This document shows positions 1-58,928 of a stretch of 58,928 bases of DNA, one piece after another. The translations under genes were made by a program, and so were the position numbers. Each line of letters begins with the position of its first letter. Positions within the stretch are counted from its first letter, which is position 1. The stretch comes from Thermoanaerobaculia bacterium (GTDB lineage: Bacteria > Acidobacteriota > Thermoanaerobaculia > UBA5066), in contig JBBRRY010000026.1 of NCBI GenBank assembly GCA_038245905.1, positions 1-58,928 on the forward strand, in the 5' to 3' direction. A model generated the notes under the pieces. It ran no database searches, was not told where the DNA came from, and saw nothing but the letters and a program-made list of their open reading frames with translations.

Positions 1-135
1 CACGCCCCCATCCCCTCCGTCCCGTTCCCGGTGCTACGCTTCTCCACGGCCGGTCTCCCTTCTGGGCCTCGAGCCCGTGATGTCCTTGCAGCGGATTTTC
101 CGACTGCGTTGGGGAGACCGGCCTTCTCATCCCAT
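1..135 (-). mobile_element. Probable left end of an IS110/IS1111-family insertion sequence inserted in an attC site (truncated by window edge)
   Basis: Abuts the right half of an attC. Perfect 12-bp inverted repeat GGCCGGTCTCCC (48-59)/GGGAGACCGGCC (112-123). On the minus strand an AAGGGAG RBS-like motif precedes a GTG at 47 opening MEKRSTGNGTEGMGA... to the window edge. The minus-strand end reads TAGCGAG-ATGG, resembling IS1111-type ends. Boundary lies somewhere in 135-142. The transposase body is not visible. Confidence 0.5.
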
Positions 136-172
136 CTCGCTACGCTCGCCGCTGAGCTTGATATCGTTAGGC
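136..172 (+). other. Right half of integron attC site (attC-1)
   Basis: CTCGCTACGCTCGCCGCTGAGCTTGATATCGTTAGGC contains L' GCTGAGC and R' core GTTAGGC (166-172). It closely matches the right arm of attC-2. R''/L'' half absent. Confidence 0.8.
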
Positions 173-179
173 CGCTGAA

Positions 180-605
180 ATGAGAACGTTTGCCACGGCC
201 GCTGAAATTCGGCCTTACCGTATCTGGTTTTGGGTGTCGTTCACGTTCTCGTTCCTGTGCATGGGCGTCTTCCTTCCCGGCCTACTCGTTTTCTGGGGCG
301 CCGCATGGGCGTTCGGGTTCGGGGCGGGCATGTCGCCGTTCTGGCTACTCCTCGCATACCCCGTTGTAATCGGCCTGGCTTGGTTCGGCACGTTCACGAA
401 CCCCGAGCGCCCCGGCCCGCACGGCACACTCTGCGGGGCAGCGTGGGGGTTAGCCCTACTCGTGCTTCTCGTCGTCGGCCTGGTCGCTACCTCCCCACTC
501 GGGCGGCGCCCGCCGGGTCCAGCGCAACGAGTCTCCGCTATTCGTCATGCAGGCACAGGCTTCTTGCAAGCGCGGCCCCTAGCGGCAAGGCCGGCAGCAG
601 CCTAA
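180..605 (+). CDS. Integron cassette-encoded hypothetical membrane protein
   Basis: ATG 8 nt after the GTTAGGC core. The TAA stop lies inside the GCCTAAC R'' box of the next attC. About 3 hydrophobic segments. Confidence 0.65.
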   Translation: MRTFATAAEIRPYRIWFWVSFTFSFLCMGVFLPGLLVFWGAAWAFGFGAGMSPFWLLLAYPVVIGLAWFGTFTNPERPGPHGTLCGAAWGLALLVLLVVGLVATSPLGRRPPGPAQRVSAIRHAGTGFLQARPLAARPAAA

Positions 606-677
606 CCCCTCGTTGCAGCGGACTCATCGTCAGTCGCTTCGCTCCTTCCTCTTCGCCGCTGAACTCGATATCGTTAG
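600..677 (+). other. Integron attC site (attC-2)
   Basis: R'' GCCTAAC (600-606), 5-nt spacer, L'' GTTGCAGC (612-619) pairing with L' GCTGAAC with one extra base, central CGCTTCGC, R' GTTAG (673-677) followed directly by an IS. Confidence 0.9.
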
Positions 678-2191
678 CAGCCCGTGGCAAAACTCCTGAT
701 TCGGCGGCATGCCGTGTGCGTCGGGACTGAGGCAACGACAAGCTGACGCAGGGGTGATCGATGGCGATGGGACGGAAAGAGCGGGACCGGCAGGACGTGA
801 TGTGGATTGCCGCCGAGGAGATCGTGCGGGGCGAAGGGCACATTTTCTACGTGGCGCTGAACAACCTGTTTCGGCGGCACGGATTCGACGAGTTCGTGGA
901 AGGGCTCGTCGAGAAGAGCGGCACCTTCGCTGACGGAGTGGGACGGCCCTCGGTGGCTCCGGGGATCTACTTCCGGATGTCTTTGGTGGGCTACTTCGAA
1001 GGTCTTTCGTCCGAGCGTGGGATCGCCTGGCGGTGCGCGGACTCGATGTCGCTGCGGGAATTTCTGGGCTACGAGCTGACGCAAGAGACGCCGGACCACT
1101 CGACCCTGTCGCGGTGGCGCCGGAAGCTGCCGGAAGCGGCGCACCGCGAGGTCTTCGAGTGGGTGGTGAAGATGGCGCGCGAGGAAGGGATTCTGAAGGG
1201 GCGCAAAGTGGCCATCGACGCGACGACCCTGGAAGCCAACGCGGCGATGAAGTCGATCGTGAGGAAGGCCGACGGGGCGACCTACCAGGACTATTTGAAG
1301 AAGCTGGCCAAGGCCGAGGGGATTGAGAACCCGACGTCTCAGGATCTTCAGCGGATGGACCGCAAGCGGCGCGGCAAGAAGGTCTCGAACCGCAACTGGA
1401 AGAGCAAGACGGATGGACACGCGCGCATCGCGCGACTGAAGGACGGCCGGACCCACATGGCCTACAAGGTCGAGAACGCGATGGATCGAGAGTCGGATCA
1501 CGGTGGCTTCGGAAGTCCACACGGCCGATCAGGCAGACCCTCAGACGATCGGAAAGACGCTTCTGGCCGCCGACGAAACTGTGATGAATGCTGGCGTCCC
1601 AGGCGGGATCGAAACGGCCATCGCCGACCGGGGATACCACGCGGACGCGGTTCTGGAGGATCTGGACCAGAAGGGCTACAAGGCCTTCATCGCTGAGCCG
1701 AAGCGAGGTAAGAGGAACTGGAAACAGCAGCGTCGCCGCGATGGGGACGAGATCGTCAATCGGCGCAAACGTGCCTTCTACGCCAACCGCCGGCGGACGC
1801 GAAGCCGGGCGGGCCGCAGCCTCCAGAAAAAGCGAGCTGAATTCCCGGAAAGAGGATTCGCTCACATGAAGAGAACCGGAGGGCTCGCTCGGGTCTTCGT
1901 CCGCGGAAAGCGAGAGGTCACGAAGAAGGTCCAGTCGTACGTCGCCGCCGCGAACCTCGGCGTGATCCTCTTCGCACTCATCGGAATCGGGACGCCACGA
2001 AGCCTCCAGGGGCGGCTCCGCAGGGCTGTCGAGGTCCTTTTCGCCCTCATACGCTCCCTGATCGCGCCCTTCCACTGGACCCATCGCCCGACAATCCAAT
2101 TCGCCACCTGGAGAGCTGCCAGAGCAGCGATTGGGCGTTTTCACGTCCGGCCGTTTCTACGAACGCTCAGACCGGCTTATGCCACGGGCTG
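678..2191 (+). mobile_element. IS1182-like insertion sequence, 1514 bp
   Basis: Terminal IRs CAGCCCGTGGCAAAA (678-692) and TTATGCCACGGGCTG (2177-2191), 14/15 match. TTAG direct repeats at 674-677 and 2192-2195. Encloses a DDE transposase. Confidence 0.9.
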
Positions 2192-2195
2192 TTAG
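761..2195 (+). pseudogene. IS1182-like DDE transposase, frameshifted near 1496
   Basis: N-part has GRPSVAP, GLSSERGIAWRCADS, TPDHSTLSR and VAIDATTLEANA. C-part (frame of 1503..2195) has IADRGYH and ERGFAHMK. Frames join by a +1 shift at ...GAG TCG G|ATC ACG GTG. Confidence 0.8.
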
Positions 2196-2237
2196 AGGGC
2201 CGAGCTTGGTATCGTGGGGCGGCTGGAAGGAAGGTCT

Positions 2238-2888
2238 GTGGCTACTCCCACCGTCGTCGGTATCGACCTCTCCGGGCCTTCGAACGCCCGCGATACCTGC
2301 GTCGTGGCGCTCCGTTGCCTCGAGGACTCAGCTGTTTTCGCTCAGCATCTTCCTGTAGCGGGCGACGTCGAGATCTTCAACTTTGTCTCCGACCTTGCGC
2401 GCGACACTTCCGTTGTGGTTGGCCTTGATGCGCCGCTGTCGTATCAGCCCGGCGGCGGGCTCCGCGAGCGCGATCGGTCACTTCGGGAACAGATTGTAGA
2501 GCGCGGAATGCGGCATGGTTCTGTCATGCCTCCCACCTTCAATCGCATGGCATACCTGACCCTGCGCGGTCTGGGTGTCGCGCGGCTCCTCAGCACGCTC
2601 GACCCGGTTCACGTGCGCATCATCGAGGTCCACCCAGGAGCCACTTTCTGCCTTCGGGGCGCGCCTCTGGCGTCGGTGATGGCATTCAAGAAGCAGCCCG
2701 AGCACCGCACCGTCCTGTTGGAGTGGCTCGCCACACAGGGCATTACATCCCTCCCACGTACTGAGCCAAGCGATCACTTCGTGGCTGCTTGCGGTGCAGC
2801 CCTCGCGGCATGGGAGTGGTCGCGACAGCGATGCGTCTGGCTCGCACCGCCGGAGCCGCCGTTTCATCCGTTCGCCTTCGCATGCTAA
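2238..2888 (+). CDS. DUF429-like predicted nuclease (RNase H-like fold), cassette gene
   Basis: VVGIDLSG, GLDAPLS and IIEVHPGA motifs. GTG at 2238 follows GGAAGG. Followed by an attC stub. Confidence 0.75.
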   Translation: MATPTVVGIDLSGPSNARDTCVVALRCLEDSAVFAQHLPVAGDVEIFNFVSDLARDTSVVVGLDAPLSYQPGGGLRERDRSLREQIVERGMRHGSVMPPTFNRMAYLTLRGLGVARLLSTLDPVHVRIIEVHPGATFCLRGAPLASVMAFKKQPEHRTVLLEWLATQGITSLPRTEPSDHFVAACGAALAAWEWSRQRCVWLAPPEPPFHPFAFAC

Positions 2889-2898
2889 GCGCACCCTT

Positions 2899-2915
2899 GC
2901 CTAACCCCTCGTTGC
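2899..2915 (+). other. Truncated attC (left end only, attC-3)
   Basis: GCCTAACCCCTCGTTGC is identical to 600-616 and starts 11 nt after the DUF429 stop. No L'/R' follows. Confidence 0.8.
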
Positions 2916-2930
2916 TCACCGGAGGTTCAC

Positions 2931-3317
2931 ATGAAGCGAGTCACTGGCGTCGGCGGCATCTTTTTCAAGGCAATGGATGCACCGGCGTTGCAGGCTTGGT
3001 ACAAGCGTCATCTCGGCATCGATGTCGAGGAGTGGGGCGGTACCGTGTTCACCTGGGCCGACTCGGACGGCAAGCCGACAGGCGGAACGACCGTCTGGTC
3101 CGTTGCTTCCGAAAAAAGCGAGCAGTTTGCTCCAAGCAAAGCCTCGTTCATGGTCAACTACCGCGTCGAAGACCTTCACGCTGTGGTCGCGGCGCTCAAA
3201 GCGGAAGGCTGCAACGTCCTCGATAAGATCGATGACTCTGAGTACGGCAAGTTTGCCTGGGTCATCGATCCTGAGGGAAACAAGATCGAATTGTGGCAAC
3301 CACCTGCCGGTCAATGA
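2931..3317 (+). CDS. VOC/glyoxalase family protein
   Basis: RVTGVGGIFFK, MVNYRVEDL and GKFAWVIDPEGNKIELWQP motifs. GGAGG RBS. Confidence 0.9.
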   Translation: MKRVTGVGGIFFKAMDAPALQAWYKRHLGIDVEEWGGTVFTWADSDGKPTGGTTVWSVASEKSEQFAPSKASFMVNYRVEDLHAVVAALKAEGCNVLDKIDDSEYGKFAWVIDPEGNKIELWQPPAGQ

Positions 3318-3375
3318 AACGCGCCCACGCTCCTTGCCGCAGTCTGAGGCCGGCATTCGGCTTCCCACTCCTCAC

Positions 3376-3828
3376 ATGAAGATGACACGTATGTACGTTC
3401 CTCCCGGTTTCGGCACCGTCACTCCCTACTTCCTCGTGACCGACGCCGGGCGCTTCGCGCATTTCCTTGTCGCAGGTCTCGGCGGGGTCGAGCTTGGACG
3501 GCACAATCGGCCTGACGGGCGAATCGCAAACGCGCAAGTCAGACTCGGCACCAGCACGGTCATGATCAGCGAGGCAACGGCGAGCCATCCACCAATGGCA
3601 GCCGCGTACTACCTCTACGTGGAGGACGCAGATGTCGCTCTAGCCCAGGCGCTCGCGAACGGCGCCACTCTTCTGATGCCTGTTGCGGACATGCCGTACG
3701 GAGACCGACAAGGCGGGGTCCGGGATTCGCACGGCAACATCTGGTGGCTGTCACAGCGCCTTTTGCGTGAGTCCTACGTGCCGGAGGTCGAACCCAAGGC
3801 GCCCAGCGAAGCCGGATCGGAAACGTGA
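3376..3828 (+). CDS. VOC family protein (PhnB-like)
   Basis: TVTPYFLV, YLYVEDAD and DMPYGDRQGGVRDSHGNIWW motifs. Start is 3376 or 3391. Confidence 0.85.
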   Translation: MKMTRMYVPPGFGTVTPYFLVTDAGRFAHFLVAGLGGVELGRHNRPDGRIANAQVRLGTSTVMISEATASHPPMAAAYYLYVEDADVALAQALANGATLLMPVADMPYGDRQGGVRDSHGNIWWLSQRLLRESYVPEVEPKAPSEAGSET

Positions 3829-4421
3829 TCGCGCCGGCTCCCTTAGTTCTCGAAGGCCACGGCGTCCGGCTCGAGCCGCTCGAGCCGCCGCACGTGGCCG
3901 GCCTTTCCGCCGCGGCGGCGGACGGGAAGCTGTGGGAGCTGTGGTTCACGTCCGTGCCCGAGCCGGAGCAGACGGCGAATTACGTCGCCGATGCGCTCGC
4001 GGGGCAGAAGGCCGGACACATGCTGCCGTGGGCCGTGCGGGAGCTCGGCTCGGGCGACGTGGTCGGGACGACGCGGTACCACGACATCGTGCCCGCGATC
4101 GACCGCGTCGAGATCGGCTACACGTGGTACGCGGCCCGCTGGCAGAGGAGCCACGTGAACACGGGCTGCAAGCTGCTGCTCCTCGGCCACGCGTTCGAGA
4201 CGCTCTGCTGCGCGGTCGTCGGCCTCCGAGCGGACAACTTCAACTTCGCGAGCCAGCGGGCGATCGAGGCTCTCGGCGCGAAGAGGGACGGGGTCCTCCG
4301 CCATCACCAGGCCCGGCGCGACGGGACCGTCCGCGACAGCGTGATGTACAGCATCCTCGCGCCGGAGTGGCCGGACGTGAAGAGCCACCTGACGGCCCGT
4401 CTCGCGCGGCACTCGGGATGA
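3825..4421 (+). CDS. GNAT N-acetyltransferase, RimJ/RimL family
   Basis: VEIGYTWY, VNTGCKLLLLGHAFE and ASQRAIEALGAKRDGVLR motifs. GTGA overlap with the previous gene. Confidence 0.9.
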   Translation: MIAPAPLVLEGHGVRLEPLEPPHVAGLSAAAADGKLWELWFTSVPEPEQTANYVADALAGQKAGHMLPWAVRELGSGDVVGTTRYHDIVPAIDRVEIGYTWYAARWQRSHVNTGCKLLLLGHAFETLCCAVVGLRADNFNFASQRAIEALGAKRDGVLRHHQARRDGTVRDSVMYSILAPEWPDVKSHLTARLARHSG

Positions 4422-4510
4422 ACCTCGGGCTGCTATGTCGCGACGCGGAACTTTCCGAGCGACCTCGTGAAAGAGAGTCTCCGATGAGCGGCCTCGTGCA
4501 GCGCGTCTGA

Positions 4511-5146
4511 ATGAACAGGAGAACCGCTCTCGCCGTCGCAGCCGCCGTCCTCGTCCTCTTGCTGTGTGCTTCGGGCCTGCACCCTCAAGACCGCGTCACC
4601 TGGATGCTCGAGGTGTTTCCGATCATCATCGTGCTCCCGGTTCTTCTTCTCACGTATCGCCGCTTTCCGCTCACGACGCTGCTCTATGCGCTCATCTTCG
4701 TCCATGCCGTCGTCCTCATGGTGGGAGGGCACTACACCTACGCGCGGGTGCCGCTCGGTTTCGCCATCGCCAGCGCCTTCGGGATGCATCGGAATCCCTA
4801 CGACAAGATCGGACACTTCGCCCAGGGGCTCGTTCCGGCGATCGCGGTGCGAGAGATTCTGATCCGAGGGCGCTACATCAGAACGCGCGGGATGCTCGCT
4901 TTCGTCGTGATCTCGATCGTCCTCGCCATCAGCGCTGCGTACGAGCTCTTCGAGTGGGGGTCGGCGGTGGCGCTTGGTCAGGGCGCCAACGACTTCCTGG
5001 GCACGCAGGGCGATCCGTGGGACACGCAGTCCGACATGCTCTTCGCTCTCATCGGCGGAGGTGCCGCCATCATCGGCCTCGCGGGTTTCCACGACCGGCA
5101 GCTCGGCTCCTTGCCGCCGGCCAGCGGAGAATCCGAGGCAGGATGA
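4511..5146 (+). CDS. DUF2238 (YjdF-like) membrane protein
   Basis: GGHYTYARVPLG, RNPYDKIGHF and FLGTQGDPWDTQSDM motifs. Confidence 0.88.
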   Translation: MNRRTALAVAAAVLVLLLCASGLHPQDRVTWMLEVFPIIIVLPVLLLTYRRFPLTTLLYALIFVHAVVLMVGGHYTYARVPLGFAIASAFGMHRNPYDKIGHFAQGLVPAIAVREILIRGRYIRTRGMLAFVVISIVLAISAAYELFEWGSAVALGQGANDFLGTQGDPWDTQSDMLFALIGGGAAIIGLAGFHDRQLGSLPPASGESEAG

Positions 5147-5147
5147 A

Positions 5148-6860
5148 CTATCGTTTGCCGGTCTTGTCGCCGATCAGGACGCGGGGCTGGACGTAGCTCG
5201 TCGTCCGGGAGATCTCGTCGGTGAGCGCCAAGGAGAGAGTCTGGGGTCCCCCGCGGAGCTTGAGCCGCGCCGTGTACGTGAACGTCTTGCCCTTCAGGCT
5301 CGCGAGCTCCGCCTCGGGCACGTCGATGGGCACGTGTTCCGAGGTCACTTCTGAGAGCCGCCCGTCCTCCGTCGCTGCGGCCGAGGTGAAGAGAACTTGC
5401 CCGCGCGCTCGCCCGCTCTGGGGCACGAGCGTGAGCGCGTCGAACGGGATCTTGAATTCCAGGGGCACGATCCAGAGCTTGCCGTCCTTCGCCGGAGTGC
5501 CGACGTGGAGAGTCGCGCGCAGCGGATTGCGCGTCTTCGGAAAGTGGACACCGGACATCACGGCGTCGGCGATCTTCTGCTCGGCCGTCCGCTCGACGAC
5601 GTTCCGGCGCGTGAGGACCCGGACGCCGGGCCTGGTCACGCTCACCCGGATGGACCTTGGAACTCCGGGCCTGGACGTGCTGCTCTCGAAGCCGAGCGAG
5701 TAGTACGATGTCCAAGCCGGCTCGAGGCTCTCGAGGGCGAGGGCGAGATTGTTCCGGCCGACAATGGCGGCGCCGCCCGTCTCATCCGCGAGGAGACGGA
5801 GCGCCGACTCCGCGTCGAGGGTCGCGAGCCCTTCGTTCACGCTTGCGCCCGTCCCGCCGAACTCCGCCGAGAGCATCGCATCGCCCGTGAGGCCGCCCGC
5901 TTCCACCACGAAGAGCGAGACGCCCGCGCCGTTGGCCGCGCTCGAAAGCCGCCCGAAAGACGCGGAGCGGTCGAAGTCCTTCCACGTCATGTCGTTGAGG
6001 TCGGCGTTTCCCCTCTGGCCCCGGGAAATCCGGTCGAGGCCACGCAGGAAGTAGTCCCACATCTCGCGTCCCGGCGACGGCGGGAGCTTTTCGGTCACGA
6101 GGATGAGGATCTTCCGCCCCTCCACACCCGACAGGGTCGCGGCCGTGGACCGGGCCGCGTCGAGGGTCGCGTCCACGTCGTGAGCCTGGCCGTCGCACCA
6201 CCCGCGCAGGGTAGAGATCGCCTGGTCGATGAGGGCGGGCCGGCTTCGCGCGTCGGCGTTTAGAGCGCTATCGATCATTCCGAAGAGGCGGTTTTTTTCG
6301 CGGGCGGGAGCGTCGCCGAGAGTCGACTCTCCCTTGAGAGCCTCGAGGACGGCGGAGATGACCCTCCCATCGGTCGTGAAAGGCCCACGCTGCCGAAGAG
6401 CGTGGTCAAAGGAGACCACCTGGACCTCGACGCGCGGGCCGACGGTGCGCGGAAGGAACTCGCCGAGGCTTGCGACGGCGCGATTGCGGTTCGGCACCGT
6501 CAAGTGGAGGAAGTCGAGGAACACGACGAGGTGCGCTCCAGCGGGACCGGGCGGGGCGGGTGCCGGAGACGCCGTGGGGGAAGGCTCCAGGGGAGCCGGC
6601 TCCGAGGCAGGGATCGCGGGCGCGTTCGTGTTCCTGACGAATGAAAAGTTGGAGATGACCTGCGCCTTGCCTTCCTGAGTCACGATAAAATCAAGGGGCG
6701 TCAGGTCGGTCACGGCCCGCCCCTTCGCGTCCGTCACGACGACGTCCACGTTCGTGATCGAGATCTCGACGGACCGGACCAGCGGCGGCGCCGTCTCGGC
6801 GGCACGCGTTTCGCTTCCGGCAAGGACCGCCGCGAGAAGGACCCCGAGCGCGCGTTTCAT
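5148..6860 (-). CDS. Secreted VWA domain-containing protein (acidobacterial type)
   Basis: Signal peptide, NVDVVVTDAKG..VTDL..DF, GRKILILVTE, LADETGG and YYSLGF motifs. Confidence 0.85.
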   Translation of the reverse strand: MKRALGVLLAAVLAGSETRAAETAPPLVRSVEISITNVDVVVTDAKGRAVTDLTPLDFIVTQEGKAQVISNFSFVRNTNAPAIPASEPAPLEPSPTASPAPAPPGPAGAHLVVFLDFLHLTVPNRNRAVASLGEFLPRTVGPRVEVQVVSFDHALRQRGPFTTDGRVISAVLEALKGESTLGDAPAREKNRLFGMIDSALNADARSRPALIDQAISTLRGWCDGQAHDVDATLDAARSTAATLSGVEGRKILILVTEKLPPSPGREMWDYFLRGLDRISRGQRGNADLNDMTWKDFDRSASFGRLSSAANGAGVSLFVVEAGGLTGDAMLSAEFGGTGASVNEGLATLDAESALRLLADETGGAAIVGRNNLALALESLEPAWTSYYSLGFESSTSRPGVPRSIRVSVTRPGVRVLTRRNVVERTAEQKIADAVMSGVHFPKTRNPLRATLHVGTPAKDGKLWIVPLEFKIPFDALTLVPQSGRARGQVLFTSAAATEDGRLSEVTSEHVPIDVPEAELASLKGKTFTYTARLKLRGGPQTLSLALTDEISRTTSYVQPRVLIGDKTGKR

Positions 6861-6873
6861 CCCGCCCGCTACG

Positions 6874-7326
6874 TTACCAGACGAGCCGCGCCCCGAGGCG
6901 CAGCTGATAGGGCCGCCCGGACCCGTCCAGGGGAAGGAAGCTACCGGCGGCGCGCGGGCGCGTGTCCAGAGAGCCCACGCTGCCGTCGGGCGGTATCGCC
7001 TTGAGGAAGAATTCGTTGATCTCGATCGCGGCCCTCAGGTGAACCTGGCCGCCTGGGGTGGAATCTCCGAGCGTGAACTGCGAGTCGGGGTCTCCCTGCT
7101 GGTGAAACAGCCGTCTCTCCTCGGGCAGGCCCGAGAGATCGAGCACTGGCGTGGGAAGAGGCTCCGCGGAGAAGAGGCGGAATCTCTCGGGGAGCAGCGG
7201 GCGTGAGGCGGGAGCGGGCACGGAAGTATCCGTTTGTGAAGCGGGGGCGTCCGTCGATGGCTCACCAGCGCCGGCCGGGATCACCGGGAGCAGCGTCAGG
7301 GCGAGGACCCACGCACGCTTCAGCAT
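6874..7326 (-). CDS. Hypothetical secreted protein
   Basis: ATG at 7326 gives signal peptide MLKRAWVLALTLLPVIPAGA. Ends YQLRLGARLVW. Fills the gap between co-oriented genes. Confidence 0.6.
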   Translation of the reverse strand: MLKRAWVLALTLLPVIPAGAGEPSTDAPASQTDTSVPAPASRPLLPERFRLFSAEPLPTPVLDLSGLPEERRLFHQQGDPDSQFTLGDSTPGGQVHLRAAIEINEFFLKAIPPDGSVGSLDTRPRAAGSFLPLDGSGRPYQLRLGARLVW

Positions 7327-7373
7327 GTAGGACCTGAAATTATCCACCCGTTCCGGCCGGGTGGCGTGAATTT

Positions 7374-8156
7374 TCAGTGGAGGTAGGAACCGCCGTTCAG
7401 AGGGATGGCGATGCCGGTGGCGTAAGAGCCGAGAGGGGAGACGAGGTACAGCACCGCGTTCGCGACATCGGCAGGGGAGGCCACGCGGCCGAGCGGGATC
7501 TGCGCGCGCACCTCGGCGCCCGCCGCGCCCGAGAGGGCGTCGCGGACGGCTTCGGTCTGCACCCAGCCCGGGCACACCGCGTTCGCGGTGATCCCGCGGG
7601 CGCCTTCGTTGCGCGCAAGGCAGCGGGCGAGATTGACCATTCCGGCCTTCGAGACCGCGTAGTCCGGGTGATCCGTCTCGGCCCGGAACGCCGAGCGCGA
7701 GGCAATCATCACGATCCGTCCCCAAACCTGCGAACGCATCGCGGGCAGGCAGAGGAAGCTGAGGTGAGCCGCGGATTCGAGGTTCACGGCCATCGTCTCG
7801 CGCCAGCGGGCCATGAACGCCGCGTCGTCCGGCTCCTCGAATGCGTTCCTCCGGTAGAAGCCCGCGTTGTTCACGAGGATCGAAGGAGGACCGAGACCCT
7901 CCGTGACCTCGCGGTGCAGGCGCCGCCGTTCGTCCTCGCGTCCGACGTCCGCCGAGACGAGGAGGGGAGCCGCGTGCCCGGCAGCGGCGATCGACGCCGC
8001 GACGGAGCGCGCGGCCTCTTCGGATTTTCCGTAGTGCAGGGCGACACGCGCGTTCGCGGCGGCCAGTGTGCGCGCGATCTCGGCGCCGATGCCGCGCGAA
8101 GCGCCGGTGACGAGGGCGACTCGGCCCTCGAGGTCGACCGTGAGCCCCTTCGTCAC
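7374..8156 (-). CDS. SDR family oxidoreductase (FabG-like)
   Basis: TGASRGIG, LVNNAG and YAVSK catalytic motif. Confidence 0.92.
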   Translation of the reverse strand: MTKGLTVDLEGRVALVTGASRGIGAEIARTLAAANARVALHYGKSEEAARSVAASIAAAGHAAPLLVSADVGREDERRRLHREVTEGLGPPSILVNNAGFYRRNAFEEPDDAAFMARWRETMAVNLESAAHLSFLCLPAMRSQVWGRIVMIASRSAFRAETDHPDYAVSKAGMVNLARCLARNEGARGITANAVCPGWVQTEAVRDALSGAAGAEVRAQIPLGRVASPADVANAVLYLVSPLGSYATGIAIPLNGGSYLH

Positions 8157-9019
8157 GGGACGCGCGCCTCCCGCTTGCGGGCGCGCATGAGAGCGCCGAT
8201 CGCCCCCACGAACTCTCCGTGCGGAAGGAAGCGCGCCCGGGCGCCCCCCACCGAAGTCGCGAATGCGAGGATGTCTTTCAAGACGACGTTCTTGAGGAGC
8301 GTCGAGCCTGCGTAGACCACGTCGAGAGGGCCGGGAGCGGCCTCCTGCTTGGACAGCGCCGCCGCGAGGAGAGCGACGTTCTCGCCCACGAGCCCCGTGA
8401 TGGCGTGCGCGATATCGCGCGAGTCGCGGGAGGAAACGCGTCCGAGGTTGGACGCCGTGAGATTGCCTTGCAGCGAGATCTCGCCCGACTGGTAGAGGTC
8501 CCTCACGAGGAGGTCGATGCGCCGCCGGTCGCCCTGTCCGGCGAGCGCCGTAAGCGCATCGTGGTCGATCTGGCCGAGGAGGAGCTGGCTGAAGCCGCGC
8601 AGAGTGCCGCCGCCGAGGCCCGTGCCTCCCGCGCGCGCGACGCGGCCTTCCTGACCGACGCGCAGGATCGACGTGCCCGTGCCGAGGCTGACGAGCAGGT
8701 GGGGAGTCGTCGGGACGAAGTCCGCCCGCGCGAGCAGCACGCGCTCGCCCTCTCCCCAGGCTTCGAATTCGTCCGTGATCGCGATCGGCCCATGGTCCTT
8801 GAGCACGTTCGCGAGGCGGCCTGCGCCCGCGCCGGTGGCCGCGAGCGAGGCGGCCGGGTGGCTGGCCAGGAATGCGGCCAGAAGCGACAGGTCGGCACTC
8901 GGCCCCATGTAGGTCTGGAGCTTGTCCGGGGAATCGGCGCTTCCGCCTTTCGGGACGACCACGGCCTTGGCGAGAGTCGCGCCGACGTCGAGTCCGGCTT
9001 CCTCGCGAAACTCGGGCAT
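8153..9019 (-). CDS. coaW: Type II pantothenate kinase (CoaW/Fumble family)
   Basis: GLDVGATLAK, ATGAGA, LLVSLGTGTSI, GGTGLGGGT, GDRRRIDLLVRDLY, LTASNLG and GEFVGAIGA motifs. ATG at 9019 overlaps the upstream TGA. Confidence 0.85.
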   Translation of the reverse strand: MPEFREEAGLDVGATLAKAVVVPKGGSADSPDKLQTYMGPSADLSLLAAFLASHPAASLAATGAGAGRLANVLKDHGPIAITDEFEAWGEGERVLLARADFVPTTPHLLVSLGTGTSILRVGQEGRVARAGGTGLGGGTLRGFSQLLLGQIDHDALTALAGQGDRRRIDLLVRDLYQSGEISLQGNLTASNLGRVSSRDSRDIAHAITGLVGENVALLAAALSKQEAAPGPLDVVYAGSTLLKNVVLKDILAFATSVGGARARFLPHGEFVGAIGALMRARKREARVP

Positions 9020-9861
9020 CACGATTTCCGCGGCGTCGCGGCCGGCACGTTCAGGGTCGAGAGGACGCGCCCCGCGATCTCGCCGTATCCGTTCGCTCCT
9101 GGGTGGAACCGGTCTGAAGAGAGCCGGTCCGGCCGCTCGTCGAACACGTCGGACGTCGGGACGACGAGGGCGTTCGGGACGCCGAAGCTCGCCTCCTCCA
9201 GCGCGACGTTCCACTTCAGGAGCGTGCGCCGTGCCATCGTCCTGTCGAAGGTCGGGGGGAACGGGTTGTAAAGGCCGAGAATCCGGATGGGGGCAGAAGG
9301 ATTTTGCTTTCGGAGAAGAGCAAGAATCCTCTGAAGGTTGAGAGAGGATCCGGTGAGGGCCGCGGCCGTCGGATCTGCGGCCGTCTCGCCCGATCCCATG
9401 GCCGCCGGGATCGAGTGACTCAGGTCGTTGCCGCCGATCGACATGAGGATGAGCTGCGCCCCCGCAAGGCGGCGCTGAACGTCCGGGTCGGACACCTTTC
9501 TAAGCAACTCTCCCGTCTCCGCCCCGTCTACGCCGAGGTTCTCCACGGTGACGGTTCGCCCGTCTTTCCTGAGCGTAGCCGCGACGCGTTCCGGGTATCC
9601 GCCGCCGCCCGCCGTATCGCCCGCGCCGCGCGTCAAGGAATCACCGAGCGCGACGATGCGAAAGGCACCGCCTTCGGCCGTCGTGGCGGCGGCGGGCGAA
9701 AGCGCCGGGACGGGCGGCGCGGAAGGGGCCGAAGGATCCACCGGCTCGCCGAGCCGTCCCTGCAGCGCGGCGGCAAAGCCGGTGGCCAGGACGCCGGCGG
9801 TTGCGACACCGAGCGTGACGGGGACAAACCAGAGCAGGAGGCGGCGGGTGGCGCGTGTCAC
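9019..9861 (-). CDS. GDSL/SGNH hydrolase with N-terminal membrane anchor
   Basis: ALGDSLTRG, SIGGNDL, GLYNPF and DRFHPG motifs. Start at GTG 9861 is inferred. Confidence 0.88.
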   Translation of the reverse strand: MTRATRRLLLWFVPVTLGVATAGVLATGFAAALQGRLGEPVDPSAPSAPPVPALSPAAATTAEGGAFRIVALGDSLTRGAGDTAGGGGYPERVAATLRKDGRTVTVENLGVDGAETGELLRKVSDPDVQRRLAGAQLILMSIGGNDLSHSIPAAMGSGETAADPTAAALTGSSLNLQRILALLRKQNPSAPIRILGLYNPFPPTFDRTMARRTLLKWNVALEEASFGVPNALVVPTSDVFDERPDRLSSDRFHPGANGYGEIAGRVLSTLNVPAATPRKS

Positions 9862-9912
9862 GGAGCGGTATTCTGCCGGAAACGCGGTCGGCCGAGGGGC
9901 TAAGATCCTTTT

Positions 9913-10536
9913 GTGACTCCAGAACGGAGTGTGGATTCGGTTCTGCGTGAATCGGAGGCGTTTTTCGGAGGCCGTGGGGCCGTGCATCGGACGCTCCGGT
10001 CACTCGTCGAGAGGCTGGACGCCGAAGGAATCCCGTACGCGATCCTCGGCGGCATGGCTCTGAACATCCACGGCTTCGTCCGGGAGACCGTCGATGTCGA
10101 CGTCCTCATGACGGGGGAGTCGCTGGATCGCTTCCGCGAACGCCTGGTCGGACGAGGGTACGTTCTCGCGTTCCCCGGGGCGAAGAAGAGCTTCGAAGAC
10201 GTCGAGACCCGAGTGCGGATCGACGTCCTCGCTTCGGGGGAGTTCCCAGGCGACGGCAGGCCAAAGGAGATTTCCTTTCCGGACCCCGCTCTCATTGGCG
10301 TCGAACGGGGAGGGATCCGCGTCGTCCCGTTGGAGTTGCTGCTGGATCTCAAGCTGGCGTCCGGGCTCTCCGCCGAGCACCGCCGGCTCATCGACCTTGG
10401 CGACGTCCAGCGGACGATCGAGGCGCTTCGGCTGCCGCGCGATCTGGGCGAGCGACTCCACCCCAGCGTGAGGGCCGAGTACACCCGCCTGTGGGCGCTC
10501 GCCCAGCGAGCGGGCGAAGGTCCCGTCGAACGGTGA
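9913..10536 (+). CDS. Putative nucleotidyltransferase-fold protein
   Basis: YAILGGMAL..HG..R.T.DVDV motif, later LLLDLKL and DLGDV. Confidence 0.7.
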   Translation: MTPERSVDSVLRESEAFFGGRGAVHRTLRSLVERLDAEGIPYAILGGMALNIHGFVRETVDVDVLMTGESLDRFRERLVGRGYVLAFPGAKKSFEDVETRVRIDVLASGEFPGDGRPKEISFPDPALIGVERGGIRVVPLELLLDLKLASGLSAEHRRLIDLGDVQRTIEALRLPRDLGERLHPSVRAEYTRLWALAQRAGEGPVER

Positions 10537-11267
10537 GCGCTTCCGAGGTCGTCCTTTCCGCCGAGGGGCTCGCGAAGAGCTATGGCGACCGGGAGGTCGT
10601 CTCGGACGTGTCGTTCGCCCTCCACCGCGGCGAAGTGTTCGGATTTCTGGGGCCGAACGGCGCGGGCAAGACCACGACCATCCGGATGCTCGTCGGTCTC
10701 GTCCGGCCAACACGGGGCCGTGTCCTCATCGACGGGCACGAGCTCGCGACGGAGTTCGAGGCCGCGATGCGCAAGGTCGGCTGCATCGTCGAGACACCCG
10801 ACCTCTACAAGTTCCTCACGGGGCGCGAAAATCTCGAGCACTTCGCGCGGATGATCGGGGACGGCGCGGAGGGCCGGATCGACGAGCTTGCGCGCCTCGT
10901 CCACATGGACGAACGCCTCGACGGCCTCGTTCGAACCTTCTCCCTCGGAATGCGCCAGCGCATCGGCATCGCGCAGGCGCTGCTCTCCGATCCCGCCGTC
11001 CTGATCCTCGACGAACCCACGAACGGCCTCGATCCCGCGGGCATCCGCGAGATGCGCGAGCTCGTGCGGCGGCTCGCGGGCGAGCGCGGCCTCGCCGTCT
11101 TCGTCTCGAGCCACCTCCTCTCCGAGATCGAGAAGATGGTCGACCGGATCGCGATCGTCCACCGCGGACGCACGCTGGCGGCCGGGACGCTTCTAGAAGT
11201 GACGGACAACGGGGCGAAGTCGCTGGAAGACCTGTTCCTCGAAATGACGCGCGGGGAGACGGTGTGA
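10533..11267 (+). CDS. ABC transporter ATP-binding protein
   Basis: GPNGAGKTT, FSLGMRQR and LILDEPTNGLDP motifs. GTGA overlap. Confidence 0.95.
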   Translation: MSASEVVLSAEGLAKSYGDREVVSDVSFALHRGEVFGFLGPNGAGKTTTIRMLVGLVRPTRGRVLIDGHELATEFEAAMRKVGCIVETPDLYKFLTGRENLEHFARMIGDGAEGRIDELARLVHMDERLDGLVRTFSLGMRQRIGIAQALLSDPAVLILDEPTNGLDPAGIREMRELVRRLAGERGLAVFVSSHLLSEIEKMVDRIAIVHRGRTLAAGTLLEVTDNGAKSLEDLFLEMTRGETV

Positions 11268-11286
11268 GGACGGGTCGGAGATCGCA

Positions 11287-12294
11287 ATGGCTGTGATGCT
11301 GGGGCTCGTCGAAAACGAGTGTTTGAAGATTCTTAGACGGAAGAGATTCCGCGTCGTCCTGATCGTGCTGGCCGCGCTGTTGTGCCTCGTCGTCTTTGCC
11401 CAGAACCGGCAGCAGCAGAACCAGCGAAAGGACCACCCGGAGCGCGACTGGCGTGCACAGGTCGAGAAGCGCGCGAGCGACCTCGAGCGGCAGATGAACC
11501 AGAGGCGGGGAATTCCGCAGCAGTGGAAACGCTGGATGCAGTACGAAGCGGGCCGCCTTCGCTTTCACCTTTCTAAGAATCTTGATCCGAGTCTCCTGAC
11601 CGGCCCAATGTTCACGCGGGCGTTCGCCGGCGTCGGTAGCGTGCTTCTGATCCCGCTCCTCGTGGCCGTGTTTGGAGCGGACCTCGTGTCGTCGGAATTC
11701 GCTGAGGGGACGATCACGCTGCTCCTGACGCGTCCCGTCGCGCGATGGAAGATTCTCGCGTCGAAGGCCATTGCGATGGTCCTCTTCACCACCCTCACGC
11801 TCCTCGCGGCGTTCTTCCTCGCGTGGGGGATCTCGGGCGTCGCGTTTGGCTGGTCCGGGTGGGAAGCGCCGATCCTGACGGGCTTTCGCCTCGGCGGTGC
11901 GTCCCCGTCCGCCGGCTTCGACCTTTCCGGTGTGCGCAGCGTGCCCCTCTGGCAGGACACCTTCGCGGCCTGGGGGCTCGCGTGGTTCTCGGCGCTGACG
12001 GTAGGCTCGATCACGCTGCTCCTCTCGGTCGTCTTCCGGTCAGCGGCCGCCGCGATGGGGACGATGATGGCGACGCTCGTGGGCGGCACGATCCTGTCGC
12101 GCGTCGCCTCCGACTGGGACGGCGCGAAGTGGTTCTTCGTGACGAACTTGCCGCTGCCGGACTACTACGCCGGCCTGCCGACGCCCTTCGAGGGAATGAC
12201 GTTGACCTTCTCGGCGTTGGTGCTTCTGGCGTGGGCGCTCGCCGCGTTGACGGCCGCGTTCCTCCTCTTCACCCGGCGCGACGTCACGGCGTAG
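11287..12294 (+). CDS. ABC-2 type transporter permease
   Basis: ADLVSSEFAEGTITLLLTRPVARWKILASK motif, multiple TM segments, C-terminal FTRRDV. Confidence 0.92.
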   Translation: MAVMLGLVENECLKILRRKRFRVVLIVLAALLCLVVFAQNRQQQNQRKDHPERDWRAQVEKRASDLERQMNQRRGIPQQWKRWMQYEAGRLRFHLSKNLDPSLLTGPMFTRAFAGVGSVLLIPLLVAVFGADLVSSEFAEGTITLLLTRPVARWKILASKAIAMVLFTTLTLLAAFFLAWGISGVAFGWSGWEAPILTGFRLGGASPSAGFDLSGVRSVPLWQDTFAAWGLAWFSALTVGSITLLLSVVFRSAAAAMGTMMATLVGGTILSRVASDWDGAKWFFVTNLPLPDYYAGLPTPFEGMTLTFSALVLLAWALAALTAAFLLFTRRDVTA

Positions 12295-12316
12295 CCCGGC
12301 CTAGAATGAGAGCTTG

Positions 12317-15300
12317 ATGACTGACCCGTCTGCATCGTCCGTCGTGAACGCCCTGCTCGAGGAATTCGGGGATAACGCCTCCTACGCGCTCGAGCTGTAC
12401 GCGCGCTATCGACTGGAGCCCGGCTCGGTGGAGGAGAACTGGAAACGCACGTTCCAGGAGATGGAAGAGCGCGTCCCATTCGCCATGGAAGGGATCCATG
12501 TCCCTCGCTCTGCGCCAGCGGCGCTTCCCCCGGTTCCCGCGCCCGCGCGCCCGACGGTTCCTGCCGCGCGCCCCGGCGAGACCGCCGTCGCGATCGCGGG
12601 CGGCGCGGCGACGATCGCCCGGAACATGGAGGCGTCGCTCGGCGTCCCGACCGCCACCACGAACCGCGTCATTCCCGTCAAGACGATGGAGGAGAACCGG
12701 CGCATCCTCAACAGGCATCGCGAGGCGCTGGGCCTGTCGAAAGTCTCCTTCACGCACTTCGTCGCGTGGTCCATCGTGCGCGCGCTCGAGAAGCACCCGA
12801 CGATGAACGACGCGTTCGGCGAGGTAGACGGCAAGCCCGCCCGCATTCGAAAACCCGTCGTCAACCTCGGGATCGCGATCGACATCACGAAGAAGGACGG
12901 CACGCGCAGTCTGCTCGTCCCGAACATCAAGGGCGCCGAGGCCCTGGCCTTCGGCGCGTTTCTCGCCGCCTTCGACACCCTCGTCGCGAAGGCGCGAAAG
13001 GGCGCGATCGACCTCGACGCGTTCGCCGGCACGTCCATCTCGCTCACGAATCCCGGCACGATCGGCACGACAGCGTCGCTGCCGCGCCTGATGCCGGGGC
13101 AGGGCGCCATCATTGCCACGGGTGTGATGGGCTACCCGGCCGAGTTCCAGGCGATGCCCGACGAGGCCCTCGCGACGCTCGGGATCTCGCGCGTGATGAA
13201 CGTGTCTTCGACTTACGACCATCGCATCATCCAGGGTGCCGAGTCGGGCCAGTTCATCGCGACGCTGCAGGACCTCCTCCTCGGAGGCCAGGGCTTCTAC
13301 GAGCGCATCTTCTCGGACGTGAAGGTCCCGTACCGGCCGATGCGCTGGGAGAAGGACTCGTCGACGCCTCTCTCGGCCGGCGGCCGCGGCCTAGAGGCCG
13401 TGGAGAAGCAGGCGCGCGTCCTGCAGCTGATCAACGCGTACCGCGTGCGCGGTCATCTCGTGGCCGACCTGAACCCGCTCGGGAGCGACGACGTTCCCTA
13501 CCACCCCGACCTCGACCCCGCCACGTATGGCTTCACGCTCTGGGACCTCGACCGCCCGTTCATCACGAACGGCCTCGCCGGCAAGGGCCGCGCCACGCTG
13601 CGCGAGATCCTCGAAGTCCTGCGCCAGACCTACTGCGGAAAGATCGGCGCCGAGTTCATGTACAACCAGTATCCCGCGCAGAAGCAGTGGCTGATCGACC
13701 GCATGGAGTCGACGCGCAACCGCCCGATCCTCGACGCGGACGACCGGCGGCGCATCCTGAAGAAGCTCATCGAGGCCGAGAGCTTCGAGAAGTTTCTCCA
13801 CAAGAAGTACATCGGCCAGAAGAGGTTCTCCCTGGAGGGCGCCGAGTCCACGATCCCGCTTCTCGACCGCCTTCTCGACCGCGCGGCCGAGGACGGGCTC
13901 GGCGAGGCCGTGATCGGCATGTCGCACCGCGGGCGGCTCACCGTCCTCGCGAACACCGTCGGGAAGCCCGTGGGAAAAATCTTCTCGGAGTTCGAAGGCA
14001 CTGCGGACCCGGAGTCGATCCAGGGCTCGGGCGACGTGAAGTACCACCTCGGAGCGACGGGCGTTCACGTGGCTCCCGGCGGCGCGAAGCTGAATGTCTC
14101 GCTCGCCCCGAACCCGAGCCATCTCGAGGCCGTGGATCCGGTCGTGGAGGGCATGGTGCGCGCGAAGCAGACACGCCTCGGCGAGGACCGCCTGCACAAC
14201 AAGGTGATGCCCGTCCTCCTGCACGGCGACGCGGCCTTCGCGGGCCAGGGCATCGTGGCCGAGACGATCAACATGTCGCAGCTCCACGGTTACCGGACGG
14301 GCGGCACCGTGCACGTCATCGTGAACAACCAGATCGGCTTTACGACGAATCCCGCCGACGCCCACTCGTCGCCGTATTGCACGGACGTGGCGAAGATGGT
14401 GCAGTCCCCGGTGTTTCACGCGAACGGCGACGACCCCGAGGCCGTCCTCCACGTCGTGGACGTCGCAATCGAATACCGCAACACGTTCCGGCGCGACGTC
14501 GTGATCGACCTCGTCTGCTATCGCCGCTACGGCCACAACGAGGGGGACGAGCCCAGCTACACGCAGCCCCTCATGTACCAGAAGATCAAGAACCAGACCT
14601 CCGTCGCGCACCTCTATTCGGAGGCCCTCGTCAAGCAGGGCCACATGGCCGCCGTCGACGTGGATGCGCTCTGGGCGTCGGCGAAGTCGGTGCTGGAACG
14701 CGCGTACGACGAGTCCCGGATCGGCGCGAAGGTGTTTGCCGCCGACTCCCTCACGGCCGCGCCCGCGCCGCGCCTCCACCCGGAGGGGGACGCGCGCACG
14801 CGCCTGGCCCGGATCGTCCGCGCGGTTTCGACCGTGCCGGAGGGGTTCGAAGTCCACCCGAAGCTGAAGTCCGTCATGAAGAAGCGCGCCGACTACGCGA
14901 GCGGCAAACCTGACATCGACTGGGCCGGCGGCGAGATGCTGGCCTTCGGGATGCTGCTTCTGGGCGGCACGCCCGTCCGCCTCTCCGGTCAGGACTCGGG
15001 CCGCGGCACGTTCAGCCAGCGCCATTCCGTTCTCGCGGACGTGGTCAGCGGTGCGGAGCTGGTTCCGCTGAACACGATCGCCCCCGAGCAGGCACGCTTC
15101 GAGGTCATCGACAGCCTGCTCTCGGAGGCGGCGGTGATGGGATTCGAGTTCGGATACTCCGTGGCGGATCCCTCGACGCTCGTCCTCTGGGAGGCACAGT
15201 TCGGCGACTTCGCCAATGGAGCGCAGGTCATCATCGACCAGTTCGTCTCAGGCTCCGAGCAGAAGTGGAACCAGCGCTGCGGCCTCGTTCTGCTGCTGCC

Positions 15301-15985
15301 GCACGGGCAGGAAGGACAGGGGCCCGAGCACTCGTCCGCCCGCCTCGAGAGGTTCCTCACGCTCTGCGCCGAGGACAATCTCCGGGTCGCGAACGTCTCG
15401 ACGCCCGCGCAGTACTACCACCTGCTGCTTCGGCAGATGTCGAGCGACGAGCGCAAGCCGCTGATCGCGATGACCCCGAAGAGCCTGCTGCGCCACCCGA
15501 AGGCCGTGTCGACGCTGGGCGAACTCGCGGACGGCACGTTCCATCCCGTCCTCGACGACGCCGAGTACCTTTCCGGCGGCGCGTCCGGTGTTCGCCGCGT
15601 CGTCATCGCGAGCGGCAAGCTGCTGTACGAGCTGATGGCCGCGCGGGACAAGGCGGGGGCGCGCGACGTCGCCGTCGTTCGCCTCGAGCAGTTCTACCCG
15701 TTCCCCGGGCGGGAGCTCGGGCAGTTCCTGGGACGGTACCCCGAGGACGCGGAGCTCGTGTGGTCGCAGGAAGAGCCACGCAACATGGGCGGCTGGCGAT
15801 TCGTGCGCGAGCAGTTCCTCGACGGCTGCGTGGAAGGCGTCGGCTCCGCGCGCCCGCTCCGCTACATCGGCCGCCGCGAGCTCGCGAGCCCGGCCCCCGG
15901 CTCCCACCACGCGTTCCAGATCGAGCAGGACGCGCTCGTGGCGGAAGCGGTGCGCGTGGGCGTGAGGGAACGGGCGACGGCGTGA
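12317..15985 (+). CDS. kgd: Multifunctional 2-oxoglutarate decarboxylase/dehydrogenase E1 with fused succinyltransferase-like domain
   Basis: N-terminal FGDNASY, acyltransferase motif TYDHRIIQGAESG, E1 motifs GQKRFSLEG, HGDAAFAGQG, WEAQFGDFANGAQ and GPEHSSARLERF. Confidence 0.93.
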   Translation: MTDPSASSVVNALLEEFGDNASYALELYARYRLEPGSVEENWKRTFQEMEERVPFAMEGIHVPRSAPAALPPVPAPARPTVPAARPGETAVAIAGGAATIARNMEASLGVPTATTNRVIPVKTMEENRRILNRHREALGLSKVSFTHFVAWSIVRALEKHPTMNDAFGEVDGKPARIRKPVVNLGIAIDITKKDGTRSLLVPNIKGAEALAFGAFLAAFDTLVAKARKGAIDLDAFAGTSISLTNPGTIGTTASLPRLMPGQGAIIATGVMGYPAEFQAMPDEALATLGISRVMNVSSTYDHRIIQGAESGQFIATLQDLLLGGQGFYERIFSDVKVPYRPMRWEKDSSTPLSAGGRGLEAVEKQARVLQLINAYRVRGHLVADLNPLGSDDVPYHPDLDPATYGFTLWDLDRPFITNGLAGKGRATLREILEVLRQTYCGKIGAEFMYNQYPAQKQWLIDRMESTRNRPILDADDRRRILKKLIEAESFEKFLHKKYIGQKRFSLEGAESTIPLLDRLLDRAAEDGLGEAVIGMSHRGRLTVLANTVGKPVGKIFSEFEGTADPESIQGSGDVKYHLGATGVHVAPGGAKLNVSLAPNPSHLEAVDPVVEGMVRAKQTRLGEDRLHNKVMPVLLHGDAAFAGQGIVAETINMSQLHGYRTGGTVHVIVNNQIGFTTNPADAHSSPYCTDVAKMVQSPVFHANGDDPEAVLHVVDVAIEYRNTFRRDVVIDLVCYRRYGHNEGDEPSYTQPLMYQKIKNQTSVAHLYSEALVKQGHMAAVDVDALWASAKSVLERAYDESRIGAKVFAADSLTAAPAPRLHPEGDARTRLARIVRAVSTVPEGFEVHPKLKSVMKKRADYASGKPDIDWAGGEMLAFGMLLLGGTPVRLSGQDSGRGTFSQRHSVLADVVSGAELVPLNTIAPEQARFEVIDSLLSEAAVMGFEFGYSVADPSTLVLWEAQFGDFANGAQVIIDQFVSGSEQKWNQRCGLVLLLPHGQEGQGPEHSSARLERFLTLCAEDNLRVANVSTPAQYYHLLLRQMSSDERKPLIAMTPKSLLRHPKAVSTLGELADGTFHPVLDDAEYLSGGASGVRRVVIASGKLLYELMAARDKAGARDVAVVRLEQFYPFPGRELGQFLGRYPEDAELVWSQEEPRNMGGWRFVREQFLDGCVEGVGSARPLRYIGRRELASPAPGSHHAFQIEQDALVAEAVRVGVRERATA

Positions 15986-15992
15986 GCATCCG

Positions 15993-18365
15993 ATGACGCT
16001 CGCGCCCGGTACGCGGCTTGGCCCCTATGAAGTGATCGCGCCGCTCGGCGCGGGTGGGATGGGTGAGGTTTACCGTGCGAAGGACGTGAAGCTGAGGCGC
16101 GAGGTCGCGATCAAGGTTCTGCCGGAAAAACTCTTCGAAGACAAGGAAAGAGTCGGACGTTTCGAGCGTGAAGCGAACCTGCTCGCCGCGCTGAACCACC
16201 CGAACATCGCGACGATTCATGCCTTTGAGGAATTTTCCGGACGCCATCTCCTCGTAATGGAGCTCGTCGAAGGCGCGACGCTGCGCGACAGGCTCGAGGC
16301 CGGAGCGATCTCCCAGAAGCATGCCGTCGACTACGCAATTCAGATTGCGAGGGGCCTCTCCGCCGCCCACGAGAAGGGGATCATTCACCGCGACCTCAAG
16401 CCGGAGAACGTCTTCGTCACGAAGGACGGCCACGTCAAGATCCTCGACTTCGGCCTCGCGAAGAGAACGGAGCGGTCCGGCCCCGACGAGACGGGTGCGC
16501 TCACAGAGTCCCAGCACACCGAGCCGGGCGTCGTGATGGGAACGATTCGCTACATGTCGCCGGAACAGGTGCAGGGCCGTCCGCTGGACCATCGGTCGGA
16601 CATCTTCTCGTTCGGATCGATCCTCTACGAGCTGCTGTCGGGAAAGAAGGCGTTCGACGCGGACTCGGCCGCCGGGACCATGTCCGCGATCCTCCGTGAC
16701 GAGCCGCCGGAGCTGTCGGAATCGGGAAGGAACATTCCCGCGGCGCTCGACCACATCGTCAAGCACTGCCTGGAAAAGAGCCGCGACGACCGGTTCCAGT
16801 CGGCGAAGGACATCGCGTTCGCTCTCTGGGAAGCGTCTGGGCCGGTCGTTTCGAGCGGCCCAAAGTTCGTCGCCGCGGCTCGCGCGTCAAGGCGAATCCC
16901 TCTCATCCCGATCACGGCCGGCGTCGTGCTCCTCCTCGCGGCCGGAGCCGTCCTCTTCTCGCGCCGTTCTCGGGCCCCGAGCCCGTCCGCGGTGGCCGGC
17001 CCCTCCATCGCCGTTATGGCCTTCACGAACCTGAGCTCCGACAAGGATCAGGAGTATTTCTCCGACGGCCTCTCGGAGGAGCTGATGGGCCTCCTCACGA
17101 AGGCGAAGGAGCTGCGCGTGGCGGGCCGCACGTCCTCCTTCGTGTTCAAGGGAAGGAGCGAGGACCTGCGCACGATTGGGAAGAAACTGAACGTCGCGAC
17201 GGTGCTGGAGGGAAGCGTGCGCCGGTCGGGTGACGAGCTGCGCGTCTCGACGCGCCTCGTCAACGTGGCCGATGGTTTCCAGCTCTGGGCCGAGACGTAC
17301 GACCGGAAGATGACGGATGTCTTCGCGGTGCAGGACGAGATCGCCCAGGCGGTGGTGGCGGCGCTGAAGATCCAGCTCCTGCCGCAGGAGCGCTCGCTCG
17401 CTTCACGGCACAAGACGTCGAACCCCGAGGCGTATGACCAGTACCTCCTCGGCCTGCAGTTCCTCAATCGGGCGAACCCCGACGGCTTCCACCGGGCGGT
17501 GGAGGCTTACCAGAAAGCGATTGCGCTCGATCCGGGCTACGCCGCGGCGTATGCGGGGTTCGCGGTCGCGGAGGACTATGCGGCCGAGTTCGAGGACACC
17601 GCGGCGGCGGTTTCGGAAGGGAAGGCAAGGTCGCGATCGGCGGCGGACAAGGCGGTCTCACTCGATCCGGACCTCGCGGAAGGCTACTCGGCGCGCGGCT
17701 TCGTGCGCACCCATGCGTGGGACTGGACCGGGGCGCTGGCGGATCTGGAGAAGGCGCTCGCGCTCAATCCCGGCGATGCGAAGACACACGCGCATTACGG
17801 GGAGCTTCTCGCCGCTCTGGGACGGCTGCCGGAGGCGATCGCGGCGGCGAGGAAGGCGACCGAGCTCGATCGCTTGTCAGGCGAGGCGTGGTGCACCCTC
17901 GGCGTGCTCCTCTACCAGAACGGACAAATGCCGGAGGCCCGAAAGGCTCTCACGCGTGCGGTCGAGATCTACCCGGAGCACGGCTTCAGTCACCTCATGC
18001 TCGGCCTCACCGCGCTTCTGGAGCGAAACCCGAAGGCCGCGCTCCCCGAGTTCGAGCGCGCCGGCGACATCTACCCCGCGATGGGCCTTGCGCTGGCCGG
18101 AGACGATCTCGGCCGGAAGAAAGAGGCGCAGCGCGCGCTGGATGATCTGATCGAGAAGGAAGCGCACAGCGCGGCTTACCAGATCGCCGAGATTCATGCG
18201 TGGCGCGGGGAGCGGGACAAGGCCTTCGAATGGCTCGAGCGCGCCTACGCGCAGCGAGACGTGGGCCTGAATTCCATCAAGACCGATCCGCTTCTCGCAA
18301 GGCTGCGCGACGACCCGCGCTACGAGGCGATGCTGAAGAAACTGAATCTGCCCTTGGGAAAGTGA
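15993..18365 (+). CDS. Hanks-type Ser/Thr kinase with TM segment, TolB-like domain and TPRs
   Basis: LGAGGMGEVY, HRDLKPEN, DFGLAK, SIAVMAFTNLS..DQEYFSDGLSEE and TPR helices. Confidence 0.93.
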   Translation: MTLAPGTRLGPYEVIAPLGAGGMGEVYRAKDVKLRREVAIKVLPEKLFEDKERVGRFEREANLLAALNHPNIATIHAFEEFSGRHLLVMELVEGATLRDRLEAGAISQKHAVDYAIQIARGLSAAHEKGIIHRDLKPENVFVTKDGHVKILDFGLAKRTERSGPDETGALTESQHTEPGVVMGTIRYMSPEQVQGRPLDHRSDIFSFGSILYELLSGKKAFDADSAAGTMSAILRDEPPELSESGRNIPAALDHIVKHCLEKSRDDRFQSAKDIAFALWEASGPVVSSGPKFVAAARASRRIPLIPITAGVVLLLAAGAVLFSRRSRAPSPSAVAGPSIAVMAFTNLSSDKDQEYFSDGLSEELMGLLTKAKELRVAGRTSSFVFKGRSEDLRTIGKKLNVATVLEGSVRRSGDELRVSTRLVNVADGFQLWAETYDRKMTDVFAVQDEIAQAVVAALKIQLLPQERSLASRHKTSNPEAYDQYLLGLQFLNRANPDGFHRAVEAYQKAIALDPGYAAAYAGFAVAEDYAAEFEDTAAAVSEGKARSRSAADKAVSLDPDLAEGYSARGFVRTHAWDWTGALADLEKALALNPGDAKTHAHYGELLAALGRLPEAIAAARKATELDRLSGEAWCTLGVLLYQNGQMPEARKALTRAVEIYPEHGFSHLMLGLTALLERNPKAALPEFERAGDIYPAMGLALAGDDLGRKKEAQRALDDLIEKEAHSAAYQIAEIHAWRGERDKAFEWLERAYAQRDVGLNSIKTDPLLARLRDDPRYEAMLKKLNLPLGK

Positions 18366-18420
18366 GGGTCGGAGCCAGGCCCCTTTGCGTGCGCCGGCGA
18401 ACCCGATATCGTGAGGCGCC

Positions 18421-18657
18421 ATGAGTGACACGGAACGCGAATACCTGCTCGATCTGGGGCTGATCCTCCGCGAGAGCGCCGGGCAGGCCCGCCAGCGCGC
18501 CACCGCCGCGCGGGGGACGCCGGAAGAGGCTTACGAGGCGGGACGCGCGATGGCCTACCACGAGATCGCGAACCTGCTTCTCCAGAGGGCGGCGGCCTCC
18601 GGGCTGCCGCCGGAGGCTCCGCGACTCGAGGGATTCGACCCGGATCACGAAAACTGA
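18421..18657 (+). CDS. Hypothetical protein (78 aa)
   Basis: GAGG RBS, host-like codon usage, fills the gap and ends just before the next gene. Confidence 0.55.
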   Translation: MSDTEREYLLDLGLILRESAGQARQRATAARGTPEEAYEAGRAMAYHEIANLLLQRAAASGLPPEAPRLEGFDPDHEN

Positions 18658-18662
18658 CGCCC

Positions 18663-20453
18663 GTGCCGAACCCGCTCCTGAACGACCGGGACATCTCGTT
18701 TCTCCTGTACGAGGTCTTCGACACCGCGTCGCTCCTCGCGCTCCCGCACTTCGCGGACCATTCGAGGGAGACGTTCGACGGCTACGTCGGCCTCTGCTCG
18801 CGGTTCGCCCGCGAATCGGTGTTTCCCGCGCTCAAGGCGGTGGACGAAGAGCCACCGAGGCTCGTGGACGGGCAGGTTCTCGCCCACGCGCGGCTCCACG
18901 ACATCTACCCGAAGATGCGCGCGATCGGCGTTTTCGCGGCGTCGAGGCCGTTCGACGTTGGCGGGCAGCAGCTGCCGCTGACGATCTCGACGGCGGCGCA
19001 CCTTTACATCATGGCCGCGAACCCGGCCGTCTACAGCTTCGCGGGCCTCTCGACGGGCGCGGCGCACTTGATCGAGGCGTTCGGAAACGAAGGCCTGAAG
19101 ACGCGTTACATGACGCCGCTCTACGAGGGGCGATTCTCGGGGACGATGGCGCTCACCGAACCGCATGCGGGCTCGAGCCTTGCCGACGTGGCGACCCGGG
19201 CGACGCCCGCGGGAGATCACTTCCTCCTGGCCGGAGCAAAGATCTTCATCTCCGGCGGTGATCACGACCTGACGGAGAACATCGTCCACCTCGTCCTCGC
19301 GAGGATCGAAGGCGCACCCGCCGGCATCAGGGGCGTGAGTCTCTTCGTCGTGCCGAAGCTCCGCGTCACGGAGAGCGGTCTCGTCCCGAACGACGTCCGC
19401 ATCTCGGGCCTCGTTCACAAGATCGGCTGGCGCTGCCTTCCGGCTGTTCTGCTGTCTCTCGGCGAGGCCGGCGACTGCCGCGGCTGGCTGGTGGGGGAGC
19501 CGCACCAGGGGATCTCCTACATGTTTCAGATGATGAACGAGGCGCGCATCTCGATCGGCGCCGACGGTGTCGGCAGCGCGTCCGCGGCGTATCACGAGAG
19601 CCTCGCGTATGCCGCCGGGCGCCCTCAGGGCCGGCCTGTCACGAGCAAGGATCCGCGGCTGCCGCAGGTCCCGATCCTCGAGCACGCGGACGTGCGCCGG
19701 ATGCTGCTGCGCCAGAAGGCGATCGTGGAAGGTGGGCTCGGGCTCGTCCTCCAGACCGCGCTCTACGCGGACCGCGCGCATCACGCTGCCGCGGAACCCG
19801 AGCGGCGGCACGCGCAGCTCCTCTTAGACCTCCTGACGCCGGTCGCGAAGAGCTTTCCGGCGGAGAGGGGCTTCGAGTCGAACACGCTCGCGCTGCAGAT
19901 CCACGGCGGCTATGGCTACACGAGCGAGTTTCTGCCGGAGGCGTGGCTGCGCGACCAGAAGCTGAACTCGATTCACGAGGGAACGACCGGGATCCAGGGT
20001 CTCGACCTCCTCGGACGCAAGGTGATGGCGAACGGCGGCGCGGCGCTGGTGGCGCTGGAAGAGGAAGTCGCCGCCGCCTGCCGGCGCGCAGACAGCGCCG
20101 GCGTCGAGCCCACGTGGGTGAGCGCCGTGCGCGAGGCCGGCGCGAGCCTGAACGCGCTGACCGGGGAGCTCGCGGCCCGGGGTCGCGCGGGCGACGCGGA
20201 GGGGTTGATCCGCCACTCGGCCGACTACCTGGAGCTCTTCTCGACGTATGCCGTGGCGTGGCAGTGGATCCTGCAGGCGGCGGCGGCGAAGGAAGGACTC
20301 GCGCGTGAAGCCGGGCCCCGGGACTTCTTCGAAGGGAAACTCGCGGCCGCGCAGTACTGGCTCCGGACGGAGCTGCCGAAGAACGCCGCGCTCGTCACAT
20401 TGTGTCGGGAGAACGAGGACAGCTACGCGCGGATGAAGCCGGGCTGGTTCTGA
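18663..20453 (+). CDS. Acyl-CoA dehydrogenase
   Basis: GTMALTEPHAGSSL, KIFISGG, MFQMMNEAR, QIHGGYGY and IHEGTTGIQ motifs. Confidence 0.95.
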   Translation: MPNPLLNDRDISFLLYEVFDTASLLALPHFADHSRETFDGYVGLCSRFARESVFPALKAVDEEPPRLVDGQVLAHARLHDIYPKMRAIGVFAASRPFDVGGQQLPLTISTAAHLYIMAANPAVYSFAGLSTGAAHLIEAFGNEGLKTRYMTPLYEGRFSGTMALTEPHAGSSLADVATRATPAGDHFLLAGAKIFISGGDHDLTENIVHLVLARIEGAPAGIRGVSLFVVPKLRVTESGLVPNDVRISGLVHKIGWRCLPAVLLSLGEAGDCRGWLVGEPHQGISYMFQMMNEARISIGADGVGSASAAYHESLAYAAGRPQGRPVTSKDPRLPQVPILEHADVRRMLLRQKAIVEGGLGLVLQTALYADRAHHAAAEPERRHAQLLLDLLTPVAKSFPAERGFESNTLALQIHGGYGYTSEFLPEAWLRDQKLNSIHEGTTGIQGLDLLGRKVMANGGAALVALEEEVAAACRRADSAGVEPTWVSAVREAGASLNALTGELAARGRAGDAEGLIRHSADYLELFSTYAVAWQWILQAAAAKEGLAREAGPRDFFEGKLAAAQYWLRTELPKNAALVTLCRENEDSYARMKPGWF

Positions 20454-20533
20454 CGGCGGGGAGCCGCCCGCGCTCGCCCGAGGCGGGGGGCATGCCATGA
20501 TCCGCCGTCTCAAGGAAAAGACGGAGGCCCCCA

Positions 20534-22537
20534 GTGCCCACTCTTTCTAGGAAAGTCTTCTTCTCCTCACTCTTCCTATCCGTTCTCCTCGGCGCCTCGG
20601 TTGTGCGCGCGCAGCTGAAGGAGGCGGCGAAACCGCCTGCCCCGCCCCCGGCCCAGTACCCCGGGCTCGTGAGCGAGACGCCTGGGAAGTTCGTGCCCTC
20701 GACGGACGGTCACGAGTACGCCCGGCGCAAGGTGGAGATCCCGATGCGCGACGGCGTGAAGCTGCACACGGTGATCCTCGTTCCGAACGGCGCGAAGGGC
20801 ATGCCGATTCTCCTCACGCGGACGCCCTACGACGCCGACAAGCTCACGACCGCAAACGAGAGCGCGCACCTCGGCCCGAGTCTCGACGGCTACGACAACG
20901 CGGTCGAGACGATCGTCGAGGGCGGTTACATCCGCGTCATGCAAGACGTTCGCGGCAAGCACGGCTCCGAGGGCGACTACGTGATGAACCGCCCGCTGCA
21001 CGGGCCGCAGAATCCGACGCCCGTGGATCACGCGACCGACACGTACGACACGATCGACTGGCTCGTGAAGAACGTGCCGGAGTCGAACGGAAAGGTCGGC
21101 ATCCTCGGGATCTCGTACAACGGCTTCCTGCCGCTGATGGCGCTCGTGAACCCGCATCCCGCGCTCAAGGTGTCCGTCCCGATGAACCCGATGGTCGACG
21201 GTTGGATGGGCGACGACTGGTTCCACAACGGCGCGTTCCGCCAGGGCGGGAACCTGGCCTACATTCACGACCAGGAGGCCACGCGGAAGGGCGACGCCAA
21301 GTGGTTCACGAGCCACTTCGACGACTACGACACGTTCCTCGAGGCGGGGTCGGCGGGGGAGCTGGGCCGCCGCAGGGGGATGGAGCAGCTCGGCTTCTGG
21401 AAGAAGATCCTCGACCATCCCGCCTACGACGCCTTTTGGCGCGACCAGGCGGTCGACCGCATCCTCGCGGCGCAGCCGCTGAAGGTGCCCGTGATGCTCG
21501 TCCACAGTCTGTGGGACCAGGAAGACATCTACGGAGCGCCCGCGGTATACAGGGCCATCAAGCCGAAGGACGCCGGCAACGACAAGGTGTTCCTCGTGAT
21601 AGGCCCGTGGCACCACGGCCAGGAGATCCGGGACGGTAGCGCGCTCGGCGCGATCAGGTTCGACAGCAATACCGCGCTCACGTTCCGCCGTGAGATCCTG
21701 CGGCCGTTCCTCGATCAGTACCTCAAGGACGGGGCGCCGCCCGCGGGCATCGCGCCCGTCATGGCGTTCGAAACCGGCACGAACACGTGGCGGCGGCTGC
21801 CGGCGTGGCCGGCCGGCTGCGCGAGCGGGTGCGCGGTGAAGCCGACGCCGCTCTATCTCGCCGCCGGCGGCAAGCTGGGCTTCGCCGAGTCGGTGTCCGG
21901 TGACGGTGCCGCTCCCTCGTTCCAGGAGTACGTTTCCGATCCGGCGAAGCCTGTTCCGTTCCACGCGCGCCCGATCGTCCCGGGCAGCTTCGACCACGGC
22001 CAGGGATGGAGGGAGTGGCTTGTGACGGACCAGCGCGAGGCGTCCTCGCGCACGGACGTCGCGGTCTTCACGTCGGACGTCCTGACGGCGCCGGTGAAGA
22101 TCAGCGGCCAGCCGGTCGCGAACCTGATCGCCTCGACGAGCGGGACGGACTCCGACTGGGTCGTGAAGGTGATCGACGTCTATCCGCCGGAGGTGGCCGG
22201 GCAGCCCAACATGGGCGGCTACCAGCTCGCGATCTCGATGGACATCTTTCGAGGCCGCTATCGCGAGAGTCTGGAGACCCCGAAGCCCCTCGCGGCCGGC
22301 AAGGCGTTGACGTATCGCTTCGTGCTCCCCACCGCGAATCACGTATTTCTGACGGGCCATCGCATCATGGTTCAGGTGCAGTCGAGCTGGTTTCCTCTCT
22401 ACGACCGCAACCCGCAGACGTTCGTGCCGAGCATCTTCTGGGCCAGGCCGGGCGACTACGTGAAGGCCACGCAGCGCGTGTATCACGCGCCGGGTCAGGC
22501 GAGCTTCGTGGAGCTGCCGCTCGTGACGGCGCCTTAG
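20534..22537 (+). CDS. CocE/NonD family hydrolase (alpha-amino acid ester hydrolase-like), secreted
   Basis: Signal peptide, IPMRDGVKLHT, GISYNGF nucleophile motif, WDQED and GPWHHG. Confidence 0.92.
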   Translation: MPTLSRKVFFSSLFLSVLLGASVVRAQLKEAAKPPAPPPAQYPGLVSETPGKFVPSTDGHEYARRKVEIPMRDGVKLHTVILVPNGAKGMPILLTRTPYDADKLTTANESAHLGPSLDGYDNAVETIVEGGYIRVMQDVRGKHGSEGDYVMNRPLHGPQNPTPVDHATDTYDTIDWLVKNVPESNGKVGILGISYNGFLPLMALVNPHPALKVSVPMNPMVDGWMGDDWFHNGAFRQGGNLAYIHDQEATRKGDAKWFTSHFDDYDTFLEAGSAGELGRRRGMEQLGFWKKILDHPAYDAFWRDQAVDRILAAQPLKVPVMLVHSLWDQEDIYGAPAVYRAIKPKDAGNDKVFLVIGPWHHGQEIRDGSALGAIRFDSNTALTFRREILRPFLDQYLKDGAPPAGIAPVMAFETGTNTWRRLPAWPAGCASGCAVKPTPLYLAAGGKLGFAESVSGDGAAPSFQEYVSDPAKPVPFHARPIVPGSFDHGQGWREWLVTDQREASSRTDVAVFTSDVLTAPVKISGQPVANLIASTSGTDSDWVVKVIDVYPPEVAGQPNMGGYQLAISMDIFRGRYRESLETPKPLAAGKALTYRFVLPTANHVFLTGHRIMVQVQSSWFPLYDRNPQTFVPSIFWARPGDYVKATQRVYHAPGQASFVELPLVTAP

Positions 22538-22616
22538 GGAGGCGCGAAGCAGACACGGGCCGCCTCGACGGCCTGAATCCTGCTTTGATTCCGGAACGCC
22601 GTCCGGAGGTGCCGAA

Positions 22617-23180
22617 CTGTCCTCCCGGGGAATCGCAGGTCTGCTGATCGCCTGTCTCTCGATCTCGGGCTGCTCGAGCGCGTCGAAGATCGAGAAGAAG
22701 GCCTTCCTGGACGCCGGTCTCGCGCTCCAGCACGATGCGCCGGAGCCGTCCTTCAACGATCTTCGGACAGAGCTGGATCTCTTCCTCAATGACGAGCTGC
22801 AGGATCTCAAGGACCGCACGAAGCGCCAGGAAGAGAAGGAGCTCAGCCTCTACCGAAAGGTTTACTCGATCGGCGGCGCGGCCGCTTTCCTGGCCATCAC
22901 GTCCGGCACCCTGAACAACCCGGACAACCGTGGCGCCCAGTACTCGCTCGGCGGCGTAAGCATGGTCATCGCGCTCATCGGTTATGGCATGTACCTCGCG
23001 CGAACGGGCGAGATGAAGGACTGCCGCGCATTCCTCGATCGCGGCGGACAGGAGCTTTCGGAGTGGGGGCGCTTCCACCTCATTCCGTCCGACGGGACTG
23101 TGCCGCGCGAGCTCTGGCTCGACTACGTGAACCGGGTCGCGGCGATTCGCGCGCACGAGTCCTGTCTTCGGATTCGCTGA
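22617..23180 (+). CDS. Hypothetical lipoprotein with two TM segments (probable CTG start)
   Basis: The frame of the 22962..23180 ORF is open upstream and reads SSRGIAGLLIACLSISG-C (lipobox-like). GGAGGT lies 6 nt before an in-frame CTG at 22617. Confidence 0.6.
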   Translation: MSSRGIAGLLIACLSISGCSSASKIEKKAFLDAGLALQHDAPEPSFNDLRTELDLFLNDELQDLKDRTKRQEEKELSLYRKVYSIGGAAAFLAITSGTLNNPDNRGAQYSLGGVSMVIALIGYGMYLARTGEMKDCRAFLDRGGQELSEWGRFHLIPSDGTVPRELWLDYVNRVAAIRAHESCLRIR

Positions 23181-23270
23181 GCAATCCATGGAGCGCGACC
23201 GGCCCGCTTCTTGCAGCCCGAATAGACGCCGCGTGGGTCCGGCGTCGGCCGGACGCGCAAAGGAGCGTCC

Positions 23271-25343
23271 ATGCGCCTCAATTCGTCCCGCAATCTCGTG
23301 ATTTCCGCCGTTCTCGCGGTCGCCACGGCGCCCGGCCTTCTCGCGCAGGGATACGGCGACGCGCAAGACTTTCAACAGACGGTGGCCCGGGTCGCCTGGC
23401 TGACGGGCGAGTCCTCGCTCCAGCGCGGAGACGATCCCGACCACTGGGAGCCGTTGGCCTTGAACGTCCCGCTCACGATCGGCGACCGCGTCTACGCGGG
23501 TCCGACGGGCCGCCTCGAACTGGAGGCGCCGGGATTCCGTGTGTTCGTGGCTCCCGGTACCGAGTTCACGACTCTGAATCTGACCGAAGACGTCCAGCAG
23601 TACTCGATCTCGCAAGGCACGGCGACGTTCCGCCTCTCGCATCGAGACGACGAAGACGTCATCGAGATCGACACGCCGAACGCGGCCATCACGCTGGAGG
23701 TGACGGGCCTCTACCGCGTCAGCGTGGACAGAAACGGGAACACCCGCGTGTCCGTGCAGCGCGGCGAGGCACGCGTGGCGGCGGGCGGCGGCGAGGTGTC
23801 GCTCCGCACGGGCGACGAGATGCACGTCGACGGCCTCGACGAGCCGGAATATGACGTTTTCGCGCTTTCGACGGCCGACTCCTGGGATCGCTGGGTGGAC
23901 TCGCGCGAGCGGCGCCGGCATGCCGTTGCCTCGTACAACTACGCGAGCGAGGACATCCTCGGAGCTTCCGACCTCGACGCCTACGGGCAGTGGCAGAACG
24001 TGCCGGAGTACGGTCACGTCTGGTCGCCTGCGAACGTGGCCGTGGACTGGGCGCCGTATCGTCTCGGGCGCTGGATCTGGCAGGACCCCTGGGGCTGGAC
24101 GTGGGTCTCGGACGAACCCTGGGGCTGGGCTCCCTACCACTACGGGCGCTGGGTCACGCGCTCCAACCGCTGGTATTGGGTGCCTGTTTCTCCGAACGTG
24201 AGGCACGTCGACTACGCTCCCGCGCTCGTGGCCTTCGTGGGGGGCGGTCCAGGCTGGTCCGGCTCGATCTCGATCGGCGGAGGCGGATTCGTGGGCTGGT
24301 TCCCGCTGGGCCCGCGCGATCCGTTCGTACCGTGGTGGGGAAGACATGCCGCGTCTCCCGTCCGGGCTGGAAACGTTCCCTACGCAAACCGCGCGTACGT
24401 CACCGTCGTGAGCCGCGGCTCGTTCGCGGGGGCCCAGGCGACGCAGAGCGGGCGCGTCCGGGACGTGAGGATCCTCCAGGAGATCGGAAGACAGCCGGTC
24501 CTCCGGGGCCCGCTGCCCGTGCTCCCAACGGCGCAATCCATACGTCCCGCGTTCGTGACGGGCGCCGGCCCACGGCCGCCCGATTGGATGCAGACGCGTG
24601 CCGTCGCGGCGCGCCTCGCCCCTCCGCCCGCGCCGCCTGCCTTCACGGAGAAGCTCAAGGTGATCCGCGAGAACCGCGGGGCCCCGATGACGCCGTCGGC
24701 GGCAGGCCGCCTCGCCCTGCAGTCGCCGGCGGGCGTGCGGGCCGCAGTTCCGATCCGGCCCGTCACCCGGGACGGCGGCCGCGTGGACCTCGCGCCGCGC
24801 CGCGACGCCGTCGAGGCGCCGCCGCCCGACCCCATCCGATTCGGCGGACGCGCGCTCGCATCGCCGCAGGCTCCCTTCATTTCGCATCCGTCCGGCTCGC
24901 GCGAGAACGTGCAGCAGATGCGCGTGGCGCCGGGCGCGGTGTCGATTCCGTTGGCGAAGCCGGCCCGCGGCCGCGAGGAAGAACGCGCGAAACCGGTTGT
25001 CGCCGCTCCGCAGGCCCAGCCGCAGCCCCAGATCCAGGCGCAGCCCCAGGCCCCACCGCGGCCCCAGGTCGTCCAGCCGCAGCCCCGGGTCCAACCGCAA
25101 CCGCAAGCCCAACCGCAAGCCCAACCGCAGCCCCAGGCTCAGCCGCAGCCTCAGGCCCAGCCGCAGTCCCCCTCCGAGAGGCGCGAGATGATCCGCGGTC
25201 CGCGCCGCGTGGCTCCTTCGGGTCCCGATCCTCTCCAGGAGTCCGGCCGCGGGAAGGGCGACAAGGGCGACAAAAACGACAAAGGCGACAAAGGCGACAA
25301 AGATAAGAAGGACAAGCCCGAGAAAGGGCGAGGGGAACGCTAG
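23271..25343 (+). CDS. Secreted FecR-like/DUF6600 protein with Trp-rich repeats and low-complexity tail
   Basis: Signal peptide, IEIDTPNAAI, LDAYGQW, WAPYRLGRW and WTWVSDEPWGWAPYHYGRW motifs. Confidence 0.85.
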   Translation: MRLNSSRNLVISAVLAVATAPGLLAQGYGDAQDFQQTVARVAWLTGESSLQRGDDPDHWEPLALNVPLTIGDRVYAGPTGRLELEAPGFRVFVAPGTEFTTLNLTEDVQQYSISQGTATFRLSHRDDEDVIEIDTPNAAITLEVTGLYRVSVDRNGNTRVSVQRGEARVAAGGGEVSLRTGDEMHVDGLDEPEYDVFALSTADSWDRWVDSRERRRHAVASYNYASEDILGASDLDAYGQWQNVPEYGHVWSPANVAVDWAPYRLGRWIWQDPWGWTWVSDEPWGWAPYHYGRWVTRSNRWYWVPVSPNVRHVDYAPALVAFVGGGPGWSGSISIGGGGFVGWFPLGPRDPFVPWWGRHAASPVRAGNVPYANRAYVTVVSRGSFAGAQATQSGRVRDVRILQEIGRQPVLRGPLPVLPTAQSIRPAFVTGAGPRPPDWMQTRAVAARLAPPPAPPAFTEKLKVIRENRGAPMTPSAAGRLALQSPAGVRAAVPIRPVTRDGGRVDLAPRRDAVEAPPPDPIRFGGRALASPQAPFISHPSGSRENVQQMRVAPGAVSIPLAKPARGREEERAKPVVAAPQAQPQPQIQAQPQAPPRPQVVQPQPRVQPQPQAQPQAQPQPQAQPQPQAQPQSPSERREMIRGPRRVAPSGPDPLQESGRGKGDKGDKNDKGDKGDKDKKDKPEKGRGER
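25008..25166 (+). repeat. Coding (PQ/AQ)n low-complexity repeat
   Basis: Repeated CAGCCG/CAGGCC/CAACCG hexamers encoding PQAQPQPQ... Confidence 0.85.
25257..25316 (+). repeat. Coding 9-bp repeat (GDK)n
   Basis: GGCGACAAR units encoding GDKGDKNDKGDKGDK. Confidence 0.8.
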
Positions 25344-25383
25344 GCCGAGGACGTCCTCAGAAAAACGGGTGCCGCCCGCGGCC

Positions 25384-26433
25384 TCAGCGCAGGGACTCCA
25401 TGATCTCGTCGAGAGCTTCGCGGCTGGGCCTCAGCTTTTCGAGAGGCAGGTTCGTCAGGGATTCGCCGGTCGCGCCGAGCGTCTCGCAGAGGGACGGCCT
25501 CGACGGATCGATGTACAGGATTCCGGTGAGGATCTCCTGTTTCCCGTGGCTTTCGTGAATCGCCTTCAGGGCCTTTTCCTTGTCGGTCGGGTCGTAGTCG
25601 CGGCCCACGCCCCGGAACTTGAGGACGCTCCCGTCCGGGAATGTCACGTCCTTCGTGTCGCCCGCGGGGATCTCGACCAGGGTCTCCTCGAAGAACGGCA
25701 CGAAGCCGATCTCGTGGACGGGCGTCTCGTGCTCCTTGGAGTACTTGTAGCTCTTCGTGGAGCCCTCGTGGTCGTTAAAGGTCACGCACGGGGAGATGAC
25801 GTCGATGACCGACGTGCCCTTGTGGGCGATGGCCGCCTCGAGGATCGTCTGCAGCTGCTTCATGTCGCCGGAGAACGAGCGGGCCACGAACGTGCCGCCG
25901 AGCTCGATCGCGAGCGAGCAGCAATCGATCGGGATGAACGCGTTCACCGCGCCGCCCTTCTGCTTCGCGCCGAGGTCCGCGGTGGCTGAAAACTGGCCCT
26001 TCGTGAGCCCGTACCCGCCGTTGTCCTCGATGATGTAGACGAGCGGCAGGTTCCGCCTCACGAGGTGGACGAACTGGCCGATGCCGATGGAGGCCGTGTC
26101 GCCGTCGCCGGAGACGCCGATGCCGATGAGCGTCGGGTCCGCCACGAGGGCGCCGGTCGCGGCGGACGGCATCCGGCCGTGAACGCCGTTGAAGCCCCAG
26201 GCGCGGTTCAGGAAATAGGCCGGCGTTTTCGACGAGCAGCCGATCCCGGAGAATTTCGCGACCTTGTGAGGCTCGATTCCCATCTCGTAGAACGCGTTGA
26301 TGATCTGTTTCGTGATGACGTCGTGCCCGCAGCCGAGGCACAGCGTGGACTTGCCGCCCTCGTAGTGCGCCTTCGGCAGGCCGATGTGGTTCGTCTTCGG
26401 AGCCGGAGCCGGGGTGCCTGGCGTCGCGCTCAT
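25384..26433 (-). CDS. 2-oxoacid:ferredoxin oxidoreductase beta subunit (KorB-like)
   Basis: STLCLGCGHD, SGIGCSSK, GVSGDGD, YGLTKGQFS and ISPCVTFN motifs. ATGA overlap with the alpha subunit. Confidence 0.93.
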   Translation of the reverse strand: MSATPGTPAPAPKTNHIGLPKAHYEGGKSTLCLGCGHDVITKQIINAFYEMGIEPHKVAKFSGIGCSSKTPAYFLNRAWGFNGVHGRMPSAATGALVADPTLIGIGVSGDGDTASIGIGQFVHLVRRNLPLVYIIEDNGGYGLTKGQFSATADLGAKQKGGAVNAFIPIDCCSLAIELGGTFVARSFSGDMKQLQTILEAAIAHKGTSVIDVISPCVTFNDHEGSTKSYKYSKEHETPVHEIGFVPFFEETLVEIPAGDTKDVTFPDGSVLKFRGVGRDYDPTDKEKALKAIHESHGKQEILTGILYIDPSRPSLCETLGATGESLTNLPLEKLRPSREALDEIMESLR

Positions 26434-28331
26434 GCGTCGAGCCCTCCCTTCTGGGCGTCCGAGCCGCCGGCCCGGGACGCGGGTGCGTCGTTGAGGACAC
26501 CTTCGATCACGGTGGTCGCGTCGAGGGGAAGGCCGTTGTACTGACGGACCGACAGGAAGCGCGTGGCGAGCTCCGGGAGCTCGTCGCGCAGGATGGTCAC
26601 GAGCTGCCCGTCGCGGTTCTGCTCGACGACGTAGATGCGCTCGTGTCGCCGCATCCAGTTGACCGCCTCCGCGTGCAGCGGGAGAGAGCGGAGCCGGCAG
26701 TAGTCGAGCGACACGCCGAACTTCGACGCGAGCTTGTCGCGGGCCTCCGTCGTGCCGTAATGAGACGTGCCATACGCCAGGAGTCCCGCCGTCGCGCCCG
26801 CGGCGTCCTGGATCTCGGGCTTCGGCACCATCGTCCTGGCCGTCTCGAATTTCTTCACGAGGCGGTTGACGTTGTTCACGTAATCCTGGGGCTTCTCGGA
26901 GTACTGCGCCTTGTCGTTGTGGCCTGAACCGCGCGTCAAATACGCCGCATAGGGATTCGGGGTTCCGGGCAGCGTCCGGTATGGGATGCCGTCGCCGTCG
27001 ACGTCCTTGTACCTTCCCCACGTCTCCTTCACCTTCTCGATGCCGGCGGCGTCGAGCACCTTGCCGCGTGCGAAGGGCGCCGTGGGATACGGAAAGGCGT
27101 CGGACATCCAGTTGTTCATACCGAGGTCGAGGTCCGTCATGACGAAGATCGGCGTCTGGAGCTGCTCGGCGAGGTCGAAGGCCTCCTGGGCCATCGTGAA
27201 GCACTCTTCCGGTGAGGCGGGGAAGAGAAGGGGGTGTTTCGTGTCGCCCTGAGAGTTGAAGTAACAGAGAAGGATGTCCCCCTGCATCGTTCGCGTCGGG
27301 AGCCCGGTGGACGGTCCGGTGCGCTGGACGTCGAACAGGACCGCCGGGATCTCGGCGTAGTAGCCGAGGCCGATGTACTCGGACATGAGCGAAATGCCGG
27401 GCCCGGACGTGGAGGTGAACGCACGGGCGCCCGCCCATCCGGCGCCGAGCACCATTCCGATCGATGCGATCTCGTCCTCGGCCTGGATGATCGCCACGTT
27501 CTTCTTCTTCGTGACGGGGTCTACTCTGAGGTCGTCCGCGAAGTCGATGAAGGACTCGCACAAGGAGGACGACGGCGTGATGGGGTACCACGCGCACACC
27601 GTTGCTCCGCCGAAGACGCATCCGAGCGCCGCCGCCATGTTGCCCTCGATGATGATCTTTCCCTGCGTCGCGTTCATGCGCTCGACGCGGAAGGGAATCT
27701 TGGCCGGAAAGCTCTCGGCCGCGAACTCGAGGCCGAGCCGGACGGCGGTGATGTTCAGGTCGATCGCCTTCTGCTTGCCCCGAAGCTGCTTCGCGATGGC
27801 CTTCTCGGTCTCCGCGGGGTCGATGCCCATGAGGTCGGCGACGACGCCGACGTAGATCATGTTCACGATCAGCTTGCGGAGCTTGGCGTGCTCGGGCGCC
27901 GCCGTGATCTTGAGAATGAGCTCCGAGAACGGAACCGCGTAGTACGTCACGTCGTCGCGCTTCTTTCCGGGATTCTCGAGCCCGAGCTTCTTCTCGTAGA
28001 CGACGTGGGCGCCGGCGCGCACCTCGCGGACGTCGTCGTCGGCCGTCTCGGCATTCATGCAGACGAGGACGTCGAGGTCGCGCTTGCGCGCGAGGTATCC
28101 GTCCTTGTTCGCGCGGATCGTGAACCAGGTCGGCAGGCCCTGGATGTTCGACGGAAACAGGTTCTTGCCCGAGACGGGGACGCCCATGCGGAAGATGGAC
28201 CGCATGAGGACGCTGTTCGCCGTCTGGGAACCCGACCCGTTGGCCGTGGCAACCTGAATCGAGAAGTCGTTGACGACGGCTTCGCCGGACGAGCCGGGGC
28301 GGGAAGTCGTCTCGGTGAGAACACTCGACAT
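26430..28331 (-). CDS. 2-oxoacid:acceptor oxidoreductase alpha subunit (KorA-like)
   Basis: NGSGSQTAN, WYPITPSS, QAEDEIAS, TSTSGPGISLM and QRTGPSTGLPTRT motifs. Confidence 0.93.
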   Translation of the reverse strand: MSSVLTETTSRPGSSGEAVVNDFSIQVATANGSGSQTANSVLMRSIFRMGVPVSGKNLFPSNIQGLPTWFTIRANKDGYLARKRDLDVLVCMNAETADDDVREVRAGAHVVYEKKLGLENPGKKRDDVTYYAVPFSELILKITAAPEHAKLRKLIVNMIYVGVVADLMGIDPAETEKAIAKQLRGKQKAIDLNITAVRLGLEFAAESFPAKIPFRVERMNATQGKIIIEGNMAAALGCVFGGATVCAWYPITPSSSLCESFIDFADDLRVDPVTKKKNVAIIQAEDEIASIGMVLGAGWAGARAFTSTSGPGISLMSEYIGLGYYAEIPAVLFDVQRTGPSTGLPTRTMQGDILLCYFNSQGDTKHPLLFPASPEECFTMAQEAFDLAEQLQTPIFVMTDLDLGMNNWMSDAFPYPTAPFARGKVLDAAGIEKVKETWGRYKDVDGDGIPYRTLPGTPNPYAAYLTRGSGHNDKAQYSEKPQDYVNNVNRLVKKFETARTMVPKPEIQDAAGATAGLLAYGTSHYGTTEARDKLASKFGVSLDYCRLRSLPLHAEAVNWMRRHERIYVVEQNRDGQLVTILRDELPELATRFLSVRQYNGLPLDATTVIEGVLNDAPASRAGGSDAQKGGLDA

Positions 28332-28470
28332 AGGGCTTGATCCTCCGGAGCCGCGGGCCTTCGTGACCCTCGGGGGCCGCGGCAAAATGAGACGCGATCT
28401 TAACGTCCCCGGCCGCGTGGAACAATCGCGGGGAGGGAAGAAGAGTCGGCCCTCGCCGCCGGCTTCGCCT

Positions 28471-29094
28471 CTAATGCCGCCGCATGAGGTCGAGGAACTC
28501 CTCTCGGACGGCCTTCTGGAGGAAGATTCCCCGGATGGCCGATGTGACCGTCACGGCACCCGGCTTCTTGACGCCGCGCATCTCCACGCAGAGGTGCCGC
28601 GCTTCGATCACGACCATGACGCCCTGCGGCTTCAGCTCCTCTTCGAGGAAGCCCGCAACCTGTTCCGTGAGGCGCTCCTGGAGCTGGGGGCGACGCGCGA
28701 AGAAGTCGAGGAGGCGCGGGAGCTTCGAGAGACCGACGATTTTCTCGTTCGGGATGTACGCGATCGTGCCGTGTCCGTAGAACGGCACGAAGTGGTGCGC
28801 GCACATGGAGTAAAAGGGGATCTCCTTCTCCATGACCATGGCCGTGTAGTGCTCTTCGTTGGGGAACGTCGTGAGCTTCGGGCGCGTGCCGACGTCGAGG
28901 CCGGAAAAGATCTCGAGATACATCTTGGCGACCCGGAGGTCCGTGTCGACGAGATTCGGGTCCTTGTCGGGACACAGCCCGAGAATCCGGATGATCTCTT
29001 TCACGTGGCCGGCGATCTGGAGGACACGGGGGTCCGAAGCCTTGCCGTTCTCGAGGACGACCGAGGGATCCTGTGTGAGGTTTTGCGGGCTCAT
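28471..29094 (-). CDS. folE: GTP cyclohydrolase I
   Basis: SMCAHHFVPF, VGLSKLPR, QLQERLT and HLCVEMRGV motifs. Confidence 0.96.
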   Translation of the reverse strand: MSPQNLTQDPSVVLENGKASDPRVLQIAGHVKEIIRILGLCPDKDPNLVDTDLRVAKMYLEIFSGLDVGTRPKLTTFPNEEHYTAMVMEKEIPFYSMCAHHFVPFYGHGTIAYIPNEKIVGLSKLPRLLDFFARRPQLQERLTEQVAGFLEEELKPQGVMVVIEARHLCVEMRGVKKPGAVTVTSAIRGIFLQKAVREEFLDLMRRH

Positions 29095-29126
29095 GCGGGC
29101 ATCATACGAAAGGAAGGGGAGGACGG

Positions 29127-30578
29127 ATGGCCCACGAAGACGACCGAGAGGCGCGGGCGACGCGCATCGTCGCCACGATCGCCGGCAATGCGGAGAAACC
29201 GGGAGCGCTGGCCGCGCTCCTCGAAGCTGGGGTCGACGTCGTGCGCCTGAACGGGGCCCACTGCAGGGCGGGCGACATTTCCCGCGTCGTGGCCCTCGTG
29301 CGCCGCGTGTCCCGGTCCCGCCGCTCGCCGACAGGCGTTCTGCTCGATCTCGGCGGCCCGAAGATCCGTGTCGGCGCGCTTCCCGGCGCTCCTCTTTCTC
29401 TCGTGAGCGGCCAGACGGTGGAGCTCTTCCCCGGCGCGGGCGCCGAGGAGGCGCCGGAAGGCACGGCGCGCCTCGCGGTGACGTATCCGGCGCTCCTCAG
29501 GGACATCGAACCGGGCGCCGAGATCCGCATCGACGACGGGCGGATCCGCTTGCGCGTGCAAGAGCGCGTCCGGCGCGCCCTCTTCGCGATCGTCGAGATG
29601 GGGGGCCGCGTGAAGACCGGGGCCGGAGTGAATTTCCCGAACTCCGCCCTGTCCGCGCCCGCGCTCACGGCGAAGGACCGGCGGGATCTCGCCGAGGGGC
29701 TCGAGGCCGGCGTCGATTTCGTGGGGCTCTCGTTCGTGCGGAGCTCGGCGCACGTCGCGCAGCTTCGTCGCCTCCTCGCCCGTGTCGAACCCGTGCACCG
29801 CCCCTGGGTCGTGTCCAAGATCGAGCGGAAGGAAGCCCTCACCGCTCTCGACGAGCTCGCCGCGGTTTCGGATGTCCTCATGGTCGCCCGGGGAGACCTC
29901 GGAGTGGAGATCGGCCTCGCGAACGTGCCGCGCGCGCAGCGCGAGATTCTCGCGGCGGGCCGCCGGCACGGCGTGCCCGTCATCGTCGCGACTCAAATGC
30001 TGGAATCCATGATCAAGGACCCGACGCCGACGCGCGCGGAAGTGTCGGACGTGGCCGGTGCCGTCCACGACGGAGCGGACGCCGTGATGTTGTCGGGCGA
30101 GACCGCAGTGGGCGCGTGGCCCGTCGAGGCCGTCGAGGCGATGGCCGAGATCGCGCGCGAGGCCGAGGTGCCGGAAGCGGGCTTCGTGCGCGAAGACGTG
30201 TCGCGCCCCCCGCCCGGCGATTTCGCGGCGGTCGTGGCGCACACGGCGGCCGGAATGGCGCGCGACGCGCATGCCGTGGCCATGATCGTCTACACGGAGT
30301 CGGGACGGACGGCTCGCCTCGTGTCGAAGAACCCGCTTTCGGTTCCGGTTTTCGCGTTCACGTCGCACGAGAGGGTGCGGCAGAAATTGACGCTGCTCCG
30401 CGACGTCACCTCTTTCCACGTCCCGGAGGCGCGAAGCGTCGAGGCGCTGATTCGCGCCGGAGACGCGGTCCTGTCCCGGCTGCCGGGCCTGGCCGGCGCG
30501 GTCGTCGTCGAAATTTCGGGAACCGCCCAGGCGGAGGGCGCGACGAACACCGTTCGGGTGAGGCGCGTGCCGTGCTGA
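29127..30578 (+). CDS. pyk: Pyruvate kinase
   Basis: DLGGPKIR, LSFVR, KIE, MVARGDLGVE, ATQMLESM and DAVMLSGETA motifs. Confidence 0.95.
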   Translation: MAHEDDREARATRIVATIAGNAEKPGALAALLEAGVDVVRLNGAHCRAGDISRVVALVRRVSRSRRSPTGVLLDLGGPKIRVGALPGAPLSLVSGQTVELFPGAGAEEAPEGTARLAVTYPALLRDIEPGAEIRIDDGRIRLRVQERVRRALFAIVEMGGRVKTGAGVNFPNSALSAPALTAKDRRDLAEGLEAGVDFVGLSFVRSSAHVAQLRRLLARVEPVHRPWVVSKIERKEALTALDELAAVSDVLMVARGDLGVEIGLANVPRAQREILAAGRRHGVPVIVATQMLESMIKDPTPTRAEVSDVAGAVHDGADAVMLSGETAVGAWPVEAVEAMAEIAREAEVPEAGFVREDVSRPPPGDFAAVVAHTAAGMARDAHAVAMIVYTESGRTARLVSKNPLSVPVFAFTSHERVRQKLTLLRDVTSFHVPEARSVEALIRAGDAVLSRLPGLAGAVVVEISGTAQAEGATNTVRVRRVPC

Positions 30579-30585
30579 GCGGCAG

Positions 30586-32316
30586 TCAGTCGCCGTCCGG
30601 CGGGTCGTCCTCGGGGGAGGCCGGCGGAAGCGCCGGCGGTTTCGGAACGCCCCGAGGCGCGATCTCGAGGTCCTCGCCGTCCATCTCGGCCGGGTCGTAG
30701 GGCACGCCGAGATACGAGAGGATGGTGGGAGCAAGGTCCACGGTCCGCGCCGCGTGGAGGACGCCCGGCGTCACGCCGGGACCCGCGAAGAGAAACGGCA
30801 CGACGGTGTCGCTCCGCGAAAGTGAGCCGTGGCCCGCGGCATAACCCCTCGTGAACCCATAGCCGTCTTTGGGCGAGAGGAACACGTCGGGGGACCTCGG
30901 GGAGTCGAAGAACTCCGGGAGCTGCACGACGAGGTCCGGGAATTCCGTCTCGGCCGTCGCCTCGAGCCATTCGTCCGGATCGTGGGCTGAGCCGAGGAGG
31001 GGCGCGGCGGCGGAATGGGTGTAGCCGAGGGGGTCGTCTCCCTCGAGGACGCGGTAGAAGTAGAGCGATTCGAGGCCGTCACGGTCCTCTCGCACGATCT
31101 CCGCCCGGCCGGACGGGCCGTAGAGGGCCACCGAGCCGGAGGAGCGGCCCCGGGTCGCGACGAGACGGACCTCCGGCGCCCGGGCGAGCGTCGCGGCGAA
31201 AAGCGACGCGTCCGGGATCTTCAAAGGCTCGCCGGGCGGGGTGCGCGCCTTCCGCTTCCGGCGCGGCGCACGGAATGCGCTCGGGACGTCTTCGGGCGGC
31301 CGGTTCGCGGGGAGCCAGATCATGACCCCTCGGTAGGCCCCGACGGCGATCATGGCGTCCCCGACGTCGTACGCCTTGTCTTTTCGGGTGGCCGGGACGA
31401 GGACGCAATCGCCCGCGCTGCAGTCCGCCTCGGTGGGGTTCGCGCGGAGGGCGCGGTTCACGAGCTCGTTCGCGTCGACGAACGTGCCGTACGAACGATT
31501 GCCGTGATCTCCGACGAGGACGAAGAGAATGCGCTCGTCGAGATGCCGACGCCTGAGTCGACGCAGGAGGCGTCCAAACGCTTCGTCGATCGCGGACATC
31601 GTGACCTGGAACTCGTGGCTTTCCGGCCCGCTCACATGCGCGACTTCGTCCGGACCCACGAAGTGCGCCCAGACGAGGGGAGGCACGCGTCCTGCCGCAG
31701 CCGCGCCTGCATAGGCGTCGCCTACGTCGTCGAGAGTCTTGCGGTCCAGGAGAGACCATTCATTGCGCGCGTACGACGCGACGAGGGCGATCCGGTTCCG
31801 GGCATGCACCGACACGCCTCGGGCGATGGGCGTCGTCACGGCGACGGTATCGCCAGGGAGACGCTCGAAGAGCGTCCGCGCCTCGGGCACGAGATAGTCG
31901 GTCGACGAGAAGATTCCGAGGATGTTCGTGTGCGCTTCCCGGACCCTGAGCCGCCGGTCGAGCCAGATGTTCGCGGGGATCCCGTGATGGCCCGGGAGGA
32001 GACCCGTTTCGAGCGACGCGAGGTTCGGGTACGTCTCGCTCGGGACGGAGGCGACCGCGGTCTCGACCCGAAGGCCCCGGTCCACGATCCGGGCCTTCAG
32101 GTTCGGAAGGGCGCCCGAGGCGACGAGCCCGTCGAACGCCTCGGCCGAGAGCCCGTCGAAGAGGAGGACGCAGACGGAGGGCCCCGAATCCGCGTGGACT
32201 CTCTCCGCGGCTGTCTGTGCGCGGGCGTGTATCGAGCAGCCCGCGGCCCCGAGGAGTACGGAGCCGATCGCGGCGCAAGCGGCCGCCCGGGCGGTAAGGG
32301 AAGTCGGACGTCTCAC
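30586..32316 (-). CDS. Alkaline phosphatase superfamily protein (nucleotide pyrophosphatase/phosphodiesterase-like), likely exported
   Basis: LLFDGL, PSETYPN, PDEVAH, VGDHG and GHGSL motifs. N-terminal LLGAAGC. Start inferred at GTG 32316. Confidence 0.82.
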   Translation of the reverse strand: MRRPTSLTARAAACAAIGSVLLGAAGCSIHARAQTAAERVHADSGPSVCVLLFDGLSAEAFDGLVASGALPNLKARIVDRGLRVETAVASVPSETYPNLASLETGLLPGHHGIPANIWLDRRLRVREAHTNILGIFSSTDYLVPEARTLFERLPGDTVAVTTPIARGVSVHARNRIALVASYARNEWSLLDRKTLDDVGDAYAGAAAAGRVPPLVWAHFVGPDEVAHVSGPESHEFQVTMSAIDEAFGRLLRRLRRRHLDERILFVLVGDHGNRSYGTFVDANELVNRALRANPTEADCSAGDCVLVPATRKDKAYDVGDAMIAVGAYRGVMIWLPANRPPEDVPSAFRAPRRKRKARTPPGEPLKIPDASLFAATLARAPEVRLVATRGRSSGSVALYGPSGRAEIVREDRDGLESLYFYRVLEGDDPLGYTHSAAAPLLGSAHDPDEWLEATAETEFPDLVVQLPEFFDSPRSPDVFLSPKDGYGFTRGYAAGHGSLSRSDTVVPFLFAGPGVTPGVLHAARTVDLAPTILSYLGVPYDPAEMDGEDLEIAPRGVPKPPALPPASPEDDPPDGD

Positions 32317-32366
32317 GCAGGAAGGGTACCCGATCGCGCGGCGCGAGCCGCTGCTACCATGCACTC

Positions 32367-33242
32367 GTGACTGCGTTTCGGGGCGCCGATCTCCATTGCC
32401 ATTCGACGTTCTCGGACGGCCTCGAGTCGCCCGCCGAGCTCGTGCAGAGGGGCGTGGATGCCGGCCTCTCGGTTCTCGCGCTTTCCGATCATGATGCCGT
32501 TCACGGACTGCCCGAATTCGAGGCCGCGGCGAGGGGTACCGGCCTCGTGACCGTGACCGCGAGCGAGCTTTCGACGCGCTGCAACGGGGACGACGTCCAC
32601 GTTCTCGGCCTCTTCCTCGATCCGGACGAACCGGAGCTTCGGGCGCGGCTGGCCCGGTTCCGTGAGGACCGCGACACCCGCGGGAACGCGATGGTCGAGA
32701 AGCTCCTCGCCCTCGGCATGCCGCTCGACATCGAGGAGATCCGCGTCGTCGTGGGCGAGGGCGCCTTCGGCCGCCCGCACATCGCGCGCGCGATGGTCGC
32801 GAAGGGATACGTCAAGACGCTCGACGAAGCGTTCGACCGATTCCTCTCGCACGGTAAGCCGGGTTACGTGCCGAAGCCGAAGTGGACCCTCGAAGAGGCG
32901 ATCGCGGCCATCCGCAAGGCGGGCGGGTTGTCCGTCGTCGCGCATCCCATCTGGTACCGCGATCCCGAGAGGGTCGTTTCCCTCGGCGTCGCCGCGGGCC
33001 TCGACGGCCTCGAGGTGATCCACGCCGACCAGGACGGACAGAAGGAGAACGCGTTCGGCATCCTCGCGGAGCGCGAGGGACTCCTCAAGTCGGCGGGATC
33101 GGACTACCACGGCCCGCCAGAGGGCCGGAAGCGCGTCGGCGCGTGCAAGCTCGACGAGGAGAACTGGAACCGGATGGTCGCGGCGGCGACGAAGCGTCGC
33201 GCCGAGGCGGGCCGTCCGCCCCTCGATCTCCACCCCCGATAA
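32367..33242 (+). CDS. PHP domain protein (TrpH/YciV-like)
   Basis: DLHCHSTFSDG, ALSDHD, GRPHIARA, AHP and GSDYHG motifs. Confidence 0.92.
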   Translation: MTAFRGADLHCHSTFSDGLESPAELVQRGVDAGLSVLALSDHDAVHGLPEFEAAARGTGLVTVTASELSTRCNGDDVHVLGLFLDPDEPELRARLARFREDRDTRGNAMVEKLLALGMPLDIEEIRVVVGEGAFGRPHIARAMVAKGYVKTLDEAFDRFLSHGKPGYVPKPKWTLEEAIAAIRKAGGLSVVAHPIWYRDPERVVSLGVAAGLDGLEVIHADQDGQKENAFGILAEREGLLKSAGSDYHGPPEGRKRVGACKLDEENWNRMVAAATKRRAEAGRPPLDLHPR

Positions 33243-33290
33243 GCCCGGTCTCCCGTCAGATTCCCAGCCGCGATATTCTTCCCGGCCCCC

Positions 33291-34646
33291 ATGTCTGCCC
33301 TCGCTCCCGCCGGCTCCGAAGTCCTTCCCGCGCGTCCCGACGCCGAGCGGAGCCTTCTGGGCGCGATCCTCATCGAGGGCTCGCTCCTCTCGCGCGTCAT
33401 GGAGTTCCTCGTGCCGGAGGATTTCGCGAGCGAAGCGCATCGCCTCGTCTACGAGGCGTGCCTCACGCTCGCGGACCGGCGCGAGGGCGTGGACCTCGTG
33501 ATGGTGCAGAGCGAGCTCGAGAAGACCGGTCGGCTCGAGCGCGCGGGCGGCCCGGCCGTTCTCTCGGCGCTCGTCGACCGGGTGCCCGACGTCGAGAACG
33601 TCGAGAGCTACGCTCGGCTCGTGCGCGAGGCCTCGCTCCGGCGCCTCGTCATCTTCCAGTCTCGGCGCGCGATCCGCGATGCGGTCTCGGCCCCCGATGC
33701 CGAGACGGTCCTCGAGAACGCGCAGCGCGATCTCGTCGAGATCGCAAAGGGCTCGATCCGGGGCGGCTTCGTGAAGCTCTCGACGATCGCCGAGAAGAAC
33801 GAAGTCGAGATCCAGAACATCCACGGGCGCGGCACGATGCTGACAGGCCTGCCCACGGGATTCACCCGGCTCAACGCGCTCACCCAGGGATTCCAGAAGA
33901 CGGACCTCATCGTCGTCGCCGCCCGCCCGGGCATGGGGAAGACCGCGTTCGCGCTCAACATCGCCTCGTATCTGACGATCCACCAGAAGCACGTCGTCGG
34001 CTTCTTCTCGCTCGAGATGTCGGCCGAGCAGCTCGGCTTCCGCATTCAGTGTGCCGAGGCGCGAGTGAACCTCCAGCGCCTGCGCGAGGGTCGGCTGTCG
34101 AAGGAAGAGAAAAAGGCGCTCTTCTTCTCGACGCAGCAGATGCGCGAGGCCCAGCTATTCGTCGACGACACTCCGGCCACGACTCTCCTCGAAATGCGTG
34201 CCCGGGCGCTTCAGCTCAAGCAGCGACACGGCCTCGACGCGCTCTTCGTCGACTACCTCCAGATCATGGGCTCGCGCGGCAAGGTCGAGAACCGCACGCA
34301 GGAGGTCAGCGCATTCTCCCGGGGCTTGAAGGCGCTCGCGAAAGAGCTCGGCGTGCCGGTCATCGCGCTCTCGCAGCTTTCGCGGCGCACCGAGCAGAGG
34401 GGTTCCGAAAAGGAGCCGGTGCTCTCGGACCTGCGTGAGTCGGGAGCCATCGAGCAGGACGCCGACGTCGTTCTCTTCCTGTCCCGGCCCGAGTACTACG
34501 ACAAGGACACCGAACAGAAGAACGTCTGCGACGTCATCATCGGCAAGCAGCGGAACGGCCCGACCGACCGCTTCACGCTCGGCTGGTCAGGGGAGTACAC
34601 CCGCTTCTCCGACCTTGCGATGATGTCCGAGGGTCCGGGGCTCTGA
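33291..34646 (+). CDS. dnaB: Replicative DNA helicase
   Basis: AARPGMGKT, FSLEMS, VDYLQIM, LSQLSR and SDLRESGAIEQDAD motifs. No intein. Confidence 0.97.
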   Translation: MSALAPAGSEVLPARPDAERSLLGAILIEGSLLSRVMEFLVPEDFASEAHRLVYEACLTLADRREGVDLVMVQSELEKTGRLERAGGPAVLSALVDRVPDVENVESYARLVREASLRRLVIFQSRRAIRDAVSAPDAETVLENAQRDLVEIAKGSIRGGFVKLSTIAEKNEVEIQNIHGRGTMLTGLPTGFTRLNALTQGFQKTDLIVVAARPGMGKTAFALNIASYLTIHQKHVVGFFSLEMSAEQLGFRIQCAEARVNLQRLREGRLSKEEKKALFFSTQQMREAQLFVDDTPATTLLEMRARALQLKQRHGLDALFVDYLQIMGSRGKVENRTQEVSAFSRGLKALAKELGVPVIALSQLSRRTEQRGSEKEPVLSDLRESGAIEQDADVVLFLSRPEYYDKDTEQKNVCDVIIGKQRNGPTDRFTLGWSGEYTRFSDLAMMSEGPGL

Positions 34647-35854
34647 CCACGCCCCTCCGTCCCACCCACGCCGTCGTCGACCTCGATGCGCTCGCGTCGA
34701 ACTACCGGGCGATCGCGCGCGCCCTGCCGGAGGGCTGCCTCCCGATGCCCGTCGTCAAGGCCGACGCCTACGGCCACGGCGCCGTCCACGTCGCCCGCCG
34801 GCTCGCGAAGGAAGGCGCGACGATCTTTGCGGTCGCCGTCGCCGAGGAGGGCCTGGAGCTGCGCCGGGCGGGAATCCTGCAACCGATCCTCGTCATGGGG
34901 TGGATCGGAAGAGATCAGCTTGCTTCCCTCGTAGAGGGCGGGCTGACCGCCAATATCCATTCGGTGGAACAGGCGGAGGAATTGAAGAATTTCTTGGAAG
35001 GGGGAGAGGGGAGAGGGCCCCTCCCGGTCCATCTCAAGCTCGACACCGGAATGACTCGGCTCGGAATCCTCCCCGCCGAACTGCCACGAATGCTCGATCT
35101 CATCGACGGAATGAAGAATAGGATTTTCTTAGAAGGGGTATTTCAGAACTTCGCCTCGGCAGACGATCCTGGCGGCGCGCAAACCGAGTCGCAGGCGCAC
35201 ACCTTCGAAGAAATCCTGGCCCTCGTTCTTTCTCGCGGCCACAGGCCTTCCATGATCCACACCGACAACAGCGCGGCGACGATGGCGCGGCTGGTGAATC
35301 CCCCTTCTAAGAAATCTTCTCTTCTCTCTTCTCTTCGTGAAGTCACTCATGTCCGCCCCGGCCTTGCCCTGTACGCACGGGTCCCCGGTCTTTCCTCCGA
35401 AACAAATGATTCTCTCCGGGACGTGATGTCGTTCGTCTCCGTCGTCGACCAGGTCAAGACCGTCCCTGCGGGGACGCGGGTGGGCTATGGCGGGACGTTC
35501 GTCTGTTCGCGAACGACGACGCTCGCGATCGTGCCGGCCGGATACGCTGATGGCGTGCCGCGGTCGCTGTCCGGGCAAGGCGCGGTGCTGATCGCGGGGA
35601 CACGTTGTCCGATCGTCGGGCGCGTCTCGATGGACGCGACGGCCGTAGACGTGACGGACCTGCAGTCGCCGCCCGCGCGCGGCGACGAAGCGGTGTTCTT
35701 CGGGAGGCAAGCCGGCACTCGCCTGGGCGTTGACGAGGTCGCGGCCGCGGCCGGCACGGTCGCGTGGGAGATCCTCTGCGGGGTCGGCCCGCGCGTGCCA
35801 CGTATCATTCTGTCCGGAGGAAAGATCGTGGCGCGGGAGTCGAAGTTTCTGTGA
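34643..35854 (+). CDS. alr: Alanine racemase (probable CTG start overlapping dnaB stop)
   Basis: VVKADAYGHG, HLKLDTGMTRLG, VGYG, GYADG and GRVSMD motifs. The conserved N-terminus RPTHAVVDLDALASNY lies upstream of the first ATG (34745). Confidence 0.9.
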   Translation: MTTPLRPTHAVVDLDALASNYRAIARALPEGCLPMPVVKADAYGHGAVHVARRLAKEGATIFAVAVAEEGLELRRAGILQPILVMGWIGRDQLASLVEGGLTANIHSVEQAEELKNFLEGGEGRGPLPVHLKLDTGMTRLGILPAELPRMLDLIDGMKNRIFLEGVFQNFASADDPGGAQTESQAHTFEEILALVLSRGHRPSMIHTDNSAATMARLVNPPSKKSSLLSSLREVTHVRPGLALYARVPGLSSETNDSLRDVMSFVSVVDQVKTVPAGTRVGYGGTFVCSRTTTLAIVPAGYADGVPRSLSGQGAVLIAGTRCPIVGRVSMDATAVDVTDLQSPPARGDEAVFFGRQAGTRLGVDEVAAAAGTVAWEILCGVGPRVPRIILSGGKIVARESKFL

Positions 35855-36621
35855 ACGCCTTTTTCGAGTTCTTCGGGCGCGGGTTCCTGAACGTGACGGA
35901 GGGAGTCGGCCGCTTCTTCGTGCTCCTCGGCCTGACGCTGCGCGGCGTCGTGACGCCTCCCTTCTCGCCCGTCTCGACGGCGCGCCAGGTCGTGCGCGTG
36001 GGGGTGGACTCGGTCCCGGTCGTGCTCCTGACCGCGTTCTTCACGGGAGGTGTCCTCGCCCTCCAGACGTTCAAGGGCTTCCAGCGATTTCACGCCGAGG
36101 GCTACATCGGCTCGGTCGTGGCGCTCTCGATGCTGCGCGAGCTGGGGCCGGTTCTGACGGGTCTCATGGTGACAGGCCGCGCCGGCAGTGCGATGGCGGC
36201 CGAGCTCGGCTCGATGCGCGTCACCGAGCAGATCGACGCGCTCGTGTCCCTCGCGACCGATCCCGTGCAATACCTCTTCGTGCCGCGGGTCCTCGCGTCC
36301 ATCCTCGTCGTCCCGATGCTGGTCGTCCTCGCGGACGCGGTCGGTATCCTCGGGGGTTACCTCGTGGCCGTCGAATATCTCGGCGCGAATCCCGTCGTCT
36401 ACATGAACAACACCTTCCAGTTCCTCTCGATGGAGGACATGACCTCGGGCCTCATCAAGGCCGCGGTGTTCGGCTTCCTCCTTTCCCTCGTGGGCTGCCA
36501 GTGCGGTTACGACACGACGGGCGGCGCCGAGGGCGTGGGCCTCTCGACGACGAAGGCCGTCGTCATGGGCTCCCTCGCGATCCTCATCGCGGACTTCTTC
36601 CTGACGAAGGTGCTGTTCTGA
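35851..36621 (+). CDS. mlaE: MlaE family ABC permease
   Basis: LRELGPVLTGLMVTGRAGSAMAAELGSMRVTEQIDAL and GGAEGVG motifs. Confidence 0.93.
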   Translation: MNAFFEFFGRGFLNVTEGVGRFFVLLGLTLRGVVTPPFSPVSTARQVVRVGVDSVPVVLLTAFFTGGVLALQTFKGFQRFHAEGYIGSVVALSMLRELGPVLTGLMVTGRAGSAMAAELGSMRVTEQIDALVSLATDPVQYLFVPRVLASILVVPMLVVLADAVGILGGYLVAVEYLGANPVVYMNNTFQFLSMEDMTSGLIKAAVFGFLLSLVGCQCGYDTTGGAEGVGLSTTKAVVMGSLAILIADFFLTKVLF

Positions 36622-36647
36622 GCGCGGCGAAGGGCGCTCCGCCCGCG

Positions 36648-37436
36648 GTGAAGCTTACGAAGCTCACGAAGAGCTTCGGGACGAAGACCGTGCTCTCCGG
36701 GCTCGACCTGACCGTCGTCAAAGGTGAGTCGCTCGTCCTCGTCGGGCAGTCGGGGATCGGGAAGAGCGTCCTCCTGAAACACGTCATCGGGCTCCTGAAA
36801 CCCGATTCGGGGACCGTCGAGATCGACGGGGAAGACCTGTGGAAGGTGCCGCCCCGGGATCGCGACCGCCTGCGGAGGAAGTTTGGGATGTCGTTCCAGG
36901 AAGGCGCTCTCTTCGACTCGATGAGCGTCGGCGAGAACATCGCCTTCCCGCTCACGCGCCACACGAAGAAATCGAAGAAGGAGATCGCGGATCGCGTGGC
37001 GGAGTGCCTCGAGCTCGTGCGCCTCCCGGGGATCGAGGAGAAGCGCCCGTCCGAGCTCTCGGGAGGGATGCGGCGGCGCGTGGGATTCGCGCGGGCCATC
37101 GCGTTGCAGCCGGAGATTCTCCTCTTCGACGAGCCCACGACCGGCCTCGACCCGATCACGACGGACGTCGTCGTCAAGGTCATCGAGGAGATGCGCTCCC
37201 GGCTCAAGCCGACGGCGATCACGATCACGCATGACCTTAAGGTCGTCTTCGGAATCGCGGACCGAGTGGGGCTGCTGTCCGGGGGAAAAATCCTCGTGGA
37301 CATGACCCCGAAGGAATTCGAACAGTCGAAGGATCCGCGCGTCGCGGCCTTCGTGACCGGTGACAGCGAGCTCGCGCCCCCGGAGGCCGAGCCCGATCGG
37401 CGCCCCGCGGCATCGTCCGCCGAGGCGCATCCGTGA
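36648..37436 (+). CDS. mlaF: MlaF family ABC ATPase
   Basis: GQSGIGKS, FQEGALFDS, LSGGMRRRV and DEPTTGLDP motifs. Start is GTG 36648 or CTG 36618. Confidence 0.92.
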   Translation: MKLTKLTKSFGTKTVLSGLDLTVVKGESLVLVGQSGIGKSVLLKHVIGLLKPDSGTVEIDGEDLWKVPPRDRDRLRRKFGMSFQEGALFDSMSVGENIAFPLTRHTKKSKKEIADRVAECLELVRLPGIEEKRPSELSGGMRRRVGFARAIALQPEILLFDEPTTGLDPITTDVVVKVIEEMRSRLKPTAITITHDLKVVFGIADRVGLLSGGKILVDMTPKEFEQSKDPRVAAFVTGDSELAPPEAEPDRRPAASSAEAHP

Positions 37437-37446
37437 GGGAGACCGC

Positions 37447-38886
37447 ATGACGACCACCGCAAAAATCGGAGCGTTCTTCGTCGCCGTTCTCCTCGCGCTC
37501 GGCGTTCTCATTCTCAAGATCGAGGACATTCATTTTGGAAAGAAGGCGCGCACGAACTCCGTGGACGCGCACTTCAAGGACGTGGCGGGTCTCGACGACA
37601 AGTCCGCCGTGCGGATCGCGGGCGTGCGCGTCGGCAAGGTGGACGGCATCTCTCTTCGGCCGGACGGCACCGCGCTGGCCCACCTCGCTCTCGACCCGAG
37701 CGTCGAGCTTCACCAGGGAGCGATCGCGCAGGTGAGGTCCCTCGGCATGCTCGGCGACAAGTACGTCGAGCTGAGCGCCGGGGACCCTGCGGCCCCGCGC
37801 CTTCCGAACGGAGCCCTCCTCGAGGGGTCGTCGGGGACGGGATTCGACGACATCGCGAAGCTCGCGGCCGACATCGGGAAGGACCTCAAGGAGATCTCGG
37901 GCGCGATGGCGGGCTCTTTCGGCGGTCCGAAGGGCGAGGACAAGCTGAACCGCATCGTCGACAACCTCGGCCGCCTGGCCGAGTCCCTGCGCGAGCTCGT
38001 CGATTCGAATCGCGGCAACGTCGACGTGATGCTCGCGAACCTCAAGGCGCTCTCGGAGCAGATGAAGCTGACCGTGGCCCGCGTGGACCGGATGCTCGAC
38101 GAGAACCGGACGGGCGTGAAGGACACGATCTCGAACATGGACGAGGTCACGGGCAAGCTGAAGACGACGGCCGACAATCTGAATTCCATCACCGGCAAGA
38201 TCGACACGGGACAGGGCACGCTCGGCAAGCTCCTGAACGACGACGAGACCCACAAGAACGTGAACGACGCCCTGAAGTCCGTGAAGGAGGGCGTCGAGTC
38301 GCTCTCGGGGACGCTCGGACGTCTCAACCGCCTGCAGCTCGACATCGGATTCCGGGCCGAGTACACGACGCGCGCGCGCGACGGAAAGTATTACTTCACG
38401 CTGGACGCGATTCCCCGCGAGGGAAAGTTCTATCGCCTCGAGATCGGGGCGATTCCGCATGGCAAGCGCGAGGAGGTCCTCGAGTCCTCCACGGTCACGT
38501 TCCCGGACGGCAGCCAGCAGACGATCACGACGACGGGCCAGCGTTTCGTGGACCAGTTCGTCCTCTCGGCACAGCTCGGGTACCAGTTCCGGAACACGAT
38601 CCTCCGGGCCGGAGTCATCGAGGGACGCGGGGGTGTCGCGGTCGAGCAGGCCTTCAAGGCGGACTCGTTCCGCCTCGCGGGGGAAATCTGGGACTTCACG
38701 CGCCCGGACCTGAACGGGCACGTGAAGCTCTACACCCGCTGGAACGCGAGCCCGAACCTCTACGTGACGGGCGGCGTCGACGACCTCCTGAATCCGGGCC
38801 TCCGGTCGCCCTTCATCGGAGCGGGCATCCGCTGGAAAGACGAGGATCTCAAGGCGATCATGGGCAGCATCCCGATTCCGAAGTAG
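37447..38886 (+). CDS. mlaD: MCE/MlaD family protein, long form
   Basis: N-terminal TM, MCE motif FKDVAGL..VRIAGVRVGKV and LGDKYVEL, then a helical region and a beta-rich C-terminus. Confidence 0.88.
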   Translation: MTTTAKIGAFFVAVLLALGVLILKIEDIHFGKKARTNSVDAHFKDVAGLDDKSAVRIAGVRVGKVDGISLRPDGTALAHLALDPSVELHQGAIAQVRSLGMLGDKYVELSAGDPAAPRLPNGALLEGSSGTGFDDIAKLAADIGKDLKEISGAMAGSFGGPKGEDKLNRIVDNLGRLAESLRELVDSNRGNVDVMLANLKALSEQMKLTVARVDRMLDENRTGVKDTISNMDEVTGKLKTTADNLNSITGKIDTGQGTLGKLLNDDETHKNVNDALKSVKEGVESLSGTLGRLNRLQLDIGFRAEYTTRARDGKYYFTLDAIPREGKFYRLEIGAIPHGKREEVLESSTVTFPDGSQQTITTTGQRFVDQFVLSAQLGYQFRNTILRAGVIEGRGGVAVEQAFKADSFRLAGEIWDFTRPDLNGHVKLYTRWNASPNLYVTGGVDDLLNPGLRSPFIGAGIRWKDEDLKAIMGSIPIPK

Positions 38887-38894
38887 CCCGAAAA

Positions 38895-40259
38895 ATGGCC
38901 CGCAAAGCCGCGACCGTCTTCTCCTGCACGGCCTGCGGCGCGCAGTGCCCGCAGTGGATCGGGCGCTGCCCCGAGTGCGGCGGGTGGAGTACTCTCGTCG
39001 AGGAGCGCTCGGTCGACGCGCCCCCGCGCGCCGGCGCCGGCCCTGCGGCTTCTGTTTCGACGGCCGCCGTCCGGCTTTCCGACGTCGCCGCCGCGGCGGT
39101 GCCGCGCATCCCGACGGGTATCGGCGACATGGACCGCGTCCTCGGCGGGGGCCTCGTGCCGGGTTCGGTCGTTCTCGTGGGCGGAGAGCCCGGCATCGGC
39201 AAGTCGACGCTCCTCCTTCAGGTCGCGGCGCGCCTCTCGGAACGGCTCGGGAGCGTCTTGTACGTCAGCGCGGAAGAATCCGCGCAGCAGGTGAAGATGC
39301 GTGCAGACCGGCTCAACGCCTCGGCGCCCGGCCTGTTTCTCCTGCCCGAGACCTCGCTCGAGAACATCCTCGAGGCGGCAAAGGCCGGCAATTTCGGGGC
39401 GATCGTCGTGGATTCGATCCAGACGATCGCTTCTTCGGAATCGCCCGCCGCGACCGGCTCCGTCACGCAGGTCCGCGCCTGTGCCGGCCGCCTGCAGGCC
39501 CTCGCCAAGACGACGGGCGTCCCCGTCTTCCTCATCGGCCACGTCACCAAAGACGGGACGCTCGCGGGCCCCAAGACGCTCGAGCACCTCGTCGACGCGG
39601 TTCTCTCCTTCGAGGGCGAGCGCTTCCACGCGCACCGCGTCGTGCGGGCGCTGAAGAACCGGTTCGGCCCCGTGCACGAGCTCGGGATTTTCGAGATGAC
39701 GGGCGCCGGCCTCATCCAGGTCGCGAACCCGTCGGCGCTCTATCTGGGGTCGGGCGCCGGCTCGCGCCCCGGCTCCGTCGTGCTCGGCGGAGTGGAGGGG
39801 ACGCGGCCGCTGCTCCTCGAAGTGCAGGCGCTGACGGTCGAGGCGAAATACGGGAGTCCGCGCCGCACGGCCATCGGCTTCGACGGGACGCGCCTCGCGC
39901 TCCTCCTCGCCGTCCTCGAGCGCCACGGCGACGTGAAGCTCTCCTCGTACGACGTCTTCCTGAACGTCGCGGGCGGCGCCGAGAGCGCCGAGCCCGCCGC
40001 CGATCTCGCCGTCGCGGCCGCCGTGGCGGGCAGCTTCCGCTCCCGGGCGCTTCCGCCCGGCACCGTCGTGTTCGGTGAAGTGGGGCTCCTCGGCGAGGTG
40101 CGCGCGGTCTCGGACGCGGTGCTCAGGCTGAAGGAAGCGGTCTCACTGGGCTTCCGCTCGGCCCTCATCCCCGCGGACAACGCAGGGGAGGCGGCGGCAT
40201 TCCCGGATCTCGCCGTCGTCCCCCTTCGGAGCGTCGAGGAGCTTCTGCTGAAGTCCTGA
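38895..40259 (+). CDS. radA: DNA repair protein RadA/Sms
   Basis: C4 zinc finger, GGEPGIGKSTL and KNRFG motifs. Confidence 0.97.
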   Translation: MARKAATVFSCTACGAQCPQWIGRCPECGGWSTLVEERSVDAPPRAGAGPAASVSTAAVRLSDVAAAAVPRIPTGIGDMDRVLGGGLVPGSVVLVGGEPGIGKSTLLLQVAARLSERLGSVLYVSAEESAQQVKMRADRLNASAPGLFLLPETSLENILEAAKAGNFGAIVVDSIQTIASSESPAATGSVTQVRACAGRLQALAKTTGVPVFLIGHVTKDGTLAGPKTLEHLVDAVLSFEGERFHAHRVVRALKNRFGPVHELGIFEMTGAGLIQVANPSALYLGSGAGSRPGSVVLGGVEGTRPLLLEVQALTVEAKYGSPRRTAIGFDGTRLALLLAVLERHGDVKLSSYDVFLNVAGGAESAEPAADLAVAAAVAGSFRSRALPPGTVVFGEVGLLGEVRAVSDAVLRLKEAVSLGFRSALIPADNAGEAAAFPDLAVVPLRSVEELLLKS

Positions 40260-40318
40260 TTTGGTTGCATCATGGCTGCCGGCGCCGGCGCGTGTAACGT
40301 GCTCACCTGGAGAAGCCC

Positions 40319-40840
40319 ATGACGAAGAAGCTGGACCTGACTCGACTCGACCTCCAGGACGCCCTCGATATCGCCATCCTCGTCGAACAGGAGGCCATGG
40401 AGCGTTACGAGGAGCTGGCCGCGCAGATGCGGTCGACCCACACGGACGAGGCCGCGTTCTTTTTTCACTTTATGGCGAAGATGGAAGCCAAGCACGGAGC
40501 CGACCTTCTCGCCGAGCGCGCGAAGAGCTTCGGGAAGGCGCCCAGGCGCGTCGACCGCTCGCTGCTCTGGGACGTGGAAGCCCCCGGTTACGAGACCGTC
40601 CATGCGTTCATGACGCTCCGCGAAGCCCTCAAGGTGGCCATGGACGCCGAAGTGAAGGCTTGGGAGTACTTCGACGGGGCCCTGAAGCTTCCCCTGAGTC
40701 CGCCCGTGAAGAAGCTCTTCGAGGAGCTGCGCGCGGAAGAGGTCGTCCATCAGGACATGGTCAGGAGCGAGCTCGCGAAGGCCCCCGCCGATTCCGCCGC
40801 GGCCCCCGAGGATTTCGCCGACGAGCCGGTGGCCCAGTAG
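40319..40840 (+). CDS. Ferritin-like/rubrerythrin family protein
   Basis: Paired E...ExxH di-iron motifs (EQEA, EAKH, EVKA, EVVH). Confidence 0.85.
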   Translation: MTKKLDLTRLDLQDALDIAILVEQEAMERYEELAAQMRSTHTDEAAFFFHFMAKMEAKHGADLLAERAKSFGKAPRRVDRSLLWDVEAPGYETVHAFMTLREALKVAMDAEVKAWEYFDGALKLPLSPPVKKLFEELRAEEVVHQDMVRSELAKAPADSAAAPEDFADEPVAQ

Positions 40841-40852
40841 AGTTCAGAGTTC

Positions 40853-41749
40853 TCAGGCCCCGAACGGCATCCCGGTCAGCTTCTCGTAGGCCTCGACGTA
40901 GCGGGCGCGCGTGCCGGCCACGACGTCGGGAGGCAGCACGGGCGCCGGAGGAGTCTTGTTCCACCCGGTCGTCTCGAGGAAGTCGCGCACGAACTGCTTG
41001 TCGTAGGACGGTGGCGAGCCTCCGGGTTTCCAGGTGTCCTTCGGCCAGAAGCGCGAGGAGTCGGGAGTGAGCGCTTCGTCGATCCAGACGACGGCGCCCT
41101 CGTCGTCGAGGCCGAACTCGAACTTCGTGTCGGCGACGAGGATGCCGCGCGACTCCGCGTACGCCGCGGCGCCGCGGTAGAGCGCCAGAGTGAGGTCCCG
41201 GAGGCGGCCCGCGAGGGCCGCTCCCACGGCAGCCGCGACCTCGGCATACGGGACGTTCTCGTCGTGGCCCGTTTCGGCTTTCGTCGCGGGCGTGAAGATC
41301 GGCTCTGGGAGGCGATCGGCCTCGTGGAGTCCCGCGGGCAGCCGCTGGCCGCAGACGGCACCGGTTTTCCGGTAGTCCTTCCAGCCCGAACCCGCGAGGT
41401 ACCCCCGGGCAACGCACTCGTAGGGCACCACGCGGCACTTCCGCGCGAGCACGGCCCGCCCCCTGAGCAGCTCGCGATGGGGCGCGAGGGCGCCGCCGAA
41501 GAGCACCGCCTCGGTCTCGACGAGATGGTTCGGCACGAGGTCGGCGAATTTCCGGAACCAGAAATTGGAGAGCCTCGTCAGGATCCGCCCCTTGTCGGGG
41601 ATGCCGGGGCTGAGGACCGCGTCGAAGGCGGAGATCCTGTCTGTGGCGACGAGGAGGACGCGATCTCCGAGGTCGTACACGTCGCGCACCTTGCCGCGCC
41701 GCGGAGGCGGGAGCCCCGGGAGAAGCGTCTCGAGAACGGCCCTCGCCAT
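40853..41749 (-). CDS. purC: SAICAR synthetase
   Basis: RGKVRDVY, TDRISAFD, DTKFEFG and TPDSSRFW motifs. Confidence 0.97.
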   Translation of the reverse strand: MARAVLETLLPGLPPPRRGKVRDVYDLGDRVLLVATDRISAFDAVLSPGIPDKGRILTRLSNFWFRKFADLVPNHLVETEAVLFGGALAPHRELLRGRAVLARKCRVVPYECVARGYLAGSGWKDYRKTGAVCGQRLPAGLHEADRLPEPIFTPATKAETGHDENVPYAEVAAAVGAALAGRLRDLTLALYRGAAAYAESRGILVADTKFEFGLDDEGAVVWIDEALTPDSSRFWPKDTWKPGGSPPSYDKQFVRDFLETTGWNKTPPAPVLPPDVVAGTRARYVEAYEKLTGMPFGA

Positions 41750-41822
41750 TGCGTGATTCTAGAGGCAGGAGCCGCCGCGCTAGACTTCGCGGGGTCCGGG
41801 CCGCGGTCCGGCGGAGGTTGCT

Positions 41823-43334
41823 TTGCTCAAGATCTCGATCCTCAACGGAAAGACCCGTACGGCGCGCGCCGACGCTTATGTCGTGTTCGCGGCCGGAGAG
41901 GGCCGCGCGAAGGCCATGGCGCCGCTTCCTGCGGACCTCAGGGCGCGCGTCGCCGCTGCCGCACCCGCCGCGCCCTCTGCCGACGGAGCCGTTTTCACGC
42001 TTCCCCTGGAGGGCAAGCGGGCCGCGCGCCTCTACGTCCTCGGCGCCGGAAAGGAGACGGAGATCACCCCCCGAAAGGCGCGCGGGATGCTGCGCGCGGC
42101 CGTGAAAACGCTGAACCGCAGCGGGGAGACCTCGGCAATCCTCGATTTTCCTTTCACGCTAAAGCGGATGGACGCCGCCGAAACCCGGGAATTCCTCCTG
42201 CGTTCGCTTTTTCTCGCCGACTACGGATTCCCGCATTACAAGACAGGCGAGTCCGAAAAAAAGTCGCTCGCTACGATCGCCCTGGAGCTCTCAGGCGGGT
42301 TCGCGAAGACCGAAAACAAGGAGATCGAGAACGCCCGGGCCGTGGCGCGTGTCGCGCGCCTCGTGCGTGACCTCGGGAACACTCCCTCGAGCGACATGCG
42401 GCCGCGCGACTTCGCAGACCGCCTTCGGAAGGAGGCGAAGACCCGCGGGGTCAAGGTGACGGTTCTCGACAAGAAGGCGATCCGCCGGGAACGCATGGGC
42501 GGTCTTCTCGCCGTCAATCGGGGTGCGGTGGAAGAGCCGCGCGTGGTCGTGCTCGAGTACAAGGGCGGCCGGAAAGGCGAAGCGCCCGTGGCGCTCGTCG
42601 GAAAAGGCGTCACGTTCGATTCAGGCGGAATCTCACTGAAGCCGGCGGAGAAGATGGGCGAGATGAAATGGGACATGATGGGCGCCGCCACCGTAATGGG
42701 CGTCGTCCTCGCGGCCGCGGATCTCCGCCTCAAGGTAAACCTCGTTGCGGTGGCCGCCCTCACCGAGAACCTCCCCTCCGGCTCGGCGTACAAGCCGGGA
42801 GACATCGTCCGCTTCCGGAACGGCAAGACCGCCGAGATCGACAACACGGACGCCGAAGGGCGGGTCATTCTGGCGGACGCGCTCGACTACGCCGCCGAAT
42901 GGAAGCCCGCCGTGATCCTCGACTACGCGACGCTCACGGGCGCCGCGCTCGTGGCTCTCGGGCTGGAGGCGGCCATCGTGTTCACGGACGACGACGCCCT
43001 CGCGAAAGAGCTCGTCGGGGCCGGGGAGACGACCGATGAACGCCTCTGGCGCCTGCCGATGTGGGAGGAGTACAAGGAGAACATCAAGTCCGACTGGGCG
43101 GACATGAAGAACACGGGCGGCCGCTGGGGAGGCTCGATCAACGGCGCCATGTTTCTCAAGGAATTCGTCGATCCGAAGACGCTCTGGGCGCACCTCGACA
43201 TCGCCGGGACGGCGTACTACGACCGCGACTACGCGGGATATCCCGTCGGCGCCACGTCCTTCGGGCTGGGCATGACGCTCCGCTGGCTGCGCGGGAGACA
43301 GGCCGGCGCGGGCGGCGGGCGCCGCGGCCGCTGA
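41823..43334 (+). CDS. pepA: Leucyl aminopeptidase (M17)
   Basis: VGKGVTFDSGG, MKWDM, NTDAEGR and HLDIAG motifs. TTG start. Confidence 0.93.
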   Translation: MLKISILNGKTRTARADAYVVFAAGEGRAKAMAPLPADLRARVAAAAPAAPSADGAVFTLPLEGKRAARLYVLGAGKETEITPRKARGMLRAAVKTLNRSGETSAILDFPFTLKRMDAAETREFLLRSLFLADYGFPHYKTGESEKKSLATIALELSGGFAKTENKEIENARAVARVARLVRDLGNTPSSDMRPRDFADRLRKEAKTRGVKVTVLDKKAIRRERMGGLLAVNRGAVEEPRVVVLEYKGGRKGEAPVALVGKGVTFDSGGISLKPAEKMGEMKWDMMGAATVMGVVLAAADLRLKVNLVAVAALTENLPSGSAYKPGDIVRFRNGKTAEIDNTDAEGRVILADALDYAAEWKPAVILDYATLTGAALVALGLEAAIVFTDDDALAKELVGAGETTDERLWRLPMWEEYKENIKSDWADMKNTGGRWGGSINGAMFLKEFVDPKTLWAHLDIAGTAYYDRDYAGYPVGATSFGLGMTLRWLRGRQAGAGGGRRGR

Positions 43335-43337
43335 CGC

Positions 43338-45128
43338 GTGCTCACGTCGCTCCGCGTCCGCGACCTCGCGGTCCTCGAGGACGTCGAGGTGGCGTTCGCC
43401 GAAGGTCTGACCGTCCTGACCGGTGAGACGGGCGCGGGGAAGTCGCTCGTCGTGGACGCGTTGACTCTTCTCGCGGGCGGGCGGGCCGACCCCGCGCTCG
43501 TGCGGGCAGGCGCCGAGCGGCTCGTCGTGGAGGGCGCCTTCGACTGCGACGACGGGGAGGCGCGCGCGATCCTGACGGACGCCGGCCTCCTCGAGGAAGG
43601 CGGCCACGGGGCGTTCGAGATCGTCGTGCGGCGCGAGGTCGCCGCGGGAGGCAAGGGCCGGCTCCTCGTGAACGGCTCTCCGGCGGCCCTGAAGACGCTG
43701 CAGCAAATCGCTCCGCGCCTTCTCGTCCTCCACGGGCAGGCCGAGGCGCGGGATCTCCTGGATCCCGACGCTCCCCGCCAGCTTCTCGACCGCTACGCGG
43801 GCCTCGAAGCGAAGGCAGCGGCGACCGCCGCGCTGTTTCGCGAGTGGCGAACGCGGCAGGGAGAAGTCGAGCGACTCGAAGCCACGGCGGCGGATCGGGT
43901 GAAGCGACTCGAGCTCCTGGATTTCCAGATCGCCGAGATCGACGCGGTGAAGCCGGAAGAGGGAGAAGACGAAAGAATTGCTTCTGAAAGGAGGAGATTG
44001 GGGAGCGTCGAGAAAACCGGCCAGCTCCTCGCGGCGGCCTCCGGCGCACTGGAGTCGGACGAGAACGGCGCGATCGTGGCGGCTTCGGCGGCGCGGCGTG
44101 CTCTTCAACAACTCGAAGAAATCGACTCTTCGTGCGGTGAACGAGCGGCGAGGCTGGGGGAGGTGATCGACGAGCTTGCACAGGTCGCGTTCGAAACTTC
44201 GCGAGATCTCGAGCGGCTGGAGGCGGACCCTCTACGCCTCGCGTTCGTCTCCGAAAGGGTCGACGCCCTCGCGAAGCTGAAGAGAAAATACGGCCACACG
44301 CTCGGGGAGGTCCTGGCGCGGCGCGAGGCCCTGGGTCTGGACCGCGACGAACTGTCTGACCTCGAGGGCGCCGTCCGGAAGGCGGAGGACTCGGCGGAGA
44401 AGGCCTTCGCGTCCTACAGGAGGGCCGCGCTCGAGCTGTCCGCCGCGCGCGAGGCCGCCGCGCCCCGGCTCGGCCGCGCCGTGGAGGCGCATCTCCGCGA
44501 TCTCGCGTTCCTGAAGTCGTCGTTCTCGGCCGCGATCACGCGCCACGACGAAGGGGAGAGCCGCTTCTCGGCGGGAGGACGGAACGTCTCGTTTGGCGCG
44601 CACGGCGTCGATCAGGTCGGGTTCGTCTTCGCTCCGAATCCTGGAGAGCCTGCCCGGCCGCTCCAGAAGATCGCCTCGGGCGGCGAATTGTCGCGCGTCC
44701 AGCTCGCGATTGCGGCGGCCCTCGCCGCGGAGGAGGCGGCGAGCGAGGAGGGTGGGCGCCCGCGCCGGGGCGGACCCGTCCGGACGTTCGTGTTCGACGA
44801 AGTGGATGCGGGCGTATCGGGCGCCACGGCCGAGGCCGTGGGCCGGAAGCTGCGCGGGCTCGCGGCGAAGGAGCAGATCCTCGTCGTCACGCATCTCGCG
44901 CAGGTCGCGGCGGCCGGGGAGCGCCACTTCTCTGTGTCGAAGGAAGCGGCGAAGGGTCGCACCCGCACCCGGGTGGAGGCGCTCGACGGCGGGGGCCGCG
45001 TGGAGGCCGTCGCCGCGCTTCTCGCCGGGGCTTCCGTCGGGGAGGCGGCGCGAGCGCAGGCCCGACAGCTTCTCGCCGTCTTCGAGGACCCCAGGCCAAG
45101 CCCCGCCCCGGCCCGGCGCCCGGCTTGA
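43338..45128 (+). CDS. recN: DNA repair protein RecN
   Basis: TGETGAGKS, LHGQ, ASGGELSR, FDEVDAG and THLAQVA motifs. Confidence 0.95.
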   Translation: MLTSLRVRDLAVLEDVEVAFAEGLTVLTGETGAGKSLVVDALTLLAGGRADPALVRAGAERLVVEGAFDCDDGEARAILTDAGLLEEGGHGAFEIVVRREVAAGGKGRLLVNGSPAALKTLQQIAPRLLVLHGQAEARDLLDPDAPRQLLDRYAGLEAKAAATAALFREWRTRQGEVERLEATAADRVKRLELLDFQIAEIDAVKPEEGEDERIASERRRLGSVEKTGQLLAAASGALESDENGAIVAASAARRALQQLEEIDSSCGERAARLGEVIDELAQVAFETSRDLERLEADPLRLAFVSERVDALAKLKRKYGHTLGEVLARREALGLDRDELSDLEGAVRKAEDSAEKAFASYRRAALELSAAREAAAPRLGRAVEAHLRDLAFLKSSFSAAITRHDEGESRFSAGGRNVSFGAHGVDQVGFVFAPNPGEPARPLQKIASGGELSRVQLAIAAALAAEEAASEEGGRPRRGGPVRTFVFDEVDAGVSGATAEAVGRKLRGLAAKEQILVVTHLAQVAAAGERHFSVSKEAAKGRTRTRVEALDGGGRVEAVAALLAGASVGEAARAQARQLLAVFEDPRPSPAPARRPA

Positions 45129-45179
45129 GGCGCCTCTTGCACACGGCTGAGAATGCTTCGCTCCAGATTCCCCGTACAT

Positions 45180-45259
45180 TGTGGATAGACCCCCCGTAAA
45201 CATCTGCTGCAGAATGGCTTATTAGATTTCAACGGATCTGTGGAAAAGCCTGTGTGTTT
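45180..45259. promoter_or_regulatory. DnaA-box-like sites in an AT-richer intergenic region
   Basis: TGTGGATAG (45180-45188) and TGTGGAAAA (45239-45247) each differ by one base from TGTGGATAA. A weak tandem copy TGTGTGTTT sits at 45251-45259. Confidence 0.4.
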
Positions 45260-45373
45260 CGCCGCAAAAACGGCCCCGAAGCGGCGTCTTTACATGGTTT
45301 TTTCCGCCTCGCACAGATGCTTGTGCAGGCGCCCGATTCCCGACGTTTACGGCTTTGGTATCGTGCGATTTCG

Positions 45374-45895
45374 ATGACGTTACGTTCGTATCGCGGCGTT
45401 TCTCCGAGGCTCGGCGCCCGCGTCTTCATCGCGCCGACCGCAGCGGTCATCGGCGACGTCGTTCTGGGAGACGACGTCTCGATCTGGTTCTCCTCCGTCG
45501 TGCGGGGGGACTGCTGCCATATCCGGATCGGCGCGCGTTCGAACGTGCAGGACAACTGCACTCTCCACGTGACGAACACGACAGGTCCCCTCACCCTCGA
45601 GGAAGAAGTCACGCTCGGGCACAACGCGGTCGTTCATGCCTGCACGATCCGCCGGGGCGCGCTCATCGGCATGAACGCCACGGTCCTGGACGGCGCCGAC
45701 GTCGGGGCGAGCGCGCTCGTGGCCGCTGGCTCCGTGGTGCTTCCCGGCACCGTGATTCCACCCGCCACGCTCTGGGCAGGAAACCCCGCCAAGAGGAAGC
45801 GCGACCTCGCGCCGGTCGAGGTCGAGGAGCTGAAGACCTACTGGAAGAATTACCTCGAGTACAAGGCGGAATACCTCCGCGCCGAGCCGTCGTGA
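45374..45895 (+). CDS. Gamma carbonic anhydrase family protein
   Basis: IGDVVLG, VVRGD, SNVQDNCTLH and GHNAVVHAC hexapeptide repeats. Confidence 0.93.
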   Translation: MTLRSYRGVSPRLGARVFIAPTAAVIGDVVLGDDVSIWFSSVVRGDCCHIRIGARSNVQDNCTLHVTNTTGPLTLEEEVTLGHNAVVHACTIRRGALIGMNATVLDGADVGASALVAAGSVVLPGTVIPPATLWAGNPAKRKRDLAPVEVEELKTYWKNYLEYKAEYLRAEPS

Positions 45896-47169
45896 TCGCG
45901 AGCGTGAAGGGAACGCGGGACCTCCTCCCGCCCGAGACACGAGTCTGGAACCGCGTCGAGACCATCGCGCGCGAAGTCTTCGCGCTCTACGGGTTCGACG
46001 AGATCCGGACGCCGGTTCTCGAGTCGACGGAGCTCTTCGTGCGGAGCGTGGGGGAGTCGACCGACATCGTCCACAAGGAGATGTACACGTTCACGGACCG
46101 CGGCGAGAGGTCCGTGACGCTGCGCCCCGAGAACACGGCGGGCGTCGCGCGCGCCTACGTCGAGCACTCTCTCGCGCAGGCGGGCCGGCCCTGGAAGCTT
46201 TTCTACATGGGGCCGCAGTTTCGTTACGAGAGGCCGCAGAAGGGCCGGTACCGCGAGTTCCGGCAGATCGGGGCGGAGGTGCTCGGCGACCCCGAGCCGA
46301 TCGTCGACGCGGATCTCATCGGGATGCTCTTCGATTTTCTGGGAAAACTTGGATTCAAGGATCTTTCGCTTTCACTGAATTCCGTGGGTACCGAAGCCAC
46401 GCGGCCGGCGTACGTCGATGCCGTACGGTCGTTTTTTTCTTCGAACGAGAATGTGGGAACGCTTGGCGAAGACGACCGGCGGCGCCTCGCCGACAACCCG
46501 ATGCGCGTTCTCGATTCCAAGGACCCCGCGGTGAAGCTGCTCATCGCGTCCAGCTCTTTTCCGAAGATGGTCGATCTTCTTCCTGCGCTCGATCCGGCCT
46601 CAGACGCGCACCACCGCGAGCTCATGCTGCTCTTGCGAAACGCCGCGGTCCCTTTCAAAGAAGATCCTCTCCTCGTCCGGGGGCTCGACTACTACACCCG
46701 CACGGTTTTCGAGGTGACGGCCGGGGGACTCGGCTCCCAGAACGCGCTTCTCGGCGGCGGGCGATACGACAAGCTGGTGTCCGACCTCGGCGGCCCGAAG
46801 ACGCCTGGAATCGGCTTCGCGATTGGCGAGGACAGGCTCGTGGAAGTGCTCCCAGAGCCTTTTCGGCGGGCGGCGCTCGAGGCGACACGCCCCGTGGCCG
46901 TCGTGCCGGTCGGAAGCCCCGACATGCACGAGGCGTTCGCGGTTGCGGCCGAGCTGCGCCGAGAAGACGTCGGCGTTGATCTCTTCTCTGGCCACCGCGG
47001 CCTCGGCTCCGCGCTGAAGGCGGCGGAGAAGGCGGGTATCGTGCTCGCCGTTCTAGTCGGCCAGAACGAGACCGTCCGCGGTGCCGTCGTCGTGAAAAAC
47101 CTCGCGACGCGGTCTCAGGAAGAGCTGCCGAGGGAGGGCCTCGCCGACGTGCTCCGGGCACGTCTGTAA
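45892..47169 (+). CDS. hisS: Histidine--tRNA ligase
   Basis: KGTRDLLP, LRPENTA, FRYERPQKGRYREF, LVRGLDYYT and GGGRYD motifs. Confidence 0.97.
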   Translation: MIASVKGTRDLLPPETRVWNRVETIAREVFALYGFDEIRTPVLESTELFVRSVGESTDIVHKEMYTFTDRGERSVTLRPENTAGVARAYVEHSLAQAGRPWKLFYMGPQFRYERPQKGRYREFRQIGAEVLGDPEPIVDADLIGMLFDFLGKLGFKDLSLSLNSVGTEATRPAYVDAVRSFFSSNENVGTLGEDDRRRLADNPMRVLDSKDPAVKLLIASSSFPKMVDLLPALDPASDAHHRELMLLLRNAAVPFKEDPLLVRGLDYYTRTVFEVTAGGLGSQNALLGGGRYDKLVSDLGGPKTPGIGFAIGEDRLVEVLPEPFRRAALEATRPVAVVPVGSPDMHEAFAVAAELRREDVGVDLFSGHRGLGSALKAAEKAGIVLAVLVGQNETVRGAVVVKNLATRSQEELPREGLADVLRARL

Positions 47170-47180
47170 GATCCGCGGCC

Positions 47181-48944
47181 ATGTCCGCTGCCTCACGCAT
47201 CCCCGCCGGGACACTCCGGCCTGAGAACGTCGGCGAGACCGTGCGCCTCATGGGCTGGGTCAACCGCCGCCGCGACCACGGCGACCTCGTCTTCATCGAC
47301 CTCCGCGACCGTTCGGGTCTCACTCAGGTCGTTTTCAACGCCGAGTTCCTCGGAGACCCCGCCGTGCTCGCGCTCGCGAAGGAGCTCCGGAGCGAGTTCG
47401 TGGTGGACGTGACGGGGACCGTCCTCGCCCGCGGCGAAGGCGCTGTCAATTCCGACCTGCCGACGGGCGGGGTCGAGGTGCGCGCGACGGCCCTCGCGAT
47501 CCTGAACCGCGCGGACACTCCACCATTTCCGATCGAGGACGGGATCAAGGCCTCCGAGGACCTGCGTCTCAAGTACCGTTACCTGGACCTCCGCCGGCCC
47601 GAGATGACGAGGAAGTTCGTCGTGCGAAGCGAAGTCACGATGGCCGTCCGCGGGGTCCTGCACGAAGAAGGCTTCCTCGACGTGGAGACTCCGATCCTCA
47701 CGAAATCGACACCGGAGGGCGCCCGCGACTTTCTCGTTCCCTCGCGGGTCCACCCGGGCGAGTTCTACGCCCTCCCGCAGTCTCCCCAGCTCTTCAAGCA
47801 GCTCCTCATGGTCTCGGGGATGGAACGCTACTACCAGATCGCGCGCTGCTTCCGCGACGAGGACCTTCGGGCCGACCGGCAGCCCGAGTTCACGCAGGTC
47901 GACATCGAGATGTCGTTTCCGACGGAGGAGATGGTCTACACGCTCGTCGAGAAGATCTTCACGCGCGTATTTCCGGCGTGGGGAATCGCTTGTGAGTCGC
48001 CGTTCAAGCGGATGACGTACGACGAGGCCCTGGAGCGCTTCGGGATTGACCGGCCGGACACGCGCTTCGGGCTTGAGCTTGGGGATTTCGAGGGGCTCGA
48101 AGAGAAGATTTCTTCGAAGGTGGAAAGAGTGAAGGGCCTGTGCGTGCCGGGGGGCGCCTCGTTCTCCCGCAAGCGCCTCGACGACATCGAAAAGGGGGCG
48201 CGGGCGGCGGGAGTGGAGTGGTTCTTCTGGGTGAAAACGGCCGCGGCCGGCAGCTGGAATTCCAATTCAAAGAAATTCTTCGACGACGCGTCGGTCGAGC
48301 GCATGTGCGCCTCGTTTGGCGCGGGCGAGAGTGACGTTGTCTTCCTGGCTGCTGGAAAGACCAGGAACGTTCTCGACTTCCTCGGCGCCCTGCGCCTTCA
48401 GATCGGCCGTGAGGAGAAATTGATTCCCGAGGGCCGCCACGACTTCCTCTGGGTGACGGACTTCCCGCTCCTCGAGTGGCACGAGGAGGACGCGCGATGG
48501 TACGCGACGCACCACCCCTTCACATCGCCGCGCGAGGAGGACCTTCCGTTCCTCGAGAGTGAGCCCGGGCGCGTGAAATCGCGCGCCTACGACGTCGTCC
48601 TGAACGGGATGGAGCTCGGGGGCGGCTCGATCCGGATCCACCGGCCCGACGTCCAGTCGCGCATCTTCTCGAGACTCGGGATCGGCGAAGAGGAAGCGCG
48701 CGCGAAATTCGGCTTTCTCCTCGATGCGTTCCGCTTCGGTGCTCCGCCGCACGGAGGAATCGCGCTCGGACTCGACCGCATCCTCATGATCCTGACCGGT
48801 TCGTCTTCCATCCGCGACGTCATCGCGTTCCCGAAGACGGCCTCCGCGTCGGATCTCATGACGGAATGCCCGAACCCCGTGGCGCCCGAGCAGCTCGCCG
48901 AGCTGCACATCGCGCTCGCGAATCCACCGAAGACCGGGGGCTGA
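47181..48944 (+). CDS. aspS: Aspartate--tRNA ligase
   Basis: RRDHG, TPEGARDFLVPSR, FRDEDLRADRQPEFTQ and APPHGGIALGLDR motifs. Confidence 0.97.
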   Translation: MSAASRIPAGTLRPENVGETVRLMGWVNRRRDHGDLVFIDLRDRSGLTQVVFNAEFLGDPAVLALAKELRSEFVVDVTGTVLARGEGAVNSDLPTGGVEVRATALAILNRADTPPFPIEDGIKASEDLRLKYRYLDLRRPEMTRKFVVRSEVTMAVRGVLHEEGFLDVETPILTKSTPEGARDFLVPSRVHPGEFYALPQSPQLFKQLLMVSGMERYYQIARCFRDEDLRADRQPEFTQVDIEMSFPTEEMVYTLVEKIFTRVFPAWGIACESPFKRMTYDEALERFGIDRPDTRFGLELGDFEGLEEKISSKVERVKGLCVPGGASFSRKRLDDIEKGARAAGVEWFFWVKTAAAGSWNSNSKKFFDDASVERMCASFGAGESDVVFLAAGKTRNVLDFLGALRLQIGREEKLIPEGRHDFLWVTDFPLLEWHEEDARWYATHHPFTSPREEDLPFLESEPGRVKSRAYDVVLNGMELGGGSIRIHRPDVQSRIFSRLGIGEEEARAKFGFLLDAFRFGAPPHGGIALGLDRILMILTGSSSIRDVIAFPKTASASDLMTECPNPVAPEQLAELHIALANPPKTGG

Positions 48945-49014
48945 AGAAGGATTTCTTTGTTCGGAAGAAGAGAAGAAAGAAGATTTTCTTAGAAGGTGAA
49001 GACAAGAGGGGAGG
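48945..49014 (+). repeat. Purine-rich intergenic copy of the dispersed GATTTTCTTAGAAGG motif
   Basis: GAAGAAGAGAAGAAAGAA-GATTTTCTTAGAAGG-TGAAGACAAGAGGGGAGG. The 15-mer at 48982-48996 is identical to 35122-35136. Confidence 0.7.
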
Positions 49015-49019
49015 ATCGC

Positions 49020-50156
49020 GTGGGCAGGGCTAGGCCTCTTTCCTCCTTTTCGTTCGAGGCGGCCGGCGCCAGGACCGATGTCCTTGTCGGCCCCGGCGCG
49101 CTCCTCTCCCTCGGCGCGCACCTCGGCCGCATCGCGCCCGGCCGCTGGTTTCTCATTACCTCTAAGAAAATATTCCGACTGCATGGCTCTTCGTTGTTTG
49201 CTGGAGGCGTTGAGAGGGTCTTAAGCAAAGATCCCCTCTTCGTCCCCGACGGCGAAGCCGCAAAGACATGGACCGTTCTCGGGGGGTTGCTCGAGGAGTT
49301 GATGCGGTGCGGCCTGCGCCGCGACGGAGGAATCGTCGCGCTGGGCGGCGGCACGGTCGGCGACGTGGCCGGCCTCGCGGCGGCGCTCGCTCTGCGCGGC
49401 GTCCCAGTCGTCCAGGCGCCGACGACGCTCCTCGCGGCCGCCGACAGCGCCCTTGGCGGAAAGACGGCCGTAGATCTTTCCTCCGGCAAGAATCTCGTGG
49501 GAGCCTTCCATTCGCCGCGGCTCGTTGTCGTCGACACGAGAACGCTCGAGACGCTTCCCCTCCGCGCGTTCCGGTCGGGCCTCGCGGAGGTCGTGAAGAC
49601 GTCCTTTCTCGACGCGGGATTCAACCGCGCAATGGCGCGTCTCGAAAGGCCTTTAGCCTCGCGCGAGGCCGCTGCAGTGACAGAGGCCATACGCCGCTCT
49701 CTCGTCGTCAAGGCGCGAGCCGTGGCGCGGGATCCGTTCGAACGGACGGGGGAGAGAGCGGCCCTGAATCTCGGCCACACGGTGGGCCACGCCCTCGAGA
49801 CGGCGTCGGGCCATCGATTGCAGCACGGCGAGGCCGTGGCCTGGGGGCTGCTCGCGGCCCTGCGTCTTTCCGTCGCGCGCGCGCGGCTCGCGCCTGGTGT
49901 GGCCGACGCGCTCGCGCGGCGCGTCATGACGCTCGTGTTGCCGCCTGTCCCTTCCGCGGCTGCGGTGCGCGGTATGCCGGATCTCCTCGCGGGCGACAAG
50001 AAGGCCGATCGTGCCGGCCTCAACGCCGTGCTCCTCGCCGGGCCGGGCGGGCCGATGCTCGTGAGGGTCGAGAGGGCCGAGCTCGCGGGGGCATTCGAAG
50101 AGGCGTTGGGGCGCTACAATAGGGTCGGATGGGTGTCGCCCGGGTTCCACGCCTGA
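49020..50156 (+). CDS. aroB: 3-dehydroquinate synthase
   Basis: GGGTVGD, PTTLLA..DS..GGKT, KNLVGAF, NLGHTVGHALE and HGEAV motifs. Start is 49020 or 48996. Confidence 0.92.
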   Translation: MGRARPLSSFSFEAAGARTDVLVGPGALLSLGAHLGRIAPGRWFLITSKKIFRLHGSSLFAGGVERVLSKDPLFVPDGEAAKTWTVLGGLLEELMRCGLRRDGGIVALGGGTVGDVAGLAAALALRGVPVVQAPTTLLAAADSALGGKTAVDLSSGKNLVGAFHSPRLVVVDTRTLETLPLRAFRSGLAEVVKTSFLDAGFNRAMARLERPLASREAAAVTEAIRRSLVVKARAVARDPFERTGERAALNLGHTVGHALETASGHRLQHGEAVAWGLLAALRLSVARARLAPGVADALARRVMTLVLPPVPSAAAVRGMPDLLAGDKKADRAGLNAVLLAGPGGPMLVRVERAELAGAFEEALGRYNRVGWVSPGFHA

Positions 50157-51859
50157 GGATCGTGACGGCTCTGCTCGTCGCGCTGATCCTCGTTTCCATC
50201 GTCCCGCTCGCCCTTCTCCACTTCAGCCTCATCGGCATCAACCGGGATGCCCTCGAGACGGCCGAAAAAAAGTACCTGAAGAACAGCTCGGTGACGCTCG
50301 CAGACAGCTTCGACACGTACATCACGAACGCCCAGTCGCAGCTCAAGAAGATCGCCGACGGGATCCGGCTGGCGAGCTCGATGTCCACGGATCCCTTCTT
50401 CTACCTGTCCAAGAAGCAGCTCCTGAGGGAGTATTCCGACGCCGAGTCGAGCTTCCCGGTCCTCCGGGCTCTCGATCGGGACGGCGTCGCCTCGGCGGCC
50501 GACGAAGGCGCCCTGGACCCGGACGTCGAGCGCCCGCTCCGGCAGGCCTACAACGCCGCGATGCGGGGCGAGTCCTACGTGGCCGATCCGATCTTCCCGA
50601 AGTCCTATCCGGACGGCGCGCTCGTTCTCGCCGTGCCCGTGAGACCCTCGGAGGGCCAGCAGCCAATCGGCGTCGTCGAGGCCCTGCTCTCCCTCAAGCC
50701 GATCAAGGCAAAGCTGGACGAAGAAGGGCGGGGCGGCGTCCTCGCCTATGTCGTGGACCGCTCCGGCTCTTTGATCCTGACGAGCGATGCCTCGGCTTTC
50801 CGCTCGAAAGACGTGCATCAGCTCGATCTCGTGAGCGAATTTATCGCGCATCCCGTGAGGATCACGAAGTCGTACATGCGCGGCGAGGGGAAGACGGCGC
50901 GCCGCGTCCTCGGAACCCTCGCGACGATCCCGACGCCCGACTGGGGCGTCATCGTCGAGAAAGACGAAGCGGCGGCCTTTGCCTCGGTCTCTCAGATGAA
51001 GAAAGAGACCACTAAGATCGCCGTGTTTTCGCTCCTCTTCGCGGCGCTCGTCGCTCTCGTCGCGGCGCGCCTCCTGGCGCATCCCCTCGTCGAATTGGTC
51101 GAGAAGGTGCGGTCGATTGCGGAGGGCAGCTTCAAGCAGCGCGTCGAGGTACGGGGCGTCCGGGAGTTCGCCGAGCTGTCCGAGACGTTCAACTCGATGT
51201 CCGACTCGATCGAGAGGTCGGTCGACAAGCTCAAGCTCGCGGCCAAGGAGAACCAGGAGCTGTTTATCAACTCGGTGCGGACGCTCGCGGCCGCCATCGA
51301 CGCGAAGGATCCCTACACCCGTGGCCACTCGGAGCGGGTCGCGCGCTACGCCGTCGTTCTTGCGCGCCACATGGATCTCTCGCCCGAAGAGGTGCGTGTC
51401 GTGCGGTTGTCGGCCCTCCTCCACGACGTGGGAAAGATCGGCATCGACGACCGCATCCTCCGGAAGCCCACGGCCCTCACGAGCGAGGAGTTCGAGATCA
51501 TGAAGACGCACCCGGCCAAGGGAGCGATCATCATGGGCCAGATTCCACAGCTCAAGGACGTGATTCCGGGGATCAAGCACCACCACGAAAAATGGTCGGG
51601 CGGCGGCTATCCGGACGGACTGAAGGGCGAGGGTATCCCGATGGTCGCGCGGGTCGTGGCCGTGGCGGACACGTTCGACGCCATGACGACGACCCGTCCC
51701 TATCAGAAGGCGATGCCCCTCAACTACGTCATCACGCAGATCATTTCGTTTGCCGGAAAGTCGTTCGACCCCGCCGTGATCGCGGCGCTCGACAAGGCGT
51801 GGAATTCCGGCGACTTCGAGTTCCTGGGTGAAGAGGTTCCCCTGAAGGCATCCGCTTGA
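50129..51859 (+). CDS. Membrane sensor HD-GYP phosphodiesterase (Cache-like + HAMP + HD-GYP)
   Basis: Two TM segments, a HAMP region, DPYTRGHSERV, LHDVGKIG and HHEKWSGGGYPDG motifs. Confidence 0.92.
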   Translation: MGVARVPRLRIVTALLVALILVSIVPLALLHFSLIGINRDALETAEKKYLKNSSVTLADSFDTYITNAQSQLKKIADGIRLASSMSTDPFFYLSKKQLLREYSDAESSFPVLRALDRDGVASAADEGALDPDVERPLRQAYNAAMRGESYVADPIFPKSYPDGALVLAVPVRPSEGQQPIGVVEALLSLKPIKAKLDEEGRGGVLAYVVDRSGSLILTSDASAFRSKDVHQLDLVSEFIAHPVRITKSYMRGEGKTARRVLGTLATIPTPDWGVIVEKDEAAAFASVSQMKKETTKIAVFSLLFAALVALVAARLLAHPLVELVEKVRSIAEGSFKQRVEVRGVREFAELSETFNSMSDSIERSVDKLKLAAKENQELFINSVRTLAAAIDAKDPYTRGHSERVARYAVVLARHMDLSPEEVRVVRLSALLHDVGKIGIDDRILRKPTALTSEEFEIMKTHPAKGAIIMGQIPQLKDVIPGIKHHHEKWSGGGYPDGLKGEGIPMVARVVAVADTFDAMTTTRPYQKAMPLNYVITQIISFAGKSFDPAVIAALDKAWNSGDFEFLGEEVPLKASA

Positions 51860-52659
51860 GGGCGCCGAAGGCCCGGGCCCTCTGCTTCTCCACGGCCGCT
51901 CTCCTTGCGCTGGTCGCGGGACTCACCGGATGTGGGAGCGCCTCGATGCCTCCGAAGGAGAATCCCGTTCTCTCGGACCTCGTCGACTATCGAGCCGGCC
52001 TCCAGATGCTGCGGGAGGGCCGGGCTGACGAGGCCATCCAGCTTCTCGTGCGCGCCCGGACGAGCTCGCCCCGGGATCCGCGTGTGCCGAATGCGCTCGG
52101 CCTCGCCCTCCTCTACAAGAAGGATTACAAGAATGCCGTGAGCGCGTTTTCGGATGCCCTCCATCTCGACTCCTCCTTCGTCGAGGCGCGAAACAACCGG
52201 GGGGTCGCGGAGATGGAAGCAGGGCGCTACGCCGACTCGGAAGTGGACTTCCAGGCCGTCCTCGACGGCCCGCCGACCCCGGAGAAGGCGAACGCGCACT
52301 ACAATCTCGGACTCCTCCATCGCCGGCGGGAGGCCTGGCGGGACGCGGAGCGCGAGTTCTCGCTCGCCCTCGCCGAAACACCCGACAACGACCGCGCGTT
52401 CCGGGAGCGGGGTCTCGCCCGCGTCAAGCTCGACGACTTCAAGGGCGCACTCGAGGATTTTCTGTCCGTGTTGAAGAACGAGCCCAAGGATCCGGTCGCG
52501 AACTACCAGGCCGCGGTCTGTCTCCTGGCCAGCGACCGCCGCGACCTGGCGGCGCGCTACATGCAGCGAACGGTCAGCGCCGCTCCCGAAAGCGATGAAG
52601 GGCGCCGCGCGCGCCGCTTCCTCGCGAACGAGCCCACGGCTCCCGGAGTCGAACGATGA
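51856..52659 (+). CDS. TPR lipoprotein (PilF/Tgl-like)
   Basis: Lipobox LTGC and TPR motifs NALGLAL, ARNNRG and AHYNLG. Confidence 0.8.
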   Translation: MRAPKARALCFSTAALLALVAGLTGCGSASMPPKENPVLSDLVDYRAGLQMLREGRADEAIQLLVRARTSSPRDPRVPNALGLALLYKKDYKNAVSAFSDALHLDSSFVEARNNRGVAEMEAGRYADSEVDFQAVLDGPPTPEKANAHYNLGLLHRRREAWRDAEREFSLALAETPDNDRAFRERGLARVKLDDFKGALEDFLSVLKNEPKDPVANYQAAVCLLASDRRDLAARYMQRTVSAAPESDEGRRARRFLANEPTAPGVER

Positions 52660-53006
52660 GCTTTGTCGATGCCTTGGAAGGCCTTCTGGACGCGCCGGGC
52701 GCCCTCGGGGCCGCTTTCATCGACTCGCAGGGTGAAATCATCGCGCGCGTCGGTGACGACGCCGCGACGGAGGTCCTCGGAGCCTATCAGTCCGTGTGGA
52801 TGGGAGAGCTGCGCCGCGCCGCCGAGAGGTCCGCCCTCGGCGAGGTCACCGACCTCACGTTCGAGTTCGAGAAGCGTCGGATCCTGACGACGCATGTGAA
52901 AGCGGGATATTTCGTCCTCGTCGTCTTCGATGCGGGGGGCCAGACACACGCGGTGCGTCCGCGCCTCGAGGCGGCCCGCGTGCGTCTCGCGGCTGAGATC
53001 TCCTGA
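52656..53006 (+). CDS. Roadblock/LC7 domain protein
   Basis: 116 aa with PGALGAAFIDSQGEII and GYFVLVVFD patterns. Confidence 0.7.
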   Translation: MSFVDALEGLLDAPGALGAAFIDSQGEIIARVGDDAATEVLGAYQSVWMGELRRAAERSALGEVTDLTFEFEKRRILTTHVKAGYFVLVVFDAGGQTHAVRPRLEAARVRLAAEIS

Positions 53007-53035
53007 CGCTCGCGTCCTGCTAGTCTCGGGAGCCG

Positions 53036-53977
53036 ATGGCTTCCGACGAGCGCGACCGTCCGTCCGTCTTCGCCCGTCTGAAGCGGGGTCTCTTCATGAC
53101 CCACACCGAGCTCCTCGCGAAGATGGGGAGCGCGGTCAAGGCCACTTTCGAGCCGGATCCAGCGGCGCTCGATGCACTGGAGGAAGGCCTCCTTGCGGCA
53201 GACGTCGGGCCGGCGACGGCTGCGGAGCTCGTGGCCGCCGTGAAGGCCGAGGCCGGGCGCCGTGACGCGGCCGAAGAGGACGTCGTCCGGCGAGTCCTGA
53301 AGGCGGAGATCACCCGGAGGCTGTCTGTGAAGGGGCCCGAGGAGGCGGGCGAAGCGGCTGGCTCTCCCCACGTCATTCTCATGGTCGGGGTCAACGGCAG
53401 CGGAAAGACGACGACGACCGCCAAACTCGCGGCCCGCGCGACCGCCGAAGGGAAGCTGGTCGTCCTCGCCGCGGCCGATACGTTCCGCGCCGCGGCTGTC
53501 GAGCAGCTGGAGGTCTGGGCCACGCGCCTCCACATCCCTCTCGTAAAGCACAAGGCGGGTTCCGATCCTGCCGCCGTCGTTCACGATGCGTGCGCCGTCG
53601 CGCTCGCCCGGAAGGCCGACCTTCTGCTCGTGGACACCGCCGGACGGCTCCACACGAAGCACAATCTCATGGAGGAGCTTGCGAAGATCCGCCGCGTTGC
53701 GGCCCGGAGCATCCCGCGCGCACCGCATGAGGTCTTCCTCGTCCTGGACGCGGTAACGGGAATGAACGGCATCGCGCAGGCTCGCGAGTTCACGAGGACG
53801 GCGGGTGTCACCGGCCTCGTCCTCACGAAGATGGACGGGACCGCCAAGGGCGGCGTGATCCTCGCCATTGTTCGGGAGCTCGCGCTGCCGGTTCGCTACG
53901 TGGGTGTCGGAGAGACCGTGGACGACCTTTTGGACTTCGACGCGGCAGCCTTTGCCGGGGCGCTCGTGGATGACTGA
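53036..53977 (+). CDS. ftsY: SRP receptor FtsY
   Basis: GVNGSGKTTT, DTFRAAA, DTAGRL and TKMDGTAKGG motifs. Confidence 0.97.
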   Translation: MASDERDRPSVFARLKRGLFMTHTELLAKMGSAVKATFEPDPAALDALEEGLLAADVGPATAAELVAAVKAEAGRRDAAEEDVVRRVLKAEITRRLSVKGPEEAGEAAGSPHVILMVGVNGSGKTTTTAKLAARATAEGKLVVLAAADTFRAAAVEQLEVWATRLHIPLVKHKAGSDPAAVVHDACAVALARKADLLLVDTAGRLHTKHNLMEELAKIRRVAARSIPRAPHEVFLVLDAVTGMNGIAQAREFTRTAGVTGLVLTKMDGTAKGGVILAIVRELALPVRYVGVGETVDDLLDFDAAAFAGALVDD

Positions 53978-55094
53978 GGGCGCCTCTCTCGACGTCCTCT
54001 GGCGCCGGGTCTTCGAGCTCGCCGGCCGAGGGCGTTTCTCGACCGCTCCAAACCCGCGCGTCGGGGCGGTGCTCGTGGATGCGGCCGGCACGGTGGTCGG
54101 AGAAGGGGCGCACGAGCGCGCCGGAGGGCCGCACGCCGAGGCCGTCGCCCTCGCCGCCGCGGGCGCTCGCGCAAAAGGGGCGACGCTCCTCGTCAACCTC
54201 GAGCCGTGCTCCCATTTCGGGCGCACCTCTCCCTGCTCGGAAGCGCTCATCGCGGCCGGCGTGTCGCGTGTCGTGTGCTCGATTGAGGATCCGGACCCGC
54301 GGACCTCGGGACGAGGCATTCGGCGGCTCAGGGAGCGCGGCATCGAGGTGCTGGTGGGCGCGCTCGCGGACGAGGCCGAGACGCTGAACGAGACATTCCT
54401 GAAGTCCATTCGGGACCGGCGGCCCTTCGTTCACGTCAAATGGGCCGCGTCGCTCGATGGGCGCATCGCGACGCGTACCGGAGAATCGAAGTGGATCACG
54501 AGCGAAGCGGCCCGAACCGACGCCCTCCACCTGCGAGAGGAGTGCGACGCGATCCTCGTCGGCGCCGGGACCGTCCTCGCGGACAACCCGCTCCTCACCC
54601 GCCGTCTGGCCCTTTCGTCTGCCATGACGCCGCATCGGCGGCTCGTCCTGGACGGAGCTCTTCGCGTGCCGGCCACGGCCCGAGTGTTCTCCGCGGCGGG
54701 CGGCGAGGTCTGGATCGTGACCGCGGTGCCGGAGAGCGATCCGCGTCTCGCGCCGTTCCTCGAGAGGGGCGTTCATGTCTTCTCCCGGCCGGCGCCGGAC
54801 GGACGCGTCGATCTCGCGGCTCTTCTCGGGGCTCTTCATGAGCTCGAGGTGCGGTCCCTGCTGATCGAGGGCGGGGGAGTGACGGCTGCTTCGTTCCTTG
54901 CCGCGGGTCTCGTGGACCGGGTGACCGCTTACGTCGCCCCGCTTCTCGTCGGGGGCGCGTCGGCTCACTCGCCGCTCGCGGGTGTGGGGCCGGCGGCGCT
55001 CGCGGACGCCCGCAGGCTCGGGGGCCTCGAGGCTGTCCGAATCGGCGCCGACATCAGGGTCTCGGGCCGGCTCCTCGCGCCCGTCGTCGGGTAG
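53970..55094 (+). CDS. ribD: Riboflavin biosynthesis deaminase/reductase
   Basis: PNPRVGAV, HAE, LEPCSHFGRTSPC, SLDGRIA and IEGGG motifs. Confidence 0.96.
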   Translation: MTEGASLDVLWRRVFELAGRGRFSTAPNPRVGAVLVDAAGTVVGEGAHERAGGPHAEAVALAAAGARAKGATLLVNLEPCSHFGRTSPCSEALIAAGVSRVVCSIEDPDPRTSGRGIRRLRERGIEVLVGALADEAETLNETFLKSIRDRRPFVHVKWAASLDGRIATRTGESKWITSEAARTDALHLREECDAILVGAGTVLADNPLLTRRLALSSAMTPHRRLVLDGALRVPATARVFSAAGGEVWIVTAVPESDPRLAPFLERGVHVFSRPAPDGRVDLAALLGALHELEVRSLLIEGGGVTAASFLAAGLVDRVTAYVAPLLVGGASAHSPLAGVGPAALADARRLGGLEAVRIGADIRVSGRLLAPVVG

Positions 55095-55103
55095 GATCAC
55101 GGG

Positions 55104-55772
55104 GTGTTTACCGGCCTCATCTCCGCCGTCTCGCGGGTCGTGTCGCTCGGGACCGGGACGGCGGGCGCCGTCCTCACCGTAGAGCGCCCGCCGGAATTCG
55201 GGGACGTGTCCGTGGGGGAGAGCATCGCTGTCTCGGGAGTCTGTCTGACGGTCGTGCCCCCGGCGGCTCCCGGCCAGCCGCTCCATTTCGACGTCTCGCC
55301 GGAGACGCTCTCGCGTTCGGCCCTTGGGGGGCTGTCTGCGGGCGCCGGCGTTAATCTCGAGCGCGCGCTCCGCGCCTCCGACCGTCTCGGCGGCCACGTC
55401 GTCGCCGGCCACGTGGATGGAACGGCACAGGTGCTCGGAGCCGCGAGGTCTGGCGACTCGTGGACATTCACGTTCTCGCTGCCCGGGGCGCTGGCCCGGT
55501 ACGCAGTCGAAAAGGGCTCGATTTCAGTCGACGGAATTTCCCTCACGATCGCCGGGCTCCGCGAGGGGAGTTTCGACGTGGCCGTGATTCCGCATACATT
55601 CGAGTCGACGACGCTCGGCGAGCGCAAGCCGGGCGACCGCGTGAACCTCGAAGTCGACGTTCTCGGAAAGTACGTCGAGCGGCTCCTCGTGGCGCCACTC
55701 GGGGACGATGGCGCCAGAGAGCGCATAGAACGCGACGAGCGCCTCGAGCGGCTCCTGACGAACGGCGCGTGA
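55104..55772 (+). CDS. ribE: Riboflavin synthase (alpha chain)
   Basis: MFTGLI, GESIAVSGVCLTV, VNLERAL, GGHVVAGHVD and VNLEVD motifs. Confidence 0.95.
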   Translation: MFTGLISAVSRVVSLGTGTAGAVLTVERPPEFGDVSVGESIAVSGVCLTVVPPAAPGQPLHFDVSPETLSRSALGGLSAGAGVNLERALRASDRLGGHVVAGHVDGTAQVLGAARSGDSWTFTFSLPGALARYAVEKGSISVDGISLTIAGLREGSFDVAVIPHTFESTTLGERKPGDRVNLEVDVLGKYVERLLVAPLGDDGARERIERDERLERLLTNGA

Positions 55773-56911
55773 ACGAGTCCCGGTCGCCGGGCGCGTACGT
55801 GCACGTTCCCTTCTGCGCGCACCGCTGCACGTATTGTTCATTCATTGCTTTGGAGGGGAGAGGAGAAGAAGAAGATTTCTTTGAAGGCTTAGGGAGGGAG
55901 ATTCGCTCGAGGCGGACCGAAGCGACGGGTGTCCTGCGCGACTTCGACACCGTTTACTTCGGGGGGGGAACACCGAGCTACGTCGAAACGACGCACCTTC
56001 GCCGGGTGCTCGGGACACTCGAAGAAGTCTTCGGAATTTCTTCGAATGCCGAGATCACGGCCGAAGCAAATCCCGACGACCTCGATGTTCCCCGGCTTCT
56101 GGCCCTCCGGGACCTGGGCGTCAATCGCCTCTCGATCGGTGTGCAGTCCCTCGTCGATGCCGAGCTCGTGCCTCTCGAACGTCGCCACGACGCCGCCGCC
56201 GCGCGCGGTACGGTGTCCTCGGCCGTCCGCACTTTCGGCAACGTCTCGGCCGACCTCATGATCGGCATCCCCGGGCAAACCCTGCGCAGTCTTCTCGAGA
56301 GCGTCGACGGGCTCGTCGTGTGCGGAATCTCCCACCTTTCGGTCTACCTCCTGGAGCTCGAGAAGGCCCCGCGCCTCGTTTCCATGAAGAAGGAGCGGCC
56401 GGAGCTGTTCCCGGACGACGACGAGATGGCGGACCGCTGGGAGGCCGTGGACGAGCGCCTGACGGCGGCGGGCCTCCCGCGCTATGAGCTTTCGAACTGG
56501 GCGCGGCCGGGGTTCGAGAGCCGCCACAACCTCAAGTACTGGCACCTGATTCCCGTGCTGGGGTTTGGCGTCGGGGCGCATTCGTTCGACGGGAAGACTC
56601 GTTATGCGAACACGGGAATGTTGTCCGAGTACCTGAAGCGCACGCGGGAAGGCGTCTCGCCCGTCGTGACGTCCGAAGAGCACGAGGAGGATTCTCTTAG
56701 AAAAAGGGAGGGACTCATGCTGGGCCTGCGCCTCTCGTGCGGTGTCCTCTCTTCAACCTTCAAAGAGATCCGAAAAGGTCTCTCTCCCGATTCCGCCAGC
56801 CGCATGGAGGATGCGTTCGTCGCCCGGCTGCTCGAAGAGCATGCTGGGCGCGTACGACTCACGCGCAAGGGCGTGCTGCTGTCGAACGAGGTCTTTTCGC
56901 TGCTGGTCTGA
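55769..56911 (+). CDS. hemW: Radical SAM heme chaperone (HemW/HemN-like)
   Basis: YVHVPFCAHRCTYCSF, GGGTPS, YELSNW and SRHNLKYW motifs. Confidence 0.9.
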   Translation: MNESRSPGAYVHVPFCAHRCTYCSFIALEGRGEEEDFFEGLGREIRSRRTEATGVLRDFDTVYFGGGTPSYVETTHLRRVLGTLEEVFGISSNAEITAEANPDDLDVPRLLALRDLGVNRLSIGVQSLVDAELVPLERRHDAAAARGTVSSAVRTFGNVSADLMIGIPGQTLRSLLESVDGLVVCGISHLSVYLLELEKAPRLVSMKKERPELFPDDDEMADRWEAVDERLTAAGLPRYELSNWARPGFESRHNLKYWHLIPVLGFGVGAHSFDGKTRYANTGMLSEYLKRTREGVSPVVTSEEHEEDSLRKREGLMLGLRLSCGVLSSTFKEIRKGLSPDSASRMEDAFVARLLEEHAGRVRLTRKGVLLSNEVFSLLV

Positions 56912-56925
56912 AGGGTCGTCTGAGG

Positions 56926-58335
56926 TCAGGCCGCCGTTTTCTGACGGAACAGAAAGAACGCCGGAACGCCGAGCGCCACGATGATGAGCCCGGGAATCGT
57001 GTAGGCCGGCTTGTAAACGGCCAGTGCGATCGTGACGTAGGACGTTGCCGCGACGTAGAGCACGGGGACGATTTGGTCCGCGAGCGACCGCGGCGCGAGG
57101 GCTGGGTTCGTGCGGGCGAGCTTCCAGCGGCCGACGATCGTGGCGATGTAGAAGATGAGAACGGTCGTGATGACGTAGTCAAGGAGGTCGCCGTACGTGC
57201 CCGAGAGGCAGAGCACGGCCGACCACAGAAACTGCGCAACGAGCGCATTGACGGGGATCATCGTCCGAGGGGCCAGCTCCGAGAAGGCGGGAAGGAAAAG
57301 GCCGTCGCGCGACATGGCGTAAAGGACACGCGACCCGGACAGGATGAGGCCGTTCAGGCAGCCGAACGTCGACACGAGAATGACGCAGGCCATGATGAGG
57401 GCCGGCGTTCCCGCCTCGGCCGAGCCCGCGACAGCACCGACAGCCGCCGTCGCGACGCGGTCCTCGGGGGCGCCGGCAATTCCCGAGAGGGGGAGGACGT
57501 TCAGGTAGCCGATGTTGGCGAGGACGTAAAGGAGCGTCACGAGGCCGGTGCCGTAGACGAGTGCCTTCGGGACGTTTGTCTCGGCATCCCGGACCTCCTC
57601 TCCGAGGAAGGTCACGTTGTTCCACGCATCGGCCGAGAAGAGAGAGCCGACGGTGGCTACGGCGAACGCCCACAGGAGGGGAATCTTGAGATCCCCGGCC
57701 GCTGGAAGAGCCCACGAGACGTTCGCGAGCTGCCCGCCGGCCAGGAAGCACACGGACAGGAGACCCAGGAGGGAGAGGACTTTGGCCGCCGTGAAGACGT
57801 TTTGGAGGCGAGCGCCGTTCTCGACACTCGTGGTGTTCCACCAGGTAAGGAGCGCAACCAGGAGAATCGCGACGATCTCGACCGGAGTGACGCTGAGAAA
57901 CTTCGCCTTGAAAAACACATGTTTCGAGGAGATAGCCGGAATGAGGACGCCCAGATACTTGGCGAACGCGACGGCCACGGCCGCGATCGTGCCCGTCTGG
58001 ATCACGAGGAGGACGGCCCAGCCATAGAGGAACCCGCCCATGTCGCCCCAGGCCTCGCGCAGGTAGACGTACTGTCCGCCGGCCTTCGGGAAGGCCATCG
58101 CGAGCCTGCCGTAGCTCCAGGCGCCCGCCACCGTGACGAGTGCCGTGAAGACCCATACGAGAATGAGGAGCGTTGCGCTCTTGACCTGCCTCGTGATGTC
58201 GGCCGAGGTGATGAAGATGCCCGAGCCGATCATCGAGCCCGCGACGATCGTGGTCGCGTCGAACAGGCCGAGCCGCCTCGGGAGCGTCTTCGGAAACGCA
58301 GGCTGGGTGCTCCCGGACCTCGTCATCGTGCCCAT
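56926..58335 (-). CDS. APC family amino acid permease
   Basis: GSMIGSGIF, AGGQYVYLREA and SADAWNNVTF motifs, many TM segments. Confidence 0.93.
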   Translation of the reverse strand: MGTMTRSGSTQPAFPKTLPRRLGLFDATTIVAGSMIGSGIFITSADITRQVKSATLLILVWVFTALVTVAGAWSYGRLAMAFPKAGGQYVYLREAWGDMGGFLYGWAVLLVIQTGTIAAVAVAFAKYLGVLIPAISSKHVFFKAKFLSVTPVEIVAILLVALLTWWNTTSVENGARLQNVFTAAKVLSLLGLLSVCFLAGGQLANVSWALPAAGDLKIPLLWAFAVATVGSLFSADAWNNVTFLGEEVRDAETNVPKALVYGTGLVTLLYVLANIGYLNVLPLSGIAGAPEDRVATAAVGAVAGSAEAGTPALIMACVILVSTFGCLNGLILSGSRVLYAMSRDGLFLPAFSELAPRTMIPVNALVAQFLWSAVLCLSGTYGDLLDYVITTVLIFYIATIVGRWKLARTNPALAPRSLADQIVPVLYVAATSYVTIALAVYKPAYTIPGLIIVALGVPAFFLFRQKTAA

Positions 58336-58385
58336 CGGTTCTCCTTAGGTTGGCGAGAGGCCGAATTGTAGCGGGAGTCAGGGTC

Positions 58386-58928
58386 TCACGCGGCCGTCGG
58401 GGAGGTCTCGATCCGCATCCCGTAGAAGGAGCGATAGACGAAGACGACGGACACGGCGAAGAAGACCAGGGAGAGCGCCAGGCTCGTCGAGCGCGGAAGT
58501 CCGATTGCGAGCTCCACGGCGAGGAGGCCGAAGAGCGTCGTGAACTTGATGATCGGATTCATGGCGACGGAGGACGTGTCTTTGAATGGGTCACCCACGG
58601 TGTCGCCGACCACGCACGCGTCGTGAAGAGGCGTCCCCTTCTCCTTGAGCTCCACCTCGACGATCTTCTTCGCGTTGTCCCACGCGCCGCCCGCGTTCGC
58701 CATGAAGATGGCCTGATAGAGGCCGAAGACGGCGATCGAGATCAGGTAGCCGATGAAGAAGAAGGGCTCGAGGCACGCGAACGCGAGCGTCGAGAAGAAC
58801 ACCACCATGAAGATGTTGAACATGCCCTTCTGCGCGTATTTCGTGCAGATGGCGACGACCGCCTTGCTGTCCTCTACCGAGGCCTTCGTGACCGTCGCGT
58901 CGAGCTTGATGTTCTTCTTGATGAACTC
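58386..58928 (-). CDS. hppA: Membrane-bound H+/Na+-translocating pyrophosphatase, C-terminal part (5' end outside window)
   Basis: MANAGGAWDNAKK and VGDTVGDPFKDTS motifs. The frame is open to the window edge. Confidence 0.93.
   Translation of the reverse strand, partial: EFIKKNIKLDATVTKASVEDSKAVVAICTKYAQKGMFNIFMVVFFSTLAFACLEPFFFIGYLISIAVFGLYQAIFMANAGGAWDNAKKIVEVELKEKGTPLHDACVVGDTVGDPFKDTSSVAMNPIIKFTTLFGLLAVELAIGLPRSTSLALSLVFFAVSVVFVYRSFYGMRIETSPTAA

Follow-up and report, generated by a model that had tools for sequence, protein, structure and literature searches.

What kind of signal could be written over unrelated, conserved genes, and what would read it? The question is raised by short GA/CT-rich patches with atypical codons in a 58,928-nt stretch of DNA (the window) from a Thermoanaerobaculia bacterium. 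The host is an uncultured bacterium of soil and sediment. The original prediction listed 19 copies of a motif with a core close to TTC-N3-GAA and suggested that they form a genome-wide signal. All 19 strings were found in the window, each at its listed position and on its listed strand. An excess over shuffled sequence was also found, with 11 copies of GATTTTCTTAGAAGG (up to three mismatches) in the window versus 0.42 expected and a maximum of 2 among 100 shuffles. Using a weight matrix of 21 columns trained on genome-wide sites, with reversed sequence as the control, we detected 18 motif copies, here called arms, in the window at 12 bits or more versus 2 in the control, and 15 versus 0 at 15 bits or more. 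Fifteen of the 19 listed copies score at least 12 bits as arms and two (9324+ and 56690+) score 9.2 bits at places where a partner is expected. The other two, 43975+ and 46333+, were unsupported (5.3 bits and below 3 bits). Three arms (46431+, 48260-, and 56032+) lie beyond that list.

Across the 3.8-Mb genome, TTAGAAGG is the most over-represented 8-mer (129 observed versus 48 expected, z 15.7). A regular-expression (regex) family of the motif had 308 genomic matches versus 23 in the control, and nhmmer returned 339 arms at E≤1 (approximately 340 per genome) versus 10 in the control, giving an enrichment of 13-fold (regex family) to 34-fold (nhmmer) and a density of about one arm per 11 kb. 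Each arm is asymmetric, 30-45 nt long, and runs from a purine tract through the core GATTT(T)CTTAGAAGG to TGAAGAGGG. The purine tract is variable and a TTCGGA box is often found at its opening. The motif as a whole is of low complexity and rich in purines or pyrimidines.

The TTC-N3-GAA word had been taken as the unit, which overlooks that the arms occur in convergent pairs. Neighbouring arms no more than 600 bp apart in the nhmmer set were oriented +- in 84 cases, ++ in 11, -- in 7, and -+ in 1, and neighbouring arms at loci of other genomes were +- in 52 cases and -+ in 2. Distances between arms in convergent pairs or clusters range from 32 to 540 bp (mode 74-79 bp), and in larger clusters all plus arms lie to the left of all minus arms almost without exception. 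A degenerate partner was present on the inner side of 79 of 162 apparently lone arms and on the outer side of 2. Convergent pairs or clusters of asymmetric arms, and not lone TTC-N3-GAA words, are the functional unit. We know of no system that has this paired layout inside genes.

The host genes in the window are unrelated housekeeping genes encoding a GDSL lipase, an ABC-2 permease, an acyl-CoA dehydrogenase, an S15 peptidase, RecN, HisRS, AspRS, DHQ synthase, a HemN-like protein, and alanine racemase (Alr). In the GDSL lipase gene (9019-9861, minus strand) a weak plus arm at 9321-9341 (9.2 bits, string confirmed, no nhmmer match at E≤50) is the expected partner of the minus arm at 9492-9512 (28.8 bits, E 0.37). 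The plus arm at 11324-11344 (16.7 bits) in the ABC-2 permease gene (11293-12294, identified with Pfam) is partnered at a distance of about 241 bp by a minus arm at 11565-11585 (28.4 bits, E 0.061). A further pair straddles an intergenic gap: its plus arm (20319-20339, 24.5 bits, E 0.13) lies in the acyl-CoA dehydrogenase gene, at the 3' end, and its minus arm (20539-20559, 13.2 bits, string confirmed) lies where the S15 peptidase gene starts. In the HisRS gene, the plus arm at 46431-46451 (16.9 bits), which was not among the 19 copies, is a likelier partner than 46333 for the minus arm at 46648-46668 (26.9 bits, encoding PFKED). The AspRS gene contains a plus arm at 48104-48124 (31.7 bits, EEKISSKV), located in a variable region that shows no net insertion, and a minus arm at 48260-48280 (20.5 bits, E 4.6) that encodes NSKKFF over a conserved KF. 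The best plus arm of the window, an exact match to the consensus at 48980-49000 (37.1 bits), is intergenic and lies 20 nt upstream of the GTG start codon of the DHQ synthase gene; its partner is a minus arm within that gene at 49154-49174 (12.2 bits, ITSKKIF), so that the pair straddles the start codon. A degenerate intergenic box upstream at 48947-48967 (plus strand, E 16) is in tandem with it and scores within the control range (6.8 bits). The HemN-like gene has a plus arm at its 5' end (55871-55891, 27.7 bits, E 0.042), for which no strong partner was found. This gene has a second plus arm at 56032-56052 (14.4 bits), and the minus arm near its 3' end at 56753-56773 (17.5 bits) has a weak plus arm as its expected partner about 65 bp away at 56688-56708 (9.2 bits, string confirmed).

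Four arms lie in the alanine racemase gene. Site 1 (34985-35005, plus strand, 25.4 bits) encodes FLEG(G/E)EG, has about two residues more than solved Alr proteins in an alignment to PDB sequences, and is retained in the loci of 17 of the 19 species scanned. Site 2 (35120-35140, plus strand, 31.5 bits) encodes RIFLEG over a conserved LILEG and is also found in the sister genus. Site 3 (35198-35218, minus strand, 25.9 bits) encodes TFEEIL, and in another clade of the genus a plus arm (IFLEG) occupies its position. Site 4 (35299-35319, minus strand, 32.6 bits) encodes PPSKKSS and a pyrimidine tract; it is an in-frame insertion of about nine residues that varies in length and is present in the sister genus. 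Sites 2 and 3, the AspRS arms, and the HisRS arm (compared with E. coli HisRS) align to solved homologues without indels. Judging from such alignments, most genic arms arose by substitution over conserved residues (Alr, AspRS, HisRS) without an indel, and some are small in-frame insertions.

Approximately three quarters of all arms lie in coding sequence, on both strands and in every frame. In the regex family, 124 arms are on the strand of the gene and 115 on the opposite strand, with all phases used. The three frames and both strands are thus used nearly equally, so that protein sequence does not explain the motif, as proposed. The proposal of a genome-wide signal is also supported, either in DNA itself or in a nucleic acid whose two strands are read identically. 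In the frames where the central A would create TAG or TAA, it was present in 0 of 32 and 0 of 39 arms, versus 44 of 45 and 51 of 69 in the other frames. The central TTA is replaced by TTT or TTC wherever it would give a stop codon.

The geometry of the pairs means that a transcript crossing them in either direction meets the purine arm before the pyrimidine arm. The arms could thus act in RNA, by pairing or by binding an RNA-binding protein, to control mRNA decay, translation, or termination. The purine arm resembles both a Shine-Dalgarno sequence and an (ARN)n motif, CTTAGAAAGG is exactly complementary to the 16S 3' region CCUUUCUAAG, some plus arms lie immediately upstream of start codons, and the arms pair in predicted folds. 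Short-spaced intergenic pairs sit between genes, some of them convergent, and recall the terminators formed by uptake-sequence pairs as described in the excerpted text of PMC1852404. Against this, folding energies were not better than those of shuffled sequences (z +0.3 to -0.9), most pairs lie deep within coding sequence and would form loops of 40-500 nt, lone arms had no preference for the strand of the gene (124 versus 115), and no Rfam family matched in the window. No covariation was seen between the arms of a pair (similarity of 27.5 within pairs versus 27.1 between pairs, p 0.11), and on the mRNA strand there was no bias for G.U over A.C (102 versus 100). These last two results indicate that the arms are recognised individually and not as a hairpin. 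An element acting in RNA is therefore unlikely.

The positions are conserved in relatives. Between species with 70-90% nucleotide identity, position and orientation were retained at 75 of 104 alignable sites, with an identity of 0.79 in the core versus 0.63-0.65 directly inside the arm. Most of 19 species (63-88% protein identity) retain the four Alr sites together with their rare TTA and GAA codons. The 12-mer of the motif occurs in all 28 genomes of the genus (21-210 copies each, a tenfold range). In the sister genus, 7 of 8 genomes have it (1-16 copies each), and there the consensus and pairing are identical and the density is about one third. The 12-mer was found in none of 27 genomes from eight other genera and none of 16 from two other families.

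The low complexity of the motif and the seven weak matches at 9 bits or more in the reversed control of the window could point to chance, composition, or an artefact of assembly. This was rejected, with a probability close to nil, by the 13- to 34-fold enrichment, the occurrence of one word across two genera, some of whose genomes are in very few contigs, the orthologous positions between species, and the finding that 0 of 226 contig ends in genome G000 are near an arm.

We considered whether the arms are the ends of elements moved by a transposase or recombinase, which could be relics resembling MITEs or Rickettsia palindromic elements, sites of a domesticated transposase, or inverted repeats of an invertible segment. 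The arms face inward, at times two or three per side, as in the multi-site ends of Tn7 and Mu, and the spacing of 30-500 bp is the size of a MITE. Copy number varies tenfold. Clean indels of 29-45 nt separate species at some arms (3 of 28, judged by eye), and therefore insertion or deletion occurs too. Rickettsia palindromic elements are selfish DNA repeats inserted in frame as whole units of 100-150 bp; they resemble the arms in being tolerated within essential genes at orthologous positions, and some arms are likewise in-frame insertions, but here two arms flank native coding sequence, mostly without an indel. Between the arms lies the conserved sequence of the host gene (Alr, AspRS, HisRS) rather than cargo, and paired arms are not copies of each other. 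Neither a RAYT nor a DDE_3 transposase was found in G000, and neither a multi-copy element of at least 300 bp nor a parent IS was found. Inversion of the segments would wreck Alr, AspRS, or HisRS; a contig of X1 covers all four Alr arms colinearly, and the strand changed in 0 of the 15 joints listed out of 166, a count from contigs, in which rare forms may escape. Such ends are thus quite unlikely, and the original suggestion of a relic repeat conflicts with the conserved residues under most genic arms and the positions maintained between species.

The loci number about 240, or one per 15 kb, with near-random placement (2.83 per 40 kb, variance 3.29), and GC content dips locally to about 0.60 at each versus 0.68 for the genome. 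These features, along with conserved positions, strict dyad symmetry, and a spacing preference near 75 bp, could reflect a nucleoid-structuring or topology-setting site, at which an abundant DNA-binding protein or topoisomerase complex would bind or wrap a dyad of about 120 bp, written into genes because intergenic space is scarce in this genome. The BIMEs of enterobacteria, whose mode of action would be the model, have comparable copy number and bind gyrase. REP, BIME, and REPIN sequences also occur as hundreds of dispersed copies in inverted doublets at long-stable positions. However, each REP is a hairpin outside genes and REPIN doublets, whose spacing is fixed, replicate as units, whereas most arms here are genic, with variable spacing and host sequence inside. 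The RAYT associated with such repeats is absent from G000, and only 3 of the 24 genomes examined in the genus have one. The tenfold range in copy number is odd for an essential architectural role, the spacing is uneven with Poisson-like counts, and no histone-fold protein was found in G000. Pair distances had no 10.5-bp periodicity (power 0.39), which disfavours rigid looping by a protein. We know of no binder of these dyads. A nucleoid site is therefore doubtful, although a chromosome-organising site and an uptake-like sequence, both raised originally, are each possible.

We favour, with a probability of roughly 0.4, the reading that each patch is one arm of a lineage-specific dyad signal in DNA, which is read in pairs by a putative factor and evolves like uptake sequences. 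The unit would be two arms, at times three or four, with the GGTGAAGAGGG side facing inward, a favoured centre-to-centre distance of about 75 bp, and a tolerance of about 30-500 bp. We infer that a protein reads the arms. This putative sequence-specific factor, limited to the genus and its sister genus, would recognise each arm separately and act on inward-facing pairs by bridging them or by travelling inward from each. New arms would come about mostly in situ by point substitutions at sites already like the motif, and selection or transmission bias would then retain them within the limits of the host protein. No recognising factor was found, and the lack of 10.5-bp periodicity, the indels at some arms, and the tenfold range in copy number also speak against this reading. 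The genome encodes ComEC, DprA, and a ComEA-like protein, but competence genes are almost universal and have no discriminating value.

Among known roles, a tag of own DNA for uptake or recombination would fit the evolutionary behaviour best, and DNA uptake signal sequences share the mode of origin proposed for the arms. The USS of Pasteurellaceae and DUS of Neisseriaceae are likewise the most over-represented word of their genomes, lineage-specific, equal on both strands, and present in all frames of coding sequence by substitution rather than insertion, two origins that the excerpted text of PMC1626085 tests for USS in coding sequence. The excerpts of PMC1852404 report at least 1,000 copies of uptake sequences, a +- bias of close pairs that is lost beyond about 30 nt, and intergenic pairs at terminator-like places. 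The arms differ in being longer, with a variable purine tract, and about tenfold less dense than in those excerpts. The +- rule here reaches about 500 bp and extends inside genes, which uptake does not explain.

The original prediction did not recognise parS, matS, KOPS, or a known DUS, and we agree. Chi, KOPS, parS, Noc, SlmA sites, and matS are short words, often genic, that a protein of the chromosome machinery recognises. Chi and KOPS have a replichore skew, whereas the 12-mer is equal on both strands (38 forward versus 38 reverse) and its orientation rule is local. Sites of the parS type are single palindromes in few to some tens of copies, in contrast to about 340 asymmetric arms. HIP1 (GCGATCGC) of cyanobacteria is, like the arm, a lineage-wide word; the excerpted text of PMC5861425 describes it as hyper-abundant and selected, with a function that was obscure for decades. 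According to excerpts of PMC5861425 and PMC4390886, it is a perfect 8-bp palindrome linked to methyltransferases and may exceed one copy per gene, whereas the arm is long, asymmetric, far rarer, and arranged in oriented pairs.

The original prediction was of a dispersed AT-rich motif with 19 copies on both strands of the window and in unrelated genes. All 19 strings are present at the predicted coordinates and on the predicted strands, and the window genes that carry the motif are indeed unrelated housekeeping genes. The window has a G+C content of 63-70% throughout. The 15-mer GATTTTCTTAGAAGG, allowing up to three mismatches, occurs in it 11 times against 0.42 expected, and the maximum was 2 in any of 100 dinucleotide-preserving shuffles of the window. 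We scanned the window with a weight matrix built from genome-wide sites and used the reversed window as the control, which is conservative because the motif is nearly mirror-symmetric. At 12 bits or more there were 18 copies of the motif (hereafter arms) in the window and 2 in the control, and at 15 bits or more there were 15 and 0. By this measure 15 of the 19 predicted copies scored at least 12 bits, those at 9324+ and 56690+ scored 9.2, and those at 43975+ and 46333+ were unsupported (+ arms have the purine-rich strand on top and - arms are the reverse). The matrix also found arms absent from the prediction at 46431+, 48260- and 56032+.

The enrichment extends to the whole genome to which the window, contig C26, belongs (G000; 3.80 Mb in 113 contigs, 67.8% G+C). 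No 8-mer of G000 is more over-represented under a maximal-order Markov model than TTAGAAGG (129 copies against 48.4 expected, z 15.7), and the related words TAGAAAGG, AGATTTCT and TTCTTTGA are likewise near the top of the ranking. A regex family found 308 sites in G000 and 23 in the reversed genome, and an nhmmer model at E<=1 found 339 arms and 10 in the control. The 12-mer TTTCTTAGAAGG is balanced between strands, with 38 forward and 38 reverse copies. An assembly artefact was rejected, as none of the 226 contig ends lies within 150 nt of an arm (3.9 expected).

Alignment of the 129 TTAGAAGG sites gave an arm consensus with information content spanning about -22 to +16 around this word. From the outside inward, an arm consists of a variable purine tract of GAAGAG type, often headed by a TTCGGA-type box, followed by GATTT(T)C, TTAGAAGG and (T/G)GAAGAGGG. 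Sites were also accepted with TTT or TTC in place of the central TTA, with GAAAGG in place of GAAGG or with TTGC in place of TTTC. By eye, arms have neither -35/-10 nor sigma-54 promoter spacing.

The prediction treated the copies singly and missed the main point, which is that the unit is a pair of inward-facing arms with the + arm on the left and the - arm on the right. Among neighbouring arms up to 600 bp apart in G000, nhmmer gave 84 +-, 11 ++, 7 -- and 1 -+ neighbours, and the regex gave 66, 6, 7 and 2, respectively. Simple arithmetic for 339 randomly placed arms predicts about 18 neighbours in total, or 4-5 of each kind. The 162 arms without a neighbour follow the same geometry, since a degenerate opposite-strand match of at least 10 bits occurs on the inner side of 79 and on the outer side of 2. 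In larger clusters (++-, +--, +++-, ++--), all + arms nearly always lie to the left of all - arms; this rule was broken in 3 of 298 cases at E<=10 (-+-, +-+- and +--+) and in 0 of 248 at E<=1. Other assemblies (79 loci, 600 kb) gave 52 +-, 3 --, 2 -+ and 2 ++ neighbours. A replichore-polar signal such as Chi or KOPS was rejected because arm numbers are equal on the two strands and orientation alternates locally within pairs.

In the window, +/- loci lie at 9321/9492, 11324/11565, 20319/20539, 46431/46648, 48104/48260, 48980/49154 and 56688/56753. The alanine racemase gene (Alr) contains a ++/-- locus (34985 and 35120 / 35198 and 35299), and + arms occur at 55871 (and 56032). At 48979-48984, where the best arm has its purine tract and T-run, contigs from three sequencing runs (X2-X4) revealed a related strain with small indels, and in a fourth run (X1) the summed contig depth was 4-5 times that of neighbouring positions, as a multi-copy word should give. 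Loci extend over 200-300 bp, in which G+C falls to about 0.60 and the top strand turns from purine-rich to pyrimidine-rich. Paired arms have their centres 32 to about 540 bp apart, with a sharp peak at 70-79 bp (28 of 136 pairs) and no 10.5-bp periodicity that would indicate helical phasing (power 0.39). There are about 236 loci in G000, one per 15 kb, and their numbers per 40 kb are near Poisson (mean 2.83, variance 3.29, 63 bins), with no regional clustering along the chromosome.

Coding sequence was called with a crude codon-statistics caller made for this analysis, by which 93% of G000 is coding; the coding location of arms was confirmed against homologues for Alr, AspRS and HisRS. Called coding sequence contains 239 of the 308 regex sites; of the rest, 64 fall between genes and 5 cross the end of one. 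Sites in genes use all three phases, are distributed uniformly along the gene, and are divided between the strand of the gene (124) and the other strand (115). A single coding sequence holds both arms in 61 of the 84 pairs. Another 13 pairs have both arms in intergenic DNA, 6 are of mixed location and 4 involve two genes. At the shortest distances (32-47 bp), every pair is intergenic apart from one with an arm inside a gene. The 32- and 35-bp pairs are between gene ends, one of the two between convergent genes, as likewise is a 74-bp pair. The central base bends to the protein code. Among intergenic sites, 51 of 69 have a central A (TTA); in the frame in which an A there begins an AGA codon, 44 of 45 do. 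A central A is present in 0 of 32 sites in frames giving TAG and 0 of 39 in frames giving TAA, which have T or C there instead. These zeros arise because open frames were called; the telling point is that arms still occur in the stop-making frames, in substitute form.

We then aligned host proteins to solved homologues to look for indels at the arms. Alr sites 2 (RIFLEG over LILEG) and 3 (TFEEIL) and the HisRS arm at 46648- have no indel, and both AspRS arms are in alignable sequence with no net insertion. Alr site 1 has about two extra residues and site 4 (PPSKKSSLLSSL) has an insertion of about nine. Two paralogous Ser/Thr kinase-like genes (contigs C11 at 59937 and C25 at 29582) carry a pair on the VLP..F.....RF.REA and Y.F.E region, which we judged by eye to be conserved. 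Most in-gene arms were thus made by substitutions to rare codons (TTA, GAA, ATT, AGA); a minority are short in-frame additions. In the kinase-like paralogues of G000 (C11 59937-60028 and C25 29582) and of a relative (G053, C1 376084 and 253732), arms occupy the same place on VLP.(D/K)F(L/F)E....RF, so that protein-family conservation and the DNA motif may reinforce each other here.

Arm positions are largely conserved between species. Of 199 arms from other assemblies, 95 had no spanning alignment and 104 could be aligned to G000 at 70-90% nucleotide identity. Among the latter, 75 had a G000 arm in the same place and orientation, 1 had one in the opposite orientation and 28 had none called. 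Most of these 28 face a degenerate remnant at the same place, and clean 29-45-nt indels, judged by eye, account for 3. Nucleotide identity reached 0.79 in the core but was lower outside it, at 0.73 for the far flanks and 0.63-0.65 immediately inside the arm.

For Alr, 28 of 29 genomes of the genus yielded the gene. Its four sites lie at the same codons in 19 full-length orthologues with 63-88% protein identity, in which TTC TTA GAA GG(G/T) GAA GAG GGG is largely intact. Site 4 is absent in one species and site 2 was lost in several; the 1.5-kb flanks of Alr were free of arms at all 18 loci that gave hits. At site 3, one clade has a - arm (ACC TTC GAA GAA ATC) and the other clade a + arm (ATT TTC TTA GAA GGT). 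This site falls between the + and - groups, where either state satisfies the orientation rule. The sister genus has only sites 2 (+) and 4 (-), with a weak TTCGAAG proto-site at position 3 and TTT GTT GAG AAG at position 1 in place of the TTC TTA GAA GGG of the own genus. Arms therefore accumulate stepwise at sites that are already motif-like; Alr has two in the sister genus and three or four in the own genus. The pyrimidine tract of site 4 (window 35310-35345; loci L002-L019) encodes a serine-rich run that varies in length by up to about nine codons between species, behaving like a slippage-prone simple repeat inside an essential gene. In five few-contig assemblies (G006, G008, G018, G003 and G007; loci L023, L024/L030, L026/L029, L027 and L028), the Alr match is split between frames or has an in-frame TGA, with break points near residues 88, 140 and 170-188, near arms. 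In three fragmented assemblies (G043, G042 and G023) the match begins at residue 86-87. Either indel errors at the low-complexity arms or true variation could explain the breaks.

To determine the taxonomic range we counted TTTCTTAGAAGG across relatives; the backwards control gave 0-3 copies per strand. The word is in 28 of 28 genomes of the own genus (21-210 copies) and 7 of 8 of the sister genus (1-16 copies), and is absent (0 copies) from all 27 genomes of eight other genera of the family and all 16 of two other families of the order. The last tally includes one unpublished assembly (G025), a single zero, and no result depends on that genome by itself. Within 400 kb of one sister-genus genome, 13 arms were found at E<=1 and none in the control. 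These arms have the same consensus, form six convergent pairs and are about one-third as dense as in G000, so they are the same word in thinner use and not another dialect. An exact 20-mer, searched in one genome per prokaryote species, occurred in 102 stretches. Among the 80 listed, 79 are in assemblies labelled Acidobacteriota, Acidobacteria or Thermoanaerobaculia and 1 is in an Erysipelotrichaceae assembly. Viral contigs had no match to one degenerate 21-mer, a weak test that covered the four-T form. For metagenomic binning and classification, the motif is a sharp marker of this lineage. In contig C2 of one relative (G020), among the 100 of 133 places listed, the first 775 kb contain 39 copies of the 12-mer and the stretch from about 1.35 to 1.73 Mb contains 1 in about 0.4 Mb; this sparse stretch could be an accessory region or near the terminus.

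We compared the arms with several kinds of mobile or repeated element. A REP or REPIN system was rejected. REP or REPIN elements lie outside genes, which 239 of 308 sites in called coding sequence do not, and their associated RAYT protein (PF01797) had 0 matches in G000 and was found in 3 of 24 genomes of the genus. By contrast, RAYT is in 11 of the 16 other-family genomes, all without the motif. A MITE or transposon was rejected because the DNA between arms is the host's own conserved coding sequence in Alr, AspRS and HisRS. Self-BLAST of G000 identified no multi-copy element of at least 300 bp that could be a parent IS; it gave eight two-copy matches of 300-919 bp, most at contig ends. Searches of G000 for two families, the DDE_3 transposase and the histone fold, found neither. 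We checked for inversion or excision in contigs of runs X1-X4 over 34000-50500, from which rare forms may drop out. No strand changes occurred among the 15 joints listed of 166, and the short sides of the listed skips measured 20-40 nt, as is usual for other organisms or repeats. One contig of X1, the probable source run, passes colinearly through all four Alr arms. An inverton is thus not evident from contigs, in which rare forms could be missed, and inverting parts of Alr, AspRS or HisRS would presumably be lethal. We consider it very unlikely that the arms are transposase or recombinase ends, and unlikely that they are a nucleoid or topology site.

The arms of a pair could also act as RNA. 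They are 70% complementary, predicted folds pair them, and their central bases agree in 37 of 66 pairs, modestly above the roughly 25 expected. However, the complementarity arises because both arms resemble the consensus, and fold energies are ordinary (z +0.3 to -0.9). Arms of one pair gave 27.5 compared to 27.1 for arms of different pairs (p 0.11), showing no co-variation, and sense-strand wobble pairs (102) matched antisense ones (100), showing no mRNA-strand bias. On these grounds a co-evolving hairpin was rejected and an RNA element of any kind is distinctly unlikely; no known RNA family matched in the window. The pair comparison and the central-base count also led us to reject a template-switch origin or co-evolving arms.

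Four features together point to a trans-acting factor that would read each arm by sequence and act jointly on inward-facing arms. They are the long asymmetric consensus, the same in two genera; the match of each arm to it independently of its partner; the strict local orientation rule, kept by newly gained arms; and the tolerance of 30-500 bp with an optimum near 75 bp and no helical phasing. Such a factor might link the two arms through a complex that is flexible or wraps DNA, or travel inward from each of them.

Our leading reading, with a probability of roughly 0.4, is a DNA dyad read by a factor, which would most likely serve as an own-DNA tag for uptake or recombination. In its evolution the motif resembles uptake sequences (USS and DUS). 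It is a lineage-specific over-represented word, equal on both strands, and lies in genes mostly by substitution and in all frames; indels were seen instead at Alr site 4, partly at site 1 and in 3 of the 28 between-species differences. As with USS, arms are born by substitution at proto-sites in every frame with stop codons avoided, orthologous positions are stable and copy number differs between relatives. G000 contains ComEC, DprA and a ComEA-like gene. These competence genes are present in most bacteria and are not discriminating. One USS study (PMC1626085) asked the same question of substitution or insertion, in a section headed 'USS are not insertions'. Another (PMC1852404) puts uptake sequences at 1,000 or more copies per genome and describes a +- bias and terminator use for close USS and DUS pairs. 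The motif differs in having about 340 arms in 3.8 Mb, below about 1,000 or more and at roughly tenfold lower density, and in a +- rule that reaches far past the approximately 30 nt reported there for USS, and does so inside genes.

It is possible, though doubtful, that the arms belong to a categorically new system. Its lineage-specific factor would be loaded at the asymmetric arms and would act on a pair only when it faces inward, bridging the two arms or tracking from both toward each other. The arms would then mark some 240 short segments inside housekeeping genes, in a recognition code laid over the protein code and extended stepwise, with new arms following the orientation of their neighbours. 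If true, bacteria would offer an example of convergent sites that are paired and work as a unit within genes, unlike anything among uptake sequences, REP elements, transposon ends or partition sites.

A lineage-specific DNA word written over genes is known, from USS, DUS and HIP1 as far as the available descriptions go; the paired, oriented, intragenic layout is not known. Literature searches on Thermoanaerobaculia repeats and on over-represented coding-region inverted repeats gave no description of the motif, and no known class of dispersed bacterial DNA signal accounts for the strict inward-facing geometry. The motif amounts to a second code over the protein code in hundreds of housekeeping genes of widespread, uncultured Acidobacteriota (Thermoanaerobaculia), and the rare-codon patches in arm-bearing genes should not be taken as errors. 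Finding the reading factor would provide a new DNA-recognition system, be it a tag for uptake or recombination, a site in chromatin or a protein domesticated from a mobile element, and a clean case of a signal born by substitution and growing within a lineage.

We also noted a similarity between the arm and ribosomal RNA. No arm was found at 16S ends by nhmmer, and a pre-16S processing stem as the master copy was rejected, as only the GAAAGG-form matrix scores the 16S tail. In two relatives (G011, locus L173; G020, locus L174), the right half of the arm in this form, CTTAGAAAGG, is the exact complement of CCUUUCUAAG, which comes after the anti-Shine-Dalgarno CCUCC in the 16S 3' end. Scored as a - arm, the tail reached 11.0 bits in G011 and 1.3 bits in G020, near the 99th percentile or above for random 80-nt windows. 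Chance between purine-rich sequences may explain this complementarity, or it may hint at binding by the ribosome.
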